Shown here: one piece after another, positions 1-64,000 of the stretch
How positions within the stretch are numbered: the stretch's first letter is position 1
How the letters are laid out: each line of letters begins with the position of its first letter
Source: a virus
IMG/VR virus record: IMGVR_UViG_3300047510_002187
Location: 31,073 to 95,072 of that record
Direction: 5' to 3' (one strand)
DNA length: 64,000 nucleotides
Translations under genes and position numbers: made by a program
Notes under the pieces: generated by a model
The model's input: only the letters and a program-made list of their open reading frames with translations
Databases searched by the model: none
What the model was told of the DNA's origin: nothing

Positions 1-50
1 GGGCATTTAAGGATTGGATTGTTCTTGCAAACATTGCAGAACATCTAAAT

Positions 51-305
51 GTGTCTCAAACGACATTAAATTTAATCTCATTTGATAATGATTGTTTTGT
101 TCGTGCTGTAGTTGCAGAAAATCCTAATTGTCCTTCAGGAATTCTTCAACGGTTATCCACAGACAACACTTCAATGGTAAGGTCTAAAGTGTGGAAAAAC
201 CCAAATACAAAGGAAGATGATTTGGTGACAATTAAAGCAATGAAATGGATGAATAGAACAACCAAATCATTTAACTCCTGGATAGGAGACACTCGCAATG
301 ACTGA
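51..305 (+). CDS. LRV-like (leucine-rich-repeat-variant/HEAT-like) repeat protein; may be 5'-truncated by the window edge
   Basis: Motif NPNCPSGILQRLSTDNTSMVRSKVWKNPNT fits the VRxxAAxNPxxP...L..L LRV repeat; family shared with ORFs at 1919-3035. Confidence 0.4.
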   Translation: MSQTTLNLISFDNDCFVRAVVAENPNCPSGILQRLSTDNTSMVRSKVWKNPNTKEDDLVTIKAMKWMNRTTKSFNSWIGDTRND

Positions 306-600
306 ACCCACCACAATCAAAGAGGTGTTTCAACTTCTTAATCAATGCCCTACATTTCGTCTAAAAGAAGCAGTAGAAGAAATTATGGAGCATATTGATG
401 AATTTGAAGAAGATGAGAATGACTTTTATTCCATTAGTTTTTCATATCTTATATTTCAATACATTCAAAAGGATTTAATTAGGGGTATTATTTACTCTAT
501 ACCTCTCCACCAATATGAGAAACTATCAGTCAAAACTAAAGACAAAATGCATCTAATTCTTAAATCTTATCATTTTTGCAATGTTGTATCCCAATCATAA
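298..600 (+). CDS. hypothetical protein (MTEP start at an ATGACTGA junction)
   Basis: ORF track; 8-nt stop-start overlap with the upstream gene. Confidence 0.4.
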   Translation: MTEPTTIKEVFQLLNQCPTFRLKEAVEEIMEHIDEFEEDENDFYSISFSYLIFQYIQKDLIRGIIYSIPLHQYEKLSVKTKDKMHLILKSYHFCNVVSQS

Positions 601-967
601 AATTGAAAACATCTTCAAATTAGTGCATAAAACCCAAGACCCAAAAGACATACAGTGGGTCATTGATAATTTGGGTAAATTTAATTACTCACCAAAAAAT
701 TCTTACAGAGATGAAGATGAGTTTAATTTTTATTATTATGATTGCAGTTATTCTAATCTAATTAATTTTATTATTGCAAAAACTGTCGCAACAGAAGAAC
801 AGAAAGATTATTTGCATCTCTTGCGTAAAGCAGAGACCTTTATTTCAAGAAATGATTATGGTGTTACTAACTTATTACCAAATACTTTTTATTTTTTGAA
901 TTGCTTGCAATTATCTAAAAAATCATCATTTGATTACTTAAAGAATCCATTTGAAGAACCCAGTTGA
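581..967 (+). CDS. hypothetical protein
   Basis: ORF track; overlaps the upstream gene end. Confidence 0.35.
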   Translation: MLYPNHKIENIFKLVHKTQDPKDIQWVIDNLGKFNYSPKNSYRDEDEFNFYYYDCSYSNLINFIIAKTVATEEQKDYLHLLRKAETFISRNDYGVTNLLPNTFYFLNCLQLSKKSSFDYLKNPFEEPS

Positions 968-989
968 TTTAGACGATAAGACACTTTCC

Positions 990-1036
990 AAACCGTCACA
1001 AGACCCTTCCCTTTCTCACTGATTTTCTGTTAAACT
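990..1036 (+). promoter_or_regulatory. intergenic promoter cassette (aaaCCGTCACA box, 30-nt spacer, -10-like TAAACT)
   Basis: Box 990-1000; fixed 30-nt spacing to the -10-like hexamer; member of a family of about 30 cassettes. Confidence 0.45.
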
Positions 1037-1058
1037 ACTACCAAGTAATTCAACTATT

Positions 1059-1919
1059 ATGACCGCACCTAAATCCCCTGTTGAACTTTCTGTTGATTTT
1101 AACACCAATCTGGATGCAATTCTTACTTATGTAAAAGAACCTATTACTGATAAAATTCAGGACTTTTTCAACACTCCTTCATTCAAGAAGTATTTTGGTT
1201 CCAAGAAAATCAATGAACTTGTGCCGTTCTATACTTCAGTCAATTATATCAATAACATTGCATTTGTAAATCAAGTGTGGAATGATGTTCCAGTAGATTA
1301 TTTCCAGACCTACGAAAAAATCCTGGAAATTTATGAACTCTACAACTGTGTAAAACCAGAAGTAAGGGACTGGATGAAAGACCAGATGACCTCTACGACT
1401 TTCCTGCATATGGTTCAAACTTATTATGATAAGGAAGGTCTCCAGAAGACAGACAATATAATTGCAGATACTTTCAAACAGATGGTTCAACTGGTTTCTC
1501 GTAAAGAAACCATCACTCGTCCTCGTCGTTGGAGGTTGGAAGAGTTCCACGACCATATGTCTCATCTTTATATTGTCTCTACCACAACCAATAAGGAACA
1601 TAAGAAAGAGTTCATTCCTCTACCGATTGAGAAGAACTCTTATAAAATCTATGAACCTAACGATACTCTGGAACTCACACTCTGGGGTAAGAGAGTGCGG
1701 AATTGTGTTGCATCTTATGAGGATAAAATCCTTGGAGAACGCAGTGCAATCTTCCTGATTGAGAAGGAGAACAAACCAACCTATACCTTTGAGTTGGACT
1801 ACAATGCACTCAAGAAAGGTCAGGTTCAGGTGAAACAGTGCGTGGGAATTGGTAACTCTTCAATTCCAGTTGAAGAACGCAAAGAGGTAGAGGAACTGAT
1901 TTCTTCTGTTGTTGGGTGA
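1059..1919 (+). CDS. hypothetical protein (286 aa)
   Basis: Long ORF immediately downstream of the cassette. Confidence 0.5.
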   Translation: MTAPKSPVELSVDFNTNLDAILTYVKEPITDKIQDFFNTPSFKKYFGSKKINELVPFYTSVNYINNIAFVNQVWNDVPVDYFQTYEKILEIYELYNCVKPEVRDWMKDQMTSTTFLHMVQTYYDKEGLQKTDNIIADTFKQMVQLVSRKETITRPRRWRLEEFHDHMSHLYIVSTTTNKEHKKEFIPLPIEKNSYKIYEPNDTLELTLWGKRVRNCVASYEDKILGERSAIFLIEKENKPTYTFELDYNALKKGQVQVKQCVGIGNSSIPVEERKEVEELISSVVG

Positions 1920-2071
1920 TGGAAGATACAGAAGAATTAATATTATTACTTCGTTTTGCTGTAAGTGAGCACTATTTTTATAGGTATTATGCACAGCATC
2001 ATTATAAATCAACAGAAGAAATCGTTCTCACTGCAAAAGCAATGGATTTTATTGAAGGTCTGGTGAGATAA
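1919..2071 (+). CDS. micro-ORF paralog A (50 aa) ending ..STEEIVLTAKAMDFIEGL
   Basis: Hand-translated; ATGA overlap with the upstream stop; shares the C-terminal STEEI.L.AKAM.F.E.L motif with three following micro-ORFs; below the 60-aa track cutoff. Confidence 0.4.
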   Translation: MEDTEELILLLRFAVSEHYFYRYYAQHHYKSTEEIVLTAKAMDFIEGLVR

Positions 2072-2232
2072 TGGAAAATGAAATCTTGTATTGGATAAAG
2101 TTAAAAAGTGATTTAATAAATTGTGCTTTATCTAAAAACTCATATTTTAGACATTATGCACTACATCATTATGCATCAACAGAAGAAATCATTTTACTAG
2201 CAAAAGCAATGAACTTCTTGGAGAGTTTATGA
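2071..2232 (+). CDS. micro-ORF paralog B (53 aa) ending ..STEEIILLAKAMNFLESL
   Basis: Hand-translated; TAATG overlap upstream, ATGA overlap downstream. Confidence 0.4.
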   Translation: MENEILYWIKLKSDLINCALSKNSYFRHYALHHYASTEEIILLAKAMNFLESL

Positions 2233-2447
2233 CCTACTATTTGTTTAAGAGTTTAATTCCTTATGTTAAACTTGAACGCACAAGAAAATGGTTGATGCAA
2301 CTTGCTACCTCCAGTTCTTATTTGAATAGGAAAATTGCAGAAAACCACCCACATTCAACAGAAGAAATCATATTAACAGTAAAGGCAAAGAGGTGGGTAG
2401 ATAGTTATTCATATAGGTCTCAATTAGTAATAGAAGATGACTATTAA
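2229..2447 (+). CDS. micro-ORF paralog C (72 aa) with STEEIILTVKAKRW motif
   Basis: ORF track; same motif family. Confidence 0.45.
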   Translation: MTYYLFKSLIPYVKLERTRKWLMQLATSSSYLNRKIAENHPHSTEEIILTVKAKRWVDSYSYRSQLVIEDDY

Positions 2448-2586
2448 AGAATTGATTTTGAAACTTGCATATTCTAAAAATTTCTATGATAGAAATCGTG
2501 CAATACATTTCTCTTATTGTTATCCGGATTTAGAAGAAACTGTTTATTTAAGAACAAAAGCAATGGATTTTGTGGAGACCTTATGA
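2437..2586 (+). CDS. micro-ORF paralog D (49 aa) ending ..EETVYLRTKAMDFVETL
   Basis: Hand-translated; stop overlaps the ATG of the next gene (ATGA at 2583). Confidence 0.4.
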   Translation: MTIKELILKLAYSKNFYDRNRAIHFSYCYPDLEETVYLRTKAMDFVETL

Positions 2587-3035
2587 ATAAGATACTCAAG
2601 TTTCTTAAACAGTGTTATTGGTTCTTGTGGTATTATGATTATGGTTTTACTTATTCCTTAAAAAGTCCATTAGACATTACGCACAATCCCAATTCATCAA
2701 CGAAAGAATTGGAAGTAATCTTCAGTAGATTAAATCACTTATCTTACATTCGTAGTTCTATTGCAAGGCATCCTAATGCATCTTCTAAAATCATAGAGGA
2801 AATTTATGAACTTAATACAGACCCACATTTGTATTATTTGATTGCAAACAATAGAAACACTAATGTAAAAGTCTTGGAAAATATTATATTTAAAATTAGT
2901 GATGTGTATTGGAATGTTGATAGACTACTTATTAAGAATAGAATTCTCCAACATCCTAACTGCACCGAAGACCTTGCCTTATTGATTAAAGCATATGAAT
3001 TTACAAGAAATTATATCTATTCCTTATCCAAGTGA
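2583..3035 (+). CDS. LRV-like repeat protein (151 aa; start revised from track 2517)
   Basis: ATG 2583 overlaps the stop of paralog D; the track's 5' extension reads through the paralog D C-terminus in another frame; motifs IARHPNASSKIIEEIY and ILQHPNCTEDLALLI. Confidence 0.45.
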   Translation: MNKILKFLKQCYWFLWYYDYGFTYSLKSPLDITHNPNSSTKELEVIFSRLNHLSYIRSSIARHPNASSKIIEEIYELNTDPHLYYLIANNRNTNVKVLENIIFKISDVYWNVDRLLIKNRILQHPNCTEDLALLIKAYEFTRNYIYSLSK

Positions 3036-3249
3036 AAATGAACTTCTTTATATTTTAGACAAAAGTAGTTCCGTAATGTCTTCGTTGGAAGAACTTAATA
3101 TTCTTGTGGATTATTGTTTTACGGATAAATTATGGAGTTACTTTGGAGCATTACTTGTCCAAAACATAAAAGAAAATCCTGCATGTGATGAAGAATTATT
3201 TTTGAAAATTAAATCACTTATTAGAGGAGATATTGAAGGATGGATTTAA
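2995..3249 (+). CDS. tandem paralog 1 of 3 (84 aa; SLEELNILVDYC...ENPACDEELFLKIKSL)
   Basis: ORF track; clear similarity to the next two ORFs. Confidence 0.5.
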   Translation: MNLQEIISIPYPSENELLYILDKSSSVMSSLEELNILVDYCFTDKLWSYFGALLVQNIKENPACDEELFLKIKSLIRGDIEGWI

Positions 3250-3497
3250 AAGAAATCTTACTTAAAGAATACATATCAATTAAAGAAGCAATATTCATTG
3301 GAGATAGAAGTCGTTATGGGTCTTCACTAGAGGAATTAAACCTTATTTTAAATTTTTGCGGTTCCAATGAAAGAGTAGGTTTAATTAGTACAGAAGGATT
3401 GTTAGAAAACCTCAAAAGAAATCCCGCAAGTGATGAGGAGTTACTTTTAAAAATCAAAGCACTTACTAAAGTGAATGAACTTACACGAAATCTTTAA
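3240..3497 (+). CDS. tandem paralog 2 of 3 (85 aa)
   Basis: SLEELNLILNFC...RNPASDEELLLKIKAL. Confidence 0.5.
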   Translation: MDLKEILLKEYISIKEAIFIGDRSRYGSSLEELNLILNFCGSNERVGLISTEGLLENLKRNPASDEELLLKIKALTKVNELTRNL

Positions 3498-3735
3498 TAA
3501 TCCAAATCCATCTTTTAGTGAGTTGTCTTATGTATATCAAAAAAGTTATTCTATGTTTTCTACAACAGAAGAACTGAATATTATTTTAGATTATTCATTT
3601 AAAAATCTAAAGAGTGTAACCGCAAGAACTTTCATTCAACATATCAGGGAAAACCCCGCAAGTGATGAGAATATACTTTTAAGAATTAAAGCAATGTTTT
3701 ATTACTACCGGACACTCTCCAAACCGTCACAATGA
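3475..3735 (+). CDS. tandem paralog 3 of 3 (86 aa); C-terminus reads through the promoter box
   Basis: TTEELNIILDYS...ENPASDENILLRIKAM. Confidence 0.5.
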   Translation: MNLHEIFNNPNPSFSELSYVYQKSYSMFSTTEELNIILDYSFKNLKSVTARTFIQHIRENPASDENILLRIKAMFYYYRTLSKPSQ

Positions 3736-3767
3736 CCTTGAGGTATCCAAGGAACCTGTGATACAAT
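3721..3767 (+). promoter_or_regulatory. promoter cassette (aaaCCGTCACA ... TACAAT)
   Basis: Box 3721-3731, hairpin ccttgaggtatccaagg, -10-like 3762-3767. Confidence 0.45.
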
Positions 3768-3791
3768 AATACCACTGATAACTCCTTGATA

Positions 3792-4250
3792 ATGATTGAT
3801 GCCTCGTTGATTGCACAACCTTCGTATTTGAAGAATTCTATTCTCAATCAAGTCATTGCAGTTGCAAAAGCATCTAATGCACCTAAAAAGATGGGTGCAA
3901 TTTTGTTGGATAAAAGAAATAAATTGATTTCTTCGGGCATTAATTCTTATGAGAACACGCATACTCAACAGTTTTATGCTGCAGTAATGGCGGCAAATAA
4001 GTATAAGGACAAGAGTTTGCGTCTCAAGACATATCTTCATTGTGAAATCAATTGTATCCTGAAAGCACAAAAACCTGGGAATAAACTTGTGATTTGTAGG
4101 GTGGGAGGTCACGGTGGTAATGATTTGAGAAATAGTTTCTGTTGTAGAATTTGCTACAACTACATCATTACCAATTGTCCTACAATTAAAGAAATTCATT
4201 GGAGCACTAATGACCAAGATTTTAAATACATTAAACTACAGGACACTTGA
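3792..4250 (+). CDS. dCMP deaminase-like zinc-dependent CDA-fold deaminase
   Basis: HCEINCI (H[AC]E motif) and CCRIC (PCxxC-like) zinc-ligand motifs; N-terminal region typical of dCMP deaminase; track start at 3786 is a TTG, first ATG is 3792. Confidence 0.55.
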   Translation: MIDASLIAQPSYLKNSILNQVIAVAKASNAPKKMGAILLDKRNKLISSGINSYENTHTQQFYAAVMAANKYKDKSLRLKTYLHCEINCILKAQKPGNKLVICRVGGHGGNDLRNSFCCRICYNYIITNCPTIKEIHWSTNDQDFKYIKLQDT

Positions 4251-4298
4251 GAAACCGTCACACTACCTCTTGTGGGGTGGTGGATTTTGTGTTATGAT
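4251..4298 (+). promoter_or_regulatory. promoter cassette (gaaaCCGTCACA, 30 nt, TATGAT)
   Basis: Near-identical copy at 16586-16633; leader ends aacttATGACTGAA. Confidence 0.5.
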
Positions 4299-4319
4299 AT
4301 GAGTAATCAAAGAAAACTT

Positions 4320-4547
4320 ATGACTGAACAACGCAAACTATGTAAAGATTGTCTCTATTATGAGAAAAGTTGGTTAGGACATCTTTTTGGGAGCAACTCA
4401 CTTGATAAATGTTACAACCCAATCATAACTGGTGATATGGTGACTGGAGACAAAAAAGGTAAGTTGTGTAAAGATGCTAGAGAATATGAGATGTATTGTG
4501 GTAGAAATGGTAGGTATTTTGAACAACTATGGGGGGATAGGAAATGA
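4320..4547 (+). CDS. Cys-rich small protein (MTEQRKLCKDC...), paralog of 23088-23332
   Basis: Start revised to the ATGACTGAA after the promoter leader; shared LCKDC..Y....C...TG.V....LC...YCG pattern. Confidence 0.45.
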   Translation: MTEQRKLCKDCLYYEKSWLGHLFGSNSLDKCYNPIITGDMVTGDKKGKLCKDAREYEMYCGRNGRYFEQLWGDRK

Positions 4548-4801
4548 CCGACAAACACCTTCTACAAAAATCTGCAGGAAAGGCAGGTGAAATATTAGGT
4601 CTCATTCAGTGGTATGATGACTTAAAGTTTCTTCTCATTTGGTCTCAACTTTCTAATCTAATGGGACACGACGAAGTTTTAATGCACCACTGGATGCAAA
4701 CACCAAATAAACATCTGGATGGTAAGGTTCCTGCAAATCTTATTACCACTGATAAAGGCACAGAACAACTTCTTTCACTTCTTGATTATTATTCCCAATG
4801 A
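4544..4801 (+). CDS. hypothetical protein
   Basis: ORF track, ATGA-coupled. Confidence 0.35.
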   Translation: MTDKHLLQKSAGKAGEILGLIQWYDDLKFLLIWSQLSNLMGHDEVLMHHWMQTPNKHLDGKVPANLITTDKGTEQLLSLLDYYSQ

Positions 4802-5052
4802 AACAACTAATTGCTATTATTGCTCTTTGTTTTCTTCTTGCATCTTGCAATGGAAATGCAACATCAACCACAATTCTTGAGGAACAAGGATACACCAATG
4901 TAGAAATTACTGGATTTAATCCTTTTGCTTGTAGTCAAGACGATATGTATCGTCTCAACTTCACTGCAACAAGTCCTAATGGAACTCCAGTGAGAGGTGT
5001 CGTTTGTTCTGCACCTTTGAAGGGTTACACTATTCGTTTCTTTCCTAAATGA
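4798..5052 (+). CDS. putative lipoprotein (signal peptide with LLASC lipobox)
   Basis: MKQLIAIIALCFLLASCNG N-terminus. Confidence 0.45.
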   Translation: MKQLIAIIALCFLLASCNGNATSTTILEEQGYTNVEITGFNPFACSQDDMYRLNFTATSPNGTPVRGVVCSAPLKGYTIRFFPK

Positions 5053-5498
5053 TGACTAAAAAATACACACTCACCATCACTGAAAAACAAGCAAAAGCAC
5101 TGATGGATGCCTGCAACCTCTTACAAAGAATTCAGTTAGGTCAGGTTAGAGAAATTGAAGATAATCTTCCCCTTAAGAAACCAATTGACTATGAACAATT
5201 TCATAACGATATGAGATTGATTGGTTCAATTCTTTCTCAACATATGATTGATAACATTGACGGTAGTGCATCTTCACTGGGTATCGGTCATCCAGACCTT
5301 CCAGAAAGTAATGGAATTCTTTATGACCTTTATAAAGTGATTGAACATAAACTTTCATGGGAACGAGCAGTGGAAGAAGGTGTGGTTGAGAGTGAAAATT
5401 CTCCAAGAAATTGGAATAAAATGTTAGGTGTTAATTATGATGCACCTATGCGATGGGGGACCGAAAAATTAGCAACAATGGAGAGAGTGAATGACTGA
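5049..5498 (+). CDS. hypothetical protein
   Basis: ORF track; ends ..ND* at an ATGACTGA junction. Confidence 0.4.
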   Translation: MMTKKYTLTITEKQAKALMDACNLLQRIQLGQVREIEDNLPLKKPIDYEQFHNDMRLIGSILSQHMIDNIDGSASSLGIGHPDLPESNGILYDLYKVIEHKLSWERAVEEGVVESENSPRNWNKMLGVNYDAPMRWGTEKLATMERVND

Positions 5499-5778
5499 AG
5501 ACCATTTCACTTGTTATGTTGTTGATTATTTTGGGACTGGAGAAGGTAGAACCATTTTTATAATGGTCAGTTCTCATTGGGACAAAGGTGAAATTCTTGA
5601 GAACTTTAAGTCCTTTTTAGGAACTCCACATTACTATGGTGGTATTGATGAGTTCCCTGAAAAAGTATTTCTTGAAAAATATGGTGATTATGTTCCTTAT
5701 AAGATTAGGAAAATGATGAAAGAAAAAGAAACCTCATTCTTCACATTTCAACAAAAATTCCACTTTAGTTATTGTTGA
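5491..5778 (+). CDS. hypothetical protein (MTED start)
   Basis: ORF track. Confidence 0.4.
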   Translation: MTEDHFTCYVVDYFGTGEGRTIFIMVSSHWDKGEILENFKSFLGTPHYYGGIDEFPEKVFLEKYGDYVPYKIRKMMKEKETSFFTFQQKFHFSYC

Positions 5779-5788
5779 GGACACTAAA

Positions 5789-6316
5789 ATGAACCTTGAC
5801 CAATTTGTAAATCGTAAAGTTACAGTAAGATTTAGAAATGGTTTTACTGCAACTGGAACACTATTTCGTTCTCCTTATGCTAAAGATTACCCCTACATTT
5901 TTGAAAATAATTTTTATACCAGACGTGGTGAGATTTTAATTGATAAATTAAGCAAATATGATATTGTATCCATTCAACCTACAGTTGTGTCCATTCAAAC
6001 CACAGAAGAACCCAAAATGACTGAACCAAACTATGAGGAAATTGCTGCGGAATTTTACGATGCATTCAATCAAACTTTCGGCAATAAAACCGAACGACAA
6101 ATTGCAATTTTAAAGAAATACGAAAAATTCCATAAACCCAAACTGACTTATGTTAGTTGTATTGCGGGGGATAAATTTGTTTATGATGGTAAAGATTATG
6201 CACTGATTGGTAGGTTTTGGTATAGAATTCAAAGGACTGTATTGACTTTTGTTGAAGATGATAAACTTGCAGAAGAACTAATTGCTGCATATAGTGAATG
6301 GGAGAAATCACGATGA
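5789..6316 (+). CDS. two-domain fusion protein (domain A shared with 22095-22583; domain B shared with 35396-35713)
   Basis: N-terminus NLDQFVNRKVTVRFRNG matches IDLSQFVDKKVRVTFRN; in-frame internal ATGACTGAA at 6017 marks the domain B start (MTEPNYEEIAAEFY vs MTEEINYKELCEEFY). Confidence 0.5.
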   Translation: MNLDQFVNRKVTVRFRNGFTATGTLFRSPYAKDYPYIFENNFYTRRGEILIDKLSKYDIVSIQPTVVSIQTTEEPKMTEPNYEEIAAEFYDAFNQTFGNKTERQIAILKKYEKFHKPKLTYVSCIAGDKFVYDGKDYALIGRFWYRIQRTVLTFVEDDKLAEELIAAYSEWEKSR

Positions 6317-6576
6317 GAAAACCATTTTTGCTTATTGCGGGAGATGCTTACTATCCCTCATCAGGCACTGGTGATTGGATTGACTGTTTTGAAACTTATG
6401 AAGAAGCAAAGGAACAAATAGAATTCAAACAACATCACACCTATTACACCAAAGGTAAAAACAAAGGAGAAATCAAATCCACTCACGAAACTTATGTTGT
6501 AAAGGGTGGGACTTATGGTGATAGGAATTGTGATTGGTGGGACATTATAGATTTACGAGAGTGGTGCGATAGATGA
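6298..6576 (+). CDS. hypothetical protein
   Basis: ORF track. Confidence 0.35.
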   Translation: MGEITMRKPFLLIAGDAYYPSSGTGDWIDCFETYEEAKEQIEFKQHHTYYTKGKNKGEIKSTHETYVVKGGTYGDRNCDWWDIIDLREWCDR

Positions 6577-6758
6577 AAATCCAAATAGAACAAGATTGCA
6601 CTGGAACTGGTAGGTTTCAGTGGAACTTACAAACTGGTCCTGAACACATTGACCTATTCTCTGGATATGCTGATACTCTTGGAGAAGCATTTGAGGAAAT
6701 TGTAAGAATGGAAACACTAAACGCAACTAATTACTTTGATGGTGGTAAAAATGAGTAA
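6573..6758 (+). CDS. hypothetical protein
   Basis: ORF track. Confidence 0.35.
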   Translation: MKIQIEQDCTGTGRFQWNLQTGPEHIDLFSGYADTLGEAFEEIVRMETLNATNYFDGGKNE

Positions 6759-6960
6759 AAACCGACCAGAATACATCAAGTGCATTCAACACACTCACGC
6801 AGATAAACTTAAAACATCTTGGTGTGGAGAAAAACTACATAATTTTGATATTCCATTCCAAGATATTGACCACGCAACTTATAGTGTGATGAATGGAGGA
6901 CGATTGGTTCCTTGTCCTGATTGTGTAAATGTTATTATGGAGATTTTGAAAAATGAGTGA
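6751..6960 (+). CDS. zinc-ribbon-like small protein (CPDC)
   Basis: Start revised to the ATG overlapping the upstream stop; C..C....CPDC. Confidence 0.35.
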   Translation: MSKNRPEYIKCIQHTHADKLKTSWCGEKLHNFDIPFQDIDHATYSVMNGGRLVPCPDCVNVIMEILKNE

Positions 6961-7108
6961 CGACCGAAATCTGAAGCAGGAACTTTGTTATTCTAATTAT
7001 ATTGATATGGAAGATGGGAATAATATTGAAAGTATTGACTATGATTGTCTTATTGGATTACTCAAAGAAATTCTAACTCGTATTGAAAAACTGGAGGAAC
7101 AAAAATGA
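6953..7108 (+). CDS. hypothetical small protein (51 aa)
   Basis: Hand-translated, below track cutoff; ends in an ATGACTGA junction with the next gene. Confidence 0.3.
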   Translation: MSDDRNLKQELCYSNYIDMEDGNNIESIDYDCLIGLLKEILTRIEKLEEQK

Positions 7109-7299
7109 CTGAAGAAGAAACTTTTACTCTTACACTAAATAAAAATCAAATTTCTTATCTTGTTCATTGCATTTACGGTATGTACTCTTATGATGGAAGT
7201 AATGAGTTTTGGAGTGAAAATGGAAAATACAATTTGTCTCCAGAAGAATGCACCAAAGTTAATGAGATGTTACAGGGGAAAGTAAATAATGATTTCTGA
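7105..7299 (+). CDS. hypothetical protein (MTEEE start)
   Basis: ORF track. Confidence 0.35.
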   Translation: MTEEETFTLTLNKNQISYLVHCIYGMYSYDGSNEFWSENGKYNLSPEECTKVNEMLQGKVNNDF

Positions 7300-7552
7300 A
7301 GAAGAAAACGACAAGAGATTGAAAGATATTCTCCGTGTAATGGATGAATACTTTGAAGAAAACAAACCTCCAACACTTTATGAAGAATTGATGACCTGGT
7401 ATCAAACTCATAATGCGATACAATCTTCTCATGATATTGTGAGTGAGATTGTAAAAATTGTAAGGGACTGGATGCCTAAAGAAGACCCCAAATCTCCACC
7501 TTATGATGGATGGACGAAATGTGTGAGACATATGCACAAGAGATTGAAGTGA
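7289..7552 (+). CDS. hypothetical protein
   Basis: ORF track. Confidence 0.35.
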   Translation: MISEEENDKRLKDILRVMDEYFEENKPPTLYEELMTWYQTHNAIQSSHDIVSEIVKIVRDWMPKEDPKSPPYDGWTKCVRHMHKRLK

Positions 7553-7974
7553 TTTCAGTTCAATCAATAAAAGAGAATACTTATAAGAACAGTTTGTTCG
7601 GTGATTTGTATTTCTTTTCAATTCATCACATTACAAATAAACCAAACCGAGATGTTTTCAAAAATGTCTCATCTAAAATCACAACTGATGAAGGAATGAC
7701 TGCCTGGTATGAACACGATGCAATTCATTATCTTTCACAACAACCATTTAATGAAAATGGAGAGAAATGTGTAAAGTTTATTGAAAAAAATCTCTGGAGA
7801 GGGTGGTTGCCTCACGGAGAAGAATTTAATGCTTGGGTTCCTGTAGAATGTGAGTATTCTCATATTACTCAAGAACTCATCACTGAAACTGCAAGATTAA
7901 TTCAACAATATCAAGAGAATTGGAAATATGACCCAACTTATGATTGGTCTAAAAGATATAGTCCAACCACTTAA
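7510..7974 (+). CDS. hypothetical protein (154 aa)
   Basis: ORF track. Confidence 0.4.
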   Translation: MDEMCETYAQEIEVISVQSIKENTYKNSLFGDLYFFSIHHITNKPNRDVFKNVSSKITTDEGMTAWYEHDAIHYLSQQPFNENGEKCVKFIEKNLWRGWLPHGEEFNAWVPVECEYSHITQELITETARLIQQYQENWKYDPTYDWSKRYSPTT

Positions 7975-8021
7975 GAAACCGTCCACTCCGCACCTCACAG
8001 GTTCCTGTGGGGTGTTATAAT
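7975..8021 (+). promoter_or_regulatory. promoter cassette (gaaaCCGTCCAC ... TATAAT)
   Basis: Box variant plus TATAAT at 8016-8021. Confidence 0.45.
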
Positions 8022-8045
8022 ACTATGAGAAACACAGAAACCCCT

Positions 8046-8384
8046 ATGACTATCACCGCAACACAAATTCTTGAGATGCTTGAGAAAGCACGACGACTTG
8101 GACTTAATTACGAAGTTTATGAAGACCCAGAGTGTAATTGTTATTTTATTGAATTTGTAGTAACTTGGTATGCTGACGAGATTGGTGGATGGTCTTATGA
8201 AAAAGTGTTCGTTAGTAAAGATAATGTAAGTGATGGATATGGTGGATGGGATGTTCTCTCCTGGATTAGTATGCTGGATGAAAAACTAAAACAAAAAGAA
8301 CAAAAAGAACTCAAAGAAGAAAAACGAAAGGCACTGATTGCGTCTCTTACTTTAGAGCAACGAGAATTGTTGGAGATTGAATGA
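8046..8384 (+). CDS. hypothetical protein (start moved downstream of the -10 element)
   Basis: The track start at 8007 lies upstream of or inside the -10 element; ATG 8046 (MTITATQ) is the first start after the predicted transcript start. Confidence 0.35.
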   Translation: MTITATQILEMLEKARRLGLNYEVYEDPECNCYFIEFVVTWYADEIGGWSYEKVFVSKDNVSDGYGGWDVLSWISMLDEKLKQKEQKELKEEKRKALIASLTLEQRELLEIE

Positions 8385-8578
8385 TGAACGATGATACTTG
8401 GATGATTTTTCCTTCCATTTTGATACTTGTTCTTCTTTCTGGTGCCTGGTATAATTTCGGTAGGCACATTGGAGGTTATGATGGTCGGGACAAAACAGTA
8501 GTTCTTTGTGTTGAAAAACCAGAACAATGCAAAGAGAGGTATGAATTCCTGAAACTTCGTGAAAAACTTGGAGAATAA
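8381..8578 (+). CDS. small membrane protein
   Basis: Hydrophobic segment IFPSILILVLLSGAWY. Confidence 0.35.
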   Translation: MMNDDTWMIFPSILILVLLSGAWYNFGRHIGGYDGRDKTVVLCVEKPEQCKERYEFLKLREKLGE

Positions 8579-8583
8579 ATGAA

Positions 8584-8790
8584 ATGAACTTAAAAGACAA
8601 ATACATTAGAGCACTACAAGAAACAGGATTTATCAAATCTACTCCTGAACTCATTGGAGAGTTTATTGGATTTTTGATTATTGTTGGTTTGATTGCCTGG
8701 GGGTTGGTTGCATTCTTCTCTCTTTCTTGGGGACAAGCACTCTTAATTTCTTGGATGTTTAATCAAATTATTGGAGTTCTTAGTAAATGA
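8584..8790 (+). CDS. small membrane protein (2 TM)
   Basis: IGFLIIVGLIAWGLVAFF. Confidence 0.35.
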   Translation: MNLKDKYIRALQETGFIKSTPELIGEFIGFLIIVGLIAWGLVAFFSLSWGQALLISWMFNQIIGVLSK

Positions 8791-9065
8791 ACCCAGAAGA
8801 ACTACAAAGCATTATGAAACGGAAAATCAAAAGGAGATTGTCCTATGAGGTTTCTTTTTGGTATGATGGTAAAAGAGGAACAAAATGGTTTCAGTCGGCA
8901 AAGAGAATGCGAAAGTATGTAAATGCTATTCACGAATCTACAATGATGGATATTCCGGAAGTAATTATTGAAAAAACTTGGTGTTATAGAAATCACCACC
9001 CAAAACATAAGTGGTGGTATCATTCAACTAAACCCAATGAGTTTGTTTGTTATGAGAGGTATTGA
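8787..9065 (+). CDS. hypothetical protein
   Basis: ORF track. Confidence 0.35.
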   Translation: MNPEELQSIMKRKIKRRLSYEVSFWYDGKRGTKWFQSAKRMRKYVNAIHESTMMDIPEVIIEKTWCYRNHHPKHKWWYHSTKPNEFVCYERY

Positions 9066-9362
9066 ATGACTGACCCAGAAGAACTAAAAAACATTGACTT
9101 GGAACAACTCATAAAAGATGAACTGATTAAAAATATTAAACAGTCAGTTGATGAACAACTTACTTCTATTCTAATGCACCCGGATGCATACAAGGTACTT
9201 ACTGACTACAAGAACCAAAATGCACTTCAACGGGTTCTATGGAATATCAAATGGGGTTTCAAGGATTGTATAGATAACTTTAGAAACTGGAAAGGACATA
9301 TGAGAGGTGAAGAATGGGACTTCTGGGAAATCTTGAACGGTGAGTGGAGTGCTTACGAATGA
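9066..9362 (+). CDS. hypothetical protein (MTDP start)
   Basis: ORF track. Confidence 0.35.
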   Translation: MTDPEELKNIDLEQLIKDELIKNIKQSVDEQLTSILMHPDAYKVLTDYKNQNALQRVLWNIKWGFKDCIDNFRNWKGHMRGEEWDFWEILNGEWSAYE

Positions 9363-9583
9363 AAATCAAAAATGTATCTAAAGAAATCACTTATTATGTG
9401 GAACTGGATGAGGATGTAGATGACCCAGAGTTTCTGTGGTATAGGACTGACGAACACTTTGAGAACTGGGAGGTTTTGATGTGTGAAAGTTGGGAGAGTG
9501 TCTATGATAGTAAAGAACTCAAAGAAGCATTTGTTCAGTATCATAAGAACCTTGGACCTAAAAGAGATGTTTTTATTATTTGA
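9359..9583 (+). CDS. hypothetical protein
   Basis: Start revised to the ATGA overlap. Confidence 0.35.
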   Translation: MKIKNVSKEITYYVELDEDVDDPEFLWYRTDEHFENWEVLMCESWESVYDSKELKEAFVQYHKNLGPKRDVFII

Positions 9584-9592
9584 GGAACTAAA

Positions 9593-9850
9593 ATGAAACT
9601 CTACATTATTTACAAAGACGATGGTGCTTCTGGTGCTGGACCGCAAGATAGTTCAACTTTTGCTAAAAATAAACTCTATATTTTAGAAGGAACTTATCAG
9701 CAAATCAAAGATAAGATTTGGGAAATGGAAAGTCGTTTTCCCTCTATCAATAGAAAAAATCCAAAATTTTGTGATTGGTATTTTGAAGGTCCTGATGATG
9801 AGGGTAATGATGATTATAATGATGTTGTTTATGTAAAGGTGGAAGAATGA
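9593..9850 (+). CDS. hypothetical protein
   Basis: ORF track. Confidence 0.35.
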   Translation: MKLYIIYKDDGASGAGPQDSSTFAKNKLYILEGTYQQIKDKIWEMESRFPSINRKNPKFCDWYFEGPDDEGNDDYNDVVYVKVEE

Positions 9851-10077
9851 AAATCTATGCCGTGGTTGATAATGTTGATTTAGGTTATCATATTGAATTT
9901 GCTACTCTTCATAAGGATAAAGCACAAGAAGCATTAGATATAAAAAACAAACAAAAGGATGCTTATTTGATTGAACAAAGAATGCTACAGGGTGAGACTT
10001 ACGAAGAAGCAAAGGAATATGTAGATAAATGCTGTAGGAGAAGTTATGAAATTATTGAGATTGAAGTGGAAGAATGA
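9847..10077 (+). CDS. hypothetical protein
   Basis: ORF track. Confidence 0.35.
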   Translation: MKIYAVVDNVDLGYHIEFATLHKDKAQEALDIKNKQKDAYLIEQRMLQGETYEEAKEYVDKCCRRSYEIIEIEVEE

Positions 10078-10280
10078 CTGTATATTATGGTGGTCTAATT
10101 CCATCTCAAGTTTTTAATGAAGAAGAGTATCAGTCGTATCTAAAGTTTGCATCTGCTTATGAGTTGGAAAACGACATCATAACTCAAGAAACATTAGATA
10201 AGATGGGACATAAGTTATCTAAAGAAATTCAAAATCGTATTACTGCAAATGCTTGGAACACTTATTTGAGGTATAGATGA
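10074..10280 (+). CDS. hypothetical protein
   Basis: ORF track. Confidence 0.35.
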   Translation: MTVYYGGLIPSQVFNEEEYQSYLKFASAYELENDIITQETLDKMGHKLSKEIQNRITANAWNTYLRYR

Positions 10281-10281
10281 A

Positions 10282-10485
10282 ATGACTAAATGTACCTGTT
10301 CCTACATTCAAATAGGAACCAAAACCTCCAACACTCAAAACCTCAATCCAGATTGCCCCTTGCACGGAAAGGATAGTGCGTGGTATAATGACCCAGAACA
10401 AGTCAAGAAACGAGATGAAAGGTCGCAACGACTTCGGGAACTTTTTGATGCTGCACGCAAAGCAAGGGAGGGAGTAAATGACTAA
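10282..10485 (+). CDS. hypothetical protein
   Basis: ORF track. Confidence 0.35.
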   Translation: MTKCTCSYIQIGTKTSNTQNLNPDCPLHGKDSAWYNDPEQVKKRDERSQRLRELFDAARKAREGVND

Positions 10486-10834
10486 CTCAACTGACGAACA
10501 ACTTGATGAACTTTGGGATGAGATTGGAGGTTATTACAATCTTTATCCTGAAGTTAGAAATACTATTCGTGAAGCACTTAATCGTTGGGGAAACCCAGAA
10601 CCAATTGCCTTAGAAGATAGAGAACCACACCATACTGATTTGGATGAATGTGGTTCTTGTTGGTGGTGGGATGAAATGAAGGAATGTTATGAGAGTTTAT
10701 GTGGAGATATGGGAGGAATTCATAGTATTCGTGAAGTTAATAAGAGGAATGATTATCCACACCATTACACACACTGGTTGCCTCATTGGGCAATCAAACT
10801 ACCGGAGGTAAAAGATGAAACCGATAAAACATAA
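10478..10834 (+). CDS. Cys-rich hypothetical protein
   Basis: CGSCWWWDEMKECYESLCGDMGG. Confidence 0.35.
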   Translation: MTNSTDEQLDELWDEIGGYYNLYPEVRNTIREALNRWGNPEPIALEDREPHHTDLDECGSCWWWDEMKECYESLCGDMGGIHSIREVNKRNDYPHHYTHWLPHWAIKLPEVKDETDKT

Positions 10835-11003
10835 ATGGACTATTCAAACATCTATTAGTGTTTTTGAGTATTGTTTATACACTTGGAGAGGAACTATGTA
10901 TCCTCATTTAGATGGTTTCAAAAATCCAGATAGATTGAGAATACAATTCTTTTACTATTTGAACTATGGTATGACTGGAAACGAAATGAACTTACAAGAA
11001 TGA
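10815..11003 (+). CDS. hypothetical protein
   Basis: ORF track. Confidence 0.3.
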   Translation: MKPIKHKWTIQTSISVFEYCLYTWRGTMYPHLDGFKNPDRLRIQFFYYLNYGMTGNEMNLQE

Positions 11004-11083
11004 CTGACCCAAATTTTCTAAAACAATTAGATTATTATTATAAAGAAGACAAACTTTATGAAAACATCACCAACGTTATTATA

Positions 11084-11221
11084 TGACTTATTTTCAATTT
11101 TGCTTATTACTTTCTTCTATGTTCATTGCACTTTGTAATAAAGATGATAGAAGTTTTTTAGGTAGTGTGGGTGTCACTTGGTTATTAGTTGCGATTATTG
11201 CAGGAGTTTTAGGAAAATGAC
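11084..11221 (+). CDS. small membrane protein (45 aa)
   Basis: Hand-translated MTYFQFCLLLSSMFIALC... Confidence 0.25.
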
Positions 11222-11438
11222 AAGTGATAATTCAGTATTCCCTTATATTTGGGACGAAGAAATGGATATAATTATTGAGAAAAGTTGGAAAGAAATAAAA
11301 ACAGAATATAGCAATAAACCAAGTGATTTTGCATACTTTTCTATCGGATTTAAAGCAGCAGTATTAGAATTTAGAAAACAAGAGTTAGTCAAAAAACAAA
11401 AAGAGTTTAATGAACGACATGGAAAGAAAAATGACTGA
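11178..11438 (+). CDS. hypothetical protein
   Basis: ORF track; ends ..ND* in an ATGACTGA junction whose downstream ORF is only 5 codons (fossil start). Confidence 0.35.
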   Translation: MVISCDYCRSFRKMTSDNSVFPYIWDEEMDIIIEKSWKEIKTEYSNKPSDFAYFSIGFKAAVLEFRKQELVKKQKEFNERHGKKND

Positions 11439-11450
11439 AGACACCTGACT

Positions 11451-11496
11451 AACTGGCACACTGCCTCTTGAGAGGTGGTGGATTTTGTGGTATCAT
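11451..11496 (+). promoter_or_regulatory. promoter cassette (aaCTGGCACA ... TATCAT)
   Basis: Box 11451-11460, -10-like 11491-11496. Confidence 0.45.
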
Positions 11497-11522
11497 AAGG
11501 AAACAGACACAAAAACCTCACG

Positions 11523-11753
11523 ATGATTACCAACGAACGAATTCTTGAACTTGCCCGAGAACATCTTGAAGTATTGATTGCTGATGACGATGAACTGAAT
11601 TCTCCCACTGATTTCGCAGCAACCAGAGAACAACTTTTGAGGTTTGCTAATGAAATCTATAATGAAGGATACGAAGATGGTTGGGAAAGTCGTGTTAATG
11701 TTGAATACCTGAATAGTTCTTATCCTACTGGACTTGTTGGAGAACCTCAATGA
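11523..11753 (+). CDS. hypothetical protein
   Basis: ORF track; first gene after the cassette. Confidence 0.4.
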   Translation: MITNERILELAREHLEVLIADDDELNSPTDFAATREQLLRFANEIYNEGYEDGWESRVNVEYLNSSYPTGLVGEPQ

Positions 11754-12007
11754 AATACTACACCATTGACGGATTTGTAAAACACTTCGCAGACAATGGA
11801 AACGAAGAAACTTTATGGGATATGATTGATGACTATAAAGAATGGAAACAAGAAGGAGATATTGGAAATTGTCTGTTGAGGTCAAACGCACAAACATTCT
11901 GTGCAAATCTTAAAATTCCTATGTATCTTCATACAGATTATATGGAACATATTGCTATGGGTATTTACAAACACTTTGCACTTAAGTATCGGGAGTTGAA
12001 ACAATGA
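11750..12007 (+). CDS. hypothetical protein
   Basis: ORF track. Confidence 0.35.
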   Translation: MKYYTIDGFVKHFADNGNEETLWDMIDDYKEWKQEGDIGNCLLRSNAQTFCANLKIPMYLHTDYMEHIAMGIYKHFALKYRELKQ

Positions 12008-12237
12008 AAGGATGGAAAGATATTGCACAAGATTTAATGCAAGCATACTACATAGACATTGATGAAGTAAGATTAGGAGGTGTAGATAGAGATGCGGTTG
12101 CGAATGTTCTCAAAGAACTGATTATTCAATTCAAAGAGGTTTATGAGATTGATGAGGATGAAGATGATGAGTATGGGGTTGATTTCGTGATTGATGTGAG
12201 AGACATTAAACAAATTATCTGGGAACTTGAGAAATGA
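12004..12237 (+). CDS. hypothetical acidic protein
   Basis: ORF track. Confidence 0.35.
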   Translation: MKGWKDIAQDLMQAYYIDIDEVRLGGVDRDAVANVLKELIIQFKEVYEIDEDEDDEYGVDFVIDVRDIKQIIWELEK

Positions 12238-12500
12238 GTAAAGAACTTCTTGAACACCTCAATAAAATAATTGAACTTGATAAGGAAATTCAACAAATAC
12301 AAGATAAACAAATAAAAAGACTTGAAAATAGTTTGAGATTTAACAAGTCAAGGTGGGAACTTCTTCAGAAAGTTCAAATTTATATGAGAGACCCAGAAAG
12401 AACTATTGTTTGTGATATTCTTGCAAACAATTCACTACTTCCAGACCCTAAAGGAACCCGATACGGACAAGACCTACGAACTCTTATTAAAAATGATTGA
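12234..12500 (+). CDS. hypothetical protein
   Basis: ORF track. Confidence 0.35.
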   Translation: MSKELLEHLNKIIELDKEIQQIQDKQIKRLENSLRFNKSRWELLQKVQIYMRDPERTIVCDILANNSLLPDPKGTRYGQDLRTLIKND

Positions 12501-12741
12501 AATTAAAAACTGCAGGACTTGTGCTCACTGTGAAATTCACGATGGAGCAAGTTTTGACTACTGCATTCTTTCTGGGGAGAAATGTTGGATGGTAAGAAAG
12601 TATCCAAATCATCTGTGTGATGAGAACTTCAGTGGATGGGTTCCCAGAACTTTCACAATGTTCCTTCTTGACCATAGATTTCTAATTACGATGATTGTTA
12701 TTGTGTTTTCTATTACCTTTGCGTCTTTTCTTAATAACTGA
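12493..12741 (+). CDS. Cys-rich membrane-anchored protein (module copy 1)
   Basis: KNCRTCAHCEIHD...C...C...C..NFSGW plus a C-terminal TM; paralog of 17461-17712; start at the ATGATTGA overlap. Confidence 0.45.
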   Translation: MIEIKNCRTCAHCEIHDGASFDYCILSGEKCWMVRKYPNHLCDENFSGWVPRTFTMFLLDHRFLITMIVIVFSITFASFLNN

Positions 12742-12834
12742 AATGACCCGTACTAATCTCTTTACTGCCTTTACAACAATTCTCCTGTGCTGGGAGTTTG
12801 CAATTCTTCTTGACCTTTTACCTTCTTGAAACCA

Positions 12835-13080
12835 ATGAAAGACCTTATTAAGTACTTTGATGTTCCTATTATGATTTTGAGTTTAGGGTTATTTCTTGGA
12901 GGAGGAATGTTTGTAGCAGGTCATATTACAGACGCACAAAGGTTTGCAGCATATCAAAAGGCACTTGAAACTATTGCAAAATGTAGAAGTTCTAAGACTG
13001 GAGATATGGATGCAATCTTTATTGACAATCTTTGTGGAAAGGTTCCATCTCCTGCAGACTTTGGTATCCCTGGACAATGA
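12835..13080 (+). CDS. small membrane protein (module copy 1, gene 2)
   Basis: TM plus YQKALETIAKCR...CG; paralog of 17718-17954; track start at 12826 is a TTG. Confidence 0.4.
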   Translation: MKDLIKYFDVPIMILSLGLFLGGGMFVAGHITDAQRFAAYQKALETIAKCRSSKTGDMDAIFIDNLCGKVPSPADFGIPGQ

Positions 13081-13253
13081 GTAATTTTATGAACTACTTT
13101 ATTTCTTTTATACTTAAATACCCGATTTATTATGTGGTTGTTAATGGACTTGCAGCACTCACAGGACTTTCAGTTTGGTGGTGTGTTCCAATTGCTACTG
13201 TAATTGTTTTATCTTATGATATTGGTGAAAAGATTATGGAAAGAGACCGATGA
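13077..13253 (+). CDS. small membrane protein
   Basis: Start revised to the ATGA overlap; hydrophobic. Confidence 0.3.
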   Translation: MSNFMNYFISFILKYPIYYVVVNGLAALTGLSVWWCVPIATVIVLSYDIGEKIMERDR

Positions 13254-13570
13254 AGAAACCTGAACCACCAAAACCCAGGATTATCCGTGAAGATTTCTTA
13301 CCAGAAGATGATGTATTAAAAAACTATCGTGTTCTAAAATATCAATATGAGAATGGTGAGATTATCTACTATCCTCAACATAAGTTTCTTGGTTTATTCT
13401 GGGTATGTATAGACGCACATAGAGAATTCAAATCATTAGAGTGGGCAATTTATTTTATTAAACAAGATATTATTACAAAAAGAAAACCAACAGTAGAATA
13501 TATTGAACTTACAGAGAAAGATTTAGAACTTCCCCCAAGAGACCCCAACCCACCACTACTGGAACCATAA
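13250..13570 (+). CDS. hypothetical protein
   Basis: ORF track. Confidence 0.35.
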   Translation: MKKPEPPKPRIIREDFLPEDDVLKNYRVLKYQYENGEIIYYPQHKFLGLFWVCIDAHREFKSLEWAIYFIKQDIITKRKPTVEYIELTEKDLELPPRDPNPPLLEP

Positions 13571-13737
13571 TGATTAAAAAACAAATCAACTACACAATTG
13601 AATTCACAGAGCAACAAACAAAAGAACTCTATCAACTTCTACGAACTGAAAAAGACAGTGGATGTCTAACACCAGATAAAGAACTGGTGCTTATCTATAA
13701 CGAACTTAGAAATCTTTTTGATGGAGGAGTACGATGA
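13570..13737 (+). CDS. hypothetical small protein (55 aa)
   Basis: Hand-translated; TAATG and ATGA overlaps. Confidence 0.3.
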   Translation: MIKKQINYTIEFTEQQTKELYQLLRTEKDSGCLTPDKELVLIYNELRNLFDGGVR

Positions 13738-13997
13738 AAGTTTATTCACTTTATTACGAAGGAAAAACCTATGTTTGTTCATTTCTCACAAGAGAAGATT
13801 GCATTCAGTATGGAAAGCAACATTACGATGGGTGGGAGTGTGATATTATTGAAGAGTATTTGAGTAGAAGTCCTTTGGTTTATTCACCTCCTCATTATAC
13901 TCATTTAGGTGCTTTTCCTTGTAAACCTGGACTTGATACTGGTATTACTCTTATGCCCGGAACACCACAAATTAATAATACTATGAAGGCAGAATGA
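13734..13997 (+). CDS. hypothetical protein
   Basis: ORF track. Confidence 0.35.
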   Translation: MKVYSLYYEGKTYVCSFLTREDCIQYGKQHYDGWECDIIEEYLSRSPLVYSPPHYTHLGAFPCKPGLDTGITLMPGTPQINNTMKAE

Positions 13998-14314
13998 CTA
14001 ACCAAAAAGACGACTTGGTATGTGAAATCCAAGACCTACAAAATGAAATTGATGAACATACAAGAAAAATCAATCAACTCAAAACTGCTCTTGAACGAAA
14101 AGAACAACAACTCAATGAAATTCCCATCACACTTGAACGAATTATCATAGAGTGTATGATTGCGCATAATGGTGAGGTGCGATTAGAAATTCTTGAAAAT
14201 ATTTTGGATAGAGTTGAGGTTGAAATGTTCCCTAAACAGTTTCAATCCTATTCTTCATATATCGAGGGATGGAATGATTGTGTTGTAGAACTAAAGACGA
14301 GGTTAAGGGAATGA
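13994..14314 (+). CDS. coiled-coil protein (paralog family member 1)
   Basis: EIQDLQNEIDEHTRKINQLKTALERKEQQLNEI. Confidence 0.4.
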   Translation: MTNQKDDLVCEIQDLQNEIDEHTRKINQLKTALERKEQQLNEIPITLERIIIECMIAHNGEVRLEILENILDRVEVEMFPKQFQSYSSYIEGWNDCVVELKTRLRE

Positions 14315-14826
14315 TTACTAAAAGAGACTTTGAATGTGAAATCAAGGAACTACAACTTGAAATAGAAGAAAAAGCAAAAGTCATAGGCAAACTTAAAGAT
14401 TATCTTAATCAGAGAGAATATCAACTCAAAGAAATGAAAGACGCACAGAGAAACACAAATGAAGCAGTGGAGAACAAAATGAAAGAAGAAGTCAATAAAC
14501 TCCAAATTAATAACTGGAAGGTTCTAATGCAGAATGCAGATTATCCAATGTTGGAGGTGATTGACGAAAATACTGTGAAGATTGAGGGAGTAGAATATAA
14601 GAAGGTATTGAAAGAAAAAACACCCACGATCTATGAATTTCTTATTCAGTGTGCGTATGGTGAATGGAATCCAGATTTGGTGGATACAGAAATTCAAATT
14701 CAAATTGAAACTAACGCAGAAAACTTTGTAAATTATCTTTATGAATATTGTGATGTGATTGAAGAAGATGATGATAAAATGATTGTAAGTATCTCTAAAA
14801 CACAAATGGTAATTCCAAATGAATGA
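14311..14826 (+). CDS. coiled-coil protein (family member 2)
   Basis: ECEIKELQLEIEEKAKVIGKLKDYLNQREYQLKEM; start at the ATGA overlap. Confidence 0.4.
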   Translation: MITKRDFECEIKELQLEIEEKAKVIGKLKDYLNQREYQLKEMKDAQRNTNEAVENKMKEEVNKLQINNWKVLMQNADYPMLEVIDENTVKIEGVEYKKVLKEKTPTIYEFLIQCAYGEWNPDLVDTEIQIQIETNAENFVNYLYEYCDVIEEDDDKMIVSISKTQMVIPNE

Positions 14827-15211
14827 ACCTAACTACGAACAAATCTTAAAAAATCAAGATATTATCTCACAACTCACTCTTGAAGAAGTAAATAATCTTC
14901 AAAGACTACTTGATAAGAGGGAATATCAACTAAAAGCAGTACCACCAGAAAAACATATTCTGGATAATCCAGATAATATTAAAGTTTCTAAACGAAAATT
15001 TATTGATGATATTTTGATTCCCCGAGTAGAATATGTGATTTCTGTAAATCAAGAAGCAGTTAAAGACCACAAAGTTCTTTGGAGACAGTATCATATTGAT
15101 AATTCTCCTTCTTACTTTACGATTGAAAAAATTGATAAAAATATGGATAATGATATTTTTAGATGGATAGAAGAAAAATTGGTAAAATGTTATAACGAAG
15201 AAGAAGAATGA
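14819..15211 (+). CDS. coiled-coil protein (family member 3)
   Basis: NNLQRLLDKREYQLKAV. Confidence 0.4.
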   Translation: MNEPNYEQILKNQDIISQLTLEEVNNLQRLLDKREYQLKAVPPEKHILDNPDNIKVSKRKFIDDILIPRVEYVISVNQEAVKDHKVLWRQYHIDNSPSYFTIEKIDKNMDNDIFRWIEEKLVKCYNEEEE

Positions 15212-15609
15212 CCTGTACTCAAATGACTAAAGAAATTGAACAAGTAAAGCAGCAAATCAAAGTTCTGGAAGCAAAACTATCTTTACTGGAAGAAATTGAA
15301 ACTCATAAAACTCCAATAGAGGAGGAATATAAACAGTGGTGGGGTAAATATCCTGGAACTGAACCTTGGTGCAATTATGATGAGACAAGGTGGGTAGGTT
15401 TCAAAGCAGGTTATGAAGCAGCACAATCAAAAGATGTTGAAATTCAAGAAGATACAGAAATTTCACCAAGTATGTTTAACTGTAGAATTGAAGGAGAACC
15501 TCCTAATGGTTATTCTGCTTGGAATTTATGGTATAAAAACGAAGGGTCTAAGGGCATTCTTCATAATTTGAGAATTGCCCCCATTGAATATAAAGCAATG
15601 GAAACATAA
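15208..15609 (+). CDS. hypothetical protein
   Basis: ORF track. Confidence 0.35.
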   Translation: MTCTQMTKEIEQVKQQIKVLEAKLSLLEEIETHKTPIEEEYKQWWGKYPGTEPWCNYDETRWVGFKAGYEAAQSKDVEIQEDTEISPSMFNCRIEGEPPNGYSAWNLWYKNEGSKGILHNLRIAPIEYKAMET

Positions 15610-15750
15610 GAACTCTAATGATGTTTATGTTGTTGTGGAACAGTATTCTCATAGAGTTGTCCTGAAGCACGAACTTACTGGAACCATTCTCAAACTAACA
15701 TTAGGGCATCTAAATCCTGATGGTTTTAATGATTATCAAAGGATAGAAAA

Positions 15751-15990
15751 ATGAAATACTATGCCTATACTTACCCTTCCCCAATAGGAAGCATCACAAG
15801 AACCTTAAGTGAAGAACAGATTTTAGTAGAGTATGCGTCTTTCTGGTTTGAAGAGATGTATAGGAAATTTGGAAAAGATTATGTAGATAAAAACTACACA
15901 AAGGACGATTGCATTATGGACTGGGTTGTGGTAAACTGGGCATGGGAAGTAGAAAAAGATTGGTTGAAGGAGAAAGAAAACAATGTTTAA
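15751..15990 (+). CDS. hypothetical protein
   Basis: ORF track. Confidence 0.35.
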   Translation: MKYYAYTYPSPIGSITRTLSEEQILVEYASFWFEEMYRKFGKDYVDKNYTKDDCIMDWVVVNWAWEVEKDWLKEKENNV

Positions 15991-16207
15991 AAATCCAAAT
16001 CCTGATTGTGAACGGGATAACTGTCAATTTATATGTGGTGGAGGTACATCTACTCTTGTATATTATATTCCAACATATGATAAAAATGGAGTAAATATCA
16101 ATCCAGATAGAAATACAACAACTTTTACTGTTGAATGTACAGTATGTAATGGAAGATGGAGAGGTGCAACTCAACTTGGTGAAACAACTTATGAGGAAGT
16201 TAAATGA
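15983..16207 (+). CDS. Cys-rich hypothetical protein
   Basis: ORF track. Confidence 0.35.
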   Translation: MFKNPNPDCERDNCQFICGGGTSTLVYYIPTYDKNGVNINPDRNTTTFTVECTVCNGRWRGATQLGETTYEEVK

Positions 16208-16584
16208 ACCCACTAATCGCAAAATGGGAAGAATTAAAAAAACCTGCACCGATTGAGAATAAAATTCAACATGAACTTGACCCAGAATTTGTAGAAAAAC
16301 TTAAGGATGTTAATACTCTATCAACCTTAAGTATTACTGGAAATACTGGTACTGGAATTACTGCATCTAATTATTATACCGCAACAAACTCAACAATAAA
16401 TTATAAACCAAAACCTGTTACAACTTATGATGTGAGTAGTTGCAACGATAGTTATTTTCAGGTTGCAGAAATGTTAAAAACTGGAACGGCAAGAGTTGTG
16501 AATATGACTACAGAATTTAATTTCAATACTTATTATAAAAATGATGAGCATAAGGTAATCTTTGAGGTTATCTTGGACCACTAA
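16204..16584 (+). CDS. hypothetical protein
   Basis: ORF track. Confidence 0.35.
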   Translation: MNPLIAKWEELKKPAPIENKIQHELDPEFVEKLKDVNTLSTLSITGNTGTGITASNYYTATNSTINYKPKPVTTYDVSSCNDSYFQVAEMLKTGTARVVNMTTEFNFNTYYKNDEHKVIFEVILDH

Positions 16585-16585
16585 C

Positions 16586-16633
16586 GAAACCGTCACACTA
16601 CCTCTTGTGGGGTGGTGAATTTTGTGGTATGAT
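16586..16633 (+). promoter_or_regulatory. promoter cassette (near-identical to 4251-4298)
   Basis: gaaaCCGTCACActacctcttgtggggtggtgaattttgtggTATGAT. Confidence 0.5.
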
Positions 16634-16654
16634 GACTTTATCAATGGAGAACTT

Positions 16655-16882
16655 ATGACTGAAGAAACCTACGGGCACATTCCAGACGCATTCTTTCTTC
16701 CAGAAAGAGTTGAAAATCCCGATGAGATTGTATTGGATGATGTGAAACTCTTTCATCTGGAAAATATGGTTCCCGACGAGCACTTATGGTTGTCTGTTTC
16801 AACAAAAGACAATGAGATTTACCATTTAAACATCTTTGCAAAAGACAATAAACTAACTTATTATTGGAGTAGAGAACAGTGA
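16655..16882 (+). CDS. hypothetical protein (MTEETYG; start revised)
   Basis: aacttATGACTGAA context identical to gene 4320. Confidence 0.4.
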   Translation: MTEETYGHIPDAFFLPERVENPDEIVLDDVKLFHLENMVPDEHLWLSVSTKDNEIYHLNIFAKDNKLTYYWSREQ

Positions 16883-17322
16883 CTGAACCCCAACTTACTC
16901 TTGATGAAATGAGAGACATTGCAACTCAAAGAGAACAAGAAATCATTGATGAGTTCTTGAACTCTCTCCCCAAACCCGTAATGACTAAAGAAGAACTCAA
17001 GGAACATCACGAGAAACTACAACAAGAACATCTCAAAGAAATTCAAGAGGATGACCCTTGGAAGTTTATGGTTGGATGGAAATGCGGTACTGGTGAATGG
17101 ACCACTTATTGTCTCTATATGACTGCAACATATGATGAAGAAATTGCGAAGAAACGATTTGAGAATAGATTTGGGGAGTACTACACAAACTTTATGGATT
17201 TTACAACTCGGGAAGAGTTTTTTGATAAGTTCTCAAACTTTATTCCAGAAAGTGTAAAAGAACTTTCCAATAAACCTTGTTCTCTTGAGTTTTATACTGA
17301 AGTTAGTTACAATTTTTCATAA
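16879..17322 (+). CDS. hypothetical protein (apparent GTG start in a GTGACTGAA junction)
   Basis: ORF track; junction motif with G in place of A. Confidence 0.35.
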   Translation: MTEPQLTLDEMRDIATQREQEIIDEFLNSLPKPVMTKEELKEHHEKLQQEHLKEIQEDDPWKFMVGWKCGTGEWTTYCLYMTATYDEEIAKKRFENRFGEYYTNFMDFTTREEFFDKFSNFIPESVKELSNKPCSLEFYTEVSYNFS

Positions 17323-17474
17323 TGGAACGAGATGAAGAATTTTTCATTGAAGTGAAAGCAATTAAATTTGTTTGCGAGTTCGTAAGAGAAAAATACCCAG
17401 AACATTCTTATTTGTTGTGGGTTAAATATTCTTGTGATGTCCTAAAAGAGTGTAACAAAAATGCCTCAAATTAA
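17322..17474 (+). CDS. hypothetical small protein (about 50 aa)
   Basis: Hand-translated. Confidence 0.25.
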   Translation: MERDEEFFIEVKAIKFVCEFVREKYPEHSYLLWVKYSCDVLKECNKNASN

Positions 17475-17712
17475 AAACTGTCGCACCTGTGCTCATTGCA
17501 ACATCACAGATGTTCCATCATTAGATTATTGTTTTCTCACTGGGAATTATTGCCAAACTCAAAGAATTAATCCAGAAAAACCTTGTGATGTTAATTTCAG
17601 TGGTTGGGAACCCAGAACTCCCATCCAATATCTAATGGACCATAGGTTTGCAATTGTATTTGTAATTGCCTCAATTTCTATTGTTATTGCTGCTATTTTA
17701 AAACACTCTTAA
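17461..17712 (+). CDS. Cys-rich membrane-anchored protein (module copy 2)
   Basis: KNCRTCAHCNITD...NFSGWEPRT plus a C-terminal TM. Confidence 0.45.
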   Translation: MPQIKNCRTCAHCNITDVPSLDYCFLTGNYCQTQRINPEKPCDVNFSGWEPRTPIQYLMDHRFAIVFVIASISIVIAAILKHS

Positions 17713-17717
17713 TTGTT

Positions 17718-17954
17718 ATGAAGGATTTTTTTAATCAACCCGAAACATTTTTTATTTTTCTTTCTTTTGTTACCATTGGTATCATAACCGGTGGTTTTCA
17801 GGTCTCTGACCACATAAATTCACGAAGAAATTATGAGAACTACCAAAGAGCATTAACAACTATACTTGCATGTAGAATTGTCGCAAAGGAAAATGCAAAT
17901 AAAGTTTGCGGTTCTGTTCCTAATGTGAAGGATTTTATTAGAGTGCCGGAGTAG
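17718..17954 (+). CDS. small membrane protein (module copy 2, gene 2)
   Basis: YQRALTTILACR...CG. Confidence 0.4.
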   Translation: MKDFFNQPETFFIFLSFVTIGIITGGFQVSDHINSRRNYENYQRALTTILACRIVAKENANKVCGSVPNVKDFIRVPE

Positions 17955-17962
17955 ACACTTAA

Positions 17963-18010
17963 GAAACCGTCACAAGACCCTTTGAGTAACTCGGGGTTTT
18001 GTGTTATAGT
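17963..18010 (+). promoter_or_regulatory. promoter cassette (gaaaCCGTCACA ... TATAGT)
   Basis: Box 17963-17974, -10-like 18005-18010. Confidence 0.45.
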
Positions 18011-18034
18011 AGTATCGTACACGCAAAAAACCTT

Positions 18035-18577
18035 ATGACTAATCTCCCTGAATTCGTTCCCTTTCCTAAAATTCCTCGTCTCTATAAAGAATGCGTCATT
18101 ACTGAAAAGATTGACGGAACCAATGGAGTAATTTACATCACCGATGATGGTGAGATGTTTGTTGGTTCTCGTAATCGTTGGTTGAGTGTGGAGAGTGATA
18201 ACTTTGGTTTTCATCGTTGGTCAATGGAGAACAAAGACCAACTTATGAAACTTGGTCCTGGTCGTCATCATGGTGAGTGGTGGGGCAGTGGTATTCAACG
18301 AGGTTATAATCTTACCAAAGGTGAGAAAAGGTTTTCTCTTTTCAATACCAACATCTGGAACGAAGATAATCCACCACCCGAGTGTTGTTCTGTAGTTCCG
18401 GTTCTTTATCAAGGTGAATTTAGTACAAATGCACTTGACGATGTGATGGATAAACTGTGGAATTATGGTTCTGTTGCTTCTCCGGGATTTATGAATGCAG
18501 AAGGTGTAATGGTGTATCATAGTTCTGCTAATCATTACTTCAAAGCACCTTTTGATAAGGAGCATAAAGGACAATGA
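18035..18577 (+). CDS. RNA ligase nucleotidyltransferase-domain protein (Rnl2-like)
   Basis: KIDGTN (motif I KxDGxN), EGVMVY (motif IV), FKAPFDKEHK (motif V); start revised to the ATG after the leader. Confidence 0.6.
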   Translation: MTNLPEFVPFPKIPRLYKECVITEKIDGTNGVIYITDDGEMFVGSRNRWLSVESDNFGFHRWSMENKDQLMKLGPGRHHGEWWGSGIQRGYNLTKGEKRFSLFNTNIWNEDNPPPECCSVVPVLYQGEFSTNALDDVMDKLWNYGSVASPGFMNAEGVMVYHSSANHYFKAPFDKEHKGQ

Positions 18578-18759
18578 AAAACTTTTGGTATAGACGGATA
18601 ATGTGGTCTTGGTGTTTTGATAGTTGGGTTAAACTTATGAAAAATTCACCAGAATTTTATGAGAGTTTTGAATGTGATAGACATTTCTTTTGGTTATATT
18701 TGAATAACTACAATCAACTTTTCGGTACTAATGATGGATTTGGGAATGCAAATGACTGA
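18574..18759 (+). CDS. hypothetical protein
   Basis: ORF track. Confidence 0.35.
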   Translation: MKNFWYRRIMWSWCFDSWVKLMKNSPEFYESFECDRHFFWLYLNNYNQLFGTNDGFGNAND

Positions 18760-18991
18760 AGAACAACAAGAACTTATTATTAACAAACTCAAAGAAATTG
18801 CAAGTGAAAAAACTTGTTATGAAATGTATGGTGAGTTTTATGATGGAATTCCTCAACCAACAACCAGAATTTTTACTGATGGAATTGACTATGGGAAAAT
18901 CAATCTTTGTAGAGAACTTTTGAACCTGTTGGAGACAAAGGTAGAACCGTCACAAGGACATCGCAGGAAAGACCTGGATGTGATAGGATAA
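18752..18991 (+). CDS. hypothetical protein (MTEEQQ)
   Basis: ATGACTGA junction. Confidence 0.35.
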   Translation: MTEEQQELIINKLKEIASEKTCYEMYGEFYDGIPQPTTRIFTDGIDYGKINLCRELLNLLETKVEPSQGHRRKDLDVIG

Positions 18992-19014
18992 TAACACTAA
19001 CGGAGAACCACATT

Positions 19015-19254
19015 ATGCCTCGTTTTAAAGCAACCATTGAATTTAATAGAGCATCAAACGACATTTCACTTGCCGAACATTATCTTAGAGACAAATTGTA
19101 CTTAGGAGCAAATATACACATTTCAAATCTTGAACGACTTTCAATTACTCACGAAGAAGCAATTGCGGAAATTAAAAAATTAATTGATGAAGAAAGTACT
19201 TATGGTTGTGCCGATGCATCTAAAATTAAATCCATTCTTGAAAAGGTGATTTGA
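19015..19254 (+). CDS. hypothetical protein
   Basis: ORF track. Confidence 0.35.
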   Translation: MPRFKATIEFNRASNDISLAEHYLRDKLYLGANIHISNLERLSITHEEAIAEIKKLIDEESTYGCADASKIKSILEKVI

Positions 19255-19493
19255 TTGTGATTAAAGTGCAAAGTTTTTATGAACTCAAGATTGATAATGA
19301 TTTTGATGAAATCACAATCTTGACCGGTGACGACAAACGAACCGCATTTACCATTAAGATTTTGAATGGTCATTCCATTGAAGTTCGGGGAGGATGTATG
19401 GTAAAAGACCAAGGAGTTCTTTATGCTGAACAACTTCAAGTTGCTCCTCGTGCTTCTAATGTGATTACGGTAAGTAAGGTCAAGTATGAATAA
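19251..19493 (+). CDS. hypothetical protein (non-ATG start, TTG/GTG)
   Basis: ORF track; no in-frame ATG near the 5' end. Confidence 0.3.
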   Translation: MIVIKVQSFYELKIDNDFDEITILTGDDKRTAFTIKILNGHSIEVRGGCMVKDQGVLYAEQLQVAPRASNVITVSKVKYE

Positions 19494-19725
19494 GGACGCA
19501 TACTATTCCTGGATTGCCGAGAACGACGAATACCCCGAACATTCTCATAAGTTTATAGTAGGTGTCTATAACAAATATAAAGAAGTTAAAGGTCTTCATC
19601 GTTATTTTGGTCCTTTTGATACTAACAAAGATGCAAGAGTATTCGCAGCAGAATACCGAGACAAATATACAAAACCTGGATTTATCGTAGATATTCGTGT
19701 GTTTCCCTTATGTGAGGTTTTATGA
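19486..19725 (+). CDS. hypothetical protein
   Basis: ORF track. Confidence 0.35.
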   Translation: MNKDAYYSWIAENDEYPEHSHKFIVGVYNKYKEVKGLHRYFGPFDTNKDARVFAAEYRDKYTKPGFIVDIRVFPLCEVL

Positions 19726-19913
19726 GCAGTTACCGTTGGATGACCCCTAAAGATTTGTCTGCTGCTGTAAGAGCACAGAATATTTACAATTCTCGGGTAA
19801 AACGAGGAGAGATTGATACTACAAACATCATAAGAACTGATTATGTGGTGTGTGGTTGTGGTGAAGAAGGTTGTGGATTTATTACTTTTTATAATAAGGT
19901 ATGTGATGTCTAA
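19722..19913 (+). CDS. hypothetical protein
   Basis: ORF track. Confidence 0.35.
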   Translation: MSSYRWMTPKDLSAAVRAQNIYNSRVKRGEIDTTNIIRTDYVVCGCGEEGCGFITFYNKVCDV

Positions 19914-19955
19914 AAACTCAAAAGAACAAGCACAAGAACTTTTTTATTTTAAACT

Positions 19956-20153
19956 ATGAAAATCTATCTGGTTATTGAAAGTGTTGATGTTGGACCTGGG
20001 TTTATTCCAAGTATTATTCACGGAGTATTTAAATCAAAAGAAAATGCAGAGAAACTGCAAAAGAAAGTAAGTGAGGAAATTGCTGAAGAAAGTCCCTATT
20101 GGTTAGAAGCAATAGACCTAATACGTGTTGAAGAAATGGAGTTGCAGGAATGA
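19956..20153 (+). CDS. hypothetical protein
   Basis: ORF track. Confidence 0.35.
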   Translation: MKIYLVIESVDVGPGFIPSIIHGVFKSKENAEKLQKKVSEEIAEESPYWLEAIDLIRVEEMELQE

Positions 20154-20389
20154 GTGACTACGACTTACTCACACCAAATCAAAAAGTTTTAGTATGGATT
20201 TTGGAACATACACCAGAACCAGTTGCAGATAAGATATATGAGTTTTACCTTGGTTTTTATAGATTTCATTATGCATTTCAAGTGTGGAGTGCTATAATGA
20301 CTACGGACTATAAGATTTCAAGTAAAAGAACATTTGGATTGACCTGGTTTGATGAGTTTTATGGTTTATTGAGTAGAAGTTATGACTAA
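20150..20389 (+). CDS. hypothetical protein
   Basis: ORF track. Confidence 0.35.
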   Translation: MSDYDLLTPNQKVLVWILEHTPEPVADKIYEFYLGFYRFHYAFQVWSAIMTTDYKISSKRTFGLTWFDEFYGLLSRSYD

Positions 20390-20549
20390 ACAAAAAACAT
20401 TGGTTGAAACAATTACACCAGTTGTGGGATATGATAGGGTTTATGCCCGAGATGTTCTTCGTGAGATTGCCGATTGGATTGAAAACCATTCAAACTGGTA
20501 TTACCTAACTCCATCTCAACTTCGTCAAGAGGCAGAACGGTATGAATGA
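20382..20549 (+). CDS. hypothetical small protein (55 aa)
   Basis: Hand-translated; ATGA overlaps. Confidence 0.3.
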   Translation: MTKQKTLVETITPVVGYDRVYARDVLREIADWIENHSNWYYLTPSQLRQEAERYE

Positions 20550-20775
20550 AAACTCAAAAGAACAAGCACAAGAACTTTTGGAAGTTCTTATGAACAGTAA
20601 ACACCACAATCCTGCTTTGGCACTTCAAGAAGTTCTTGTTAAACTTCGGGAACAACTTACACTTCCAAGAGGTGTTAGTGTTTGGGAGGATGAAAAAGGT
20701 ATGTGCTATGATGCTGGACGGGATGAATGCATCAAAGAAATTTCTGCTATTGTTGATGAGTTGGAGTTACTATGA
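20542..20775 (+). CDS. hypothetical protein
   Basis: ORF track. Confidence 0.35.
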   Translation: MNENSKEQAQELLEVLMNSKHHNPALALQEVLVKLREQLTLPRGVSVWEDEKGMCYDAGRDECIKEISAIVDELELL

Positions 20776-20940
20776 ATAAACAAAATTTACAGGAATACTA
20801 CGAAAGTGTTGGAACCTTATATGATGATATCACCAAAGTTGAGGTAGGAGATAATCTCAAGATGAACCCATTTAAGGTTGTAATGCATTTACAGGAACTT
20901 TATAATAGAATTGAACAACTTGAGGAAAAAACTAAATGAC
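20772..20940 (+). CDS. hypothetical small protein (55 aa)
   Basis: Hand-translated. Confidence 0.3.
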
Positions 20941-21118
20941 TGAAAGAGCACAAAAGATTATGAAAGCATATGAAGCAAATGCTACAATATTTCCAACTAC
21001 AGGTGTTGCTGCTGCTATTCGTGCTATGGCGGATAGTTTTGTGTATGATGATAATGGACTTGCTTGGTTTACTGCTGATGACTTCAAGAAACTTGCCGAT
21101 GATTTGGAGGAACTATGA
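20936..21118 (+). CDS. hypothetical protein (MTERAQKIMKAY); adjacent paralog of 21115-21342
   Basis: MTERAQKIMKAYEANA vs MKEQAQKIWNTYVEGYA. Confidence 0.4.
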   Translation: MTERAQKIMKAYEANATIFPTTGVAAAIRAMADSFVYDDNGLAWFTADDFKKLADDLEEL

Positions 21119-21342
21119 AAGAACAAGCACAAAAAATCTGGAATACTTATGTTGAAGGATATGCAGAAGCACTAATGATCCCTGTAGATCAATTTGATAC
21201 TTATATGGATAAAGATTGTAGGAAAATTATTGCTTCTGTTCTTCGTGAAACCATAAATCAACTGCAAAGAGGAACCACTGTGGGTGTTGTAATTATGTGT
21301 CCCGATATTTTAGAACTATGCGAAGAACTTGAAAAACTTTAA
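21115..21342 (+). CDS. hypothetical protein (paralog of 20936-21118)
   Basis: ORF track. Confidence 0.4.
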   Translation: MKEQAQKIWNTYVEGYAEALMIPVDQFDTYMDKDCRKIIASVLRETINQLQRGTTVGVVIMCPDILELCEELEKL

Positions 21343-21345
21343 AAA

Positions 21346-21621
21346 ATGATTTACCTTTCTTTCTCACTTTCAAATCCATTCTCAAACAGGTTCTCTGTTG
21401 TCTATGAAAAATCGGGAAAAACCTGGAACCCTCATAAGTTCTGGGATTTGACTATTTCTAAAAATAGTGCTATCATTGGATTTTCCATTGATTTTACAAT
21501 GAGACAAGACCACGCAGGATTTGGTTTTGATTTTGAACTTTTTGGTTGGAATATTGATTATAGGTTTTATGATAACAGACATTGGGACTACAAGGGTGGT
21601 AGGTGGGAAACTTATGATTAA
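21346..21621 (+). CDS. hypothetical protein
   Basis: ORF track. Confidence 0.35.
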   Translation: MIYLSFSLSNPFSNRFSVVYEKSGKTWNPHKFWDLTISKNSAIIGFSIDFTMRQDHAGFGFDFELFGWNIDYRFYDNRHWDYKGGRWETYD

Positions 21622-21817
21622 AATAGTGAAAAAAATATGGGTTAAAATAATTAAAAAATTTTGGAATTCATTAGTCAATAACAAGCAGCATTCTAAAATT
21701 AAGGTTAAAATTGATAGTTGGGGTGGAACTTCAGTTGACCCTTCAGAAGTTTTCCGTAGTGAACAAGGAAAAAAAGATTTGGATTTTTTTGTGGAACTTG
21801 CAAAAAGGAAAAAATGA
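21614..21817 (+). CDS. hypothetical basic protein
   Basis: Start revised to the ATGA overlap. Confidence 0.3.
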   Translation: MIKIVKKIWVKIIKKFWNSLVNNKQHSKIKVKIDSWGGTSVDPSEVFRSEQGKKDLDFFVELAKRKK

Positions 21818-22059
21818 CTAAATCAAGAGCATCTGTAGTATGGGAAGCATTTTGTGGAGAACTTACACAAGAACCCACAGATGATATGAGGGAAGCACTC
21901 GCAACTGCAATTCTTAAAATCATAGACGAGTATGAGGAGTTTATGGGTGATGATGGTTATGGGAGAATGGTGGTGAGTTCTATGGACCTTCGTATTCTTT
22001 CAAATGATTTGGAGACACTTCAAGAACCGTCACAAGACCCTTCCCACTCTGGGTCTTGA
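21814..22059 (+). CDS. hypothetical protein
   Basis: ORF track. Confidence 0.35.
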   Translation: MTKSRASVVWEAFCGELTQEPTDDMREALATAILKIIDEYEEFMGDDGYGRMVVSSMDLRILSNDLETLQEPSQDPSHSGS

Positions 22060-22070
22060 TGGGTTATAAT
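22024..22070 (+). promoter_or_regulatory. promoter cassette (gaaCCGTCACA, hairpin caagaccc/gggtcttg, TATAAT)
   Basis: Fixed 30-nt spacing. Confidence 0.5.
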
Positions 22071-22094
22071 ACTCTCATACAACACACAACTCCA

Positions 22095-22583
22095 ATGATT
22101 GACCTTTCACAGTTTGTTGATAAGAAAGTCCGAGTGACTTTTAGGAATATCGGTATTTTTGAAGGTAAAATAACAAGGAATACTACAGGTCTTCCTTATT
22201 GTTTTAAATGTGATGAAGGTGATTATGAGTGTGATTATACTTATGATGGTTTTCTTGAAGATTTTAATGAACCTACCGCAGGAGACATCATCCAAATTGA
22301 GGAAATCAAACCAATGAACAAATACGAAGAACTGGAAAAACAGGTCGCAGAAATGCAGAAAGAGATTGACCGTCTCAAAAGGGAGGAGGAAAAGAATAAT
22401 CTTAATTTGAAACCTGTCGAAATTGCTCGCACCGTTAAGATTACTCCTGAAGAGTATTATGAGTATTGTAAAGAGTATAAAGAAAAACCAACGGCAACAG
22501 GATATGTAAAGTATTATTCAAGTTCTGCATGGTTTATGGATAGTGGTGATTATACTGAAAGTTTCAAAGTAATTGGAGAATGA
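22095..22583 (+). CDS. domain-A-containing protein (paralog of the 5789 N-terminus) with a coiled-coil C-terminus
   Basis: MIDLSQFVDKKVRVTFRN. Confidence 0.45.
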   Translation: MIDLSQFVDKKVRVTFRNIGIFEGKITRNTTGLPYCFKCDEGDYECDYTYDGFLEDFNEPTAGDIIQIEEIKPMNKYEELEKQVAEMQKEIDRLKREEEKNNLNLKPVEIARTVKITPEEYYEYCKEYKEKPTATGYVKYYSSSAWFMDSGDYTESFKVIGE

Positions 22584-22801
22584 CTATGACCTTATCAAAC
22601 GAAACCAAAACTAAACTCGCAGATGCACTGGTTCCTGAAGTCATTCGGTATCTTGAGACCAATGATAACTATGTGGATGTAATGCAAAATCAACTCATTC
22701 CAGAAGCAATTTCAAATGCACTGGGAGAAGTGGATGAAAACCTTAAATTTGAACTATCTCTTATGATTTTTGATAGTATCTATATTCGTGAAGTAAAATG
22801 A
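22580..22801 (+). CDS. hypothetical protein
   Basis: ORF track. Confidence 0.35.
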   Translation: MTMTLSNETKTKLADALVPEVIRYLETNDNYVDVMQNQLIPEAISNALGEVDENLKFELSLMIFDSIYIREVK

Positions 22802-23085
22802 CTGAAGACCTCTACCCTCCTAAAAATGAATTTATTGTTCCTATTACTGTGGAACTTCAAGCAGACCAACAACTTCAACTTCGTAAGTATCTAAATCTTC
22901 ATTATCTTGGAGATGTAGATGCTAATGAACTTGACGAGAATGGGAACTTTGTAGCAAAGTATCCAGAGAAGGAAACTGTAGAGTTCAAGAATGCTGTTTG
23001 GAATTCAGATGCTACTCATAGAGTTGAAGCACTAGTAACTTTTGATGTAAATGGTATACCCAAACTGGAGTTCATCAATGACTGA
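22798..23085 (+). CDS. hypothetical protein
   Basis: ORF track. Confidence 0.35.
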   Translation: MTEDLYPPKNEFIVPITVELQADQQLQLRKYLNLHYLGDVDANELDENGNFVAKYPEKETVEFKNAVWNSDATHRVEALVTFDVNGIPKLEFIND

Positions 23086-23087
23086 TA

Positions 23088-23332
23088 CTGAAAAACTCTG
23101 TAAAGATTGTAATTATCATTATTATGAACACGGTTATCATCACTGTCGCAGACCTGTTACTTCTAAAACAAATTTGGTTACAGGTGAAGTAGAAATTAAA
23201 TCTGCATATCTTTTTTGTGAGAATGAACGGTCTCATAATTTTAAAGATTATTGTGGACCCGAAGGTAAATTTTGGACACCTCGTAAGTCTTTTTGGGAAG
23301 GATTAAGTGATGCTATCACAAGGTCCTTGTGA
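23088..23332 (+). CDS. Cys-rich small protein (paralog of 4320-4547)
   Basis: MTDTEKLCKDCNYHYYE... Confidence 0.45.
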
Positions 23333-23343
23333 GGACACTTGAG

Positions 23344-23390
23344 GAACTGACACAAGAGGCACTCCTAGATTTTTCTGGGAGTGCTATTCT
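23344..23390 (+). promoter_or_regulatory. promoter cassette variant (gaaCTGACACA ... TATTCT)
   Basis: Hairpin gcactcc/gggagtgc. Confidence 0.4.
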
Positions 23391-23413
23391 CATTAAAACA
23401 TTGGAGGATAGCA

Positions 23414-23563
23414 ATGATCAATGTAAAGCATATTAAGGATAATGAATATGAAATTAGTTGGGATGAAAATGATCCCATAGAATCAAAATTAAATACATGG
23501 ACCGAAGAGGATTTTCTTAATACAATTTCAGAAGGACTTAAGAGACTAGATAAATTAGATTAG
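23414..23563 (+). CDS. hypothetical small protein
   Basis: Start moved to the ATG after the GGAGGA RBS. Confidence 0.3.
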   Translation: MINVKHIKDNEYEISWDENDPIESKLNTWTEEDFLNTISEGLKRLDKLD

Positions 23564-23580
23564 ATGTCTATTTTATCTAC

Positions 23581-23796
23581 ATGTCTTACGAGGAATTTTT
23601 AAATTTACCTGTAGATTCTGTAACAAAATTTGTTCAAGTTATAAAGCATAAGAGATTAAACAATATACCATTTAATGATGAAGAATTGGAACTCTGTGAG
23701 CATGTGGAAAAATATGTTAAACAGATTAAATTAAATGAGGATAAGACAAGATTGGAGTATATGTTCTCTTTAAAATCCTATCAAAAAGATAAATAA
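23581..23796 (+). CDS. hypothetical protein
   Basis: ORF track. Confidence 0.35.
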   Translation: MSYEEFLNLPVDSVTKFVQVIKHKRLNNIPFNDEELELCEHVEKYVKQIKLNEDKTRLEYMFSLKSYQKDK

Positions 23797-23817
23797 TAAA
23801 AAATATAAAGTAGATCA

Positions 23818-24069
23818 ATGCAAAAGACTTTTAAGGACTTTATGGATATTCTTGAAAGAGCAACTTTTATAGATTTGAGCAGTTCAAAAGAGCAGGCAAG
23901 AATGGAGAAAGAAATAGCAAAGCGCGAAAAGGAAAAAATAGCGAAAATGCGACAAAGAAGTGATGAACTTTATCACGAAAGAACTCGTGGTCGTGGCATT
24001 CGTGCAACTAGCGGAGGAAGAAAAGGTTGGATTAAGGATGGTAAGTTTACACCAGACGAGGACAGTTGA
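23818..24069 (+). CDS. hypothetical basic protein
   Basis: ORF track. Confidence 0.35.
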   Translation: MQKTFKDFMDILERATFIDLSSSKEQARMEKEIAKREKEKIAKMRQRSDELYHERTRGRGIRATSGGRKGWIKDGKFTPDEDS

Positions 24070-24070
24070 T

Positions 24071-24116
24071 AAACTGTCACACATTACACCCAACAGTCCA
24101 CTAAACTTGGTATAAT
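24071..24116 (+). promoter_or_regulatory. promoter cassette (aaaCTGTCACA ... TATAAT)
   Basis: Box plus TATAAT at 24111-24116. Confidence 0.45.
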
Positions 24117-24138
24117 AACCAAAGACACAACAAAACCA

Positions 24139-24291
24139 TGAACAAAAGCGAACTCCGAAAGATTGCTAAGGAAATTGAGTACGAAACCCGCCGCCTAGAA
24201 CTCAGGAAAGAGTTTGAAGAAAAGGGGATTAGGTTTTCTGATAAGCACGGAAGAGGTTATATTCGCGATGGTGTGAAGCATTACGACTAAA
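24139..24291 (+). CDS. hypothetical small protein (50 aa)
   Basis: Hand-translated; first ATG after the cassette. Confidence 0.3.
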
Positions 24292-24347
24292 AGATTTGGG
24301 GATCTCATGGTCTCCTTTTTATTGGCAATAAATAATATCAAAAATCT

Positions 24348-24881
24348 ATGGATTTTGCAGATTTAGAATCTAAGACCAAAAATGAATTGGTTCAGATTGC
24401 TAAAAAATTTACAGTATATTATATTACCAAATCTGGAGAAGGTTCTACATCCAATTATAATTCTTTATCTAAGTCGCAATTAATTGATGTAATTCTTAAT
24501 GATAAGGATTATCAGAAGGCAACAGGAACCTTAAGTAGAGTGGAGAGATTGAGGAGAGCAATTGTTAATATAACTGATCCAGATCAAATTATGGATGCAA
24601 TTTTAAGCATTTTTGGTGTAAATGGATCAGCAATTGCTCCAGGAAATTATTATACTTACATATACAATGCTAAGACACCAGATTTACTTTATGATCAACA
24701 TCCATTAATTGCATGTCTTGGTACGACTGAGAATGGGTTTTATGGATTAAATTTTCACTTAAATATGAATAGAAACTACACTTATCCAGAAGTAGGATCT
24801 AATGTTTGTCACATAAGACAAAATGAGATTTCATATTTCAGAACGTTAGTTTACAGAAAACTTTTATATAGTGGTAGATAA
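24348..24881 (+). CDS. hypothetical protein with an N-terminal Rho-N/SAP-like motif
   Basis: ESKTKNELVQIAKKF; very AT-rich; TATAAATA-like (aataaata) about 16 nt upstream. Confidence 0.4.
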   Translation: MDFADLESKTKNELVQIAKKFTVYYITKSGEGSTSNYNSLSKSQLIDVILNDKDYQKATGTLSRVERLRRAIVNITDPDQIMDAILSIFGVNGSAIAPGNYYTYIYNAKTPDLLYDQHPLIACLGTTENGFYGLNFHLNMNRNYTYPEVGSNVCHIRQNEISYFRTLVYRKLLYSGR

Positions 24882-24899
24882 TAAATACGGGCATAAGAA

Positions 24900-26855
24900 A
24901 TGGCAAAACTGAAAGAAAATTACACAACAAATACTTTTAATCAAGAAATACTACAATGTGCTGCTCTTAGTTTTTTTATTCATAAAAGTAATGCTAAAAA
25001 TAAAGATTTTTTTGCATATATAGAAAACTTCGCTGACGGAGAGGATCCGGACAGTATTTTGAAATCTGTTCATGGGGAATATGATATTAAAACAAATTTG
25101 GGCGTATTTCACACATCAAAACCTTCTGGTGTTAGTTGGGTTAGATCTTCAATAGATATTGCAAGATTTTTAATACAAAAATTAAAATTAAACAAAAACT
25201 TTGAAATACATCATCAAAAGTCTAAATTTGGTAAACTTATAAAAGACGATTGTATTAAGAAAATCGTAACTGCACTAGAAACAAAAAATATTTCAGATAA
25301 ACCTGATGTATATAACCCATCTGATATATGGATAGTAGATAAAAATCAAGAAAACAATATCAGAAAAGAATTAGGGACACATATAATTAGTAAAAAGGCG
25401 AATATAGTTGCTAACTACACTACTAACAAAAATACATATAAATCTATTATAAACAGATTTTTTATTAGAAAAAAATTATTTCAAATTTCACTAAAAAAAT
25501 CTGGTACTGCTAGTCTAAAAATAGACGAACAATATAAAAATATATCAAAAGCTTCACCAATCGGTATAGGATATAAAATTGTGGGTACAATGATGAATTA
25601 TGAATCCAATAAAATGGACATTGATCCATATACCAAATTTGTGTTTGCTTTTGATAATGTTTTGCAGGAAGGAAATAGAGCAAAAATAATGAAATTTATT
25701 GAAGACCTAGTTGATATTAAAAAACTGAATTACAAAGATGAAGTTTTGCAACCAAATCTAATATTCCACTTAAATTATGAAGGAGTGGATATTGAAGGTG
25801 GTGGAATTGAAAAATGGAAATTAGACACTCCAGGTGATACATTTAATATGCAAAAGATCGGAGGAACTGCATGGTCTGGGGGTCTCAATACGAATGGCGT
25901 GCATCAAATTTTAGAAAATTATCAACAATATAAACCAATATTTAAAGAAGTAATAGATAAGAGAATAGATGCATATAAAAATATATCTTCAGATATTCCT
26001 AATGAAGTAAACAATATTTTATCAAAAAATGAATTAATTTATAAAACCAAAGATCTTAGTGCAATCCGCGAATCTTTATTAACAACCAATCAATATATAC
26101 ATTTTTTGGTAAAATCTATACAAATATTATCTAAGGACTTTAGAGGAATAAAAGAACTATATGGAATAACTTCACAAGAAACATTGAAACTGACAACAAA
26201 AGTTGAACTTGACCGATATATTATGAAATGGGATGATGCCGAAGGTCTTGTATGGGAAAAAGTGAAAGCAATAACTACCAATTTAAAAAGGAATCAAATT
26301 GCAGTTCCTCTTAGAGTAGAAATTGCAACAAAAAAAGGAGATAAGATTCTTCCCTATGTTCTCACTTCAGGAAGTCAAATAGATAAAAAGATAAAAAAAG
26401 GGCACTATGTATTTGCTATTTCTGGCGCTGCTAAACTTAAAACTGGTACAAAAATTGAATCAATAGATACCAAAAACAAAACAATAACATTAACACAACC
26501 CATAGAAAAAGGATCAAAAGATAAAATAAAATTATTCATATTAGATCCATATGTAACTAACATACTTTCCGCTAAAGATTTGAGTAAAATTAAAGGAAGT
26601 GAAAACAAAACCATTAAATACTTAGAGGAAAAGTATTCAAAACTTCAAGCATTTTATATGTTTGTTAAGGGTGGACCAAATCTTTTAAATGAAATATTAA
26701 AAAAACAAATAGTTTTAACAATATATGGATTAGTGTCCAAAAAAGGTGGAAAATTATTTGATCCAGATTTATATGATAAAATTAAGAAACAAAAATTCAC
26801 AAAAAATGCAATATCAAAATTTGTTATCGCGCCATTTATTATTGTGGGCGATTAA
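24900..26855 (+). CDS. large Lys-rich hypothetical protein (651 aa), possibly late or structural
   Basis: Long ORF; ataaatac late-promoter-like element upstream; very AT-rich codons. Confidence 0.45.
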   Translation: MAKLKENYTTNTFNQEILQCAALSFFIHKSNAKNKDFFAYIENFADGEDPDSILKSVHGEYDIKTNLGVFHTSKPSGVSWVRSSIDIARFLIQKLKLNKNFEIHHQKSKFGKLIKDDCIKKIVTALETKNISDKPDVYNPSDIWIVDKNQENNIRKELGTHIISKKANIVANYTTNKNTYKSIINRFFIRKKLFQISLKKSGTASLKIDEQYKNISKASPIGIGYKIVGTMMNYESNKMDIDPYTKFVFAFDNVLQEGNRAKIMKFIEDLVDIKKLNYKDEVLQPNLIFHLNYEGVDIEGGGIEKWKLDTPGDTFNMQKIGGTAWSGGLNTNGVHQILENYQQYKPIFKEVIDKRIDAYKNISSDIPNEVNNILSKNELIYKTKDLSAIRESLLTTNQYIHFLVKSIQILSKDFRGIKELYGITSQETLKLTTKVELDRYIMKWDDAEGLVWEKVKAITTNLKRNQIAVPLRVEIATKKGDKILPYVLTSGSQIDKKIKKGHYVFAISGAAKLKTGTKIESIDTKNKTITLTQPIEKGSKDKIKLFILDPYVTNILSAKDLSKIKGSENKTIKYLEEKYSKLQAFYMFVKGGPNLLNEILKKQIVLTIYGLVSKKGGKLFDPDLYDKIKKQKFTKNAISKFVIAPFIIVGD

Positions 26856-26880
26856 CGACAAGTAATTAATAGTATGTTAT

Positions 26881-27093
26881 ATGAACACTAATCTACTCCG
26901 AATGATCTCAAGTCTAGTAATTTGCGTAGCGTACATCATCACACTTTATTATGATGGAGTAGTAGGAGCAAGATTATACTTGATAGGAAACTCATTGGCG
27001 ATGCCCTACATGATAAAGAATCGCTGCTGGGACATTGTGGCGTTGCTATCTTTCTTTATTGTGTTTGGAATACCCAGAGCACTGGGACAATGA
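26881..27093 (+). CDS. small membrane protein (2 TM)
   Basis: ORF track. Confidence 0.35.
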   Translation: MNTNLLRMISSLVICVAYIITLYYDGVVGARLYLIGNSLAMPYMIKNRCWDIVALLSFFIVFGIPRALGQ

Positions 27094-27195
27094 TCTGACT
27101 GTCTACTGAACAGGCATGACCCCAGCAGCATGGGGTACATTTATCTCATCGGCAAGGGACGCACCCCCACCGCCGCCCCAAGTGCCAATCACAAG

Positions 27196-27238
27196 ACTGG
27201 CACACTCCACGACATCCCAGCGGATTCCGTGGTATTCT
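27196..27238 (+). promoter_or_regulatory. promoter cassette (aCTGGCACA, hairpin ccacg/cgtgg, TATTCT)
   Basis: Upstream of the Ubl gene. Confidence 0.4.
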
Positions 27239-27307
27239 TAAGGGGTCGGTGAGGGAAACACCAAACCGACAAACACCTGTCCTTTACATTTCATTTCCTT
27301 TTTTATT

Positions 27308-27574
27308 ATGCAATTCCTCAACAACGTTCGTACCCAAGACGCTTCCGCTCCTGTTACCCTGGTGGTCAACGAGGAAACCTACAGCGTGTCTCCCGACAAC
27401 TACCGTGGCAAGACCGTTGCTCAACTGTTCTCCCAGTACGGTGAGAACCTTGGCGTGGATCCTGCTCGCATCAACCGCTATGTGATCAACAACGAGATCG
27501 TTCCTGGCGAAACCACCGTGCGTCCTGGCGAAACTGTTCGTGGTGCTGTGACTTCCGAAAACAAGGGTTTCTGA
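27308..27574 (+). CDS. ThiS/MoaD-like ubiquitin-like beta-grasp protein (non-canonical C-terminus ..ENKGF)
   Basis: 88 aa; TLVVNEETYSV...TVAQLF...INNEIVPGETTVRPGETVRGAV pattern resembles sulfur-carrier/Ubl proteins; located directly upstream of the JAB and E1 genes. Confidence 0.45.
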   Translation: MQFLNNVRTQDASAPVTLVVNEETYSVSPDNYRGKTVAQLFSQYGENLGVDPARINRYVINNEIVPGETTVRPGETVRGAVTSENKGF

Positions 27575-27582
27575 TCCCTATT

Positions 27583-27606
27583 TTCCCAACCTCCCTTTCG
27601 GGGGAG
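27583..27606 (+). promoter_or_regulatory. perfect 8-bp GC hairpin between Ubl and JAB (attenuator or processing site)
   Basis: aacctccc-tttcg-ggggaggtt followed only by a short T-run. Confidence 0.35.
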
Positions 27607-27637
27607 GTTTACTCCACTACTTGACCTTTACAATATC

Positions 27638-35982: not shown

Positions 35983-36026
35983 CCGTCACACTCACACCTC
36001 CCAGGTGCTCCGGGAGGTGTTATGAT
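35980..36026 (+). promoter_or_regulatory. promoter cassette with hairpin cacctcccaggtgctccgggaggtg
   Basis: Its hairpin is the exact reverse complement of the hairpin in cassette 36353-36400. Confidence 0.5.
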
Positions 36027-36049
36027 AGTACCATCAACGCAAAAACCTT

Positions 36050-36352
36050 ATGATTGACGTTTCAAAACTTTCTTATGAGGAAGTTCAAAATTTGAAAAGA
36101 CAAATTGAGGAATACGATAATTCCCAAAAAGGACTTCGTGGATACAAAGTTCAATTTATTGTTCTTTATAATCCCAAAGGTCGTGAAGAACAAGACATTT
36201 CTTGTGAAGATGCATTTGGCGATTGGTTGTTGGATGTAGTCCCTGATGCTATTATCAAATCTTTTGACTTTAAAAGACCTGAAAATGTGATTTTGGATTA
36301 TGTAGAACCAATGGATGATGATGAGATTGAACCTTTCTCTACCGACACTTGA
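36050..36352 (+). CDS. hypothetical protein (100 aa) flanked by cassettes with inverted hairpins
   Basis: ORF track. Confidence 0.4.
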   Translation: MIDVSKLSYEEVQNLKRQIEEYDNSQKGLRGYKVQFIVLYNPKGREEQDISCEDAFGDWLLDVVPDAIIKSFDFKRPENVILDYVEPMDDDEIEPFSTDT

Positions 36353-36400
36353 GAAACCGTCACACTCACACCTCCCGGAGCACCTGGGAGGTGTTATACT
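36353..36400 (+). promoter_or_regulatory. promoter cassette with hairpin cacctcccggagcacctgggaggtg
   Basis: Inverted version of the 35980 cassette hairpin; TATACT -10. Confidence 0.5.
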
Positions 36401-36423
36401 ATCATTGTACTTGAGAAACACCT

Positions 36424-36651
36424 ATGTCTTTTACTGCTGAAGGAACTATTGAAATTGACATTGCAGATTTCTGGGAATGGGTCCATGAAAACTATACTCC
36501 CTGCAAAGGTGCAGAACATCAATATGGTGTTCCCCGAGTAAATAAATCAAACCAAACACTTGAAATTGATTTTGCTATGGGCACTGATTGTAATCCTAAA
36601 GACTGGTTTGAGAAACCCAGTGTTTTTAAGCAGTGGGATGAACTGCAATGA
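36424..36651 (+). CDS. hypothetical protein
   Basis: ORF track. Confidence 0.35.
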   Translation: MSFTAEGTIEIDIADFWEWVHENYTPCKGAEHQYGVPRVNKSNQTLEIDFAMGTDCNPKDWFEKPSVFKQWDELQ

Positions 36652-36800
36652 AACTCACTGAAAAAGAAAAAATTCAAGAACAACTTTCCCAACTTCGGCA
36701 TATTTCCCAACTTCTATTTGAAAGTGGAAATATTAGGCATGGTCAGGATGTAAGAGATGTAGTTAATAATCTGTCTACTATCATTAAAAATATGAAATGA
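36648..36800 (+). CDS. hypothetical small protein (50 aa)
   Basis: Hand-translated; ATGA overlap. Confidence 0.3.
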   Translation: MKLTEKEKIQEQLSQLRHISQLLFESGNIRHGQDVRDVVNNLSTIIKNMK

Positions 36801-36809
36801 GGAACCCCA

Positions 36810-37037
36810 ATGACTATTGAAATCACCAATCAAGTTCGCATTCAACAATACGAAGACTATTGGTACACTGCCGAGGACACTCACCTTGATGTTGGATGTT
36901 CTGGGTTCACTGTTTCTTATTGGGAATATGGTAAAGATACAGGTGATAAACGAGTTCAACATATCTGTATGAATGAGGAAACTGCAATTGCTCTTGCAGA
37001 TGCGATTTACAAACTCTTTAAGAACTCAAATGCCTGA
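36810..37037 (+). CDS. hypothetical protein
   Basis: ORF track. Confidence 0.35.
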   Translation: MTIEITNQVRIQQYEDYWYTAEDTHLDVGCSGFTVSYWEYGKDTGDKRVQHICMNEETAIALADAIYKLFKNSNA

Positions 37038-37173
37038 CGACCTTCACGAAGAAGAACAAATCTTTCTCAAAGCACTCAAAGAACATAAAGAGAAAAAATC
37101 ACAAGAACCAATAGTCAAACCTCAAGACGATACTTCAAACATTCTACCAGCAATTATTGCAGCAACATTATGA
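37030..37173 (+). CDS. hypothetical small protein (start revised to the ATGCCTGA overlap)
   Basis: MPDDLHEEEQ. Confidence 0.3.
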   Translation: MPDDLHEEEQIFLKALKEHKEKKSQEPIVKPQDDTSNILPAIIAATL

Positions 37174-37517
37174 ACCCTATTGAAATCGGTACACTGATGA
37201 CTGAACTTACTCCTGAAACACAAGCAGTTGTAGATGCTTATGAGCAAACTACTGATAAGTATGCTGCTCTTGCTGCCGTTCTTCGTGCTGCTATTGATAG
37301 TGTAGTCCCTGAAGAAGCAGAAGCACCGAAGGCACAGTTTGATTGTCCCCCTCGTAAATTGTATAACTTTGGAAAAAAGGAAGAAAAATGGGGATATGAG
37401 CATTCAGCTTATATGAGGAGGCAGTTTGAGCAAGACAAACTGGATATTCGTTGGGAGCAAAGACAACAAACTCGTGCTTTGATGCTTTCTATTATTACCG
37501 AACTTGAACAAATCTAA
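37170..37517 (+). CDS. hypothetical protein
   Basis: ORF track. Confidence 0.35.
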   Translation: MNPIEIGTLMTELTPETQAVVDAYEQTTDKYAALAAVLRAAIDSVVPEEAEAPKAQFDCPPRKLYNFGKKEEKWGYEHSAYMRRQFEQDKLDIRWEQRQQTRALMLSIITELEQI

Positions 37518-37978
37518 TGAATAAGACCTATACTCTAAAGTGGTTCTGTCCTCACTGCAAAACAAACCATAAGTACAACTATGATGCAGTTAAACCTGGA
37601 TTTTCTGCTATGGTATGTACTGCTTGTGGAAAAACTACTTATATGAAAGTAGTGTACGGTAATCCAGAAACTTATGTTGCATATGAAACAGAAGATGCTT
37701 ATCAACAGTATAAAGAAGAAATATACAAACCATATCTTGAGAAAGTAAAAGAACTGATTAGAATTCATCCTAAACTCAAAGGAGAAACTCCAATGTTAGA
37801 AAAACAGACCACTTACAAACTCACTCTCACTGATATTCAAGCATGTAAACTTCTTCAATTTCTTGTGAGTAATTGTGAGTGTGAGTTTTGGGATGATGAT
37901 ATTGAAAGCATTTATTATGAACTGAAAGAGGGTGTTGATACTCAAAGGTTTAATCAATATATGGAGACGAGTGAATGA
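37517..37978 (+). CDS. zinc-ribbon protein (CPHC...CTAC)
   Basis: WFCPHCKTNHKY...MVCTACGKTTY. Confidence 0.4.
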   Translation: MNKTYTLKWFCPHCKTNHKYNYDAVKPGFSAMVCTACGKTTYMKVVYGNPETYVAYETEDAYQQYKEEIYKPYLEKVKELIRIHPKLKGETPMLEKQTTYKLTLTDIQACKLLQFLVSNCECEFWDDDIESIYYELKEGVDTQRFNQYMETSE

Positions 37979-38187
37979 CTGACACTGAAAAACTTGAATA
38001 TCTTATTAAGGGTCTCAAAAGAATTGCAGAACAAAAACACTGCTATGATGAAAACCCAGAATATAACCCAGTGTTTAACGATGATGTCTTTGAGGATGGT
38101 GCCGACTATGGAGAAATCCACCTTTCACGAACTCTTTTAGAAAGTATTGGAGTGGAATTTGAATACCCTTGCATGAAAGAAAAATGA
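37975..38187 (+). CDS. hypothetical protein (MTDTEKLEYLIKGLKRIAEQKHCYD); paralog-like to 18752-18991
   Basis: Both contain EQKHCYD/EKTCYEMYGEFYDG-like motifs. Confidence 0.35.
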   Translation: MTDTEKLEYLIKGLKRIAEQKHCYDENPEYNPVFNDDVFEDGADYGEIHLSRTLLESIGVEFEYPCMKEK

Positions 38188-38399
38188 CTGAAGTTTTTCG
38201 TAGAACTACAAGTGGTTTTGTGAATACTTACGCAGTTGCAAATGCGATTGAAGGTATTGATGATTGTGACGTTATTTCTATCAACAACTTGGGAAATGAT
38301 AAATGGGAAATCTGGGCACGATTTCATCATAAGTATTCTTATGATATGGAATATGTTGAGACTGAAATTGAAGAATGTTTAAAGTTGGATGTTTATTGA
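38184..38399 (+). CDS. hypothetical protein (MTEVFRR)
   Basis: ATGACTGA junction. Confidence 0.35.
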   Translation: MTEVFRRTTSGFVNTYAVANAIEGIDDCDVISINNLGNDKWEIWARFHHKYSYDMEYVETEIEECLKLDVY

Positions 38400-38400
38400 A

Positions 38401-38664
38401 ATGACTGACCAATCACATTTCACAAAAGATGGACCAAAGTGTTTTGTTTCTGTCTTTAATAAAAATCAACTAACTTATTATGAAGTCCCAGAACCTGTTT
38501 ATACCTACATTCTACAACTTGAATGTGCAATCAAGTATGGAAGTGATGGTATAAAGAAACGATACCCCTTTAGATTTAAAGAAACAGAAGAACAATTTAC
38601 AACACCTATTGTTCCTGATGAAACTATGCAATGGATGGTTCAAAACTTTGGAGAAAACAAATGA
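38401..38664 (+). CDS. hypothetical protein (MTDQSHF)
   Basis: ATGACTGA motif. Confidence 0.35.
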   Translation: MTDQSHFTKDGPKCFVSVFNKNQLTYYEVPEPVYTYILQLECAIKYGSDGIKKRYPFRFKETEEQFTTPIVPDETMQWMVQNFGENK

Positions 38665-38855
38665 TTGAATATGAACGCACAATTAAACTTACTCTTACAG
38701 AGTTTCAAGCACAAGAACTCTATGAGTTTTTAGATAGAAAGAAAACTGCTGGATTTGATGAACAAACAGTTTCTTTTATCTATAAAGAACTTAAAAAACT
38801 CTTTGGTAATAAAAGAGATTTTAATTATGAAACTTATATTGAGGACTACAAATGA
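38661..38855 (+). CDS. hypothetical protein
   Basis: ATGATTGA overlap. Confidence 0.35.
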   Translation: MIEYERTIKLTLTEFQAQELYEFLDRKKTAGFDEQTVSFIYKELKKLFGNKRDFNYETYIEDYK

Positions 38856-39067
38856 AAGACGACGAAAAGGCATTACTTATTGTTTGTAGTTCCATTTGCG
38901 TTATTGTGGGTGGTATAATTTTTGCGGGATTTCAAGCAGGATATCTCAAAGCAGTATCGGAACCTCCAAGGTTTTCTGTTGTAGACACATACAAAGGATG
39001 TGATGTGGTGAGATTTATTCCACCTGGAGAAGCAAAGTCACATTATTTCCTGGATTGTAGAAAATAA
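38852..39067 (+). CDS. small membrane protein
   Basis: LLIVCSSICVIVGGIIFAGF. Confidence 0.35.
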   Translation: MKDDEKALLIVCSSICVIVGGIIFAGFQAGYLKAVSEPPRFSVVDTYKGCDVVRFIPPGEAKSHYFLDCRK

Positions 39068-39088
39068 AATCACGTAGACACAACCAAA

Positions 39089-39132
39089 AGTGGCACACTG
39101 ATCCCCACCAGCACCCCAGACTCTGATATTCT
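39089..39132 (+). promoter_or_regulatory. promoter cassette variant (agTGGCACA ... TATTCT)
   Basis: Leader caagtagtcaagg. Confidence 0.35.
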
Positions 39133-39156
39133 ACACAAGTAGTCAAGGCACCACCC

Positions 39157-39294
39157 ATGAAAACCGCCAAGTATTATCTGGTCTTCAGTGTCAATGAATA
39201 TAGTGGAGAAGTGGAAACCAAATCCTTCAAGGATTATGCTGGGGCATATCGGTATGCCAGTGCTGTAAATGGTTGTGTTGAACCTGTCTTTTGA
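39157..39294 (+). CDS. hypothetical small protein (45 aa)
   Basis: Hand-translated; the track's minus-strand ORF here is rejected. Confidence 0.3.
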   Translation: MKTAKYYLVFSVNEYSGEVETKSFKDYAGAYRYASAVNGCVEPVF

Positions 39295-39387
39295 AAGAGG
39301 AAATCTATGGTAATGCACAACAGTTTACCGATGAAGAACTAAAAACTCTTCCTTGGACTAAAGTATCTTATCCTGTTTCAATATGAT

Positions 39388-40014
39388 ATGAACTATTACA
39401 CTTATGCTTATTTGAGAGAAGATCAAACGCCTTATTATATTGGTAAAGGTAAAAGAAATAGGATTTATTCTACATGTAAAAGAGTAAAACCACCCAAAGA
39501 TAAGTCACGAATCATCTTCCTCAAGCAAAACTTAACTGAAGAAGAAGCATTCAAGCACGAAATCTATATGATTGCTGTGTTTGGTAGAAAAGATTTGGGA
39601 ACTGGTATTCTTCATAATATGACTGATGGTGGTGATGGTATTTCTAATTGGGGAACTCCTGAACAAAGAAGTGAAATTACAAGAAAAGCAAATGCCAGTA
39701 GAACTCCTGAACAACGAAGTGAGGCAGCAAGAAAAAGACAAGCAAATAAAACTCCTGAACAAAGAAGTGAGGTAGCAAGAAAAGCAAGAGAAGTATATCT
39801 TTCTACAAGCACACCAGAACAACGAAGTGAGGTAGCAAGAAAAGCAAATGCCAGTAGAACTCCTGAACAACGAAGTGAGGTAGCAAGAAAAGCATCCTCA
39901 ATAAAATGGCAATGTACTGTAACTGGATTTATTACAAATGCTGGTTCTCTTTCGCATTATCAAAAAGCAAGAGGTATAGACACATCCAATAGAATAAGAT
40001 TGTCTTCTTATTGA
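39388..40014 (+). CDS. GIY-YIG homing endonuclease with five 48-nt NUMOD3-like repeats (TPEQRSEVARKA)
   Basis: YYTYAYL...PYYIGKGK; repeat array about 39660-39900; conserved C-terminal KWQCTVTGFITNAGSL..YQKARGIDTS. Confidence 0.65.
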   Translation: MNYYTYAYLREDQTPYYIGKGKRNRIYSTCKRVKPPKDKSRIIFLKQNLTEEEAFKHEIYMIAVFGRKDLGTGILHNMTDGGDGISNWGTPEQRSEITRKANASRTPEQRSEAARKRQANKTPEQRSEVARKAREVYLSTSTPEQRSEVARKANASRTPEQRSEVARKASSIKWQCTVTGFITNAGSLSHYQKARGIDTSNRIRLSSY

Positions 40015-40841
40015 ACTTCTGGATTGTATTCTTCTTCATAATACCAATAATAACCCATCCAACTATTCTTTCCTGGATTTAACACACTTTTCCGTAAACC
40101 ACCACCCGCTTTTCTTGATTCGCCAGTTAAATCGTAAGCAGCGGATCTCATGCTATCATATCTAACAATTTCTTCTGTTCGTTTATGGACACCTATTACT
40201 GGTCTTTTTGTTGGAGTCTGATCCAGTTTTTCCCACTTATATCCATATACAGTAAATCCTTCCTTTATTGATCTGCATATATTTCCACTATTTGCCACAT
40301 TTCCAGTAAGTTCTCTTGCACCTTCTCGCATACTATCAAATATAAACTCTTCTCCGGTTTCTAATTTAATCGCTTTCACTTTACGTTTTAATTTATCCGT
40401 ATTGCTATATTTTCCAGTAAGAATGCCCCATAGTTCTCCATTTTTAATTTTGTTCTTCAATGCTTTAGATACATTATTGGTCCATTCATCAGTTCTCTCC
40501 ACATTAGACATTCCATTGGATATTTTTATCTTATTTTCTTCTGCATGTTCAAAATGATCTCCACCTGAAGTAGCATTATATCCGTTGTGGTAAGTATCTA
40601 ACTTATTAACCCAATAAGTTTCTCTTTCATTTAATTTTTCTATAGGACATTCTTCTAGTATTCTTATCTTGAAAGAATCAGTACCGTATTTGTTTAATGC
40701 TCTGTAAAGAGGTCTGGTATTATACTTCTTAGATTCATATAAGTGCTCTTTCCATCTTTTGTTCAATTCATGTTTGGTTTGACCAATGTACTGTTTACCA
40801 TTGGAAATGTTTGTAATACAGTAAATCGTTCCTGTTTTCAT
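40008..40841 (-). CDS. GIY-YIG homing endonuclease (I-TevI/Seg-like); the only clear minus-strand gene
   Basis: GTIYCITNISNGKQYIGQT...RWKEH...YRALNKYG...ILEEC...ETYWVNKL...GYN; 3' end overlaps the 3' end of 39388 by about 7 nt. Confidence 0.7.
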   Translation of the reverse strand: MKTGTIYCITNISNGKQYIGQTKHELNKRWKEHLYESKKYNTRPLYRALNKYGTDSFKIRILEECPIEKLNERETYWVNKLDTYHNGYNATSGGDHFEHAEENKIKISNGMSNVERTDEWTNNVSKALKNKIKNGELWGILTGKYSNTDKLKRKVKAIKLETGEEFIFDSMREGARELTGNVANSGNICRSIKEGFTVYGYKWEKLDQTPTKRPVIGVHKRTEEIVRYDSMRSAAYDLTGESRKAGGGLRKSVLNPGKNSWMGYYWYYEEEYNPEVQ

Positions 40842-40868
40842 TATACTATGACGTGTACTATAGTGAGT

Positions 40869-40877
40869 ATTTATAAT
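40869..40877 (-). promoter_or_regulatory. T4-type late promoter TATAAATA for the minus-strand homing endonuclease
   Basis: The reverse complement of tatttataa contains TATAAATA about 30 nt upstream of ATG 40841. Confidence 0.5.
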
Positions 40878-41134
40878 ATGTCGTCTTTTTTGTGTAAGAT
40901 TTAATAATATATGAAAATAGTAAAATAATATAATTGTTTTATTTGTTTATGATATTATGTTAGTGTTATATCCGATTATTATGTTATAATGTTTAGATCT
41001 TATTTCTTATGGTCAGAATCCTTGTGTTCTTAAATGACGCATTATAGCACACTCGCTAATTTTTTGCAAGGCGCCCACATAAAAATCCAGAAACCCTGAC
41101 ATAAAACCTCAGAGACACTTCAGAAACTGACCAC

Positions 41135-41163
41135 TTGACCCTACATAAGAAATCAGGTACACT
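41135..41163 (+). promoter_or_regulatory. sigma70-like promoter TTGACC-17-TACACT carrying a CATAAGA motif
   Basis: 17-nt spacing; upstream of ORF 41196. Confidence 0.45.
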
Positions 41164-41195
41164 GAGGTTTCAGTTTCACAAGGAGTCCGAGTCTC

Positions 41196-41369
41196 ATGGC
41201 ATCTATCTACGCACAATCACAAAAGACAAAGTACAGAATCACATTGGAATTGGAAGTATTTGGTGACATGAATCCTCATCAGATTGACTGGAATAAGGTT
41301 CTTCAACTGGAACCTGCTGAGAAGGTCAAGTCTTATGTGGAAGATTTGAGTAATCCTGATCGTTGGTGA
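41196..41369 (+). CDS. hypothetical small protein (57 aa)
   Basis: AGGAG RBS; hand-translated. Confidence 0.35.
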   Translation: MASIYAQSQKTKYRITLELEVFGDMNPHQIDWNKVLQLEPAEKVKSYVEDLSNPDRW

Positions 41370-41385
41370 TCAGTGAACATATCAT

Positions 41386-41420
41386 AAGACTCTGGTTCTT
41401 ACGGGAATCAGAGTTTTTTT
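41386..41420 (+). terminator. rho-independent terminator
   Basis: gactctggttcttacgggaatcagagt hairpin followed by a T8 run. Confidence 0.6.
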
Positions 41421-41554
41421 TATGTCTGTGGGTCAGTTTCAGAAGCGTCCTGAGAGGCACCCAGGAGCGCCTAGAAGACCCTTATACTGTCTAAGACAAC
41501 CAAAGACACCAACCGGAGGTATTAAATGGTTTGTTAACATTCCGTAACAATCAC

Positions 41555-41583
41555 TTGACACCTCATAAGAATCCCAGTAGAAT
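41555..41583 (+). promoter_or_regulatory. sigma70-like promoter TTGACA-17-TAGAAT
   Basis: Textbook -35/-10 with 17-nt spacer (cctcataagaatcccag). Confidence 0.55.
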
Positions 41584-41633
41584 TGGTTTGTCCGCTTTGA
41601 AGGGATTCGTTTCTCCATTACTTAAGGAATCTT

Positions 41634-42020
41634 ATGTTTTCCATTGAAGAGTCTGAACTGATGATTGGTCTTATTGATCTCTTTGACAATAAGAATCTGG
41701 GTATTATGTTCAATGGTAAGAATGAACAGCTTGCCATTTCCATCAAAAGGAAACTGAATGAGCATAAGGAATCAGAAGAGACTAAGAGAATGAATCTCTT
41801 CTATTCTTATGTGTTCAGTTTCTATGGTAAGAGTGGCATCTATGATATGGGTGCAACAATGGATCAGATCATGGAAGCAACAGCAAAATATCTTAAGACT
41901 GAGAATGTTGACTTCTGTGGTGATTCTTACGATAGGGAAATAGTGAGGGATGTTATGATTCGTGATTATGGTCTTGTACCAGTTTCCAAACTGGCACATA
42001 AGACTCCACAAGCATCCTGA
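41634..42020 (+). CDS. hypothetical protein
   Basis: ORF track. Confidence 0.4.
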   Translation: MFSIEESELMIGLIDLFDNKNLGIMFNGKNEQLAISIKRKLNEHKESEETKRMNLFYSYVFSFYGKSGIYDMGATMDQIMEATAKYLKTENVDFCGDSYDREIVRDVMIRDYGLVPVSKLAHKTPQAS

Positions 42021-42056
42021 TCTCTGTTATCTTATTACTGTTCACATCAGAACCTC

Positions 42057-42317
42057 ATGAAAACCATTAAACTTCACCCGGAGAAAAGCATTCGCTGCAC
42101 TGAAAATGCCTTGATGTGGTGTAGTGTCCTGAATCATTACAGGAAAGAACATCCTAAAGCATCCTTCCGGGAAATGGGAGAGCAGTTTGGTATGACTGAA
42201 ACCAATGCACGCCGTTATTATTATGGCATTCATCATTACAATTCTGGATATGATGGTAAGAACCCGTATAATACATACACTCAACTAAGAAAAGGTGCAT
42301 GTGTTCAGATTGCCTGA
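42057..42317 (+). CDS. possible HTH DNA-binding protein
   Basis: FREMGEQFGMTETNARRYYYG resembles a helix-turn-helix. Confidence 0.3.
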   Translation: MKTIKLHPEKSIRCTENALMWCSVLNHYRKEHPKASFREMGEQFGMTETNARRYYYGIHHYNSGYDGKNPYNTYTQLRKGACVQIA

Positions 42318-42475
42318 TATGAATGAGTTGGGTTATTATACCCAACTCTTTTTTTATATTCTTATGATTATTATTAAGCAGGGTAAGTTACGACTGTTTA
42401 CATCATAAGTCCTACCCCAGACCTCATCAGATTATGTGTATATCATAAGGGATCTGATGTCTGATGGGGTGATCA

Positions 42476-42700
42476 GTGGTCAGATTGTTCAGTGGCACAA
42501 GGGGTATTGTGTGGTTGGGTTCTGATGGGGTATATTTGATTCGTCCGCAAATCACCGACATGGACCCATTTGTTGCTGAACAGCAGATTGAAGAAGTCAT
42601 TCCTTATGATTGGGATGATGAAGAAACTAAGTTTGAAGTGGAAGATTATTATGATGATCTTGCCGCTGGTCTTCCCCTTGATTCCTCTTACGAATTCTGA
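42476..42700 (+). CDS. hypothetical acidic protein (start uncertain; alternative M at about 42560)
   Basis: ORF track. Confidence 0.3.
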   Translation: MVRLFSGTRGIVWLGSDGVYLIRPQITDMDPFVAEQQIEEVIPYDWDDEETKFEVEDYYDDLAAGLPLDSSYEF

Positions 42701-42888
42701 TGATGCCTGACACTCTTGATTTCACTGGTAATGCTGTTACCATCCTTGGGTTTATTGGTGTTCTTTCAACGGGTATTATTCTGGTCACTTCTTTTAGGAG
42801 GTTTTTTAACAGTCCTTATAATCTCCGTGTGCCACCTGTGAAACCGTCCACTGATGAGACTGTGACCACCGAATCTGAAGTATCCTGA
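42700..42888 (+). CDS. small membrane protein
   Basis: ORF track. Confidence 0.3.
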   Translation: MMPDTLDFTGNAVTILGFIGVLSTGIILVTSFRRFFNSPYNLRVPPVKPSTDETVTTESEVS

Positions 42889-42934
42889 TTCTGTTCAGAA
42901 GTTCCATGATCTTCTTGGGGATTCTTATGCTGTA

Positions 42935-43132
42935 GTGGTCAATGATACCCTTTACTATGTTGGGTATGAAACTGAAGGTAATCCTTACATTTCTGATAAT
43001 GATGGTGGGCATTATGTTGATCTTAGTGTTGTTGATGGTGACATTGAGATTGACAGATGTTCTGTTTTCTTCACTGTCAATGGTGAACCTATCAGAATGC
43101 AGTTTCTTGAGATCATGGATCTTAAGGTGTGA
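42935..43132 (+). CDS. hypothetical protein
   Basis: ORF track. Confidence 0.3.
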   Translation: MVNDTLYYVGYETEGNPYISDNDGGHYVDLSVVDGDIEIDRCSVFFTVNGEPIRMQFLEIMDLKV

Positions 43133-43140
43133 CACATAAG

Positions 43141-43187
43141 AAACTGGCACATCAGACTTGACATAAGATCCTGATGTGCTGTAAGAT
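43141..43187 (+). promoter_or_regulatory. composite promoter: aaaCTGGCACA box plus TTGACA-18-TAAGAT
   Basis: Both promoter classes overlap here, at the left edge of the GC-rich island. Confidence 0.45.
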
Positions 43188-43245
43188 TTGATAGTCCTGA
43201 GTAAGACTATAAACTGCACACATCAGAAAACCCTTTGTTTTTATT

Positions 43246-43407
43246 ATGAACTTCACCATTGCTGAGATCATGCTTAACCAGTGTAACACTGGTAACGACA
43301 TTCTCTCTGTGCTTGATAGCATCGCGGAAGATATGAATGAGGAAACTGAAGGCGGCGAACTTGTCGCTGCAGGTACAACTACTGAAACTGATTACATTGA
43401 CTTTTGA
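43246..43407 (+). CDS. hypothetical acidic small protein (54 aa)
   Basis: Hand-translated. Confidence 0.3.
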   Translation: MNFTIAEIMLNQCNTGNDILSVLDSIAEDMNEETEGGELVAAGTTTETDYIDF

Positions 43408-43661
43408 GTATGAATATGATTGTTATTAACCGCACATTTACAACTGAAGAATCTGAGGCGATTGCTAGCATTAGTGCTACCAGTCAGTCTGATCGGGTAG
43501 AACTTGCCTATCAGACCAATCCCGACAAAAGTTACACCTATGTCAGCACTTCTGGCAGTTTCGTAACTAAACTTAACGACACTCTTGCGCAGGGTGCTAG
43601 CGTTGGTTCGCTTGTCTTTAATGCTCGCCGTTCCGGTGAACTGAAGGAAGCGACAGTCTGA
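43404..43661 (+). CDS. hypothetical protein (GC-rich island)
   Basis: ORF track. Confidence 0.4.
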   Translation: MSMNMIVINRTFTTEESEAIASISATSQSDRVELAYQTNPDKSYTYVSTSGSFVTKLNDTLAQGASVGSLVFNARRSGELKEATV

Positions 43662-43670
43662 CACTTTGAC

Positions 43671-43716
43671 AGGTGGCACAAGGGCACTTGATTCCGGTCA
43701 GGTGCCCTGTTACATT
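43671..43716 (+). promoter_or_regulatory. promoter cassette (gTGGCACA, GC-rich hairpin agggcac/gtgccct, TACATT)
   Basis: Island version of the cassette. Confidence 0.4.
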
Positions 43717-43740
43717 TACATCGTTCACCACTGAACTCTC

Positions 43741-44025
43741 ATGACTCGCTCCGAACAGATCCGCGAACTCTTTTCTACTCTAGGTTCTACCATTGTTTCT
43801 GTAGAGTTTGTGAAGCGTGATGGTACGCTTCGGAAGATTCGTTTTAATCCTAAAGATCGCCAGGAGATTGTGGGCACTGGTCGCCCTAGCAATAATCCTG
43901 ACATCTTCCGTGTTCGCGACTTTGATGTTGCGAAACGTGACGGAATCGGTGCATGGCGTTCCTTTGACGCTAACCGTGTGCGTCGGATTGCCTACCGTGG
44001 TCAAGTGCTGAACTGGACGGTCTGA
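43741..44025 (+). CDS. hypothetical protein (94 aa)
   Basis: ORF track. Confidence 0.45.
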   Translation: MTRSEQIRELFSTLGSTIVSVEFVKRDGTLRKIRFNPKDRQEIVGTGRPSNNPDIFRVRDFDVAKRDGIGAWRSFDANRVRRIAYRGQVLNWTV

Positions 44026-44027
44026 CC

Positions 44028-44073
44028 ACTGGCACAAGGGCACTCGCAAGGGTGCCCTCTCACCCCTTATACT
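44028..44073 (+). promoter_or_regulatory. promoter cassette (CTGGCACA, hairpin gggcac/gtgccc, TATACT, leader caagtcaacggg)
   Basis: Island version of the cassette. Confidence 0.45.
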
Positions 44074-44097
44074 GATCAAGTCAACGGGATTCCTCCG

Positions 44098-44853
44098 ATG
44101 CTGAACTTCTCCAAAGGCAACGCCAAACTTGGCACTCACACGCTGATCTTCAACCTGCCTGCAGGTAAGACATGCCCCGGTGCAATGTTTTGCAAGTCTT
44201 TTGCTGTCGTTGGTGACGACGGAAAGCGTAGGATTGTTGATGGCGAACACACTGAGTTTCGGTGTTTCGCTGCATCTTCTGAGGTGCAGTATGATGCTGT
44301 CTTCAACAATCGCGCCCGCAATCTGGAGTTGATTGTTGATGCTCTGCAGAACGGAACTGTCCCAGGTTACTCTGTCAGTGCTGCGGATCTTATCCACGAC
44401 AGCATCCAACATCATCGCACTAAGAAAACAGAATTGGTGCGCATTCATGAGTCTGGAGACTTCTTCTCTGGTGCGTATCTTGACGCATGGATTGAGGTTG
44501 CCCATCGCAATCCTGATCTTAAGTTCTACTGCTACTCTAAGAGTCTGCGGTTGTTTCTTAACTTCAAGTTGCCCAGTAACTTCTACATGACCGCATCGTA
44601 TGGTGGTCGGTTTGATTACCTGATCGACGAAGGTTACTTCCCACGTTATAGCAAAGTCTGCATGAATGATGCGGACGCTGAACGTCTGGGTCTGGAAGTT
44701 GACCACGATGATTCACACTGCTTCGGTGATAAACCGTTCGCTTTGCTTGTGCATGGCACGCAACCGAAAGGTTCAGAATGGGGCGCCGCAATCCGTGCCC
44801 GTCGTTCTAACAAACAGTTCGGAGGTTACAGTAAGAAAACTGTGACGGTCTGA
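44098..44853 (+). CDS. conserved-looking Cys-rich protein (251 aa), function unknown
   Basis: N-terminal SKGNAKLG...TCPGAMFC motif. Confidence 0.45.
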   Translation: MLNFSKGNAKLGTHTLIFNLPAGKTCPGAMFCKSFAVVGDDGKRRIVDGEHTEFRCFAASSEVQYDAVFNNRARNLELIVDALQNGTVPGYSVSAADLIHDSIQHHRTKKTELVRIHESGDFFSGAYLDAWIEVAHRNPDLKFYCYSKSLRLFLNFKLPSNFYMTASYGGRFDYLIDEGYFPRYSKVCMNDADAERLGLEVDHDDSHCFGDKPFALLVHGTQPKGSEWGAAIRARRSNKQFGGYSKKTVTV

Positions 44854-44855
44854 CC

Positions 44856-44900
44856 ACTGGCACACTAGGGGGTGACAGGATCACCCCCATGCCCTACAAT
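44856..44900 (+). promoter_or_regulatory. promoter cassette (CTGGCACA, hairpin gggggtgac/atcaccccc, TACAAT) with leader tctcagttcaccacagaac
   Basis: Island version of the cassette. Confidence 0.45.
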
Positions 44901-44925
44901 TCTCTCAGTTCACCACAGAACTCCC

Positions 44926-45084
44926 ATGGCAAAACTCTTTAAGATCGCCAAGTTTGAGAACGAAAACTTCAAGATTCTGGAAACTTTCGGCACCTATGAT
45001 GATGCTGATGATCGGTATGATTATTGGGCAGAACGCTATCCTAACGCATGGGTAGAGATCTTAGACCCAACCGATGAAGTCTGA
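44926..45084 (+). CDS. hypothetical small protein (52 aa; start revised)
   Basis: First ATG after the conserved leader; the track's 5' extension covers the promoter. Confidence 0.4.
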   Translation: MAKLFKIAKFENENFKILETFGTYDDADDRYDYWAERYPNAWVEILDPTDEV

Positions 45085-45093
45085 TTCTTATAA

Positions 45094-45120
45094 AGAACCC
45101 TTCGGGGTTCTTTTTTATTC
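45094..45120 (+). terminator. rho-independent terminator
   Basis: gaacccc-ttcg-ggggttc followed by T6. Confidence 0.65.
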
Positions 45121-45139
45121 TTTTGTAATAATTATAATA

Positions 45140-45300
45140 AAGAAGGGTAAGTGGCGACCTTTTATGTCATCAGAGCGACCCTGCTCCTCATTCCGTTGTC
45201 CCCATAGTATAGGGCATGATGGGGGTCTGCTGTGCCACCTGAGGACGGTTTGGGCAGTGGCACAATCCTGGTTGCTGGGGTGGGTTCCCCCGTGGCATAC
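45140..45300 (+). repeat. conserved non-coding element, copy A (divergent)
   Basis: agggtaagtg...tcatca...ccgttgtccccatagtatagggcatgatgggg...ggtctgctgtgcca...gtttggg shared with copies at 46600, 47540 and 49020. Confidence 0.4.
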
Positions 45301-45361
45301 TATGTGCATCGGCGGGAGGGAAACACCCCGACCGCCAGCAAACCCAATCCCAGAGTCTACC

Positions 45362-45889
45362 ATGCCTGCCGCCACTGCTCTCAACTTTGACGGTTTCAAC
45401 GACGATCAGATGCGTGCCCTTATGGTGCTCATGCAGCAACACATGGAGCAGCGTAAGGTTTCTTTTGATGATCAGGTTTCTTCTGTTCAGCAACAGCGTT
45501 ATGATGAGCGCATGAAAGAAATCGGACAAAATGTTGCTGTGATTGAAACAACGAACGCAGCGTTTGAGGTTTGCCTGAATGAGATCCTGGGCGACATTGA
45601 TGAGTCGCGTTGGATTGTTTCTCAACTTGACAAGTGCCGCCGGATGAATGACTTCCGCCACTTCATCCCCGTTTACTTCAAGTATCGCGGAAAGGATCTT
45701 AAGATCGAAGAACTGTTGCGCACTCTTGCCGCAATCTATCGCCTCAAAATGAAGAACTATAATAATCCTGCAGATAAGTCCAAGGATCGTGCTATCGTTC
45801 GGCATGAAATCCGTTGCCCTCACTGTGGCGAATACGCTACACGTTTGGTGGAGTATCTTGAGATCAAGGGCATCCGTTGGGCGGACTGA
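45362..45889 (+). CDS. hypothetical protein with a C-terminal CPHCGEY zinc ribbon
   Basis: Start at the ATG after the cassette; the track's 5' extension covers non-coding sequence. Confidence 0.45.
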   Translation: MPAATALNFDGFNDDQMRALMVLMQQHMEQRKVSFDDQVSSVQQQRYDERMKEIGQNVAVIETTNAAFEVCLNEILGDIDESRWIVSQLDKCRRMNDFRHFIPVYFKYRGKDLKIEELLRTLAAIYRLKMKNYNNPADKSKDRAIVRHEIRCPHCGEYATRLVEYLEIKGIRWAD

Positions 45890-45900
45890 GATAAGGAATA

Positions 45901-45925
45901 GGGGGCAATCTTATGCCCCCTTTCC
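45901..45925 (+). terminator. rho-independent terminator
   Basis: gggggc-aatcttat-gccccc followed by tttcc. Confidence 0.5.
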
Positions 45926-45954
45926 TATCATAAGAGATCCTTATCAGAAAACCC

Positions 45955-45981
45955 TTGACATAAGATCCCACACCGTATAAG
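45955..45981 (+). promoter_or_regulatory. sigma70-like promoter TTGACA-15-TATAAG preceded by CATAAGAGATCC
   Basis: Shares ttgacataagatcc with 43158. Confidence 0.4.
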
Positions 45982-46009
45982 ATTATCTCAGTTCACCACC
46001 TGAACCACA

Positions 46010-46198
46010 ATGTCTCTCACACAACTGGTAAGAACTTACGCAACTTGCTGTAAGTTGGAAGACAAAGATAAAGATCCAAAGGATCAAATCTCCTGGGTTC
46101 TTTACAATCATCAGGAAATGGTTTTGATTCATGGTCAACCTCAGATTCTAAAGTCTTGGGAGATTGCTGGAGCGTTTCGGAGACTGTTTGCAAAGTGA
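46010..46198 (+). CDS. hypothetical protein (62 aa)
   Basis: Follows the leader tctcagttcaccacctgaaccacaATG. Confidence 0.45.
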   Translation: MSLTQLVRTYATCCKLEDKDKDPKDQISWVLYNHQEMVLIHGQPQILKSWEIAGAFRRLFAK

Positions 46199-46260
46199 CC
46201 ACCAAAGGGGACCGGGAACGGTCCCCATGCCCTAGAATCCTCTCAGTTCACCACTGAACC

Positions 46261-46404
46261 ATGCGACGCCTCCCTAACATCCTCCTGATCGGTTCCCTGC
46301 TCTACATTGGCAGCGGTCTGGGTTTGTCTGCCCTTCAGGTTGCCAAGGCACATGCCGACCGGGTTGCTGTTACGATCTGTGAAGCATCCCGCGACTGCCG
46401 CTGA
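46261..46404 (+). CDS. small secreted/membrane peptide (47 aa)
   Basis: Hand-translated after the leader ctctcagttcaccactgaaccATG; hydrophobic N-terminus. Confidence 0.35.
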   Translation: MRRLPNILLIGSLLYIGSGLGLSALQVAKAHADRVAVTICEASRDCR

Positions 46405-46444
46405 TCGTCTGCTACACTATCTGCAGTTCACCACCGAACCTCTC

Positions 46445-46564
46445 ATGATCTTTGATCTGAAACAGCAAATTGAAGAGCAAGGATACATCATTATCAGCGA
46501 CATGAGCGATGATGAACTTGCCGAACTCTTCCAAGTTATGATAAACGACGAAGAGGAATCATGA
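46445..46564 (+). CDS. acidic mini-protein (39 aa)
   Basis: Follows the leader ctgcagttcaccaccgaacctctcATG; the track's 5' extension is rejected. Confidence 0.3.
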   Translation: MIFDLKQQIEEQGYIIISDMSDDELAELFQVMINDEEES

Positions 46565-46570
46565 ATAATT

Positions 46571-46598
46571 GGGAGAGGCAAATCCTCTCCCTTTTTTT
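46571..46598 (+). terminator. rho-independent terminator
   Basis: gggagagg-caaat-cctctccc followed by T7. Confidence 0.65.
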
Positions 46599-46599
46599 A

Positions 46600-46760
46600 T
46601 ACTTTTGTTGTTATTATTTGCGTGCAGGGTAAGTGTCTTGTTTTGTATCATCACGGCGCCCCCGTTCGTTTCATTGTCCCCATAGTATAAGGCATGGATG
46701 GGGTCAGGTGTGGGGTCTGGTGTGCCAGTTTGGGAACTGGTCAGGAGTGGTTGCCTGGTG
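46600..46760 (+). repeat. conserved non-coding element, copy B
   Basis: tatactt...cagggtaagtgtcttgttttgtatcatcacggcgcccccgttc...gtccccatagtataaggcatggatgggg. Confidence 0.45.
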
Positions 46761-46803
46761 GCATCCCATGCCCTATGATTCTTTCAGTTCACACGAACAC
46801 CCC

Positions 46804-47109
46804 ATGCTTTCCAGCATCATCCGCACCAGCATCCGCTCCCACCTGATTCAGACCGGTTCTAAGACCTGCTCCGAACTGGTGCGGGATCTGGGACTGGACC
46901 CGAAGCGTCACAAGGGCACCATCCATGCCCTGATGGTGGACATGGAGGATGCAGGCATCCTGAGCGCCACCCGTAGCGCCAATGGCAAGCGTCACAAGTG
47001 GGAAATGGTTCCCACCGCGATCCGCAAGCGGGACCGCCTGGTCGCTGCTATCCTGGTCCGGTCTGACCAATCCGACCAATCCGACCAATCCGACCAATCC
47101 GACAACTGA
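46804..47109 (+). CDS. winged-helix/HTH-like putative transcription regulator with a C-terminal (SDQ)x4 repeat
   Basis: TCSELVRDLGLDPKRHKGTIHALMVDMEDAGIL; start after the conserved leader. Confidence 0.4.
   Translation: MLSSIIRTSIRSHLIQTGSKTCSELVRDLGLDPKRHKGTIHALMVDMEDAGILSATRSANGKRHKWEMVPTAIRKRDRLVAAILVRSDQSDQSDQSDQSDN
47065..47100 (+). repeat. 9-bp tandem repeat gaccaatcc x4
   Basis: Direct reading; encodes SDQSDQSDQSDQ. Confidence 0.8.
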
Positions 47110-47177
47110 CACACCGGGGGGTTGCGAAACCCCCCCTCCCCCTGCTATCTTAGATCTGTTCCTGAGGGATTCACCCC

Positions 47178-47498
47178 ATGCGAGTCATCGAACGCAAAAT
47201 GAACAAAGCGATTTCCAATCGTTACGATTGGAAATCTGCAAACACTCGTGTAGAGTATGAAGCAGGAAATGAGATCTCACGAGTGTTTCTTTATGGAAAC
47301 CTGATCGCTGAGATTGGAGAAGGTTTCCTGAAACTTTATGATGGCGGACATCAGACAACCACCACAAAGTCCCGCCTGAATGCTATTCTTTCTGAGAATG
47401 GTTGCGGTGATAAGAAAGTCTATCAGAAAGACTTTCAATGGAAGATCAAACATGATGGAATTGTGGAGGATTTTGTATCAGGAATGATTCTTCGCTGA
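47178..47498 (+). CDS. hypothetical protein
   Basis: ORF track. Confidence 0.4.
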   Translation: MRVIERKMNKAISNRYDWKSANTRVEYEAGNEISRVFLYGNLIAEIGEGFLKLYDGGHQTTTTKSRLNAILSENGCGDKKVYQKDFQWKIKHDGIVEDFVSGMILR

Positions 47499-47507
47499 TT
47501 ATAACTT

Positions 47508-47536
47508 ATGGGGGCAGAAATGCCTCCATTTTTTTA
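47508..47536 (+). terminator. rho-independent terminator
   Basis: gggggca-gaaa-tgcctcc followed by T7. Confidence 0.6.
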
Positions 47537-47539
47537 TAC

Positions 47540-47700
47540 TTAAGATCCTATTATTTACGAGCAGGGTAAGTGTCTTGTTTTGTATCATCGCGGCGCCCCC
47601 GCTCTTCTTCGCTTGTGAGACAATCATAGCACCCCATCAGACCCCAGCGTGGCATCAGGTGGACAGTCTGAGCGGTGGCACAAGACCCCTTGGCAGGATG
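47540..47700 (+). repeat. conserved non-coding element, copy C
   Basis: tatactt...gagcagggtaagtgtcttgttttgtatcatcgcggcgcccccgctcttcttc. Confidence 0.45.
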
Positions 47701-47768
47701 CCTCCCTGTCGGTTATGGTAGTTTCAACGACGGGCACCGCTCTACATTCCCCCCCGTCGCCTAAGATC

Positions 47769-48098
47769 ATGAACTCCCCCGCCTTCCCCCCCGCTGATGC
47801 TCTGATCGCTCATCTTAAGAGCATTAACTATCAGAAACATTTCAACAACTACATGGACACGGTAGAAACCGTGTGCCTCACAATCGCCGCCATTGTTTAT
47901 GTCATCTTCAAGAAAACACAAGAATGGTATCAGAATGGTGGCAAAGATGCTACCCTTCAGATTATCAAGAAAGTTTGGAACTTTCTTTCAGTTTCTTATA
48001 CTTGGGTGCGCTGTGAGGTTTATCCTGCAGTGATTAAGTTTCTGGAGAATGTGTCAGAAACTTATGGCGCCTGGCGTGACCTTGTGACAGTCGCCTAG
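47769..48098 (+). CDS. membrane protein (1 TM), start revised
   Basis: TVCLTIAAIVYVIF hydrophobic segment. Confidence 0.4.
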   Translation: MNSPAFPPADALIAHLKSINYQKHFNNYMDTVETVCLTIAAIVYVIFKKTQEWYQNGGKDATLQIIKKVWNFLSVSYTWVRCEVYPAVIKFLENVSETYGAWRDLVTVA

Positions 48099-48163
48099 GT
48101 GTCCACTGGGGGCAGCGATCCTGCCCTCTCATGCCCTACACTGTATCCAGTCGCAACCAACCC

Positions 48164-48337
48164 ATGCAGACACCGATGAGGATTGAGGTTCGCTATCAAG
48201 TCCCCTACGGGGACTGCCAGTGGCGCTCCCAGTGGTTCCCCACTGTTCAGGAGGCGCAGCGTATGGTAGGATTTTATCGCTCCTGCGGATCGCCCGCCCA
48301 CATCGCCCCCAGCAGCATGGCACAGTTCCAACGCTGA
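48164..48337 (+). CDS. hypothetical small protein
   Basis: Start after the leader. Confidence 0.35.
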   Translation: MQTPMRIEVRYQVPYGDCQWRSQWFPTVQEAQRMVGFYRSCGSPAHIAPSSMAQFQR

Positions 48338-48384
48338 AACTGTCACAAGGGGGGACACCGATCCCCCCTCCCATGCCCTACAAT
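48338..48384 (+). promoter_or_regulatory. promoter cassette (aaaCTGTCACA, hairpin gggggga/tcccccc, TACAAT, leader tctttcagttcaccacccgaac)
   Basis: Island version of the cassette. Confidence 0.45.
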
Positions 48385-48412
48385 TCTTTCAGTTCACCAC
48401 CCGAACCGCACC

Positions 48413-48661
48413 ATGTTCTCCACTCTCACCTTCCGCGATCATAGTCTCAAAGGTGCTACAATCGCTCAGCGTACCTTTGACAATGGTTGGGGAGTTTCTG
48501 TAGTTTCTGGACCCGAAGGTTCCGGTCTTAAGGGTACAATCGGGCAGGATACTTTTGAGGTGGCAATTATACGCCCAAGCGGCAACATGCTGGATGAAAT
48601 TATGCCATGGCAGACTCCGGTGCAGGTATCCAGTCTCATGCGCCTAGTTTCCATGCTGTGA
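48413..48661 (+). CDS. hypothetical protein
   Basis: ORF track. Confidence 0.4.
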   Translation: MFSTLTFRDHSLKGATIAQRTFDNGWGVSVVSGPEGSGLKGTIGQDTFEVAIIRPSGNMLDEIMPWQTPVQVSSLMRLVSML

Positions 48662-48671
48662 CGGTTTGTGA

Positions 48672-48717
48672 ACCTGCACAAGGGGAGGCGACAGGATGCC
48701 TCCCCATGCCCTACAAT
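48672..48717 (+). promoter_or_regulatory. promoter cassette (CTGCACA variant, hairpin gggaggc/gcctccc, TACAAT)
   Basis: Leader gacaagtcaaccaaaggg. Confidence 0.4.
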
Positions 48718-48745
48718 GGACAAGTCAACCAAAGGGAGAACCCCG

Positions 48746-48967
48746 ATGACCCAGATCACCACTGAGACCTGCTTTGATGATGCCAACTTCCCCGCCTGGT
48801 GGAACGAAGCATACGACTACATCATGGGCGATAGTTACATCGAGCACATCATGGGATGCCCCGATGATGGTTGGTGCCTTGATTGTCTGGTTGATTCCTA
48901 CAACAAAGGGATGACACCTAGCGCCGCTGTCAATGAAGCGGTGGACGGTTACGATCCCACCCCCTGA
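48746..48967 (+). CDS. hypothetical Cys-containing protein
   Basis: Start after the leader. Confidence 0.4.
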   Translation: MTQITTETCFDDANFPAWWNEAYDYIMGDSYIEHIMGCPDDGWCLDCLVDSYNKGMTPSAAVNEAVDGYDPTP

Positions 48968-48976
48968 GTATAATCA

Positions 48977-49004
48977 ACCGGAGGCAGAAATGCCTCCTTT
49001 TTTT
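48977..49004 (+). terminator. rho-independent terminator
   Basis: ggaggca-gaaa-tgcctcc followed by T7. Confidence 0.65.
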
Positions 49005-49019
49005 ATACTTTATGAACCA

Positions 49020-49110
49020 TTATTTGCAGGCAGGGTAGGTTACTTGTTTTGTATCATCGCGGCGCCCCCGCTCTTCTTCCGTTGTGTCCATAGTCTAGCG
49101 CATCATGGGC
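49020..49110 (+). repeat. conserved non-coding element, copy D
   Basis: caggcagggtaggttacttgttttgtatcatcgcggcgcccccgctcttcttccgttgtgtccatagtctagcgcatcatgggcg. Confidence 0.45.
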
Positions 49111-49222
49111 GCCACCGTGGCATTGTGACTCATTGTGACTGATAAGCGTTGCTGATCGTTCGGGGGTTGACGCGGGCACCGATCCGTGGGATTCTATAGG
49201 GGTCAACACGCGACACTCCGCT

Positions 49223-49411
49223 ATGGCACTCAACATCACCCCCCGCTTCTACGCCCGCCTGCAGCACGGGTTCTCAATGGAGGCGAAGTTTGAGACCCCG
49301 ACGATGGCAGCGGCGGCAGCAACCGCCCTCGCTCCTGTTCTGGGGTATCTCCCGGTTGTAGAGTGCTACGTCAACGGTCAGTGGATCCGGTATGATCAGA
49401 TGACCGCCTGA
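49223..49411 (+). CDS. hypothetical protein
   Basis: ORF track. Confidence 0.35.
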   Translation: MALNITPRFYARLQHGFSMEAKFETPTMAAAAATALAPVLGYLPVVECYVNGQWIRYDQMTA

Positions 49412-49445
49412 GATCCTCTAGGGGACCCACAGCGGGTCCCCCGCC

Positions 49446-49670
49446 ATGCTACGATCCACAAGCAATCAACGCACCGCCATGATCATCCGCACGCCCAGCA
49501 TCCTGCGCCGCGCTTTCTACGTTTCGATCAACACCCGCGCCCGCCTGCGGGATGAGGTGCTCGCCGTGAGCATCGGCAGCGCCTACCTGGGCGTCAACCG
49601 CCTGAGCGATTCCGACATCGGCGGGTTTGAAATCGTCTGGGGCATCCTGCCGGATTCCGAGGCATTGTGA
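49446..49670 (+). CDS. hypothetical protein
   Basis: Follows the cassette (TACGAT). Confidence 0.35.
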   Translation: MLRSTSNQRTAMIIRTPSILRRAFYVSINTRARLRDEVLAVSIGSAYLGVNRLSDSDIGGFEIVWGILPDSEAL

Positions 49671-49742
49671 ACAAAGGTTACGGGGCACCCTCCGGGGTGC
49701 CCTCCGCCATGCTACAATTCCAGAGTCAACCGCAAGCGAACC

Positions 49743-49952
49743 ATGATCGCCAACCACGCCACCGCCGCCGACTTTACCCGCTGGGAGGCGCGAGCGAAGA
49801 CGATGAGCGACGAAGAGCTGCTCTACAGCGCCCGTGACGCCCGCCAGGCGGAGGCGGCTATGCGCGGGTGGAACCCGATCGCTGAGGGACGCTACAGCGA
49901 CGAGGCGTGTACCTACGGCGACGAACTGCGCCGCCGCCGTGCCAATCGGTGA
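49743..49952 (+). CDS. hypothetical protein
   Basis: Follows the cassette (TACAAT, leader agagtcaaccgcaag). Confidence 0.4.
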   Translation: MIANHATAADFTRWEARAKTMSDEELLYSARDARQAEAAMRGWNPIAEGRYSDEACTYGDELRRRRANR

Positions 49953-50209
49953 GGTGTCCATCGGGGATCGGCAACGGTCCCCCCATCCTGTAGACTGAGA
50001 GGACAACAGGGAGAGGGGCAGGGTCGCCCCGATGACGCAAAAGGTCGCCACTTCCCCTGCCTGCCTTTAATGGTTAAATCTTCACCTAGAACTTTCAGGA
50101 AACTTTCACCTAACCCTCACCCTACGGGCGTCCGATGGTCCCCCCGATCCTGTACACTTCTATCAAGCGCAACGGGGCAGCGCACGAATGCCCCACCGGT
50201 TCCAGGGTT

Positions 50210-50509
50210 ATGACTACCGCCACCGTTCTCTCCGGCGCCTTCTATCGCACCTTCAGCGAGGCGGAGAGCAGCGCGATCCGCAACCTGCACGTCGAACCCG
50301 GCAGCGTGCTCACGGGCGCCCCTGGGTTCGTTGAGGTGATCTTCCACCGCAACCCGACCCGCGCCTACGGGTTCGACGCCGACCCCGCCTTTACGGCGGA
50401 TCTGTTTGACGTTCTCGGGTACACTGACCTGCGAGGCGAGTCGCTGGGGCGGATGATCGCCCGCGCTCGCCAGGATGGGCGCCTGCAGGCGATCCCTGAG
50501 GAAGTGTGA
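50210..50509 (+). CDS. hypothetical protein (MTTATVLSG...), shares its leader and N-terminus with 50607
   Basis: About 70 nt upstream plus the first codons are duplicated at 50540-50625. Confidence 0.4.
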   Translation: MTTATVLSGAFYRTFSEAESSAIRNLHVEPGSVLTGAPGFVEVIFHRNPTRAYGFDADPAFTADLFDVLGYTDLRGESLGRMIARARQDGRLQAIPEEV

Positions 50510-50606
50510 ACGATTGTAACGGGCACCCTCCGGGGTGCCCCGCGATCGTCTAGGATGTCATCAAGCGCAACGGGGGAGCGCCGAATCCCCCACCGGTTCC
50601 AGGGTT

Positions 50607-51356
50607 ATGACTACCGCCACCACCGCCCGCCATAACGAAACTGACGCCCTGCTGGAGCGGGTGCTGCGCGGTCTGCACGGTACTAATCCTCAGGCGGCAG
50701 CTAATCTTGAGCACGATCTGGCGCAGTGTGAGGATCGTAAAGTGCAGCAGTTTAGTGTAACAACCCGCCGCGACGGTTTGATTAACTTTACCTCTGATCT
50801 GAGTGATGCTGAGGTGCTGCAATCCCTTCGCGGTCAGCGTTCACAATTTGCACAAGATCTTGCCGCTAAGTTTAATCGTCTGAGCGCATCTCAGTATGCC
50901 TGGGCACATAAACTTGCCGTGGATAATGTTAAAAAGCAGCAGAATGTTGCTAAGGTGAATGATGCTGACCTCTCCATGTTTGAGGCACTGTTTAATGCTT
51001 TCGAGGCAGCACGTAGCAAGGGTGCTAAGCGTTTGACCCTGCGATTCGCCGGGGTTAATGTGAAACCCAACCGCGACATGTCTGCGCTGTGGGTTACATC
51101 TCAGACTGAGACTGAGGAAGGGAACTACGGAATCCAACCCAAGTACCTGGGTAAAGTTACCCGAAAGGCGCTGGATTCGCGCCTGCCCGATGATGTCAAA
51201 GCGATCATCATGGCGGCAGCGTCCGATCCCCTCACCGCAGCGATTCGCTACGGTAAGGTATCCGGGGAGTGCTCATGCTGTGGGCGGGAACTAACGAATC
51301 CGGAGAGCATTGAGCGGGGGATTGGTCCTATCTGTGCCGACAAGTTCGGATGGTGA
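50607..51356 (+). CDS. hypothetical protein (250 aa) with a C-terminal CSCCGRELTNPESIERGIGPICADKFGW motif
   Basis: Start at MTTATTAR after the duplicated leader. Confidence 0.45.
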   Translation: MTTATTARHNETDALLERVLRGLHGTNPQAAANLEHDLAQCEDRKVQQFSVTTRRDGLINFTSDLSDAEVLQSLRGQRSQFAQDLAAKFNRLSASQYAWAHKLAVDNVKKQQNVAKVNDADLSMFEALFNAFEAARSKGAKRLTLRFAGVNVKPNRDMSALWVTSQTETEEGNYGIQPKYLGKVTRKALDSRLPDDVKAIIMAAASDPLTAAIRYGKVSGECSCCGRELTNPESIERGIGPICADKFGW

Positions 51357-51364
51357 GGTATACC

Positions 51365-51393
51365 GGGGGAGGGACAGTCTCTCCCCCTTTCTC
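51365..51393 (+). terminator. rho-independent terminator at the right edge of the GC-rich island
   Basis: gggggaggg-acagtct-ctccccc followed by tttctct, then TATACTT as at the other island terminators. Confidence 0.55.
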
Positions 51394-51555
51394 TATACTT
51401 TATGTGTACGTGCTAAATGACACCTATTAACCGTGCTTATCGACAGTATGCCGATGGATAAGGGCGCCTTATGGGTCGCGCCTAGCGATTGAAAAACGTT
51501 CAACTACCCTAATCTATAACAACTCTGACCCACGCTAGTTCTATAAGACTCACAA

Positions 51556-51690
51556 GAAACAAAAAATCCTCCGAGGTATAAAAATTCCCCCCAAGTAAAA
51601 TCCGATGTATAAAAAAAATTCTCCCAGAAAAAATCCGCCATATTGGAATTTTTGGAAAGTAGTATTTGCCGGTTGGTTAATACGCTATCC
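51556..51690 (+). repeat. three direct repeats AAAA(A)TCC..G..TAT(A)AAAA in a roughly 380-nt AT-rich non-coding region
   Basis: aaaaaatcctccgaggtataaaaattcc / aaaatccgatgtataaaaaaaattctcc / aaaaaatccgccatattggaattttt. Confidence 0.4.
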
Positions 51691-51771
51691 TAAGCAAATG
51701 TTTAGGATCATTGGAATCCCTCTCGGAATCTTATTAGTAATGATATATAATGCACTGACGAAGTAAATCAA

Positions 51772-51957
51772 ATGATTGAAAAACTTTATCACATCTACGT
51801 GAAAGACAGTTGCATTTATCATTCTCTGAAGGAGGAAGAGTTCAATACTACTTGGATTGCCTTAAATCGCCTTGGAGAATTGTTGTCAGACTGTCCAGAT
51901 CTCTCTTATGAGGAAGTGACCATAGACCGGGAAATCGCGCTGAACTCATCCCATTGA
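51772..51957 (+). CDS. hypothetical protein
   Basis: ORF track. Confidence 0.35.
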   Translation: MIEKLYHIYVKDSCIYHSLKEEEFNTTWIALNRLGELLSDCPDLSYEEVTIDREIALNSSH

Positions 51958-52010
51958 CAAGTCCCTATATAGACTGTTATAATCAGTTTGAGGTTTGTTA
52001 AAAAAATTTG

Positions 52011-52487
52011 ATGAATTTATTGGAAAAATTTTCCAAGTATCTTCCAGATATACTTGATGATAATGAATGTTGGGAATGGCAAGGAAAAATTGATGCTCAT
52101 GGTTATGGGTACATTTGCAGAAACAAAAAAACTTTAAAGGCGCATAGAATTTCTTATGAAATTCATTATGCAGAACCTTTGGGAAATCTCCACTGTCTTC
52201 ATAGATGTGATAATCCAAAGTGTGTTAATCCTTCACATTTGTTTTCTGGAACTAATCTTGATAATGTCAAAGATAAAGTCAATAAAGGAAGATGTTATAC
52301 TGGTAATCAAAAAGGCGAAAATAATGGGGCATCAAGATTAAAAAATACTGATGTAATCAGAATTAGACAACTATATAAATCGGATAATTATACAACTATT
52401 AAACTTGCGGAAATGTATAATGTGCATCGCTCTACAATTTCTTATGTTGTAAATAATAAAACTTTTAAACATTTATTAGAGGATTGA
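52011..52487 (+). CDS. HNH homing endonuclease
   Basis: CWEWQGKIDAHGYGY...AHRISYE...LHRCDNPKCVNPSHL..GTNLDN; track start at 52008 is a TTG. Confidence 0.75.
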   Translation: MNLLEKFSKYLPDILDDNECWEWQGKIDAHGYGYICRNKKTLKAHRISYEIHYAEPLGNLHCLHRCDNPKCVNPSHLFSGTNLDNVKDKVNKGRCYTGNQKGENNGASRLKNTDVIRIRQLYKSDNYTTIKLAEMYNVHRSTISYVVNNKTFKHLLED

Positions 52488-52489
52488 AA

Positions 52490-53260
52490 ATGGCTCGTGG
52501 ATTTACAGTAAAAGCGAAACCTCCCACAACTGCACCAAAACAGGAGTGGGACTACGAAAAAATTAAAGAAAGAATGAAAGGCAAATCTATTGTCTTCTGT
52601 CTACCTGGACGAGGATGTTCTTTCATTTTCTTAAAGGCATTTGTTCAACTCTGTTTTGATCTAGTACAAAACGGAATGAGCATTCAAATATCCCAGGATT
52701 ATTCCTCAATGGTAAACTTTGCAAGATGCAAGTGTCTCGGAGCAAATGTTCTAAGGGGACCAAAACAAGTTCCTTGGGATGGAAGACTGGAATATGATTA
52801 TCAACTTTGGATTGATAGTGATATTGTCTTCAACACAGAAAAGTTTTGGCAGTTATGTGATATGTCACTACCAGAAGAAGGCGAAGAAAAATCAATTGTT
52901 GCCGGATGGTATGCTACAGAAGATGGTGTCACAACCTCTGTTGCCCATTGGTTAGACGAAGAAGATTTTCGTCGTAACGGTGGTGTCATGAATCACGAAA
53001 CTGTTGAGACCATCAGCAAGCGTCGTAAACCATTTACAGTTGATTATACTGGATTTGGTTGGGTCCTTATTAAGAAAGGTGTTTTTGAAAATCTTGAGTA
53101 TCCTTGGTTTGCTCCTAAGATGCAAGTTTTTGAATCAGGCGCCGTTCAGGACATGTGTGGGGAAGATGTTTCATTCTGCCTTGACGCAAAAGACGCAGGT
53201 TTTGAAATCTGGTGTGACCCTCGCGTAAGAGTCGGTCACGAAAAAACAAGAGTTATTTAA
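52490..53260 (+). CDS. putative glycosyltransferase (DxD-containing)
   Basis: WIDSDIVF DxD motif; EDVSFCLDAKDAGFEIWCDPRVRVGH C-terminal region; track start at 52484 is a TTG. Confidence 0.35.
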   Translation: MARGFTVKAKPPTTAPKQEWDYEKIKERMKGKSIVFCLPGRGCSFIFLKAFVQLCFDLVQNGMSIQISQDYSSMVNFARCKCLGANVLRGPKQVPWDGRLEYDYQLWIDSDIVFNTEKFWQLCDMSLPEEGEEKSIVAGWYATEDGVTTSVAHWLDEEDFRRNGGVMNHETVETISKRRKPFTVDYTGFGWVLIKKGVFENLEYPWFAPKMQVFESGAVQDMCGEDVSFCLDAKDAGFEIWCDPRVRVGHEKTRVI

Positions 53261-53280
53261 TTATTTGGAGTATTAAACTA

Positions 53281-53418
53281 TGGCAAAGCGACCTAATCTC
53301 AACGGAGAACAAATTGAAGCACATCCCAAGTCTACCCGTCAGGGTCTTGGGAAGAATACAAAGTATGCCGCGACTTCAAAGAACAAGGCAAGAAAAAAAT
53401 ACCGAGGTCAAGGTAAAT
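53281..53418 (+). CDS. small basic protein (45 aa)
   Basis: GGAG RBS; hand-translated MAKRPNLNGEQIEAHPKSTRQGLGKNTKYAATSKNKARKKYRGQGK. Confidence 0.35.
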
Positions 53419-53426
53419 AATTTCAT

Positions 53427-53461
53427 AGAGTGCTTAAATATAATTAAGCACTCTTTTTTTT
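53427..53461 (+). terminator. rho-independent terminator
   Basis: agagtgcttaa-atata-attaagcactct followed by T8. Confidence 0.7.
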
Positions 53462-53950
53462 ATGTCTTTTGTAGAAAAGGAATCTTATATCTTAAATTGG
53501 ATTCATGAAGTTTCAAAAACACGAGAAGAATTGAAGGGGTTTTCTATATGTCCTTTTTCTTCTCGATCAAACTACAAAATTATTGAATGTAATGCAGAAA
53601 ACATAATTCCAATAGATAATTATGAGGTCATCATTTTTATTATTGAAGATCATTTCAACTTAGAGGAAGTCCAATATTGGGTAAACTATCATAATCTCCA
53701 AAACCCTGATTGGAAATTTTTTAAAGATTGTGGATCTTATGATACTTATATTAATGGCGTTAAAACAAATAATGGCAAATATAATTTAATTTTAGGGCAA
53801 TCCAGAAAAGAACTCAGAGAATTTAGAAAAAAACTAGCTAAAACCTCGTATTATGATCTGTGGGATGATGAGTATTTGAAAGAAATTCTTGAGGAGGATT
53901 ATGATATTATTAACCGGGATAGTAACCCCGTAAAAAGTTCTGATTTATAA
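53462..53950 (+). CDS. hypothetical protein (162 aa)
   Basis: ORF track. Confidence 0.4.
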   Translation: MSFVEKESYILNWIHEVSKTREELKGFSICPFSSRSNYKIIECNAENIIPIDNYEVIIFIIEDHFNLEEVQYWVNYHNLQNPDWKFFKDCGSYDTYINGVKTNNGKYNLILGQSRKELREFRKKLAKTSYYDLWDDEYLKEILEEDYDIINRDSNPVKSSDL

Positions 53951-53969
53951 AAAATCAGGAGAACAAAAA

Positions 53970-54224
53970 ATGACTAAAAAAGTAGATAAAGATGAAAACT
54001 TTATGAGAAGTCAGTGGGGTACACAATATTTGTCAAGTGAATATGGTTGGGAATCAAAAGTTAATAAGCAAAAAATGCTTCGTGAAATCTCAAACGATGA
54101 CATTACACCCAAAAAGCATGATTTTTTGATTCAAAATGAGATTCACGAAAAAATCCGCAATGATGATGATTATGATGATTGGGAATACGGCACGGAACCT
54201 CTTTATGAATTCCAAAAAAACTGA
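53970..54224 (+). CDS. hypothetical protein
   Basis: ORF track. Confidence 0.35.
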   Translation: MTKKVDKDENFMRSQWGTQYLSSEYGWESKVNKQKMLREISNDDITPKKHDFLIQNEIHEKIRNDDDYDDWEYGTEPLYEFQKN

Positions 54225-54253
54225 ATAAATAATATAAATTATTATTCAGTTTT
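54221..54253 (+). promoter_or_regulatory. hairpin ctgaataa...ttattcag plus TTTT containing a late-promoter-like TATAAATT 12 nt upstream of gp25
   Basis: Palindrome directly read; one mismatch to T4 late TATAAATA. Confidence 0.45.
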
Positions 54254-54655
54254 ATGCCTCTAGAGAGGGTAAGTAAAGGGTTCAAAGATATAAGTATGTC
54301 ATTTCAGGTTAATCCTCTGAATTATGATCTTGTGGCGCTCAGGAATGAATCTGCAATCGCAAGATCAGTGAGAAATCTTGTACTTACCCAACCTGGAGAA
54401 AAATTTTTCAATCAAAATTTAGGTTCTAGAGTTTCAAGATCACTTTTTGAAAATCTTGATGAAATTTCAGCATCTATAATCAAAGATGAGATTGAAAATA
54501 CTATTAAAAATTATGAACCAAGAGTCAATCTAATTGATGTTATCGTATCACCAGATTATGATAACGGCGAATTTAATGTGACAATACAGTATTTGATTGT
54601 TGGTATTGATGTATTACCGCAACAGTTATCCTTTGCACTTCAGCCAACCCGATAA
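54254..54655 (+). CDS. gp25: baseplate wedge protein gp25 homolog
   Basis: IKDEIENTIKNYEPRVNLIDVIV aligns with T4 gp25 VERNIESAVRNYEPRIDKLAVNVIP (exact NYEPR); about 130 aa. Confidence 0.85.
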   Translation: MPLERVSKGFKDISMSFQVNPLNYDLVALRNESAIARSVRNLVLTQPGEKFFNQNLGSRVSRSLFENLDEISASIIKDEIENTIKNYEPRVNLIDVIVSPDYDNGEFNVTIQYLIVGIDVLPQQLSFALQPTR

Positions 54656-56577
54656 TGGCATTAGTTAATTTCACAAACTTAGATTTTGATCAAATTAAAT
54701 CATCAATCCGCGAGTATTTGAGATCAAATTCAAATTTTACCGATTATGATTTTGAAGGATCAAATCTTTCTACAATTATAGATCTATTAGCATATAATAC
54801 CTATATCTCTTCATATAATGCTAATATGATTAGCAATGAAGTTTTTATTGATAGTGCCACTTTGCGTGAGAATGTTGTTTCATTAGCAAAGCATATTGGG
54901 TATACACCAAGATCCCGAACCTCCTCAAGAGCAAATATATCTTTTTTCGTAGATACTACAAGCATATCAACAGCAGAAACTGCGCCATTAACGGTTACTC
55001 TTCAAAAAGGATTGGTGTGTGTAAGTTCTGTTGCATCTAATGGTCAGAATTATACATTTTCAATTATTGAAGATATCACTGTTCCAGTAGTAAATGGAAT
55101 AGCCTTGTTTGATAATATCACGATTTACGAAGGTTCCTATGTAAATCAATCTTTCATTGTGGATGTAAATAATTCAGAACAAAAATTTATATTAAATAAT
55201 GCAAATATTGATACTTCAACTCTGTCAGTTAATATTAGAAATTCCCAAGAAAGTAGTATTATTAATAAATTTAACTTATGTGAAGACTTATGTGTAGTTA
55301 ATGATAAAAGTAGAGTATTTTTTCTACAAGAAATAGAAGATCAAAGATATGAAATTATATTTGGTGATGGAATATTTGGAAAAAAACTTGATAATTCAAA
55401 TGTAGTAGAAGTTACCTATATTGTATCAAACGGTGAAAGTTCTAATGGTATTGAATCATTTTCCTTTATAGGAAGACTAGTAGATAATAATGCTCGGGTA
55501 ATTGCATCAGGAGTATCTTTAATTAGTACCATTTCTCCATCTCAAGGTGGAAAAGAAATTGAATCAATAGATTCAATTAGAAAATATGCGCCTAGGTTAT
55601 ATTCTTCACAAAAAAGAGCCGTAACCTCTTCCGATTATGAAAATATTGTTACTATGCTGTACCCAGAAGCAGAATCTGTTTCTGTTTTTGGTGGTGAAGA
55701 ATTGGATCCTCCAAGATATGGAAAAGTCTTTATTACAATTAAACCTTTTGAAGGAGAGGTTCTTCCGGAAACAATTAAAGACAATCTTAAAAATTTATTA
55801 AGAAAATACAGTGTTGCTGGAATTGTTACTGAAATATTAGACTTAAAGTATCTTTATATTGAGTTTGACTCCTCTGTTTATTATAATACTAGTTTTTCAC
55901 AATCACCTTCAGACTTAAAAACTCAAATCTTAAACAATTTAATTAGATATTCAGATTCTACAGAATTGAATAAATATGGTGCTAGATTTAAATATAGTAA
56001 ATTTTTAAAAATAATTGATGAAACAAATAAGGCAATAACATCAAATATAACTAAAATTAATATGAGAAGAGATTTGAAAGTTTTGTTAAATCAATTTGCG
56101 GAGTATGAAATTTGTTTTGGTAATGGTTTCCACATTAAAAATGAAAGTGGTTATAATATAAAATCTTCATCTTTTGGGGTTTCTGGTATTTTAGAAGATT
56201 TATACTTATCAGACATACCAGATTCAAATAAAAAAACTGGAAGAATTATATTTTTCAAAATAAATATTGAAAATTCTTTGCCATATATTGTCAATCCGAA
56301 TGCAGGAAAAATTGATTATGAGAAGGGAGAGGTGATTATATATCCAGTAAATATCATAAGAGCAGGAAAAGAAAAGTTTAACAATCCTATTATAGAAATA
56401 TCTGCAATACCAAAATCAAATGATATAATTGGACTACAAGATTTATATTTACAACTAGATATCAATAATAGTATTATTAATATGATATCTGATCCAATTT
56501 CTTCCGGTTCCGATATATCCGGAACGATTTATAAAACAACATCAAGTTATTCTAACGGAAATTTTATAAGAAAGTAA
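54655..56577 (+). CDS. gp6: baseplate wedge protein gp6 homolog
   Basis: NFTDYDFEGSNLSTIIDLLAYNT matches T4 gp6 FLDYDFEGSRLNVLCDLLAYNT; 640 aa; TAATG coupling to gp25. Confidence 0.85.
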   Translation: MALVNFTNLDFDQIKSSIREYLRSNSNFTDYDFEGSNLSTIIDLLAYNTYISSYNANMISNEVFIDSATLRENVVSLAKHIGYTPRSRTSSRANISFFVDTTSISTAETAPLTVTLQKGLVCVSSVASNGQNYTFSIIEDITVPVVNGIALFDNITIYEGSYVNQSFIVDVNNSEQKFILNNANIDTSTLSVNIRNSQESSIINKFNLCEDLCVVNDKSRVFFLQEIEDQRYEIIFGDGIFGKKLDNSNVVEVTYIVSNGESSNGIESFSFIGRLVDNNARVIASGVSLISTISPSQGGKEIESIDSIRKYAPRLYSSQKRAVTSSDYENIVTMLYPEAESVSVFGGEELDPPRYGKVFITIKPFEGEVLPETIKDNLKNLLRKYSVAGIVTEILDLKYLYIEFDSSVYYNTSFSQSPSDLKTQILNNLIRYSDSTELNKYGARFKYSKFLKIIDETNKAITSNITKINMRRDLKVLLNQFAEYEICFGNGFHIKNESGYNIKSSSFGVSGILEDLYLSDIPDSNKKTGRIIFFKINIENSLPYIVNPNAGKIDYEKGEVIIYPVNIIRAGKEKFNNPIIEISAIPKSNDIIGLQDLYLQLDINNSIINMISDPISSGSDISGTIYKTTSSYSNGNFIRK

Positions 56578-56578
56578 A

Positions 56579-59500
56579 ATGATTAATAACAGAGTAAAAT
56601 TCAATCTAATTCTAGAAAATCTAGTTCCAGAATATGTAAGAGAAGAATTTCCGTTAGTATTGGAATTTTTGAAAGAATATTATAAGTCTATTGAAAATCA
56701 AGGACAAACACTTGATCTTCTACAAAATATAGACAAATATGTGCAAATTGATAATATTACAAATCTGATAGATAGCACAAATCTAGTTACGGATATTACT
56801 TTTTTTGATGATGAAATATATGTTGAATCTATTCAAGGATTCCCTAAGAGAAATGGATTGTTGCAGATTGACTCTGAAGTAATTTTTTATGAGAAAATAT
56901 TAGAATTTCAAAAAGTAGAAAATATAAACATCATTATACCAACTAATTCAAATATTGTATATCCGATTGATGTTATTGGATCTCTTTCCGACTATGCGGG
57001 TTGTTTGTTGAGAATAAAAGATGAAGACAATAACATAATTAAAATCATAAAAATAGATTCCATTGGAAGTGGTTTATCATTGATACTATCTGATATTCCA
57101 TTTATCTCTGATGAAACTTTTGAATCTGAATATGTATGTGAAATTGTCGGAAGTAGATTTATTGGATGCAAAAGGGGATTTAGTGGTGTAACTTCATATA
57201 CATCTATCAATGCAATAGATAAACTTACTTTCAGCGAATCCGAATCTAATGATCACATATTTGGTTCCATTGTTAAAAATCTAAGTATACTTTTCCTAAA
57301 AGAGTTTTTTAGAAAAATAAAATACCAAATCGCTCCTGGATTTCAAAACATAGAGTTTTTTGGGGATTTAAATGAATCTACTTTTGTTAAGAATATTAGG
57401 GAGTTTTATACATCAAAAGGAACAGATTGTTCTTTTGAATTATTATTCAGAGCATTATTTGGTTCTGATGTGGAAATTATTAAACCTAGAGATTATTTGA
57501 TAATTCCATCAGACGCACAGTATAGGGTCTTTAGGAATATAATAGTAGAATCTGTCAATGGTGATCCAAGAAAATTAGCAAATAGGACACTATATCAAGA
57601 TCAGTTTGCAGGTATTAATCCTGCAAAAGGTATTGTATCTAAAGTAGAAAAAGTACAAAAGGATAGTAAAGATTATTATATTATCAGTTTAGATAATACA
57701 AAGGAAAATAGTTATGATTTAATTTTTGGTAATTTTAGTATTCACCCTAAAACAAAAGTTACTTTTGAATCCCAAATAGGCAGTAGTTATATTGATGTAG
57801 ATTCCACAATTGGATTCCCAGAATCTGGTGAACTAGTAGTTGAATATGAAAATCAAACAAGTGATATTATCACATATAAATCAAAAACATCTACTCAATT
57901 TTTAGAATGTGAAGGTATAACACAATCTATACCACTACTAACAGATGTAAAATTGAATACTTTTGTATACTCAATAGTTGATGGGGAAACAATTTCAGTA
58001 CGAATTGTAGGTGTAATTTCTGATTTAGATTTAATTGATAATTCTTATTACAATAAAATTGGGGATGAAATTGAGGTTAAAACCTTAGGTATAGAATTAG
58101 ATGATGTTAGATCAGAAAACTGGTTCTTTAATATTCCAGTATCTTATGATGTATCTTCAGTATCAATACTTGATAATAATGAAAATCAAAAAGATTATGA
58201 AGTTATTTTATTTGATAAACATATATTAAAAATAGGCGATCCAATTACATTATCTTCATCATTGGGTCAAAAATCTGATGGATTGGTTATTTCTTTTATA
58301 AACGAAAAAACAGTAGCAGTAAGAATAAAAGATTTATTAGATCCATCATTAAAATACATATTAAATAAAAATATATCAAAGGTAGACTCATCAAACTATA
58401 AAAGTTTGAATCAATATTCTTCCAATGTGCAAAATGTATATTCAGATGCTAACAATGAAATATATGTAAATTCACAGTCTTTACCAAATTATCTTTATGA
58501 ACCTTTAACTATAAATGATAATTCTATTGTATTTTCTGGTTCATATAATAATACTGAAGAACTTAATATAGGACCTCATAATTTTTATACTGGCGATTCC
58601 GTAATTTATAAACCGGGTGAAGGTTCAAATAAATTAAATATAGAAAAGGGAATTTATTTTGTTAAGCGAGTAAATAGTACAACTATTAAGTTATCAAGAA
58701 GTAGAAACAATATCTACACAAATATAAACTTCTTGAGACTAAGTGGAGATGTAGTAAATAATAAATTAGAATTTACTAAATTTAATTTTCCAAATTTAGA
58801 AACTAAACTATTAGAACCTCAAAATATTCTGAGAAAAATAACTCCAGATTTTGATAAATCCGATTCAACTACTTTGCCTGGAACTATTGGCATTTTAGTA
58901 AATGGAGTTGAACTATTAAATTATAAATCTAACGATCAAATATTTTATGGTGAAATAAAATCAATAATTCCTTCATCCGAAGGTAGTGGTTATGATGTTA
59001 TTAATCCACCAGATTTAATCATTAGTGATCCAATTGGATTTGGCGCTCAAGCATATTGTGCAGTTAATGGATCATTGGATCGTATTGATATTGTTGATCC
59101 CGGATTTGATTATTTGGAAGTTCCTAAAATACAAATCGCCGGAGGAAACGGAACTGGAGCATCTGCAGTTGCCGAACTAGTAAATTATAATTATTCGGTT
59201 AATTTTGACATTTCAAATGTTAATGTCATAACAGATACCATTGGATTTTCTACTTATCATAATTTTAGGACAGGAGAAGTAGTAAAATATTTACCTTTGA
59301 ATAATATTCCAGTAAGTGGTTTAACTACTAATTCAATATATTATATTAGTGTTATTGATAATTTAAATATAAAATTACACAAATCATTTGAAGATTCTGT
59401 ATCTGGAATAAACACATTACCACTATCTAATGTTGGTGGAAAATATCATAGATTAACATCAGAAAATTTAAAAAGAAAACTTGGATCTATACGAGTTGTT

Positions 59501-62500
59501 AATGGTGGAAAAAATTATCAAAACAAAAAAAGAATTTGTTATCCAACTGGAATCAATACATACAGCGATACTATACTAATTAATAATCATGGATATTCAA
59601 GTGGCGAAATAATTACATATAATTCAACTCAAGGATCTCCAATTGGATTAACTAGTTCTACAAGTTACTATGTCACTAAAATTAATGATAATGAATTTAA
59701 ATTATCTCAAATTGGTATCAGTACTCTAGGAATTTCAACTTCATTCTATTATGAAACTAGACAATATGTAAAATTAAGCTCTCAAGGAGCAGGAAAACAT
59801 ATCTTTAACTATCCAAAAATTGAAGTTACTATTTCTGGAAAAGTTGGAACTTATTCAACAGTTCAAACATATCAGGCTAAAATTCAACCAATTTTTAGTG
59901 GAAAAATTGAATCTGTTTTTATTGAAGATGGGGGAAACTCTTACGGATCTAATGAGATTTTAAATTACACCAAACAACCAGAGATTAAACTTTTAACTGG
60001 AACTGATGCTCAAGTTGAACCTATAATTTCTGACGGAAAAATTGTAGATGTAATTATAAAAAATCCAGGAAAAAATTATTATTCAACACCTAAATTGGAA
60101 ATAACTGGAAGTGGATCCGGTTGTATCCTGACTCCAGTAGTGAAATTTGGTGTTTTATTTGAAGTAAAGATTATATCTTCAGGAGCTGGATACAATAACC
60201 AAACAAAAATTGATGTAATTCCCCCAGGAATTGGAGCAAAATTTGAAGCTTCAATTCAAAGTTGGAGAATTAATATAGTAGAAAGAATATTCAGAAATAA
60301 TACTATTACATCAGATGATGGAGTAATTTATGAGGGTAAAGGTAAAAATTCTAGTTTAGAATATACACATCTATATGCACCAAGAAAACTTAGATCATCC
60401 GTATTTGGAACAAGAACAATAAATGGATCCACAATATATTCACAAGACCTAGAACTAATTGATGGAAAAGAATCAGATTCTGTATCACATTCCCCTATAA
60501 TCGGATGGGCATATGATGGAAATCCAATTTATGGTCCATATGGATATTCCTCTATAACTGGTGGTTCTGTAAAACAGATGATACCTGGATATGAACTTGT
60601 GATTAAAGATAATAGACCGAATTTAGATTTATATCCATTGGGAATTTTTATAGAAGATTACGAATTCTTAAATACTGGTGATTTAGATAAGCATAATGGA
60701 AGATATTGCATAACTCCCGAATTTCCAAATGGAACTTATGCGTATTTTTCAACTTTTAATACTTTTGTTGAGACCAGAGAAGGATCACTATTCAACAAAT
60801 ATAAAAAACCAGCATTTCCATATTTGATTGGTAATACATATAAATCTAATCCTATTAAATTTAATATTTCAATAAATTCAAATTTAAATAAATTTGATTT
60901 AAATAAAGAAAAATGGTTAAGAAATACAAAACCATATTCATTATTGAATAAAAATACATATTATAATTTTATACAAAATTCAGATAAAAATAGAAGACAA
61001 ATTTCTATTGTTGAGCAAATTAATAGCGGAAAGATAGATTCTGTTGGTATTATTACTGGCGGTTACGACTATAAAGTTGGAGATAAACTAATAGTAGATG
61101 ATACAAATACTAGTGGATTTGGGTTTAATGCTTCAGTTTCCTCAATAAAGGGTATAAAATTATTAAAGGTAGAATCTGCCACTGAAATTATTGATGATGT
61201 TGAAATATTATTCAATAATTCAAAACTTATATCATTTTCAACTTCCCCACACAACTTATTTAATAATGATATAGTCACAATTAATTCAAAATATGACTTT
61301 AATGCAAGAGGATTAGTAAAATTAACTCAAAATAATTTGGTATTAACTACCGGTATTGGATCAACACTAACTACTGGAATTATAACTTATTTGAATGTAT
61401 CTGGTAATCTCAACTATCCAAATGTAAGAGAAAATGATGTATATCAGATTGATCAAGAAAAGGTAAAAATATTAGCAATTGATAAAAATTCTTCTAGAAT
61501 TAAAGTTCTTCGGGAATTTGATAATAGTGTTGGAGTTAATTCTGCGGTTTCTGGATCTATACTTACAGAAAAGACTAGAAAATTTGAAATTAGATTGAAT
61601 TCATCTGGGTTGTCTACAGAAAGCATTTTAGATGTCAATAAAGAAATATATTTTGATCCAAATGAAACTATTGGAATTGGAACTACTTCTGGAGTAGGGA
61701 TAACAAGCACTATATACTTCTCTAATCCTGGTGTTGGTATAACTTTTATTTCAATACCAACAAAATCATTGTATTTGCCGGAGCATAATTTAGAAACTGG
61801 CGATGAATTAACTTATTCAACTAACAATGGATCTTCAATATTAGTCTCATTAGATGGAATAAATGGATTTTCTCTACCAAATGATTCTAAGGTATATGTT
61901 TCAAGAATAAGTTCAAATCTTATTGGAATTTCTACTGATAATAATAATACACTATATTTCCTTTCTTCCGGTTCTGGTATAAATCATAGTTTTAAAACTA
62001 ATTATAAAAATATATTCAAAGGTAGGGTTTCTAAAACTATAGTCACATCTACTACAGATGGTAGTCATAACTTATTGTTAAATGATGAAATAAATTTAAA
62101 AATTCAATCAAAGACCATTGAAACATTTAAAGTAAGATATAATAAAAATAATAGAAGATTATTGATTAATCCTATAAATTTCTTATCGTCTGCTGTAAAT
62201 GTTGATGATAATACCATAAGATTGCCAAATCATGGACTAAGAAGTGGGCAAAAGATAATTTATACATCATCTTCACCATCACTAGGATTGGTGAACAATG
62301 AAATTTATTATGTAATTAATGTAAGTAGTGATGATATTGGTCTCTCATCTACATTATACGATTCAACTAAAAATTTTCCATCATTCATTAATATAGAGTC
62401 TTCATCTTCAGGAACAATATCTCCGATAAATCCAAAAATAAACATAACTAAAAATAATCAAGTTATATTTGATCTATCAGATTCTTCTTTATCCTTTAAA

Positions 62501-64000
62501 AATAATTCATTTGACTATTCAGCATTTAAATTTACATTATATACTGATTCTAATTTTTCCAATGAATTTGAAACCTCTGAAAAAAATACAATCTTTAATG
62601 TTAGAAGATTTGGTAAAGTTGGCATTGATACTGATGCAAGATTAGTTATTGACTCTACGGAAAATATTGATGGTGATCTTTTTTATAATCTAACACCAAT
62701 TAATTTAAAGATCAATGATAAAGAAAATATAGAGATTATTTCCGATACTGATGTTATTGAAGCAAACAAAATTTCATTCAATGAAAGTCTATTGAATGGG
62801 AATCACACTATAGTTGGAATATCTACAACATCGTTTAATTTTAACTTAATTGGAAATCCAGAAAAATCGGAGTATAATACCAATAATTCATCACTTTACT
62901 ATACAACAAATTCTAAAAATTGTTCAGGCGAAATATCTGATATAAAAATATTTTCCGGTGGATCTAATTATAAATCCGTACCATTTGTAAAATCAATATC
63001 TTCCGATAATGGATATGGTGCGGTTTTAAAATTAAATAGTAAGTCTATAGGTTCTATTTTAAAAACTAAAAAATTAGATGTTTCATTTGATTATTCTTCT
63101 GATTTTACAATTCGCCCAACTTCAATACAACCACTTCTTTTTGAAGTTGAAAATATTTCATTAGTAGATAATGTGGAAGTTTTATTGCCTGGTAAAAATT
63201 ATACTATACCTCCAAAATTAATCCTGATTGATGGATATACGAATAAAATTATAGAAGATCTTGAATTAGATTATGATATTAGAAATAGAAAAGTAACTAT
63301 CATAAAAAATACACTAGGCATTAGTGATTATATACCAAAAATAATACCAGTAAATAATAGTAATGGTATTGATATAAGAAACATTTCTTATAATAACATT
63401 ACAAAAAATGTAACTGTAATATTAAATCCTGGATTTAGTAGAGAGCAGGATTTCCCATTTGATATTGGCGATAAAGTTTTTATAGAAAATATTAGTGTTG
63501 GTATAAGTAGTGATGGTAAAGGATATAATTCTTCTGATTATGATTATCAATTATTTGAAATAACTTCTGTTGATAAAAATATTGGTGGATCTGGCGGATC
63601 TGTGACATATAATATTTCAAAATATTTGAGTGGTAATGATAATCCTGGACAATTTGATTCATTTAATTCCTCGGGTAAAATAATTCCAGAAAAATATTTA
63701 CCATCATTTAGAGTAAATACAAAGAAAAAAGAATTTTATATTAATGAATCTATTGAAAGTGGATCTTCAAAGGGGAAAATACAGAGTATAGATCTTTTCA
63801 ATAATATATTGAAAATATCCAGTAAAGATAAGTTTAACCCCGGTGATATTTTAAAGGGAACATCGTCTAACTCAGTTGCGCAAATTAAATCAGTTACAAC
63901 ATTTAATTCAGTATATAATATAAATTCCAATTTTATGGGTGAAGAGGGATGGGAAAGGGAAACTGGATTCTTGAACAATACTACACAAAGAATACATGAT
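56579..64000 (+). CDS. giant gp7-like baseplate/tail structural protein, partial (more than 2470 codons, runs off the window)
   Basis: Single open frame from ATG 56579 to the window end, with no competing + ORFs in the track; the segment FELLFRALFGSDVEIIKPRDY resembles T4 gp7 YKFLFKVLYNEEVEIEIESG; follows gp6 as in T4. Confidence 0.55.
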   Translation, partial: MINNRVKFNLILENLVPEYVREEFPLVLEFLKEYYKSIENQGQTLDLLQNIDKYVQIDNITNLIDSTNLVTDITFFDDEIYVESIQGFPKRNGLLQIDSEVIFYEKILEFQKVENINIIIPTNSNIVYPIDVIGSLSDYAGCLLRIKDEDNNIIKIIKIDSIGSGLSLILSDIPFISDETFESEYVCEIVGSRFIGCKRGFSGVTSYTSINAIDKLTFSESESNDHIFGSIVKNLSILFLKEFFRKIKYQIAPGFQNIEFFGDLNESTFVKNIREFYTSKGTDCSFELLFRALFGSDVEIIKPRDYLIIPSDAQYRVFRNIIVESVNGDPRKLANRTLYQDQFAGINPAKGIVSKVEKVQKDSKDYYIISLDNTKENSYDLIFGNFSIHPKTKVTFESQIGSSYIDVDSTIGFPESGELVVEYENQTSDIITYKSKTSTQFLECEGITQSIPLLTDVKLNTFVYSIVDGETISVRIVGVISDLDLIDNSYYNKIGDEIEVKTLGIELDDVRSENWFFNIPVSYDVSSVSILDNNENQKDYEVILFDKHILKIGDPITLSSSLGQKSDGLVISFINEKTVAVRIKDLLDPSLKYILNKNISKVDSSNYKSLNQYSSNVQNVYSDANNEIYVNSQSLPNYLYEPLTINDNSIVFSGSYNNTEELNIGPHNFYTGDSVIYKPGEGSNKLNIEKGIYFVKRVNSTTIKLSRSRNNIYTNINFLRLSGDVVNNKLEFTKFNFPNLETKLLEPQNILRKITPDFDKSDSTTLPGTIGILVNGVELLNYKSNDQIFYGEIKSIIPSSEGSGYDVINPPDLIISDPIGFGAQAYCAVNGSLDRIDIVDPGFDYLEVPKIQIAGGNGTGASAVAELVNYNYSVNFDISNVNVITDTIGFSTYHNFRTGEVVKYLPLNNIPVSGLTTNSIYYISVIDNLNIKLHKSFEDSVSGINTLPLSNVGGKYHRLTSENLKRKLGSIRVVNGGKNYQNKKRICYPTGINTYSDTILINNHGYSSGEIITYNSTQGSPIGLTSSTSYYVTKINDNEFKLSQIGISTLGISTSFYYETRQYVKLSSQGAGKHIFNYPKIEVTISGKVGTYSTVQTYQAKIQPIFSGKIESVFIEDGGNSYGSNEILNYTKQPEIKLLTGTDAQVEPIISDGKIVDVIIKNPGKNYYSTPKLEITGSGSGCILTPVVKFGVLFEVKIISSGAGYNNQTKIDVIPPGIGAKFEASIQSWRINIVERIFRNNTITSDDGVIYEGKGKNSSLEYTHLYAPRKLRSSVFGTRTINGSTIYSQDLELIDGKESDSVSHSPIIGWAYDGNPIYGPYGYSSITGGSVKQMIPGYELVIKDNRPNLDLYPLGIFIEDYEFLNTGDLDKHNGRYCITPEFPNGTYAYFSTFNTFVETREGSLFNKYKKPAFPYLIGNTYKSNPIKFNISINSNLNKFDLNKEKWLRNTKPYSLLNKNTYYNFIQNSDKNRRQISIVEQINSGKIDSVGIITGGYDYKVGDKLIVDDTNTSGFGFNASVSSIKGIKLLKVESATEIIDDVEILFNNSKLISFSTSPHNLFNNDIVTINSKYDFNARGLVKLTQNNLVLTTGIGSTLTTGIITYLNVSGNLNYPNVRENDVYQIDQEKVKILAIDKNSSRIKVLREFDNSVGVNSAVSGSILTEKTRKFEIRLNSSGLSTESILDVNKEIYFDPNETIGIGTTSGVGITSTIYFSNPGVGITFISIPTKSLYLPEHNLETGDELTYSTNNGSSILVSLDGINGFSLPNDSKVYVSRISSNLIGISTDNNNTLYFLSSGSGINHSFKTNYKNIFKGRVSKTIVTSTTDGSHNLLLNDEINLKIQSKTIETFKVRYNKNNRRLLINPINFLSSAVNVDDNTIRLPNHGLRSGQKIIYTSSSPSLGLVNNEIYYVINVSSDDIGLSSTLYDSTKNFPSFINIESSSSGTISPINPKINITKNNQVIFDLSDSSLSFKNNSFDYSAFKFTLYTDSNFSNEFETSEKNTIFNVRRFGKVGIDTDARLVIDSTENIDGDLFYNLTPINLKINDKENIEIISDTDVIEANKISFNESLLNGNHTIVGISTTSFNFNLIGNPEKSEYNTNNSSLYYTTNSKNCSGEISDIKIFSGGSNYKSVPFVKSISSDNGYGAVLKLNSKSIGSILKTKKLDVSFDYSSDFTIRPTSIQPLLFEVENISLVDNVEVLLPGKNYTIPPKLILIDGYTNKIIEDLELDYDIRNRKVTIIKNTLGISDYIPKIIPVNNSNGIDIRNISYNNITKNVTVILNPGFSREQDFPFDIGDKVFIENISVGISSDGKGYNSSDYDYQLFEITSVDKNIGGSGGSVTYNISKYLSGNDNPGQFDSFNSSGKIIPEKYLPSFRVNTKKKEFYINESIESGSSKGKIQSIDLFNNILKISSKDKFNPGDILKGTSSNSVAQIKSVTTFNSVYNINSNFMGEEGWERETGFLNNTTQRIHD

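Follow-up and report, generated by a model that had tools for sequence, protein, structure and literature searches.

The small-gene region of the window, the whole 64,000-nt stretch of DNA analyzed here, is punctuated by ~37 copies of a cassette in which a 24-bp imperfect dyad lies at a nearly fixed distance ahead of a -10-like TAnnnT box. With a probability of about two in three, these cassettes are promoters for the host RNA polymerase that belong to a cyanomyovirus early class, are assisted by a putative dimeric factor, and accommodate in their spacer a hairpin for termination or 3'-end formation. The window comes from an uncultured T4-like cyanomyovirus whose gp6 shares 59% identity with that of Synechococcus phage B23. 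The cassette-bearing region is the small-gene, hyperplastic, and presumably early stretch of this Kyanoviridae phage.

The pattern CYGKCACA-N30-TANNNT has 14 matches where 0.11 would be expected, every one of the matches being on the + strand; 0 of 100 shuffles reach 14. CCGTCACA occurs 11 times in the window against 0.76 expected. The repeat family described in the sequence-only reading is therefore real and far above chance, and each of the examples given there (4251, 8016, 11451, 16586, 17963, and 22024) corresponds to a catalogued copy. The catalogue, which is looser than the exact pattern, comprises 35 cassettes with a recognizable box (33 on the + strand and 2 on the - strand), one with a degenerate box, and one that is box-less. 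The distance from the end of the box to the -10 box is 30 nt in 18 of the 35 boxed copies, 29 nt in 6, 31 nt in 7, 28 nt in 2, and 32 and 33 nt in one each; it is thus 29–31 nt in 31 copies, with a full range of 28–33 nt. The cassettes lie on the coding strand in 33 of 35 copies, the next start codon follows 21–28 nt past the -10 box, and in most copies an upstream stop codon is found 1–15 nt ahead of the box. The earlier description of them as intergenic applies in part: several extend over the 3' end of the preceding ORF, and in the copy at 4239..4298 the TGA stop of the upstream ORF is inside the dyad. Three subfamilies (4239/16574/11437, 35967/36341, and 44841/48324/48657) are near-identical from the box through the first codons.

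The dyad has the form TGTG(A/C)C(A/G)STT-N4-AASYGKCACA, both halves matching TGTG(A/C)C(A/G)STT, and its promoter-proximal half, AAaCYGKCACA, ends 30 ± 1 nt ahead of the -10 box. The box and the preceding GACACTT described previously are both present but represent two half-sites of this single 24-bp dyad, of which the box is the better conserved. The dyad symmetry, and the design common to Syn9, P-TIM40, and B23 that is described below, were both missed in that reading. Complementarity between the halves amounts to 195 cells as compared with 213 ± 7 when halves are permuted among copies and is not raised; this lack of covariation argues for a protein site and not a stem, and the dyad is a putative protein recognition site. 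It is located at about -66 to -43, with its center at about -54.5 relative to the predicted start. The proposed activator site thus stands as a conserved upstream element in an activator-compatible position, but the center is that of neither a canonical class I nor a canonical class II site. The suggested resemblance to CRP-family sites is not borne out, since TGTGA-N6-TCACA has 0 matches and the TGTGA and TCACA ends here are 14 nt apart; readings of the cassettes as sigma-54 or NtcA sites were likewise rejected. The perfect dyad has no match in any Synechococcus or Prochlorococcus genome searched, so that no host regulon can be pointed to, and a Pfam scan of the 150 ORFs in the window found no classical transcription factor. 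The left half-site is weak in the window phage (just 8 of 35 copies reach the threshold of ≥5 bits) and extends over the final codons of the gene before it; dimer binding would therefore be less secure here than it is in Syn9, in P-TIM40, or in the GC-rich island. In the bidirectional unit at 45206..45303 a single dyad (45241–45264) feeds -10 boxes on both flanks, with TACTAT at a gap of 33 nt on the + side and TATACT at 29 nt on the - side, and 30 of 138 IMG/VR dyads also have a -10 box on both flanks. A - strand cassette (46684..46744; box CTGGCACA, gap 31, -10 TATACT) is followed by ATGGGGACAA, without a long ORF.

The identification of the cassettes as promoters, made in the earlier reading, is supported in silico by the fixed distance between box and TAnnnT, the TGn, the start-site purine, the strand, and the distance to the start codon. 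The fixed bases of the -10 TAnnnT are invariant through catalogue selection itself; the enrichment of G at -14 and of T at -15 is independent of that selection, and about one copy in two has TGn (an extended -10). In 33 of 35 copies the base exactly 7 nt past the -10 box is a purine (p ~1e-7), which is the expected start-site signature and thus counts toward the promoter reading; the same R-T signal is observed in 131 IMG/VR cassettes. Hexamers resembling a -35 element (at least 4 of 6 matches, 16–18 nt from the -10 box) are present in 17 of 35 copies as compared with ~11% by chance; they are weak and often within the hairpin loop. The copy at 43128..43187 (+; box CTGGCACA, gap 30) has a perfect TTGACA 18 nt from its -10 TAAGAT. 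Because a usable -35 or TGn is present, about half of the copies might need no factor. The "conserved leader" of the earlier reading (AGTCAAC, GTTCACCAC, ATGACTGAA) is common within subfamilies but only there, and the column information past the -10 box is low.

The spacer was said always to form a hairpin, but not every copy has one: a dG of ≤ -8 kcal/mol is reached by 22 of 35 spacers, as compared with 4.5% of random 30-mers, and 11–13 of 35 are hairpin-free. Copies in the following account are on the + strand and have a gap of 30 nt unless another is given. Spacers without a hairpin are found at 977..1036 (dyad 977–1000, box CCGTCACA, -10 TAAACT, predicted transcript start 1043), 24058..24116 (CTGTCACA, gap 29, TATAAT), 29752..29810 (dyad TGTGCCAGT..CTGACACA, gap 29, TATTAT; upstream of a ThiF-like gene), 33197..33257 (CTGTCACA, gap 31, -35-like TTTACA, TATGAT), 33728..33787 (CTGGCACA, TACAAT; upstream of the CCA-adding enzyme gene), 35080..35139 (CTGGCACA, TATTCT, leader AAGTCGTCAAGG), 39074..39132 (GTGGCACA, gap 29, TATTCT, leader AAGTAGTCAAGG), 41975..42033 (the best dyad of the AT-rich part, TGTACCAGTTTC/..CTGGCACA, 10/12 symmetric; gap 29, TATCTT), and a weaker copy at 42476..42536 (GTGGCACA, gap 31, TATATT). 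The hairpin is weak (-5.0) at 3708..3767 (CCGTCACA, -35-like TTGAGG, TACAAT).

Where the region is AT-rich, a T-run follows the hairpin, and the four best terminator-like matches in 1–20 kb are cassettes. The copy at 4239..4298 (CCGTCACA, TATGAT) has the terminator-like hairpin CACTACCTC/GGGGTGGTG then GATTTTGTGT; that at 16574..16633 (CCGTCACA, hairpin and T tail, TATGAT) is nearly identical to it through ATGACTGAA, and 11437..11496 (CTGGCACA, -35-like TTGAGA, TATCAT) also has a hairpin and T tail. A hairpin precedes TTTTGTGT at 17951..18010 (CCGTCACA, TATAGT), TTTAT at 30930..30989 (CTGTCACA, -35-like TTTACA in the loop, TAAACT), and TTTGT at 35312..35371 (CTGGAACA, stem GGACACTTG/CAGGTGTCC, -35-like TTGATT in the loop, TATAAT). 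Further hairpins occur in the degenerate-box copy at 7963..8021 (CCGTCCAC, gap 29, CCTCACA/TGTGGGG, TATAAT) and at 18931..18989 (CCGTCACA, gap 29, -10.9, TAGGAT), 22011..22070 (CCGTCACA, -8.5, TATAAT), 23331..23390 (CTGACACA, 12 bp, -18.7, TATTCT), 27181..27238 (CTGGCACA, gap 28, -10.6, TATTCT, then the conserved leader GGGAAACACC), 33504..33561 (CTGTCACA, gap 28, -9.5, TATCAT), and 43657..43716 (GTGGCACA, 12 bp, -19.8, TTGATT in the loop, TACATT, leader GTTCACCAC). Hairpins of the GC-rich island lack T-runs; island cassettes are found at 44013..44073 (CTGGCACA, gap 31, -16.3, TATACT, leader AAGTCAAC; upstream of a GP88-family gene) and 44841..44900 (near-perfect dyad TGTGACGGTCTGACCACTGGCACA, -15.8, TACAAT, leader TCAGTTCACCAC). 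Beyond these are 47090..47151 (CTGACACA, gap 32, -16.6, TATCTT; upstream of a Kyano_Gp96 gene), 47659..47719 (GTGGCACA, gap 31, -9.2, -35-like TTGGCA, TATGGT), 48083..48142 (left half TGTGACAGT intact, right half GTGTCCAC degenerate, -14.0, TACACT), 48324..48384 (CTGTCACA, gap 31, -15.3, TACAAT, leader TCAGTTCACCAC), 48657..48717 (left half TGTGACGGTTTG, right half CCTGCACA, gap 31, -18.6, TACAAT, leader AAGTCAAC), and the box-less 49664..49718 (hairpin GGGGCACCC/GGGTGCCC at 49682–49702, TACAAT at 49713–49718, leader AGTCAAC, ATG at 49743). ORF 36050–36352 is bracketed on the left by 35967..36026 (CCGTCACA, hairpin CCTCCCAGGTGCTCCGGGAGG, -18.6, TATGAT) and on the right by 36341..36400 (CCGTCACA, hairpin CCTCCCGGAGCACCTGGGAGG, TATACT). 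As reported earlier, their hairpins are exact reverse complements (21 nt, 35997–36017 and 36371–36391) in otherwise near-identical cassettes; the inversion between these neighboring copies involves the hairpin and not the dyad. Folding favors the sense over the antisense strand in 16 of 24 copies (26 G-U pairs), a marginal asymmetry (p = 0.05).

The same design, dyad-N28–31-TAnnnT ahead of small ORFs, is also found in Syn9, P-TIM40, and B23. A composite scan gave nine sites in Syn9, each directly upstream of an ORF and on its coding strand, 13 in 50 kb of B23, and seven in 64 kb of P-TIM40, which fall together in a small-ORF block at 48.9–56.3 kb, as compared with none in 50 kb of T4 and none in shuffled sequences. 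The perfect dyad occurs at at least 120 IMG/VR loci; among the matches listed, TAnnnT peaks 28–31 nt away and many loci encode homologues of the window gp6 and neighboring genes. The dyad is constant across Syn9, P-TIM40, B23, and IMG/VR, in which core proteins are only 50–59% identical, whereas spacers, hairpins, and leaders differ completely. B23 cassettes have a canonical stem and T-run, and the orthologue of the CCA-adding enzyme in B23 has the same cassette as 33728..33787 of the window but with a hairpin and T-run. An early-gene regulatory element has reportedly been published already for Syn9 and P-TIM40. Since the design is common to these three phages and >100 viral contigs, the cassettes are real and probably represent an early-gene promoter class already reported for such cyanophages.

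PeSLs, documented in T4-like phages, consist of a stem-loop upstream of a sigma-70 -35/-10 pair with an AT-rich tract before it (PMC4122927). The likeness to PeSLs noted earlier holds as a functional analogy, both being composites of a promoter and a terminator-like hairpin that recur across a hyperplastic region and flank single ORFs with near-identical copies, but membership fails on geometry because the hairpin in the window cassettes is between the upstream element and the -10 box, over the -35 position. That the cassettes are nevertheless plain sigma-70 modules of PeSL type, the box having no protein partner and being a hitch-hiking or recombination-homology segment kept by cassette spread and homogenization, would account for the near-identical subfamilies and for the -35-like hexamer or TGn in about half of the copies. 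We consider it unlikely, since homogenization within one genome is insufficient to explain a dyad that is the one constant part between such divergent phages, keeps its distance from the -10 box to ±1 nt, and is symmetric without covariation. It is rather unlikely that the dyad is the operator of a phage-encoded repressor for later shut-off of promoters that fire unaided. Temporal shut-off of early genes is general among T4-like phages, dyad symmetry fits repressors and activators alike, and an extended -10 or a -35-like hexamer is present in half of the copies; however, the whole dyad lies farther upstream than the -35 position and stops at about -43, too far out for a bound protein to block polymerase, the remaining copies, with neither a -35 nor TGn, would be very weak if unaided, and no repressor-like gene was found among the 150 ORFs of the window by the Pfam scan.

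The stop codons just ahead of the box, the more stable sense-strand hairpins, and the T-runs of several copies would also suit a signal in RNA, the box and hairpin acting in 3'-end formation, processing, or stability of upstream transcripts with the -10-like box separate or incidental. This is very improbable because a third of the copies keep the box and exact TAnnnT spacing without a hairpin, the dyad halves do not covary, the dyad occurs in both orientations with a -10 box on either side, and the conserved purine is a start-site feature. Least probable of all is a role of the dyad in the movement of ORF modules, as the site at which a site-specific recombinase or homing endonuclease acts. 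The window contains genes for GIY-YIG and HNH endonucleases, single ORFs are bracketed by cassettes, and a hairpin loop is inverted between two neighboring copies, but that inversion does not concern the dyad, no recombinase was found among the 150 ORFs (Pfam scan), and the fixed -10 phase, gene orientation, and start-site purine are unexpected for a recombination site.

In the preferred reading, that of early promoters with an upstream factor, host RNA polymerase with its primary sigma factor would bind the -10 TAnnnT, and a putative dimeric protein on the dyad would make up for a poor -35 by providing the upstream contact. This factor would be host-encoded or virion-delivered if the promoters fire right after injection. 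The 30-nt spacer is left largely free in sequence, and the hairpin that it contains in two thirds of the copies may function in the sense transcript to terminate the upstream unit or to form its 3' end. With promoter and hairpin in one ~75-nt intergenic module, the module would end one unit and start the next. Because copies are near-identical from the box to the first codons, the cassettes are also likely sites of ORF exchange by homologous recombination, as proposed for PeSLs.

The cassettes form a genuine repeat family, as the sequence-only reading had proposed. The box sequence CCGTCACA occurs 11 times in the window against 0.76 expected, and the pattern CYGKCACA-N30-TANNNT has 14 matches, every one on the plus strand, against 0.11 expected. 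A position-weight scan followed by inspection gave a catalogue of 35 boxed cassettes, 33 on the plus strand and 2 on the minus strand, with the plus-strand copies spread over the small ORFs of 1-49 kb. Two further copies are degenerate: in that at 7963-8021 the box is degraded to CCGTCCAC, and that at 49664-49718 lacks the box and retains the hairpin, the -10 element, and the leader. The proposed fixed spacing also holds, since the end of the box is separated from the -10 hexamer by 30 nt in 18 copies, by 29 or 31 nt in 13, and by 28, 32, or 33 nt in the other four. A promoter-like anatomy is therefore held at a fixed phase together with a conserved dyad. The TAnnnT -10 is found in all copies and is preceded by TGn in about half of them. 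In 17 of the 35 copies, against ~11% expected by chance, a hexamer resembling a -35 (TTGACA, TTTACA, TTGAGA, TTGGCA, or similar, matching at 4 or more of 6 positions) is found at a distance of 16-18 nt from the -10; it frequently sits in the hairpin loop, and column information at the -35 position is low across copies. Exactly 7 nt past the -10 hexamer there is a purine in 33/35 copies (p ~1e-7), and the R-T signal past the -10 is also present in 131 viral-contig cassettes among the IMG/VR matches listed. Such a purine is what a transcription start would be expected to look like, and with the fixed phase it supports the earlier interpretation of the cassettes as promoters, several details of which are corrected here. 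A generic sigma-70 promoter scan of the window was uninformative (74 sites versus 81 expected).

The upstream ORF usually ends within the dyad, its stop codon 1-15 nt ahead of the box, and the start codon of the next ORF lies 21-28 nt after the -10, so that the cassette fills the whole intergenic space of ~75 nt. The elements are intergenic, as had been claimed, except that the distal half of the dyad is partly coding. The leader described as conserved does contain recurrent motifs (AGTCAAC, GTTCACCAC, and ATGACTGAA), but these are common only to members of the same copy subfamily, within which the copies are identical through ATGACTGAA.

The box proved to be one half of a symmetric element. 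Matches in the minus-strand scan fell at the same places as those in the plus-strand scan, and a search for symmetry axes returned one axis only, which defines a 24-nt element with both halves matching TGTG(A/C)C(A/G)(G/C)TT; its full consensus is TGTG(A/C)C(A/G)STT-N4-AASYGKCACA. The 'GACACTT' and 'aaaCCGTCACA' motifs of the sequence-only reading are both present but are the distal and proximal halves, on opposite strands, of this one dyad. The proximal half is almost invariant (33/35 copies), whereas the distal half, nearly perfect in the GC-rich island, is weak across the AT-rich part (8/35 above 5 bits). A stem in RNA or DNA is ruled out by the lack of covariation, the complementary cells between the halves numbering 195 as compared with 213 ± 7 when left halves were permuted among copies. 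Because the halves do not covary, the symmetry probably reflects recognition of two like half-sites rather than base pairing. No positional enrichment of a third half-site, as in a LysR-like RBS+ABS layout, was found within the spacer. The two minus-strand cassettes, 45199-45264 (-) and 46677-46744 (-), have in common the -10 sequence TATACT followed by ATGGGGACAA; there is no long ORF downstream of either, and they may drive tiny ORFs or small or antisense RNAs. The dyad at 45241-45264 is common to a minus-strand and a plus-strand promoter, making a bidirectional unit.

A hairpin is not a constant feature of the spacer, contrary to the earlier claim: 22 of the 35 spacers fold at -8 kcal/mol or below, compared with 4.5% of random 30-mers, and ~18 of these beat 95% of their own shuffles, while the 11-13 unstructured spacers show a tendency toward C/T richness. 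Several hairpins of the AT-rich part precede a T-run reaching into the extended -10 (as in CACTACCTC-ttgt-GGGGTGGTG GATTTTGTGT), and these hairpins were the best terminator-like calls of a consensus scan (stem plus T-run at copies 4261, 11459, 16596, 17980, 23358, and 35337). With a GC-rich stem and a T-run they resemble intrinsic terminators such as the stand-alone ones at 24298 and 32469, but they differ in overlapping a promoter, the T-run serving also as the extended -10. In the GC-rich island the T-run is missing, the hairpin tails having only 1-2 T, and for these structures the term 3'-end hairpin is more apt than terminator. In Synechococcus phage B23, the counterparts of the hairpins of the AT-rich part are canonical, with a stem and a T-run. 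At the orthologous gene for the CCA-adding enzyme, both phages have the cassette and B23 alone has the hairpin, which is thus a separable module. Of 24 copies, 16 fold more stably as the sense strand than as the opposite strand (26 G-U pairs; Wilcoxon p = 0.05), a bias that mildly favors action in read-through RNA rather than as a DNA cruciform. The two 21-nt hairpins on either side of ORF 36050-36352 are, as stated originally, exact reverse complements, here within near-identical cassettes, and the hairpin at this ORF appears to have flipped about its own stem. This direct-repeat pair is the sole, indirect sign of ORF exchange; no close relative suitable for indel or ORF-swap comparison was found, the best identity in IMG/VR being ~80% over less than 1 kb.

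The ORF at 54655-56577 encodes a T4 gp6-type baseplate wedge protein (Pfam), with closest relatives in Synechococcus phages B23 and B3 (59% identity) and Prochlorococcus phage P-TIM68 (56%), followed by S-SM2, Bellamy, and other cyanomyoviruses. The window is assigned to an uncultured member of the Kyanoviridae because these relatives are cyanomyoviruses and megablast against 50,697 phage records gave no nucleotide-level match. From 1 to 53 kb it is hyperplastic, with ~150 small ORFs on the plus strand leading up to the gp25/gp6 baseplate module, only ~17 of which have any Pfam match. G+C is 49-58% at 44-52 kb, compared with ~35% elsewhere. The GC-rich island (44000-52000) bears G+C-adapted cassettes with near-perfect dyads, and contains the Kyanoviridae genes PF23790 Kyano_Gp96 and PF17338 GP88; it looks like a block acquired from a higher-G+C cyanophage, promoters included. 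Identifiable genes in the window include those for an SPFH/Band 7 protein (31601-32413), a CCA-adding tRNA nucleotidyltransferase (33812-34543), a GIY-YIG endonuclease (40008-40841, minus strand), and an HNH endonuclease (52008-52487); no tRNA genes were found in the window. Three adjoining genes at 27638-30546 (+) encode a Prok-JAB protein of 345 residues, a 362-residue protein with no match in Pfam or PHROG, and a ThiF/E1-like protein of 237 residues; this trio is a predicted ubiquitin-like conjugation/deconjugation gene set, unusual for a cyanophage.

The same design is present in cultured relatives. A composite scorer combining position-weight matrices for the dyad and the -10 region, with a spacer of 28-32 nt, gave 9 hits in Syn9, all on the coding strand and directly upstream of ORFs (gp61, gp73, gp75, gp78, gp79, gp90/91, the gp32-like ssb, gp150, and gp183), 13 in the 50 kb before gp25/gp6 of B23, and 7 in 64 kb of P-TIM40, as compared with 0 in 50 kb of T4 and 0 in shuffled genomes. 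In P-TIM40 they fall within 48.9-56.3 kb, a block of small ORFs ahead of the baseplate genes; taken together, the Syn9 and P-TIM40 hits lie directly upstream of ORFs, for the most part in such a block of the respective phage. Six of the seven P-TIM40 hits are on the coding strand, and the seventh corresponds to the dyad at 52466 read toward its minus-strand side. The Syn9 dyads begin at 1132, 44774, 48558, 49078, 51000, 51211, 52996, 127492, and 148742, and the predicted transcription starts are 65-68 nt farther on (24 nt of dyad, a spacer of 28-31 nt, and 13 nt). In Syn9 (L001, 48558-48645), the annotated start of gp73 at 48608 is upstream of the cassette -10 box at 48611-48616, and the in-frame ATG at 48641, 24 nt past the -10, is the more likely start. 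The P-TIM40 cassettes have a common spacer motif, ACACTACC, at the -35 position in place of TTGACA, and the 4239-type cassettes of the window open their spacer with the same letters, cACACTACC. The perfect dyad, scanned as TGTGMCAGT-N6-ACTGKCACA, was found at 120 or more loci in IMG/VR. Among the matches listed, TAnnnT peaks 28-31 nt from the dyad (148 of the 188 sides having a -10), 30 of 138 dyads are flanked by a -10 in each direction, and dozens of the loci carry homologues of the window gp6 and neighboring genes. Dyad and spacing are conserved across phages in which spacers, hairpins, and leaders have diverged completely. Cassettes 27181 and 45241 are followed by the same leader (27240-27290 and 45305-45355), which also follows a cassette at ~3460-3510 of the IMG/VR locus L016. 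Its stem covaries (GTCGG/CCGAC, GTCAG/CTGAC, GGCGG/CCGCC), its loop, GAGGGAAAC(A/G)CC, is nearly invariant, and an A-rich tail ends in CC(C); the leader may be a small pseudoknotted cis-regulatory RNA. A search of Rfam gave no family for the window at the gathering thresholds and, at E ≤ 1, none for either of the two conserved leaders.

Several known kinds of promoter share features with the cassettes. The sequence-only reading likened the box to a CRP-family half-site, and CRP-family class I/II promoters, like NtcA promoters, combine a -10 with a symmetric dyad held at a set distance upstream, the -35 being poor or missing. However, the 22-bp CRP/FNR dyad TGTGA-N6-TCACA is absent from the window, the TGTGA and TCACA ends of the cassette dyad being 14 nt apart, and the comparison with CRP does not hold. 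NtcA-type cyanobacterial activator promoters lack a -35 and have GTA-N8-TAC centered at -41.5; the window has 10 GTA-N8-TAC sequences, but no cassette dyad is of that form. Half-sites and spacing differ from those of both classes, and the dyad is centered near -54.5 rather than at -41.5 or -61.5. A sigma-54 promoter (TGGCAC-N5-TTGC, -24/-12) is also rejected, as there are no TGGCAC-N4-6-TTGC matches in the window and the box variant CCGTCACA is without the GG; cyanobacteria are not known to have sigma-54.

The factor that might bind the dyad was sought in both phage and host. A Pfam scan of 150 window ORFs gave only antitoxin-like and Rho_N-like fragments, so that the window yielded no candidate for a phage-encoded regulator. 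A scan of 596 Gb of genomes from bacteria and archaea placed the perfect dyad at 68 loci, about twice the ~35 estimated by chance, and at none in Synechococcus or Prochlorococcus; its absence from these picocyanobacterial genomes argues against a host regulon. Intergenic sites that are conserved in Nostocales and Acidobacteria are in excess, and a few of the hits fall on mis-binned phage contigs. The perfect dyad TGTGACAGTT-N4-AACTGTCACA (bacterial genome contigs L126-L193) keeps its place between genes across several Nostocales (Nodularia, Anabaena, Fischerella, Pelatocladus, and Westiellopsis) and in many Acidobacteria, and contigs L128, L153, and L170, binned as bacteria, resemble cyanophage fragments. 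The bacterial sites may be the operator of a putative bacterial regulator of the same specificity; genes beside three of them gave no pointer to a regulator.

In the 2016 work of Doron et al. (ISME J 10:1437), the early genes of Syn9, and likewise those of P-TIM40, are reportedly transcribed under the control of a novel regulatory element, of a kind said to be abundant in T4-like cyanophages and metagenomes. The window cassettes belong to the same phage family, lie in small-ORF blocks upstream of the baseplate module, and are likewise abundant in viral metagenome contigs, and the arrangement dyad-N28-31-TAnnnT is present in Syn9 and P-TIM40, the phages in which that element was defined. Because the exact design is found in these two phages, it is likely that the cassettes are the early-gene element of Doron et al. 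A literature search, the reach of which did not extend to Doron et al., found no paper reproducing the Syn9 early motif.

The sequence-only reading also compared the cassettes with PeSLs, the promoter-early stem-loop cassettes of the T4-type phages RB49/phi1, T4/PST, and KVP40/nt-1 (PMC2839356, PMC4122927), in which an AT-rich tract is followed by a stem-loop and then by a near-consensus sigma-70 -35/-10 pair (PMC4122927). The resemblance is functional: both are promoter and stem-loop modules that are repeated in hyperplastic regions, extend as far as the start codon, and, as direct repeats on either side of small ORFs, could mediate ORF exchange. The architecture is different, in that the window cassettes have a GC-containing dyad where PeSLs have the AT-rich tract, their stem-loop is between the dyad and the -10, over the position of a weak or absent -35, rather than upstream of a consensus -35/-10 pair, and the 50 kb of T4 scanned has no match to the design.

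T4-like cyanophages are without Alt, ModA/B, MotA, and AsiA, the proteins with which T4 reprograms early and middle transcription (PMC2984593), and therefore need another device for early transcription. In the most likely mechanism, host RNA polymerase would initiate ~7 nt past the -10, and the poor -35 would be made up for by a dimeric protein occupying about -66 to -43; the hairpin would end or stabilize the upstream transcript, and near-identical cassettes would provide homology for ORF exchange. Going further, we propose, tentatively and with a probability of about 0.3, that the dyad is the operator of a putative dimeric factor and the hairpin an independent module, so that each cassette would unite an activator-dependent promoter with a terminator and serve to shuffle ORFs. 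The factor, host-encoded or virion-delivered, would bring the cyanobacterial RNA polymerase to promoters with a poor -35 in all Kyanoviridae, and the spacer hairpin would be an independently evolving terminator, the loop of which often holds the residual -35 and which can flip by inversion.

The cassettes are a real and well-defined regulatory family, which most probably belongs to an already reported class of cyanomyovirus early promoters. Features that may be new in detail are the dyad symmetry, the use in both directions, and the placing within the spacer of a hairpin whose loop holds a residual -35. The window offers ~37 natural variants of one promoter design, with and without hairpin, with and without -35, in two G+C backgrounds, and once bidirectional. 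These are a natural mutational series for reporters, and the conserved 24-bp dyad is a bait for pull-down of the factor. The design lets transcription units be annotated in uncultured cyanophage contigs from sequence alone, and the cassettes suggest where ORFs are exchanged in hyperplastic regions. If the dyad is an operator as proposed, these phages would have a cassette architecture distinct from PeSLs that shuffles ORFs between cyanophages of very different G+C.

Follow-up and report, generated by a model that had tools for sequence, protein, structure and literature searches.

The window analysed here, a 64-kb stretch of an uncultured virus, is part of a divergent T4-like, Kyanoviridae-like cyanophage whose gp6 shares 59% amino acid identity with that of Synechococcus phage B23. 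It contains an island of 20 plus-strand ORFs of 39-251 amino acids, in agreement with the roughly 20 small ORFs counted in an earlier note made from the sequence alone. The island is the 3', promoter-distal end of the hyperplastic (accessory-gene) region and lies directly upstream of the baseplate module. Its genes and flank are as follows.

43246-45084 (+), module 1 (g1-g5), GC3 0.41-0.52
43246-43407 (+), g1
43416-43661 (+), g2, phrog_4357; g19 is a distant paralogue
43741-44025 (+), g3, phrog_2267, weak WYL_2/Sm-like match
44098-44853 (+), g4, Pfam GP88 (1e-42)
44926-45084 (+), g5
45362-46564 (+), module 2 (g6-g9)
45362-45889 (+), g6
46010-46198 (+), g7
46261-46404 (+), g8, predicted membrane peptide
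46445-46564 (+), g9
46804-47498 (+), module 3 (g10, g11)
46804-47109 (+), g10, GC3 0.77
47178-47498 (+), g11, Pfam Kyano_Gp96 (1e-37), GC3 0.40
47769-48967 (+), module 4 (g12-g15)
47769-48098 (+), g12
48164-48337 (+), g13
48413-48661 (+), g14, PHROG match
48746-48967 (+), g15
49223-49952 (+), module 5 (g16-g18), the GC-richest module, GC3 0.76-0.87
49223-49411 (+), g16
49479-49670 (+), g17
49743-49952 (+), g18, homologue of an ORF of cyanophage S-2L
50210-50509 (+), g19, GC3 0.84
50607-51356 (+), g20, Pfam DUF6011, phrog_4046; anchor gene of the locus
51772-53260 (+), AT-rich conserved flank: dn0 (51772-51957), dn1 (52008-52487) and dn2 (52484-53260), then gp25 and gp6

Fifteen of the 20 island families have homologues in related uncultured phages; among cultured cyanophages, homologues were found only in B3/B23, S-SRM01, S-2L and S-CRES1/2. 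The description of these genes as novel is thus right only in part; besides these homologues, g4, g11 and g20 belong to Pfam families and g2, g3 and g14 have PHROG matches. The CSCCGR..GIGPIC motif singled out in the earlier note is real and belongs to g20, whereas its winged-helix (g10) and zinc-ribbon calls found nothing in Pfam, NCBIfam and PDB sequence searches. The C-terminus of g10 consists of SDQ repeated four times, for which a 9-nt tandem repeat (47062-47106) codes. The island was found to have neither an integrase nor an att site nor a tRNA target, and the nearest mobility-type gene is a GIY-YIG endonuclease 3 kb upstream. The suggested anti-defence function is unsupported, the analysis having turned up no evidence in either direction, and biological roles for the island proteins are conjectural.

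Base composition and codon usage

The island stands out by a genuine step in composition: GC is 0.526 over 43230-51400 against 0.344 in the remainder of the window, a two-boundary segmentation has its optimum at 43440-51480 (0.529 versus 0.340), and the GC-richest 8.17-kb interval in all 64 kb starts at 43301. The estimate of a GC content well above 55% applies to 48.0-51.4 kb (0.58), the sole part of the island above that value, but not to 43.2-48 kb, at only 0.487. The left edge is gradual, with GC of 0.40-0.45 from 42.4 kb on; the right edge is sharp, GC falling from 0.58 to 0.33 in about 400 nt at a terminator. Per 1000 codons, CGC (34.8 in the island versus 1.2 in the background), GCC (29.6 versus 2.8) and CTG (33.8 versus 4.2) are strongly increased and AGA (1.0 versus 24.4) and TTA (0.5 versus 22.3) nearly lost; the reported switch towards GCC, CGC and GGG is thus strong for the first two and only modest for GGG (8.8 versus 4.2).

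GC3 ranges by gene from 0.39 to 0.87, with sharp contrasts between the neighbours g10 and g11 (0.77 and 0.40) and between the paralogues g2 and g19 (0.41 and 0.84), and the island therefore lacks the uniformity of a single foreign block. AGA/AGG, TTA and ATA are shunned by every one of the 20 genes, including those with GC3 of about 0.40 (AGR 4/137, TTA 1/145, ATA 2/109). A second GC-elevated block, absent from the earlier note, lies at 27-32 kb (GC 0.44).

Cassettes, terminators and a dispersed element

Throughout the phage, small genes are preceded by a cassette that comprises, in order, an ACYGKCACA box, about 30 nt often containing a hairpin, a TAnnnT hexamer, a leader and the ATG. The degenerate box has 28 matches against 1.2 expected, 22 of them on the plus strand from 992 to 48339. 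The earlier note had every island gene using this same cassette; the box is indeed phage-wide, but the cassettes of g2 and g9 are without a hairpin, and those of g16-g20, the GC-richest genes, have a hairpin and a -10 but not the box, so that these genes are not fully wired into the phage promoter system as had been claimed. GC-rich hairpins are nearly restricted to the island, and in module 4 a GC hairpin followed by CCATGCCCTACAAT/TACACT stands ahead of each of g12-g15. The leader CAGTTCACCAC, correctly recognised as island-specific, occurs in exactly five copies, every one within the island, and g7, g8 and g9 carry the leader GTTCACCAC-N-GAAC. Cassette edges reach into coding sequences: g2, g3 and g4 terminate in a cassette-encoded T-V-stop (GACRGTCTGA; 6 matches versus 0.54 expected), and g19 and g20 share a duplicated 40-nt leader, including the first five codons, that is 98% identical (50185-50224 versus 50582-50621). 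The island genes may be expressed early by the host polymerase.

The five intrinsic terminators reported inside or at the edge of the island were recovered, at 45092, 46571, 47508, 48980 and 51365, together with a sixth at 42325 that forms the left-hand functional boundary of the module array. Module boundaries are also marked by a dispersed element, about 85-110 nt long and not described before, of which the window has six copies.

42325-42348 (+), intrinsic terminator, 9-bp stem and T-run, ahead of element copy 1
42349-42477 (+), dispersed HPR element copy 1, the most diverged (nhmmer E=1.5e-23)
43143-43245 (+), cassette 5' of g1: box ACTGGCACA, hairpin, TTGACA-18-TAAGAT
45092-45243 (+), terminator (45092-45113), then directly element copy 2 (45111-45243)
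46571-46721 (+), terminator (46571-46591), then directly element copy 3 (46592-46721)
47508-47660 (+), terminator (47508-47529), then directly element copy 4 (47529-47660)
48980-49128 (+), terminator (48980-48997), then directly element copy 5 (48998-49128)
49966-50081 (-), element copy 6, inverted (nhmmer E=2.5e-13), in the 257-nt g18-g19 spacer
51365-51387 (+), intrinsic terminator at the island's abrupt right-hand boundary

The element reaches 12 copies per 17 kb in relatives, with seven in cultured B23 and two in S-SRM01, and is confined to this clade's locus wherever found. The core of copy 4 (47550-47616) shares 89.7% nucleotide identity with L096/L097, and an inverted copy also occupies the place of copy 6 in relatives, where it lies immediately upstream of g20.

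The locus in related phages and the sources of g18 and g20

Where the earlier note had looked to related phages for presence or absence of the island, the same locus proved to be present in related uncultured phages and in cultured S-SRM01 and B23, with gp25, gp6 and gp7 downstream and dn2 84-89% identical across more than 600 IMG/VR stretches; its GC, however, goes from a flat 0.32 (L035, L043) to 0.60-0.65 (L103-105, L099, L002, L004), and its families are shuffled, g4, g6, g10, g11, g13, g17, g18, g19 and g20 recurring in differing orders and subsets. Rather than the single foreign 8-kb block once proposed, the island is a mosaic at a long-standing variable locus of the whole clade. GC3 varies widely among orthologues (g13 0.17-0.69, g20 0.33-0.77, g18 0.45-0.82) while the flank genes remain AT-rich. 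In B23 the repeat architecture goes with only slight GC enrichment (0.37-0.43), and the cassettes and elements therefore bring no GC by themselves. Modular acquisition at cassettes, as the earlier note suggested, agrees with the shuffled families and with a g18 indel between the window and L111 bounded by hairpin-CCATGC-TAnnnT repeats; this one junction, read by eye, is suggestive of recombination at cassettes as the mechanism.

For g18 the evidence supports the proposed high-GC phage source; for g20 it is suggestive. The former gene shares 74-75% amino acid and 73% nucleotide identity with an unannotated ORF in the early region of S-2L (MW334946, 5334-5537, between S2L_13 and S2L_14), and the two are alike in GC (0.69-0.70; S-2L genome 0.69), a match in both sequence and composition that argues for transfer. 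The S-SRM01 copy of g18 has a GC of 0.46. Beyond g18, no gene, box motif or dispersed element was found in common between the window and S-2L, a 45-kb siphovirus. Homologues of g20 in 723 sequenced phages belong to Mycobacterium, Pseudomonas, Rhizobium, Caulobacter and Ralstonia phages, with no cyanophage, and this restriction to phages of high-GC hosts hints at a comparable source. Since g18 is the only family for which a highly identical relative of high GC has been sampled, most donors are hypothetical. A host-lineage origin, also entertained earlier, is not borne out by a scan of the g18 family (the one family scanned) in 185,579 species genomes, which returned only three MAG contigs and no cyanobacterium; nor is a link to marine Synechococcus, given that S-2L and the nearest cultured relatives are freshwater phages.

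Known systems and competing explanations

Horizontally acquired islands of deviant composition, and their amelioration, are a concept of bacterial genomics. The present island resembles them in its sharp GC and codon departure, its patchiness in relatives and a graded composition fitting unequal residence times; it differs in that the recipient is a lytic phage, the island is GC-rich within an AT-rich genome and acquisition went gene by gene and not in one event. Further parallels are the promoter-early and promoter-middle stem-loop cassettes (PeSL/PmSL) of T4-type hyperplastic regions (Arbiol et al. 2010, PMC2839356; Comeau et al. 2014, PMC4122927), which are likewise short units of stem-loop, promoter and translation start, dense between small ORFs of variable T4-like regions, overlapping the ends of neighbouring genes and adjoining gene-sized indels between relatives. 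Unlike PeSLs, the island units have ACYGKCACA about 30 nt before the -10 and not a TTGACA -35 at 17 nt, an arrangement whose logic is nearer that of the Mot-box PmSL; their hairpin, found mainly in GC-rich copies, lies within the promoter spacer and not upstream of the -35; each has a conserved GTTC..GAAC leader hairpin; and nothing in PeSLs corresponds to the larger second repeat, which is fused to terminators. The ORFanage of cyanophage S-PM2 is similar as a contiguous set of small ORFs with few database matches, variable between close relatives of a T4-like cyanophage, although no homology to the island was found and the text searched reports no strong GC shift or rare-codon avoidance (PMC4503421). 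In that source (Puxty et al. 2015, PMC4503421; Millard et al. 2009 cited there), the ORFanage is put forward as a dispensable region gained by horizontal transfer, with homologues mainly in freshwater and hypersaline metagenomes, dense PeSLs are reported as not seen in S-PM2, and the authors argue against PeSL involvement.

The earlier observation is thus partly confirmed and its interpretation partly supported. The reading that we favour, at a probability of about 0.55, is that of a PeSL-like shuffling region into which genes are imported from a pool of high-GC phages. Even so, GC3 within a family follows surrounding GC (g20 r=0.81, p=2e-7; g11 r=0.49; g13 r=0.52), which, with the avoidance of AGR, TTA and ATA, is accounted for no less well by selection or by a regional process than by history. 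Selection, a serious rival if an unlikely one, would keep the block GC-rich as a compartment of genes in the host codon dialect: the host tRNA pool would translate the island before or without phage tRNAs for AT-rich codons, and imported or resident genes would be held at, or pushed towards, host-like usage. Codon avoidance in all 20 genes and in low-GC3 orthologues of g20 and g11 in other phages (4/164, 6/293, 0/113) speaks for it, as do the persistence of GC-rich versions where dn2 has diverged to 70% identity (L103-105), the island's codon pattern recurring at 28-32 kb, and the match of the avoided codons to reported cyanomyovirus tRNA genes (Leu-TAA and Arg-TCT in the minimal set, Ile-TAT in several; PMC3152331), with a tRNA-Leu-TAA in this region of B23. 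Yet the small cassette-bearing genes at 0-27 kb are AT-rich (AGR/Arg about 0.6), the close relatives L035 and L043 thrive with a flat-GC locus, amelioration likewise generates AGA, TTA and ATA more slowly than any other codons, and in g16-g19 the GC1, the GC2 and the Ala/Arg-rich proteins indicate that the genes come from a GC-rich genome and are not just tuned at synonymous sites.

A regional mutational process, such as GC-biased repair or gene conversion resulting from a very high rate of recombination across the hyperplastic region, would lift GC locally whatever the origin of the genes. The correlation with flanking GC, the repeat density and a GC peak that almost every relative has at one position, 1-2 kb upstream of dn2, would suit it, but GC3 gaps of up to 0.37 between adjacent genes (g10 and g11, g7 and g8), the abrupt right edge, the low GC of B23 despite its seven elements and the transfer indicated by g18 make it improbable. 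The expected GC range of picocyanobacterial hosts takes in the island's 0.53-0.61, the window comes from an uncultured assembly and a 258-kb JGI contig carries the identical g20, all of which could be read as captured cyanobacterial DNA or an assembly chimera. This is largely refuted and very improbable: the architecture recurs in dozens of independent IMG/VR, ENA and NCBI contigs and, in weaker form, in cultured S-SRM01 and B23; phage-specific boxes, leaders and elements run throughout the block; the g18 family was not found in cyanobacterial genomes; and the recognisable families (GP88, DUF6011, Kyano_Gp96, PHROGs) are phage families. Against the favoured import reading, simple amelioration should have erased the GC signal by the time dn2 identity had dropped to 70%, unless import is continuous.

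Under import into a shuffling region, the locus would turn over gene by gene in a clade whose cultured relatives are freshwater phages. Each small gene is packed in a PeSL-like cassette, which holds the previous gene's stop codon and the box, then a spacer in which a hairpin is common, and after it a -10-like hexamer, a short hairpin in the leader and finally the start codon; gene groups are bracketed by an intrinsic terminator fused to the dispersed element. These repeats would provide expression signals and may also provide short homologies for the insertion, deletion and swapping of genes between co-infecting phages. The unusual G+C would stem from uptake at the locus from a high-GC phage gene pool sharing the same high-GC picocyanobacterial hosts, of which S-2L-like siphoviruses may be one sampled example. 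We infer both the direction of transfer and amelioration: genes of unequal residence time or source would have drifted unequally towards the phage's AT-rich composition, leaving the GC3 mosaic and the peak beside the conserved boundary. The island is a striking variant of known phage mosaicism and not a new kind of system.

Composition, gene content and setting of the island

The GC content of the island, a block of 20 plus-strand genes (g1 to g20, 39-251 aa) at 43230-51400, was computed exactly as 52.6% against 34.4% for the remainder of the window. An unsupervised segmentation with two boundaries, run on 36-58 kb, placed its edges at 43440 and 51480, and of all 8.17-kb windows in the 64 kb, the one beginning at 43301 has the highest GC. 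The sliding profile lies at 0.25-0.38 over most of the window, at 0.45-0.50 at 43-48 kb and at 0.55-0.61 at 48-51 kb; the right edge is an abrupt drop after 51.4 kb that coincides with an intrinsic terminator (51365-51387), and the left edge is gradual, with a GC of 0.40-0.45 from about 42.4 kb. A GC well above 55%, as estimated in the earlier note, is thus found in the last 3.4 kb (58%) and not in the rest of the island. The switch in codon usage described there is borne out by the counts per 1000 codons in island and background, which are 34.8 and 1.2 for CGC (29-fold up), 33.8 and 4.2 for CTG, 29.6 and 2.8 for GCC, 1.0 and 24.4 for AGA (24-fold down) and 0.5 and 22.3 for TTA. Composition is uneven within the block: per-gene GC3 ranges from 0.39 to 0.87, climbing overall towards the 3' end, and neighbours may contrast abruptly (g10, 0.77; g11, 0.40). 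Three kinds of codon are avoided in all 20 genes, including those with a GC3 near 0.40: AGA/AGG accounts for 4 of their 137 Arg codons, TTA for 1 of 145 Leu codons and ATA for 2 of 109 Ile codons. AGR codons make up approximately 60% of Arg codons in window genes elsewhere. Both in composition and in codon usage, the island departs from the resident genome in the manner of a horizontally acquired one.

A second, weaker GC rise that the earlier note did not mention is present at 27-32 kb (0.44; 0.40-0.48 over 27200-31000), in which AGA, TTA and ATA are likewise avoided. The block looks like a phage-borne E1/JAB cassette, either PRTRC-like or of the ubiquitin-like conjugation type.

Genes of the second GC-elevated block
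27308-27574: ORF without hits
27638-28675: Prok-JAB protein
28675-29763: ORF without hits
29833-30546: ThiF/E1-like protein with weak matches to PRTRC_ThiF, PADLOC E1-E2/Cap2-like and BilD
30549-30944: ORF without hits

Family matches were counted for seven of the 20 island genes. Those named are g4 (Pfam GP88; 1e-42, 146.7 bits, cutoff 24.4), g11 (Pfam Kyano_Gp96; 1e-37, 129.1 bits, cutoff 27), g20 (Pfam DUF6011; 4e-15, 55.4 bits, cutoff 26.6; also phrog_4046), and g2, g3 and g14, which match PHROGs without known function, g3 having an additional weak WYL_2/Sm-like match. NCBIfam returned no match for the island proteins, PDB sequence searches with g4, g6, g10 and g20 returned nothing, and the PADLOC models, a library of defence systems that does not contain anti-defence proteins, gave no significant match for g3, g4, g6, g10 or g20. 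An AlphaFold model of g20 (pLDDT 70.7, pTM 0.40) had no Foldseek match in the PDB (best E=0.14, TM below 0.2). The winged-helix regulator and zinc ribbons proposed earlier found no confirmation in these family and structure searches. Direct BLASTP of g2 against g19 gave no match; the two are distant paralogues (GC3 0.41 and 0.84) connected through an orthologue from the related locus L103. The C-terminal SDQSDQSDQSDQ tail of g10 is encoded by a 9-nt tandem repeat (TCCGACCAA x4) at 47062-47106.

Megablast searches with the island and with 1-20 kb found no close relative among 50,697 phage records. The best amino acid identity of gp6 is 59%, to Synechococcus phages B23 and B3, followed by P-TIM68, Bellamy and S-SM2; gp25, gp6 and gp7 lie downstream of the locus in relatives, and a protein identical to g20 is present on a 258-kb JGI contig. 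Together with the Kyano_Gp96 assignment of g11, these observations identify the window as part of a large, divergent T4-like cyanophage of the Kyanoviridae type. Over the first 52 kb of the window, small genes follow one another in a long series, of which the island is the final stretch before the structural module, such that the locus sits between conserved core modules of a T4-like genome. Neither tRNA nor tmRNA genes occur anywhere in the window, and no integrase was seen among its Pfam matches; the integration genes and target sites expected of a horizontally acquired island were thus not found. A GIY-YIG (Seg-like) homing endonuclease gene (40008-40841, minus strand) lies 3 kb upstream of the island on the opposite strand, and HNH endonucleases are found close to the equivalent locus in the cultured phages S-SRM01 and B23.

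Other window genes
1059-1919: PcfJ-like
24900-26855: very AT-rich ORF of 651 aa (GC 0.27) without a Pfam match
31601-32413: SPFH/Band7
33812-34543: CCA-adding/poly(A) polymerase-like
54655-56577: gp6 baseplate wedge (Pfam Gp6-like), downstream of the island

Putative promoter cassettes and a dispersed element

The cassette reported in the earlier note is real and phage-wide, and is also found in relatives. It consists, in order, of a box ACYGKCACA, a spacer of about 30 nt, a TAnnnT hexamer, a leader of about 25 nt and the ATG, the conserved upstream element being the box at about -45. The box has 28 matches in the window against 1.2 expected, 22 of which are on the plus strand between 992 and 48339. 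Hairpin, -10-like hexamer, leader and ATG precede 13-14 of the 20 island genes. In the island the spacer is a GC-rich hairpin of 7-10 bp, weaker or missing elsewhere, which overlaps the -35 position; a good -35 was seen at 43158, 44872 and 45955 only, that at 48688 being weaker, and the loops of some hairpins provide a -35-like GACA at 17-18 nt (GTGACA-17-TACAAT at 44872; also 48688). The full integration into the phage's own system that the earlier note supposed does not extend to the GC-richest genes, g16-g20, which carry hairpin and -10 without the box and are therefore less integrated.

At eight sites in the window the leader holds a mini-hairpin, formed by GTTCAC(C)AC-N-GAAC and located 2-10 nt ahead of the start codon. 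The motif is common to relatives, including S-SRM01 (L115 16932, 17916), and absent from cyanophage S-2L; it may act in translation or in stabilising the RNA.

Leader mini-hairpins before start codons
42040
43723
44908
45991
46246
46426
46787
48392

Cassettes separate nearly all island genes, and in the one junction that was examined closely an indel adjoins them: in the related locus L111, which has no g18, one cassette of hybrid appearance takes the place of the pair of hairpin-CCATGC-TAnnnT cassettes found on either side of g18 in the window. Genes g19 and g20 have in common a 40-nt segment that is 98% identical (50185-50224 and 50582-50621) and runs from the last part of the leader through the start codon to the fifth codon (MTTAT). 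Identity is 74% over about 50 nt upstream (50131-50183 and 50529-50581). A cassette reaching into coding sequence has here been duplicated or recombined recently. The cassette extends into the preceding coding region as well: the motif GACRGTCTGA, which forms the final two codons and stop of g2, g3 and g4 and has a non-coding copy at 47662, was matched six times against 0.54 expected.

Five of the six plus-strand terminators (42325, 45092, 46571, 47508 and 48980) pass directly into a conserved element of about 85-110 nt with the layout TATACTT, ATTATT, N4, GGCAGGGTRRGTG, TTTTGTATCATC, a short GC hairpin, CTC..TTGT and TAGTCTA, which splits the island into five or six terminator-bounded modules.

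Copies of the dispersed element
42349-42477, plus strand
45111-45243, plus strand
46592-46721, plus strand
47529-47660, plus strand
48998-49128, plus strand
49966-50081, minus strand (inverted), between g18 and g19

The equivalent place in relatives, just upstream of g20, is likewise occupied by an inverted copy. Copy number reaches 12 per 17 kb (L099), with seven copies in B23 (L165 8657-15259) and two in S-SRM01 (L115 16162-17834), and the core is 80-90% identical between phages at the nucleotide level, the neighbouring genes being 70-78% identical. A scan of IMG/VR with the core pattern returned 47 stretches, each with dn2 (a conserved AT-rich gene downstream of the island) or island families and all from this AT-rich T4-like clade, to whose locus the element is confined, for which reason it was rejected as a donor signature. 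The element is non-coding, since indels between its subtypes are not multiples of three. A structured RNA was also rejected, in that RNAalifold found no consensus in the MAFFT alignment and the minimum free energy of individual copies was no better than that of shuffles (mean z -0.3). A small covarying hairpin of 4-6 bp occupies one position in 28 of 33 copies, as against 32% of shuffles, with 19 different stem sequences. The 33-copy alignment showed no MITE-like terminal inverted repeats, the element's ends, ATTATT (5') and TAGTCTA (3'), not being mutually inverted. Over the 64 kb, neither element nor cassettes matched Rfam at the gathering threshold; the sole match with E<1, to rsmX, lies at an unrelated site and scores 24 bits, below the threshold of 56. 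We infer that the element combines the functions of terminator, promoter and leader, and that no other sequence of the locus is better suited to homologous exchange.

The architecture of the island matches in its logic the PeSL/PmSL units of T4-type phages, composite stem-loop and promoter units that are concentrated in hyperplastic regions and mediate the gain, loss and exchange of small ORFs (PMC2839356, PMC4122927), and the g18 junction of L111, a single junction, behaves as PeSLs predict. The island differs from known hyperplastic regions with mobile cassettes in the architecture of its putative promoters, its added leader hairpin, its new terminator-fused dispersed repeat and a shift of 20 GC points and of rare codons that is unusual for cyanomyoviruses. 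The locus belongs among hyperplastic regions, its regulatory cassettes being probably mobile, and nothing indicates a categorically new system.

The locus in relatives and the source of its genes

More than 600 IMG/VR stretches carry a dn2 gene with 84-89% identity to that of the window (52484-53260), and dn2 is 70-89% identical across all compared loci, the genes upstream of it differing in set and order in each, as is typical of hyperplastic regions. Homologues of g20 with 64-83% identity occur on about 25 viral contigs, and others among hundreds of metagenome proteins; in relatives the gene lies invariably just upstream of dn0 (another conserved AT-rich flanking gene), dn2, gp25 and gp6. 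GC was profiled upstream of dn2 in each locus having enough sequence, and a continuum was found, from flat at 0.32 (L035, L043) through about 0.40 (many loci) to 0.60-0.65 (L103-105, L099, L002, L004); the maximum nearly always falls in the second kb upstream of dn2, and on the downstream side GC stays at 0.31-0.35. The layout is the same in cultured freshwater S-SRM01, where GC rises mildly to 0.42-0.48, and B23 shows a rise to 0.37-0.43. The families of g4, g6, g10, g11, g13, g17, g18, g19 and g20 recur among relatives in varying subsets and orders, with orthologue GC3 ranging from 0.17 to 0.69 for g13, 0.33 to 0.77 for g20 and 0.45 to 0.82 for g18 and following neighbourhood GC (g20 Spearman r=0.81, p=2e-7). 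This recurrence and the GC continuum show that the locus varies throughout the clade and that the island is one of its states; it was not acquired by this phage alone, nor did it arise in assembly.

When the 17 unassigned island proteins were compared as a concatenated query with the 50,697 phage records, seven records matched, the best match being that of g18 to an unannotated ORF of cyanophage S-2L (75% amino acid and 73% nucleotide identity). The GC of g18 and that of the S-2L genome are both 69%; in S-SRM01 the family member shows 63% identity and a GC of 46%. The S-2L ORF, of about 70 aa, lies between S2L_14 and S2L_13 (L114 3993-4200, corresponding to MW334946.1 5334-5537, complement), and the deposited annotation appears to miss it. 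Homologues of g20 among sequenced phages (723 records) belong to phages of Mycobacterium, Pseudomonas, Rhizobium, Caulobacter and Ralstonia, with no cyanophage among them, the identity to phages of high-GC hosts being about 33%. A putative donor lineage of matching composition was found for g18, in S-2L, is suggested for g20, and was found for none of the other 18 genes. A resemblance of S-2L promoters, leaders and gene ends to the island cassettes was considered and rejected: S-2L has one box match, no element and only g18 in common. Exchange with a high-GC phage pool is accordingly supported firmly for one gene and by distribution for one more, and the donors of the remaining genes lie outside the sampled phages.

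Competing explanations and significance

The reading that we favour, with a probability of roughly 0.55, is that a PeSL-like shuffling locus would have imported genes from a high-GC phage pool, which would then have ameliorated to different degrees. Its main rival, somewhat unlikely in our estimation, is that selection maintains host-like codon usage in the island genes; the codons in question are the ones for which cyanomyoviruses carry tRNAs (PMC3152331), their avoidance extends to orthologues of low GC3, and GC-rich versions of the locus persist in lineages with only 70% dn2 identity, but other small cassette-bearing genes of the window are AT-rich and relatives with a flat-GC locus exist. 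A regional mutational bias raising GC would account for the correlation of family GC3 with neighbourhood GC, yet it sits poorly with the sharp contrasts from gene to gene and with the B23 locus, which is repeat-rich and GC-poor, and we regard it as improbable. Host capture or chimerism is largely excluded and very improbable. A scan for the g18 family in one genome per species (185,579 species) spoke against a host origin, as it yielded three contigs from metagenome-assembled genomes (MAGs) and none from cyanobacteria; the three are probably mis-binned cyanophage contigs, and the dispersed element is also present on the first and third.

MAG contigs with g18 homologues
L116 (RGAJ01000223.1): Rhodobacteraceae bin
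L117 (PAQM01000014.1): Crocinitomicaceae bin
L118 (JBIKKO010000330.1): Oligoflexales bin

A bolder proposal, which we hold to be unlikely, is that this freshwater clade keeps a selectively GC-rich "host-dialect" compartment of high-GC-phage genes devoid of AGA, TTA and ATA, expressible without phage tRNAs, and organised and shuffled by two repeat systems specific to the clade, the ACYGKCACA cassette and the hitherto undescribed terminator-fused 85-110 nt element acting as a portable module boundary and recombination site. If true, the island would have evolved as a platform for acquiring and expressing genes, as opposed to a passive remnant of transfer, and the element would represent a new class of repeat in phage recombination and regulation.

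In the S-SRM01 paper, the text searched does not contain "hyperplastic", "horizontal", "promoter" or "G+C", and its two mentions of "GC content" concern the overall genome GC of two phages. With their weaker versions of the locus, cultured S-SRM01 and B23 open the cassettes and the element to experiment, and relatives that range from flat to 65% GC at one locus are a natural experiment that could separate amelioration from codon-usage selection. A passage of the S-PM2 ORFanage paper states that dense PeSLs were not seen in that cyanophage (PMC4503421); the island shows a dense array of PeSL-like cassettes in a cyanophage, a setting where they had been reported absent. T4-like cyanophages have been described as constitutively low-GC, with tRNAs of their own compensating (PMC3152331), to which a block 20 points higher in GC, avoiding exactly the tRNA-dependent codons and recurring in many uncultured relatives, is a clear exception. 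The island connects the gene pools of AT-rich myoviruses and of high-GC, S-2L-like siphoviruses that infect the same kind of host.

Follow-up and report, generated by a model that had tools for sequence, protein, structure and literature searches.

A repeated non-coding element with a covarying hairpin in the gene-cassette island of a T4-like phage, tentatively read as a reverse-strand small RNA unit

Multi-copy families of base-pairing sRNAs include Qrr1-5, the cyanobacterial Yfr2-5/Cyano-1 RNAs and the tandem arrays of NsiR1. Cyanophages encode antisense RNAs, namely CfrI of S-PM2 and the antisense RNAs found genome-wide in P-SSP7, which reportedly protect mRNA against RNase E. In T4-type phages, the regulatory cassettes known as PeSLs (promoter-early stem-loop) have been described (Arbiol et al. 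2010, PMC2839356; Comeau et al. 2014, PMC4122927); they were reported from coliphages and vibriophages, and no cyanophage counterpart of the element reported here was found in the literature searched. Like PeSLs, this element is a repeated, conserved intergenic module lying between small ORFans in a hyperplastic region of a T4-like phage, it combines a sigma-70-like promoter (predicted in silico) with a GC stem-loop or terminator, and PeSLs too have been proposed as linkers for modular shuffling.

The DNA analysed, referred to as the window, is a 64,000-nt stretch of a T4-like phage whose closest relatives are cyanophages. The original prediction described four copies of a conserved element in it. 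These were recovered where they had been placed (c1 to c4), and the total rose to six with a diverged copy at about 42.36 kb (c0) and an inverted copy at about 50.0 kb (c5). The six copies had covariance-model E values of 6e-18 to 3e-10, the next best match having E = 0.26, and a 27-mer core of the element gave 3 matches versus 0.00 expected by chance. In plus orientation, c1 to c4 extend over 45111-45270, 46593-46740, 47530-47690 and 48999-49130, and c0 and c5 occupy 42325-42447 and 49991-50076, respectively. The conserved cores and one related remnant are listed below.

42362..42434, minus strand (read 42434 to 42362): conserved non-coding core of c0, diverged and AT-richer; covariance model R1 50.1 bits, E 3e-10; nhmmer E 3e-7
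45126..45198, minus strand: conserved core of c1, type II (GAGC-AGGGUC-GCUC hairpin); 62.7 bits, E 1.5e-13
46608..46679, minus strand: conserved core of c2; 74.8 bits, E 1e-16
47545..47616, minus strand: conserved core of c3; 79.5 bits, E 6e-18
49014..49085, minus strand: conserved core of c4; 74.5 bits, E 1.2e-16
50004..50076, plus strand: inverted copy c5; 55.5 bits, E 1.1e-11
51365..51400, plus strand: remnant at the right edge of the island, a terminator plus TATACTTTATG (as beside c4) without the core

All six copies lie within a high-GC gene-cassette island of this low-GC phage, and the island is limited by c0 at the left and by the terminator-plus-spacer remnant at the right. The genes flanking the element are ORFans unrelated to one another, and the element was confirmed to be more conserved than they are: between the window and its relative L001 the proteins next to it share no more than 30% and 48% identity, against full identity over a 41-nt block of the element. 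The placement next to terminators was also borne out, as each of c1 to c4 directly follows a terminator-like hairpin plus T-run. The terminator hairpins that abut the copies are the following (no strand assigned).

42325..42348: at c0, which also shares this hairpin of the upstream gene
45092..45113: at c1
46571..46591: at c2
47508..47529: at c3
48980..48997: at c4

The conserved length of about 150 nt had been overestimated; the part conserved throughout the family is about 73 nt plus a promoter box, and the distal sequence ggtctgstgtgcca...gtttggg, ascribed to all four copies, is common to c1 and c2 only.

Beyond the window, the family comprises 170 copies in 69 related metagenomic and viral loci (452 kb), with up to 9 copies in 8 kb and, in locus L016, tandem copies 133 nt apart (4428-4499 and 4561-4632). 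No member was found in Rfam, in cultured phages or in bacterial genomes. Searching both strands of the whole window against Rfam 15 gave 0 matches at the gathering threshold, and at E up to 10 the region 44800-49400 yielded noise only, none of it on the element. The family appears to be an undescribed RNA family. Most copies are oriented opposite to the flanking genes, and most units directly adjoin the 3' end of a cassette, into which they are directed. Part of the identity between copies could come from recombination or gene conversion between cassettes rather than from selection on an RNA.

A covarying stem-loop, cccat-AGTMTA..GCAT-atggg, had been proposed for the element. Over 105 copies its flanking complementarity was no better than in shuffled controls; the sequence is the -10 box of a reverse-strand promoter plus its flanks and is not kept as a stem. 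Covariation was present in GCGG-CGCCC-CCGC, quoted before only as a 'core'. In the family this hairpin has a 4-5 bp GC stem with strong covariation: among 115 distinct sequences 4 of the 4 pairs show double changes, double-change cells number 84 versus 42 in shuffles, and the covariation score is 0.417 versus 0.19 for shuffled alignments (0 of 500 shuffles reach 0.417), with slid controls at 0.19 or below. More than 12 stem variants occupy the same position, and the cells scored as unpaired are register shifts in which the hairpin still forms. The loops are purine-rich on the predicted RNA (reverse) strand. The hairpins of the window are as follows.

42407..42424, minus strand: c0, AGGUC-UGGGGUAG-GACUU, 5 pairs including one G-U
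45172..45187, minus strand: c1, GGAGC-AGGGUC-GCUCU
46653..46665, minus strand: c2, ACGG-GGGCG-CCGU, a compensatory G-C to A-U change relative to c3 and c4
47590..47602, minus strand: c3, GCGG-GGGCG-CCGC
49059..49071, minus strand: c4, GCGG-GGGCG-CCGC
50015..50030, plus strand: c5, GGGGC-AGGGUC-GCCCC

Adjoining the hairpin are about 30 nt of A/C-rich, almost invariant sequence (GAUGAYACAAA-nCnrGnnACUYACCCUGC on the reverse strand), a tract that stays alike across subfamilies with diverged flanks. The tract appears to be unpaired; no supported pairing partner was found for it inside the RNA, and the 64-kb window offered no convincing target of the putative RNA.

These features bear on whether the element acts chiefly at the DNA level, as a PeSL-like linker that serves the shuffling of cassettes and is homogenised by frequent homologous recombination and gene conversion, with any transcript incidental. 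The elements do lie at cassette junctions, and the window and L001 carry their cassettes in different orders, with the 175-aa and 101-aa genes swapped relative to the GP88-like gene, which is indirect evidence for recombination or mini-circle formation of the PeSL kind; the bounding of the island by c0 and the remnant and the abundance of PeSL-type units within it point the same way, as does the recombination described in the AT-rich parts of PeSL linkers (PMC2839356). However, recombination alone would leave unexplained both the compensatory changes in a 4-bp stem with so many variants and the near-invariance of the tract amid diverged flanks, and promoter and terminator functions need no conserved 73 nt between them. 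We therefore regard an element that is chiefly a linker as distinctly unlikely.

No conserved ORF was found in the element: the ATG is missing in 26 of 106 copies and only 4 aa are encoded in 23, by which we judge the element to be non-coding. A protein-coding microgene or minigene was rejected, since neither start codon nor reading frame is conserved across the 106 copies. The form considered was a ribosome-binding site, made of a GGAG-like purine stretch, the hairpin and an AUG, for a peptide of 2-10 codons (M-I/T-Q-...), and it may be likened to the bar minigenes of lambda (AUG AUA stop). An ATG does occur 13-15 nt past the GGAG-like stretch in about 75% of copies, and a 10-aa frame, MIQNK(T/S)LTLP, recurs; but lengths vary from 1 to 28 aa, nucleotides past the early stops are still conserved and substitutions are mostly non-synonymous, which makes such a peptide extremely improbable.

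On the other side of the hairpin, a TAnnnT hexamer in GC-rich context was found at a fixed position on the reverse strand of all 106 distinct copies (TAGACT 44, TACAAT 15, TATACT 13, TAGGAT 10, and others), with TGn alongside in 39. Upstream of the hairpin, an unbiased MAFFT alignment of 49 sequences less than 90% identical has no columns conserved at 90% or more except the T, A and T of this hexamer. Twelve gene promoters in the same island match the sequence formed by the box and its flanks, CATGCCC-TAnnnT-N6-8-ACAAC; the PeSL-like units of this island (GGGG..CCCC hairpin plus CATGCCC-TAnnnT; about 13) supply the element's type of promoter. The -35 region is weak and not conserved, which counts against a small RNA unit. 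The predicted -10 boxes in the window are given below.

42442..42447, minus strand: c0, TATGAT, top minus-strand score (14.7) with a matrix from the island gene promoters
45206..45211, minus strand: c1, TATACT, with the CATGCCC of the gene promoters before it; start predicted near 45199
46684..46689, minus strand: c2, TATACT
47623..47628, minus strand: c3, TATGAT, with TGC upstream (extended -10)
49092..49097, minus strand: c4, TAGACT
49991..49996, plus strand: c5, TAGACT, with a GGGGATCGGCAACGGTCCCC hairpin (49963-49982) before the box

Inverted copies (c5 and its relatives in L002 and L090) are placed as a gene would be, with a stop codon and a complete promoter-plus-stem-loop unit directly before them. 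The unit 5' of c5 is a full one of the island's PeSL-like kind, no terminator follows c5, and the putative c5 RNA, because the copy is inverted, would run with the genes. Only in such inverted copies is the GC stem-loop (GGGG..CCCC) directly upstream of the promoter as in PeSLs, where it serves to terminate the preceding gene; in c0 to c4 a terminator hairpin lies on the other side, downstream of the putatively transcribed core. The element also differs from PeSLs in other respects: its promoter is mostly directed away from the following gene, with no ORF under its control, and between promoter and terminator it carries a conserved non-coding stretch of about 73 nt that has a covarying hairpin of its own.

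The strand was not decided by counts of G-U versus A-C or by hairpin energies (mean -6.2 versus -5.6 kcal/mol; 67 versus 46 copies), and whole-unit folding z-scores, similar on both strands, gave no preference. The original prediction had the RNA start after the terminator on the plus strand, as an sRNA, a structured 5' leader or a processing signal. For this speak an AT-rich spacer with a conserved TAT about 10 nt before GCAGGG (TATTAT or TATAAT in many copies), the similar z-scores, and a hairpin that folds there too and is more stable than its reverse counterpart in 46 of 114 copies. However, TAnnnT at promoter distance in this spacer occurs in 57 of 91 copies versus 52 of 91 composition-matched shuffles, and the mutually unrelated downstream genes have their own promoters past the element (46751-46779 and 47690-47719). 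In addition, the stem-loop proposed for this strand is not conserved, the core there is pyrimidine-rich (about 39% purine, versus 61% on the predicted RNA strand), and inverted c5 keeps the reverse-strand promoter while losing the AT-rich spacer and the terminator. A plus-strand RNA is thus very unlikely. Transcription most likely uses the opposite strand, so that the element would serve neither the downstream gene as a 5' UTR nor the upstream mRNA as a processing signal. The proposed RNA-level function is supported by the hairpin covariation, the lack of a conserved ORF and conservation above that of the neighbours; the proposed stem, strand and 5' UTR or processing roles are not supported.

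The hairpin, the tract and the -10 box lead us to define a unit made of a promoter, about 73 nt of conserved non-coding RNA and the terminator hairpin of the upstream gene, and each copy is probably a transcription unit on the reverse strand. Transcription would proceed from a promoter of the host type (-10 TAnnnT, TGn being frequent), such as also drives the small genes of the island, with a predicted start about 7 nt past the -10 box at (G)ACAAC. The RNA would contain a purine-rich stretch, the 4-5 bp GC hairpin with its purine loop, the nearly invariant tract of about 30 nt, an A/U-rich spacer and the terminator hairpin of the convergent upstream gene; it would measure about 100-110 nt, provided that its 3' end is this hairpin, and its invariant, seemingly unpaired tract may allow it to act in trans on an RNA or protein of phage or host. 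The repeat family, the covarying hairpin, the fixed -10 box, the absence of a conserved ORF and the placement and orientation are shown in silico; we infer the transcription, the position of the 3' end and the trans action, and hold the whole statement, a self-contained small non-coding RNA unit acting in trans, only tentatively. The many gene copies may exist because one unit travels with each mobile gene cassette. Such a unit would resemble the Qrr, Yfr and NsiR1 families in that one genome has several small, nearly identical genes, at times arranged in tandem, each with its own (here predicted) promoter and with an invariant unpaired tract by a small hairpin with variable flanks. It differs from multi-copy sRNA families in having no sequence or structure match to any Rfam family and in being tied to mobile phage gene cassettes, mostly antisense to neighbouring genes.

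In most of about 100 copies examined a hairpin occurs about 30 nt past the core. At least 5 U in the 8 nt after it were found in 13 of 100 copies on the proposed RNA strand versus 70 of 100 on the plus strand. The scarcity of U-tracts on the proposed strand weighs against the small RNA unit, whose discrete 3' end is putative, and makes read-through plausible. The same promoter might then give a long antisense transcript across the upstream cassette, the 73 nt being its 5' leader, whose boxB-like hairpin and invariant tract would stabilise the RNA or make the polymerase terminator-resistant, and the antisense RNA would protect or silence the cassette mRNA. The position of most units, 3' of a cassette and pointing into it, fits this, as does a conserved module exactly between promoter and terminator hairpin, and antisense RNAs covering the genes of P-SSP7 reportedly guard them from host RNase E. 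With CfrI and the P-SSP7 RNAs the element would share a phage-encoded (predicted) promoter against the coding strand; those RNAs, however, are defined by overlap and have no conserved repeated leader module, whereas the present element repeats one conserved module before upstream genes that are unrelated. To a lambda-type nut site (boxA/boxB) the likeness is of form only: a small GC hairpin with a purine loop of 4-6 nt beside a conserved linear tract, placed between promoter and terminator. The order is reversed (hairpin, then tract), and the alignment shows no boxA-like consensus, which speaks against a long transcript, as does the fact that no antiterminator candidate, N-like or other, came to notice. 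Moreover, inverted c5 and the closely spaced L016 tandem copies would have no cassette to cover. We consider a long antisense RNA rather doubtful, and the small RNA unit is our preferred reading.

T4-like cyanophages, which are abundant viruses, acquire and shed accessory genes in their hyperplastic regions, and little is understood of how the cassettes there are regulated and moved. The element is a widespread, seemingly undescribed non-coding module, about 170 copies of which were present in a modest set of environmental contigs. It is conceivable, though unlikely, that every mobile cassette carries a portable antisense module that doubles as a homology linker, combining regulation and mobility in about 120 bp. 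The reverse promoter and a leader of boxB-like hairpin and tract would then let the polymerase pass the cassette terminator to give a cassette-wide antisense RNA, which would keep the cassette mRNA safe from host RNase E or silence it at a defined time, and the linker role would serve the shuffling of cassettes between phages. If the element is an antisense or linker module, it would carry the concept of mobile regulatory cassettes, as known from PeSLs, over to cyanophages and add an RNA component. If it encodes an sRNA, this would be among the most highly repeated phage-encoded RNA families known and would provide a handle on phage-host RNA interactions in picocyanobacteria. Either way, the element offers a precise, testable target for strand-specific probes against ACUUACCCUGC.

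The window belongs to a T4-like myovirus with a gp6 baseplate wedge gene at 54655-56577 (PHROG 219, E 3e-195), and its closest relatives are the Synechococcus phages B23 and B3 and the Prochlorococcus phage P-TIM68, at an amino-acid identity of 55-59%; no DNA-level match to the window was found among cultured phages, and a 651-aa ORF had none there either. The G+C content is 43-58% over 42.0-51.4 kb versus 27-36% across most of the window, and this high-GC island (42000-51400) was probably acquired from higher-GC cyanophages. Dense small ORFans make up the island together with genes of the GP88 family, the Kyanoviridae Gp96 family and DUF6011. The left limit of the island is c0, the first of six window copies (c0 to c5) of the repeated non-coding element studied here. 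The other features of the region are listed below.

Features of the high-GC island and its right edge (window coordinates)
43650-49730: about 13 units resembling PeSLs (promoter-early stem-loop cassettes of T4-type phages), e.g. 44843-44925, 48340-48412 and 48656-48745
43741-44025: 94-aa ORF, with a weak WYL_2 (Sm-like SH3 barrel) match (E 0.005, under the Pfam cutoff) and a weak PHROG 2267 match
46804-47109: 101-aa ORF, with a C-terminal DQS repeat encoded by four tandem copies of the 9-nt CCAATCCGA at 47067-47105
50131-50224 and 50529-50621: shared leader of two neighbouring genes, comprising 93 nt upstream and the first five codons (ATGACTACCGCCACC)
51365-51400: right-edge remnant, a terminator followed by TATACTTTATG, with the spacer as beside copy c4 and the core absent
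52008-52487: HNH homing-endonuclease ORF (HNH_3, E 1.3e-5), just beyond the right edge of the island

The 94-aa ORF may encode an RNA-binding protein adjoining the RNA cassettes, and the N-terminal part of the 101-aa product resembles, by eye only, a winged-helix DNA-binding domain. The two copies of the 93-nt leader, which are 98% identical along one 40-nt stretch, constitute a second repeated leader independent of the element.

Almost all ORFs of the island have one and the same short module ahead of them: a GTCTGA containing the stop codon of the previous gene, then CCACTGGCACAA, a GGGG..CCCC hairpin, CATGCCC-TAnnnT, and a leader (for example CAGTTCACCAC or CAAGTCAAC) that leads to the ATG. 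PeSL cassettes are known from other T4-type phages (PMC2839356, PMC4122927), and these putative gene-promoter modules match them; the literature searched contained no report of PeSLs from cyanophage-type genomes.

The original prediction had described four conserved copies of the element, each directly behind a terminator. The results bore this out, as a terminator-like hairpin with a T-run precedes each of them and a 27-nt core occurs 3 times versus 0.00 expected; the observation is in fact stronger than stated, since the element belongs to a large family. A profile built from relatives revealed two further copies, the diverged and AT-richer c0 behind the terminator at 42325-42348 and the inverted c5 at about 50.0 kb, and an unfiltered covariance model run over the whole window returned exactly these six (E = 6e-18 to 3e-10; next E = 0.26). 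By scanning IMG/VR and metagenome contigs for the motif and then searching with profiles and covariance models, we gathered at least 170 copies in at least 69 loci totalling 452 kb. The densest locus, L051 (556-7857), holds 9 units in 8 kb, one per gap between small genes or gene pairs, and in the locus L016 (4428-4632) two tandem units are only 133 nt apart; both illustrate how densely the element can fill a hyperplastic region. Three queries searched against cultured phages by megablast and blastn matched nothing. A motif scan of bacterial genomes, one per species, yielded chance matches only, e.g. in Neisseria. Rfam, a search of which had been proposed, contained no match on either strand, at the gathering threshold or at E up to 10, and no tRNA or tmRNA was detected. 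A literature search on cyanophage repeats, small RNAs and the motif strings retrieved PeSL papers only and no description of the element.

The part common to all subfamilies is about 73 nt long and reads, on the + strand (the orientation originally described), TTATTT-N6-GCAGGGTRAGTG-N-C-NNG-NTTTGTRTCAT, followed by a short hairpin and a pyrimidine-rich run ending in TTGT. The stem of this hairpin varies widely, including GCGG/CCGC, ACGC/GCGT, GCGT/ACGC, GCGC/GCGC, CCGG/CCGG, GAGG/CCTC, AGGC/GCCT, GGGC/GCCC, GTGC/GCAC and AGGT/ACCT; within the window, it is ACGG/CCGT in c2 and GCGG/CCGC in c3 and c4. In a covariance-model alignment of 115 distinct sequences, both-sided changes were observed in all four hairpin pairs, with 84 double-change cells versus 42 after shuffling, and the covariation score was 0.417, which 0 of 500 shuffles reached, versus 0.19 for shuffled sequences; sliding the partner by 1-3 columns reduced the score to 0.19 or less. 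A structure-fitted alignment is biased towards the hairpin, but a register-free listing of the stems gave the same result. The 22% of cells scored as unpaired are register shifts from 4- or 6-nt loops, and the hairpin still forms in those sequences. The covariation of the hairpin is thus strong. RNAalifold found no structure on a plain MAFFT alignment, because the differences in loop length shift the 4-bp stem out of register, which the covariance-model alignment resolved.

The stem-loop that had been cited as conserved is a different one, cccat-AGTATAgggcatg-atggg, and it was not upheld: over 105 copies, the longest pairing between its flanks was distributed as it was with one flank shuffled. 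What is conserved there is a hexamer, reading TATACT, TAGACT or TATGAT on the reverse strand, and the TATACTT behind the terminator, also put forward as conserved, is part of an A/U-rich spacer. The proposed function at the RNA level stands in spirit, while the extent and the hairpin cited for it do not, and neither, most likely, does the strand.

The hexamer lies in a GC-rich context and fits TAnnnT on the reverse strand in 106 of 106 distinct copies, a set pre-selected for this pattern (TAGACT 44, TACAAT 15, TATACT 13, TAGGAT 10, TATGAT 6, TACAGT 6 and a few others); TGn stands ahead of it in 39 of the 106. In the short type it is located 21-26 nt ahead of a reference point fixed 3' of the hairpin; for most members that carry an extra or longer 5' segment, this distance is 41-61 nt. 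Because of the pre-selection, we also made an unfiltered alignment of 49 upstream regions less than 90% identical, in which no columns upstream of the hairpin reached 90% conservation apart from the T, A and T belonging to the hexamer (consensus gcTAgacT). A hexamer that is fixed at positions 1, 2 and 6 and free at positions 3-5 is characteristic of a bacterial -10 box. In c1, the box and its surroundings, CATGCCC-TATACT-ATGGGG-ACAAC, are the same as those in gene promoters of the island, such as CATGCCC-TACAAT-GG-ACAAGTCAAC at 48705, and a matrix made from 12 gene promoters placed four elements within its top seven reverse-strand matches in the island. Inverted copies, namely c5 and its relatives from L002, L072 and L090, take the place of a gene, immediately after a stop codon and an entire unit of hairpin plus promoter. 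Purines make up 61% of the reverse strand, taken as the RNA strand, throughout the subfamilies (minimum 53%), and its hairpin loops are purine-rich. A promoter on the + strand, in the AT-rich spacer, was considered and rejected: TAnnnT occurred at promoter distance upstream of GCAGGG in 57 of 91 copies versus 52 of 91 composition-matched shuffles, near chance since the spacer is 86% A+T. Neither hairpin energies nor counts of G-U versus A-C told the strands apart, and folding z-scores of the whole unit were similar on both, so that the strand call rests on the promoter evidence. We regard a transcription unit on the reverse strand as the most likely identity of the element.

Palindromic motifs, TGTGCCAC...GTGGCACA or TTGTGCCAGTT-N5-AACTGGCACAA, were also seen between divergent promoters (45228-45265; L005, L019, L052 and other relatives), in one subfamily as a hairpin with T8 that closely precedes the unit promoter on the RNA strand. 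They may serve to bind a protein or to terminate reverse-strand transcription.

The predicted reverse-strand unit would begin with the -10 box, and its transcription would start about 7 nt further on at (G)ACAAC, in the window for example near 45199, 47616 and 49085. Next would come a stretch rich in purines (GAAGAGGGAG), the purine-looped GC hairpin, and GAUGAYACAAA-nCnrGnnACUYACCCUGC(C), with positions that are invariant or nearly so; an A/U-rich stretch (AAAUAAU...) would then lead through an A-run into the hairpin that serves the convergent upstream gene as terminator. The purine-rich stretch, hairpin and ATG look like a ribosome-binding site. A conserved micro-ORF was rejected, as the ATG is absent from 26 of 106 copies, 23 reading frames end after four codons and the others run for 1-28 codons; nucleotides past the early stops remain conserved. 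A long-range helix or pseudoknot, in which the invariant CCCUGC would pair with the 5' arm and loop of the hairpin (GCGGGG or GCAGGG), is present in single-sequence folds, but its duplex energies equalled those of shuffled partners (mean z = -0.16), and the 30-nt tract was therefore treated as unpaired. In all copies (e.g. 47560-47572), the invariant tract ACUUACCCUG is reminiscent of the 5' terminus of eukaryotic U1 snRNA, and the complementary CAGGGTAAGT of a 5' splice-site consensus; we took this likeness as coincidence.

In most of about 100 copies examined, the terminator hairpin lies about 30 nt past the core; 70 of 100 have a T-tract after it on the + strand, versus 13 of 100 with a U-tract after it on the RNA strand. 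The hairpin is predicted to terminate the upstream gene well and the small unit weakly at best, so that it marks only a possible 3' end of the predicted RNA. The missing U-tract, like the placement and orientation of the element, would be accounted for by the main alternative, in which the conserved part would serve as leader to antisense transcripts that read through across the upstream cassette. For the reverse-strand unit we favour a multi-copy small RNA that would act in trans through the invariant tract, because the sequence constraint on the tract is independent of the neighbouring genes and because only a product working away from its locus would make sense of the inverted and tandem copies. 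A search of both strands of the 64-kb window for targets, by near-complements and RNAduplex, gave no outlier common to the copies. Pairing of the type II copies, those with a GAGC-AGGGUC-GCUC hairpin such as c1, with GGGUAAGUUCCGACC of 23S rRNA (a segment verified in E. coli rrlH) was no better than that of shuffled sequences.

The element was said to be more conserved than its flanking genes, and comparison with the related locus L001 agrees: the element is identical over 41 nt between the window and L001, while the genes downstream of two L001 copies, homologous to window genes, encode proteins with just 30% and 48% identity. Relative to the GP88-like gene, the window and L001 have these cassettes in different orders, and a Gp96-family gene with the terminator and the element behind it occurs in the window and in L002 alike. 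These arrangements and the limits of the island are consistent with a shuffling of cassettes that have the element at their joints, as is proposed for PeSLs; the compensatory stem changes and the constant tract amid diverging flanks are not explained by recombination alone. The element departs from PeSLs in two defining features, as it drives no ORF and has its terminator on the other side; it is best filed as a variant of mobile regulatory cassette with a putative small non-coding RNA gene.
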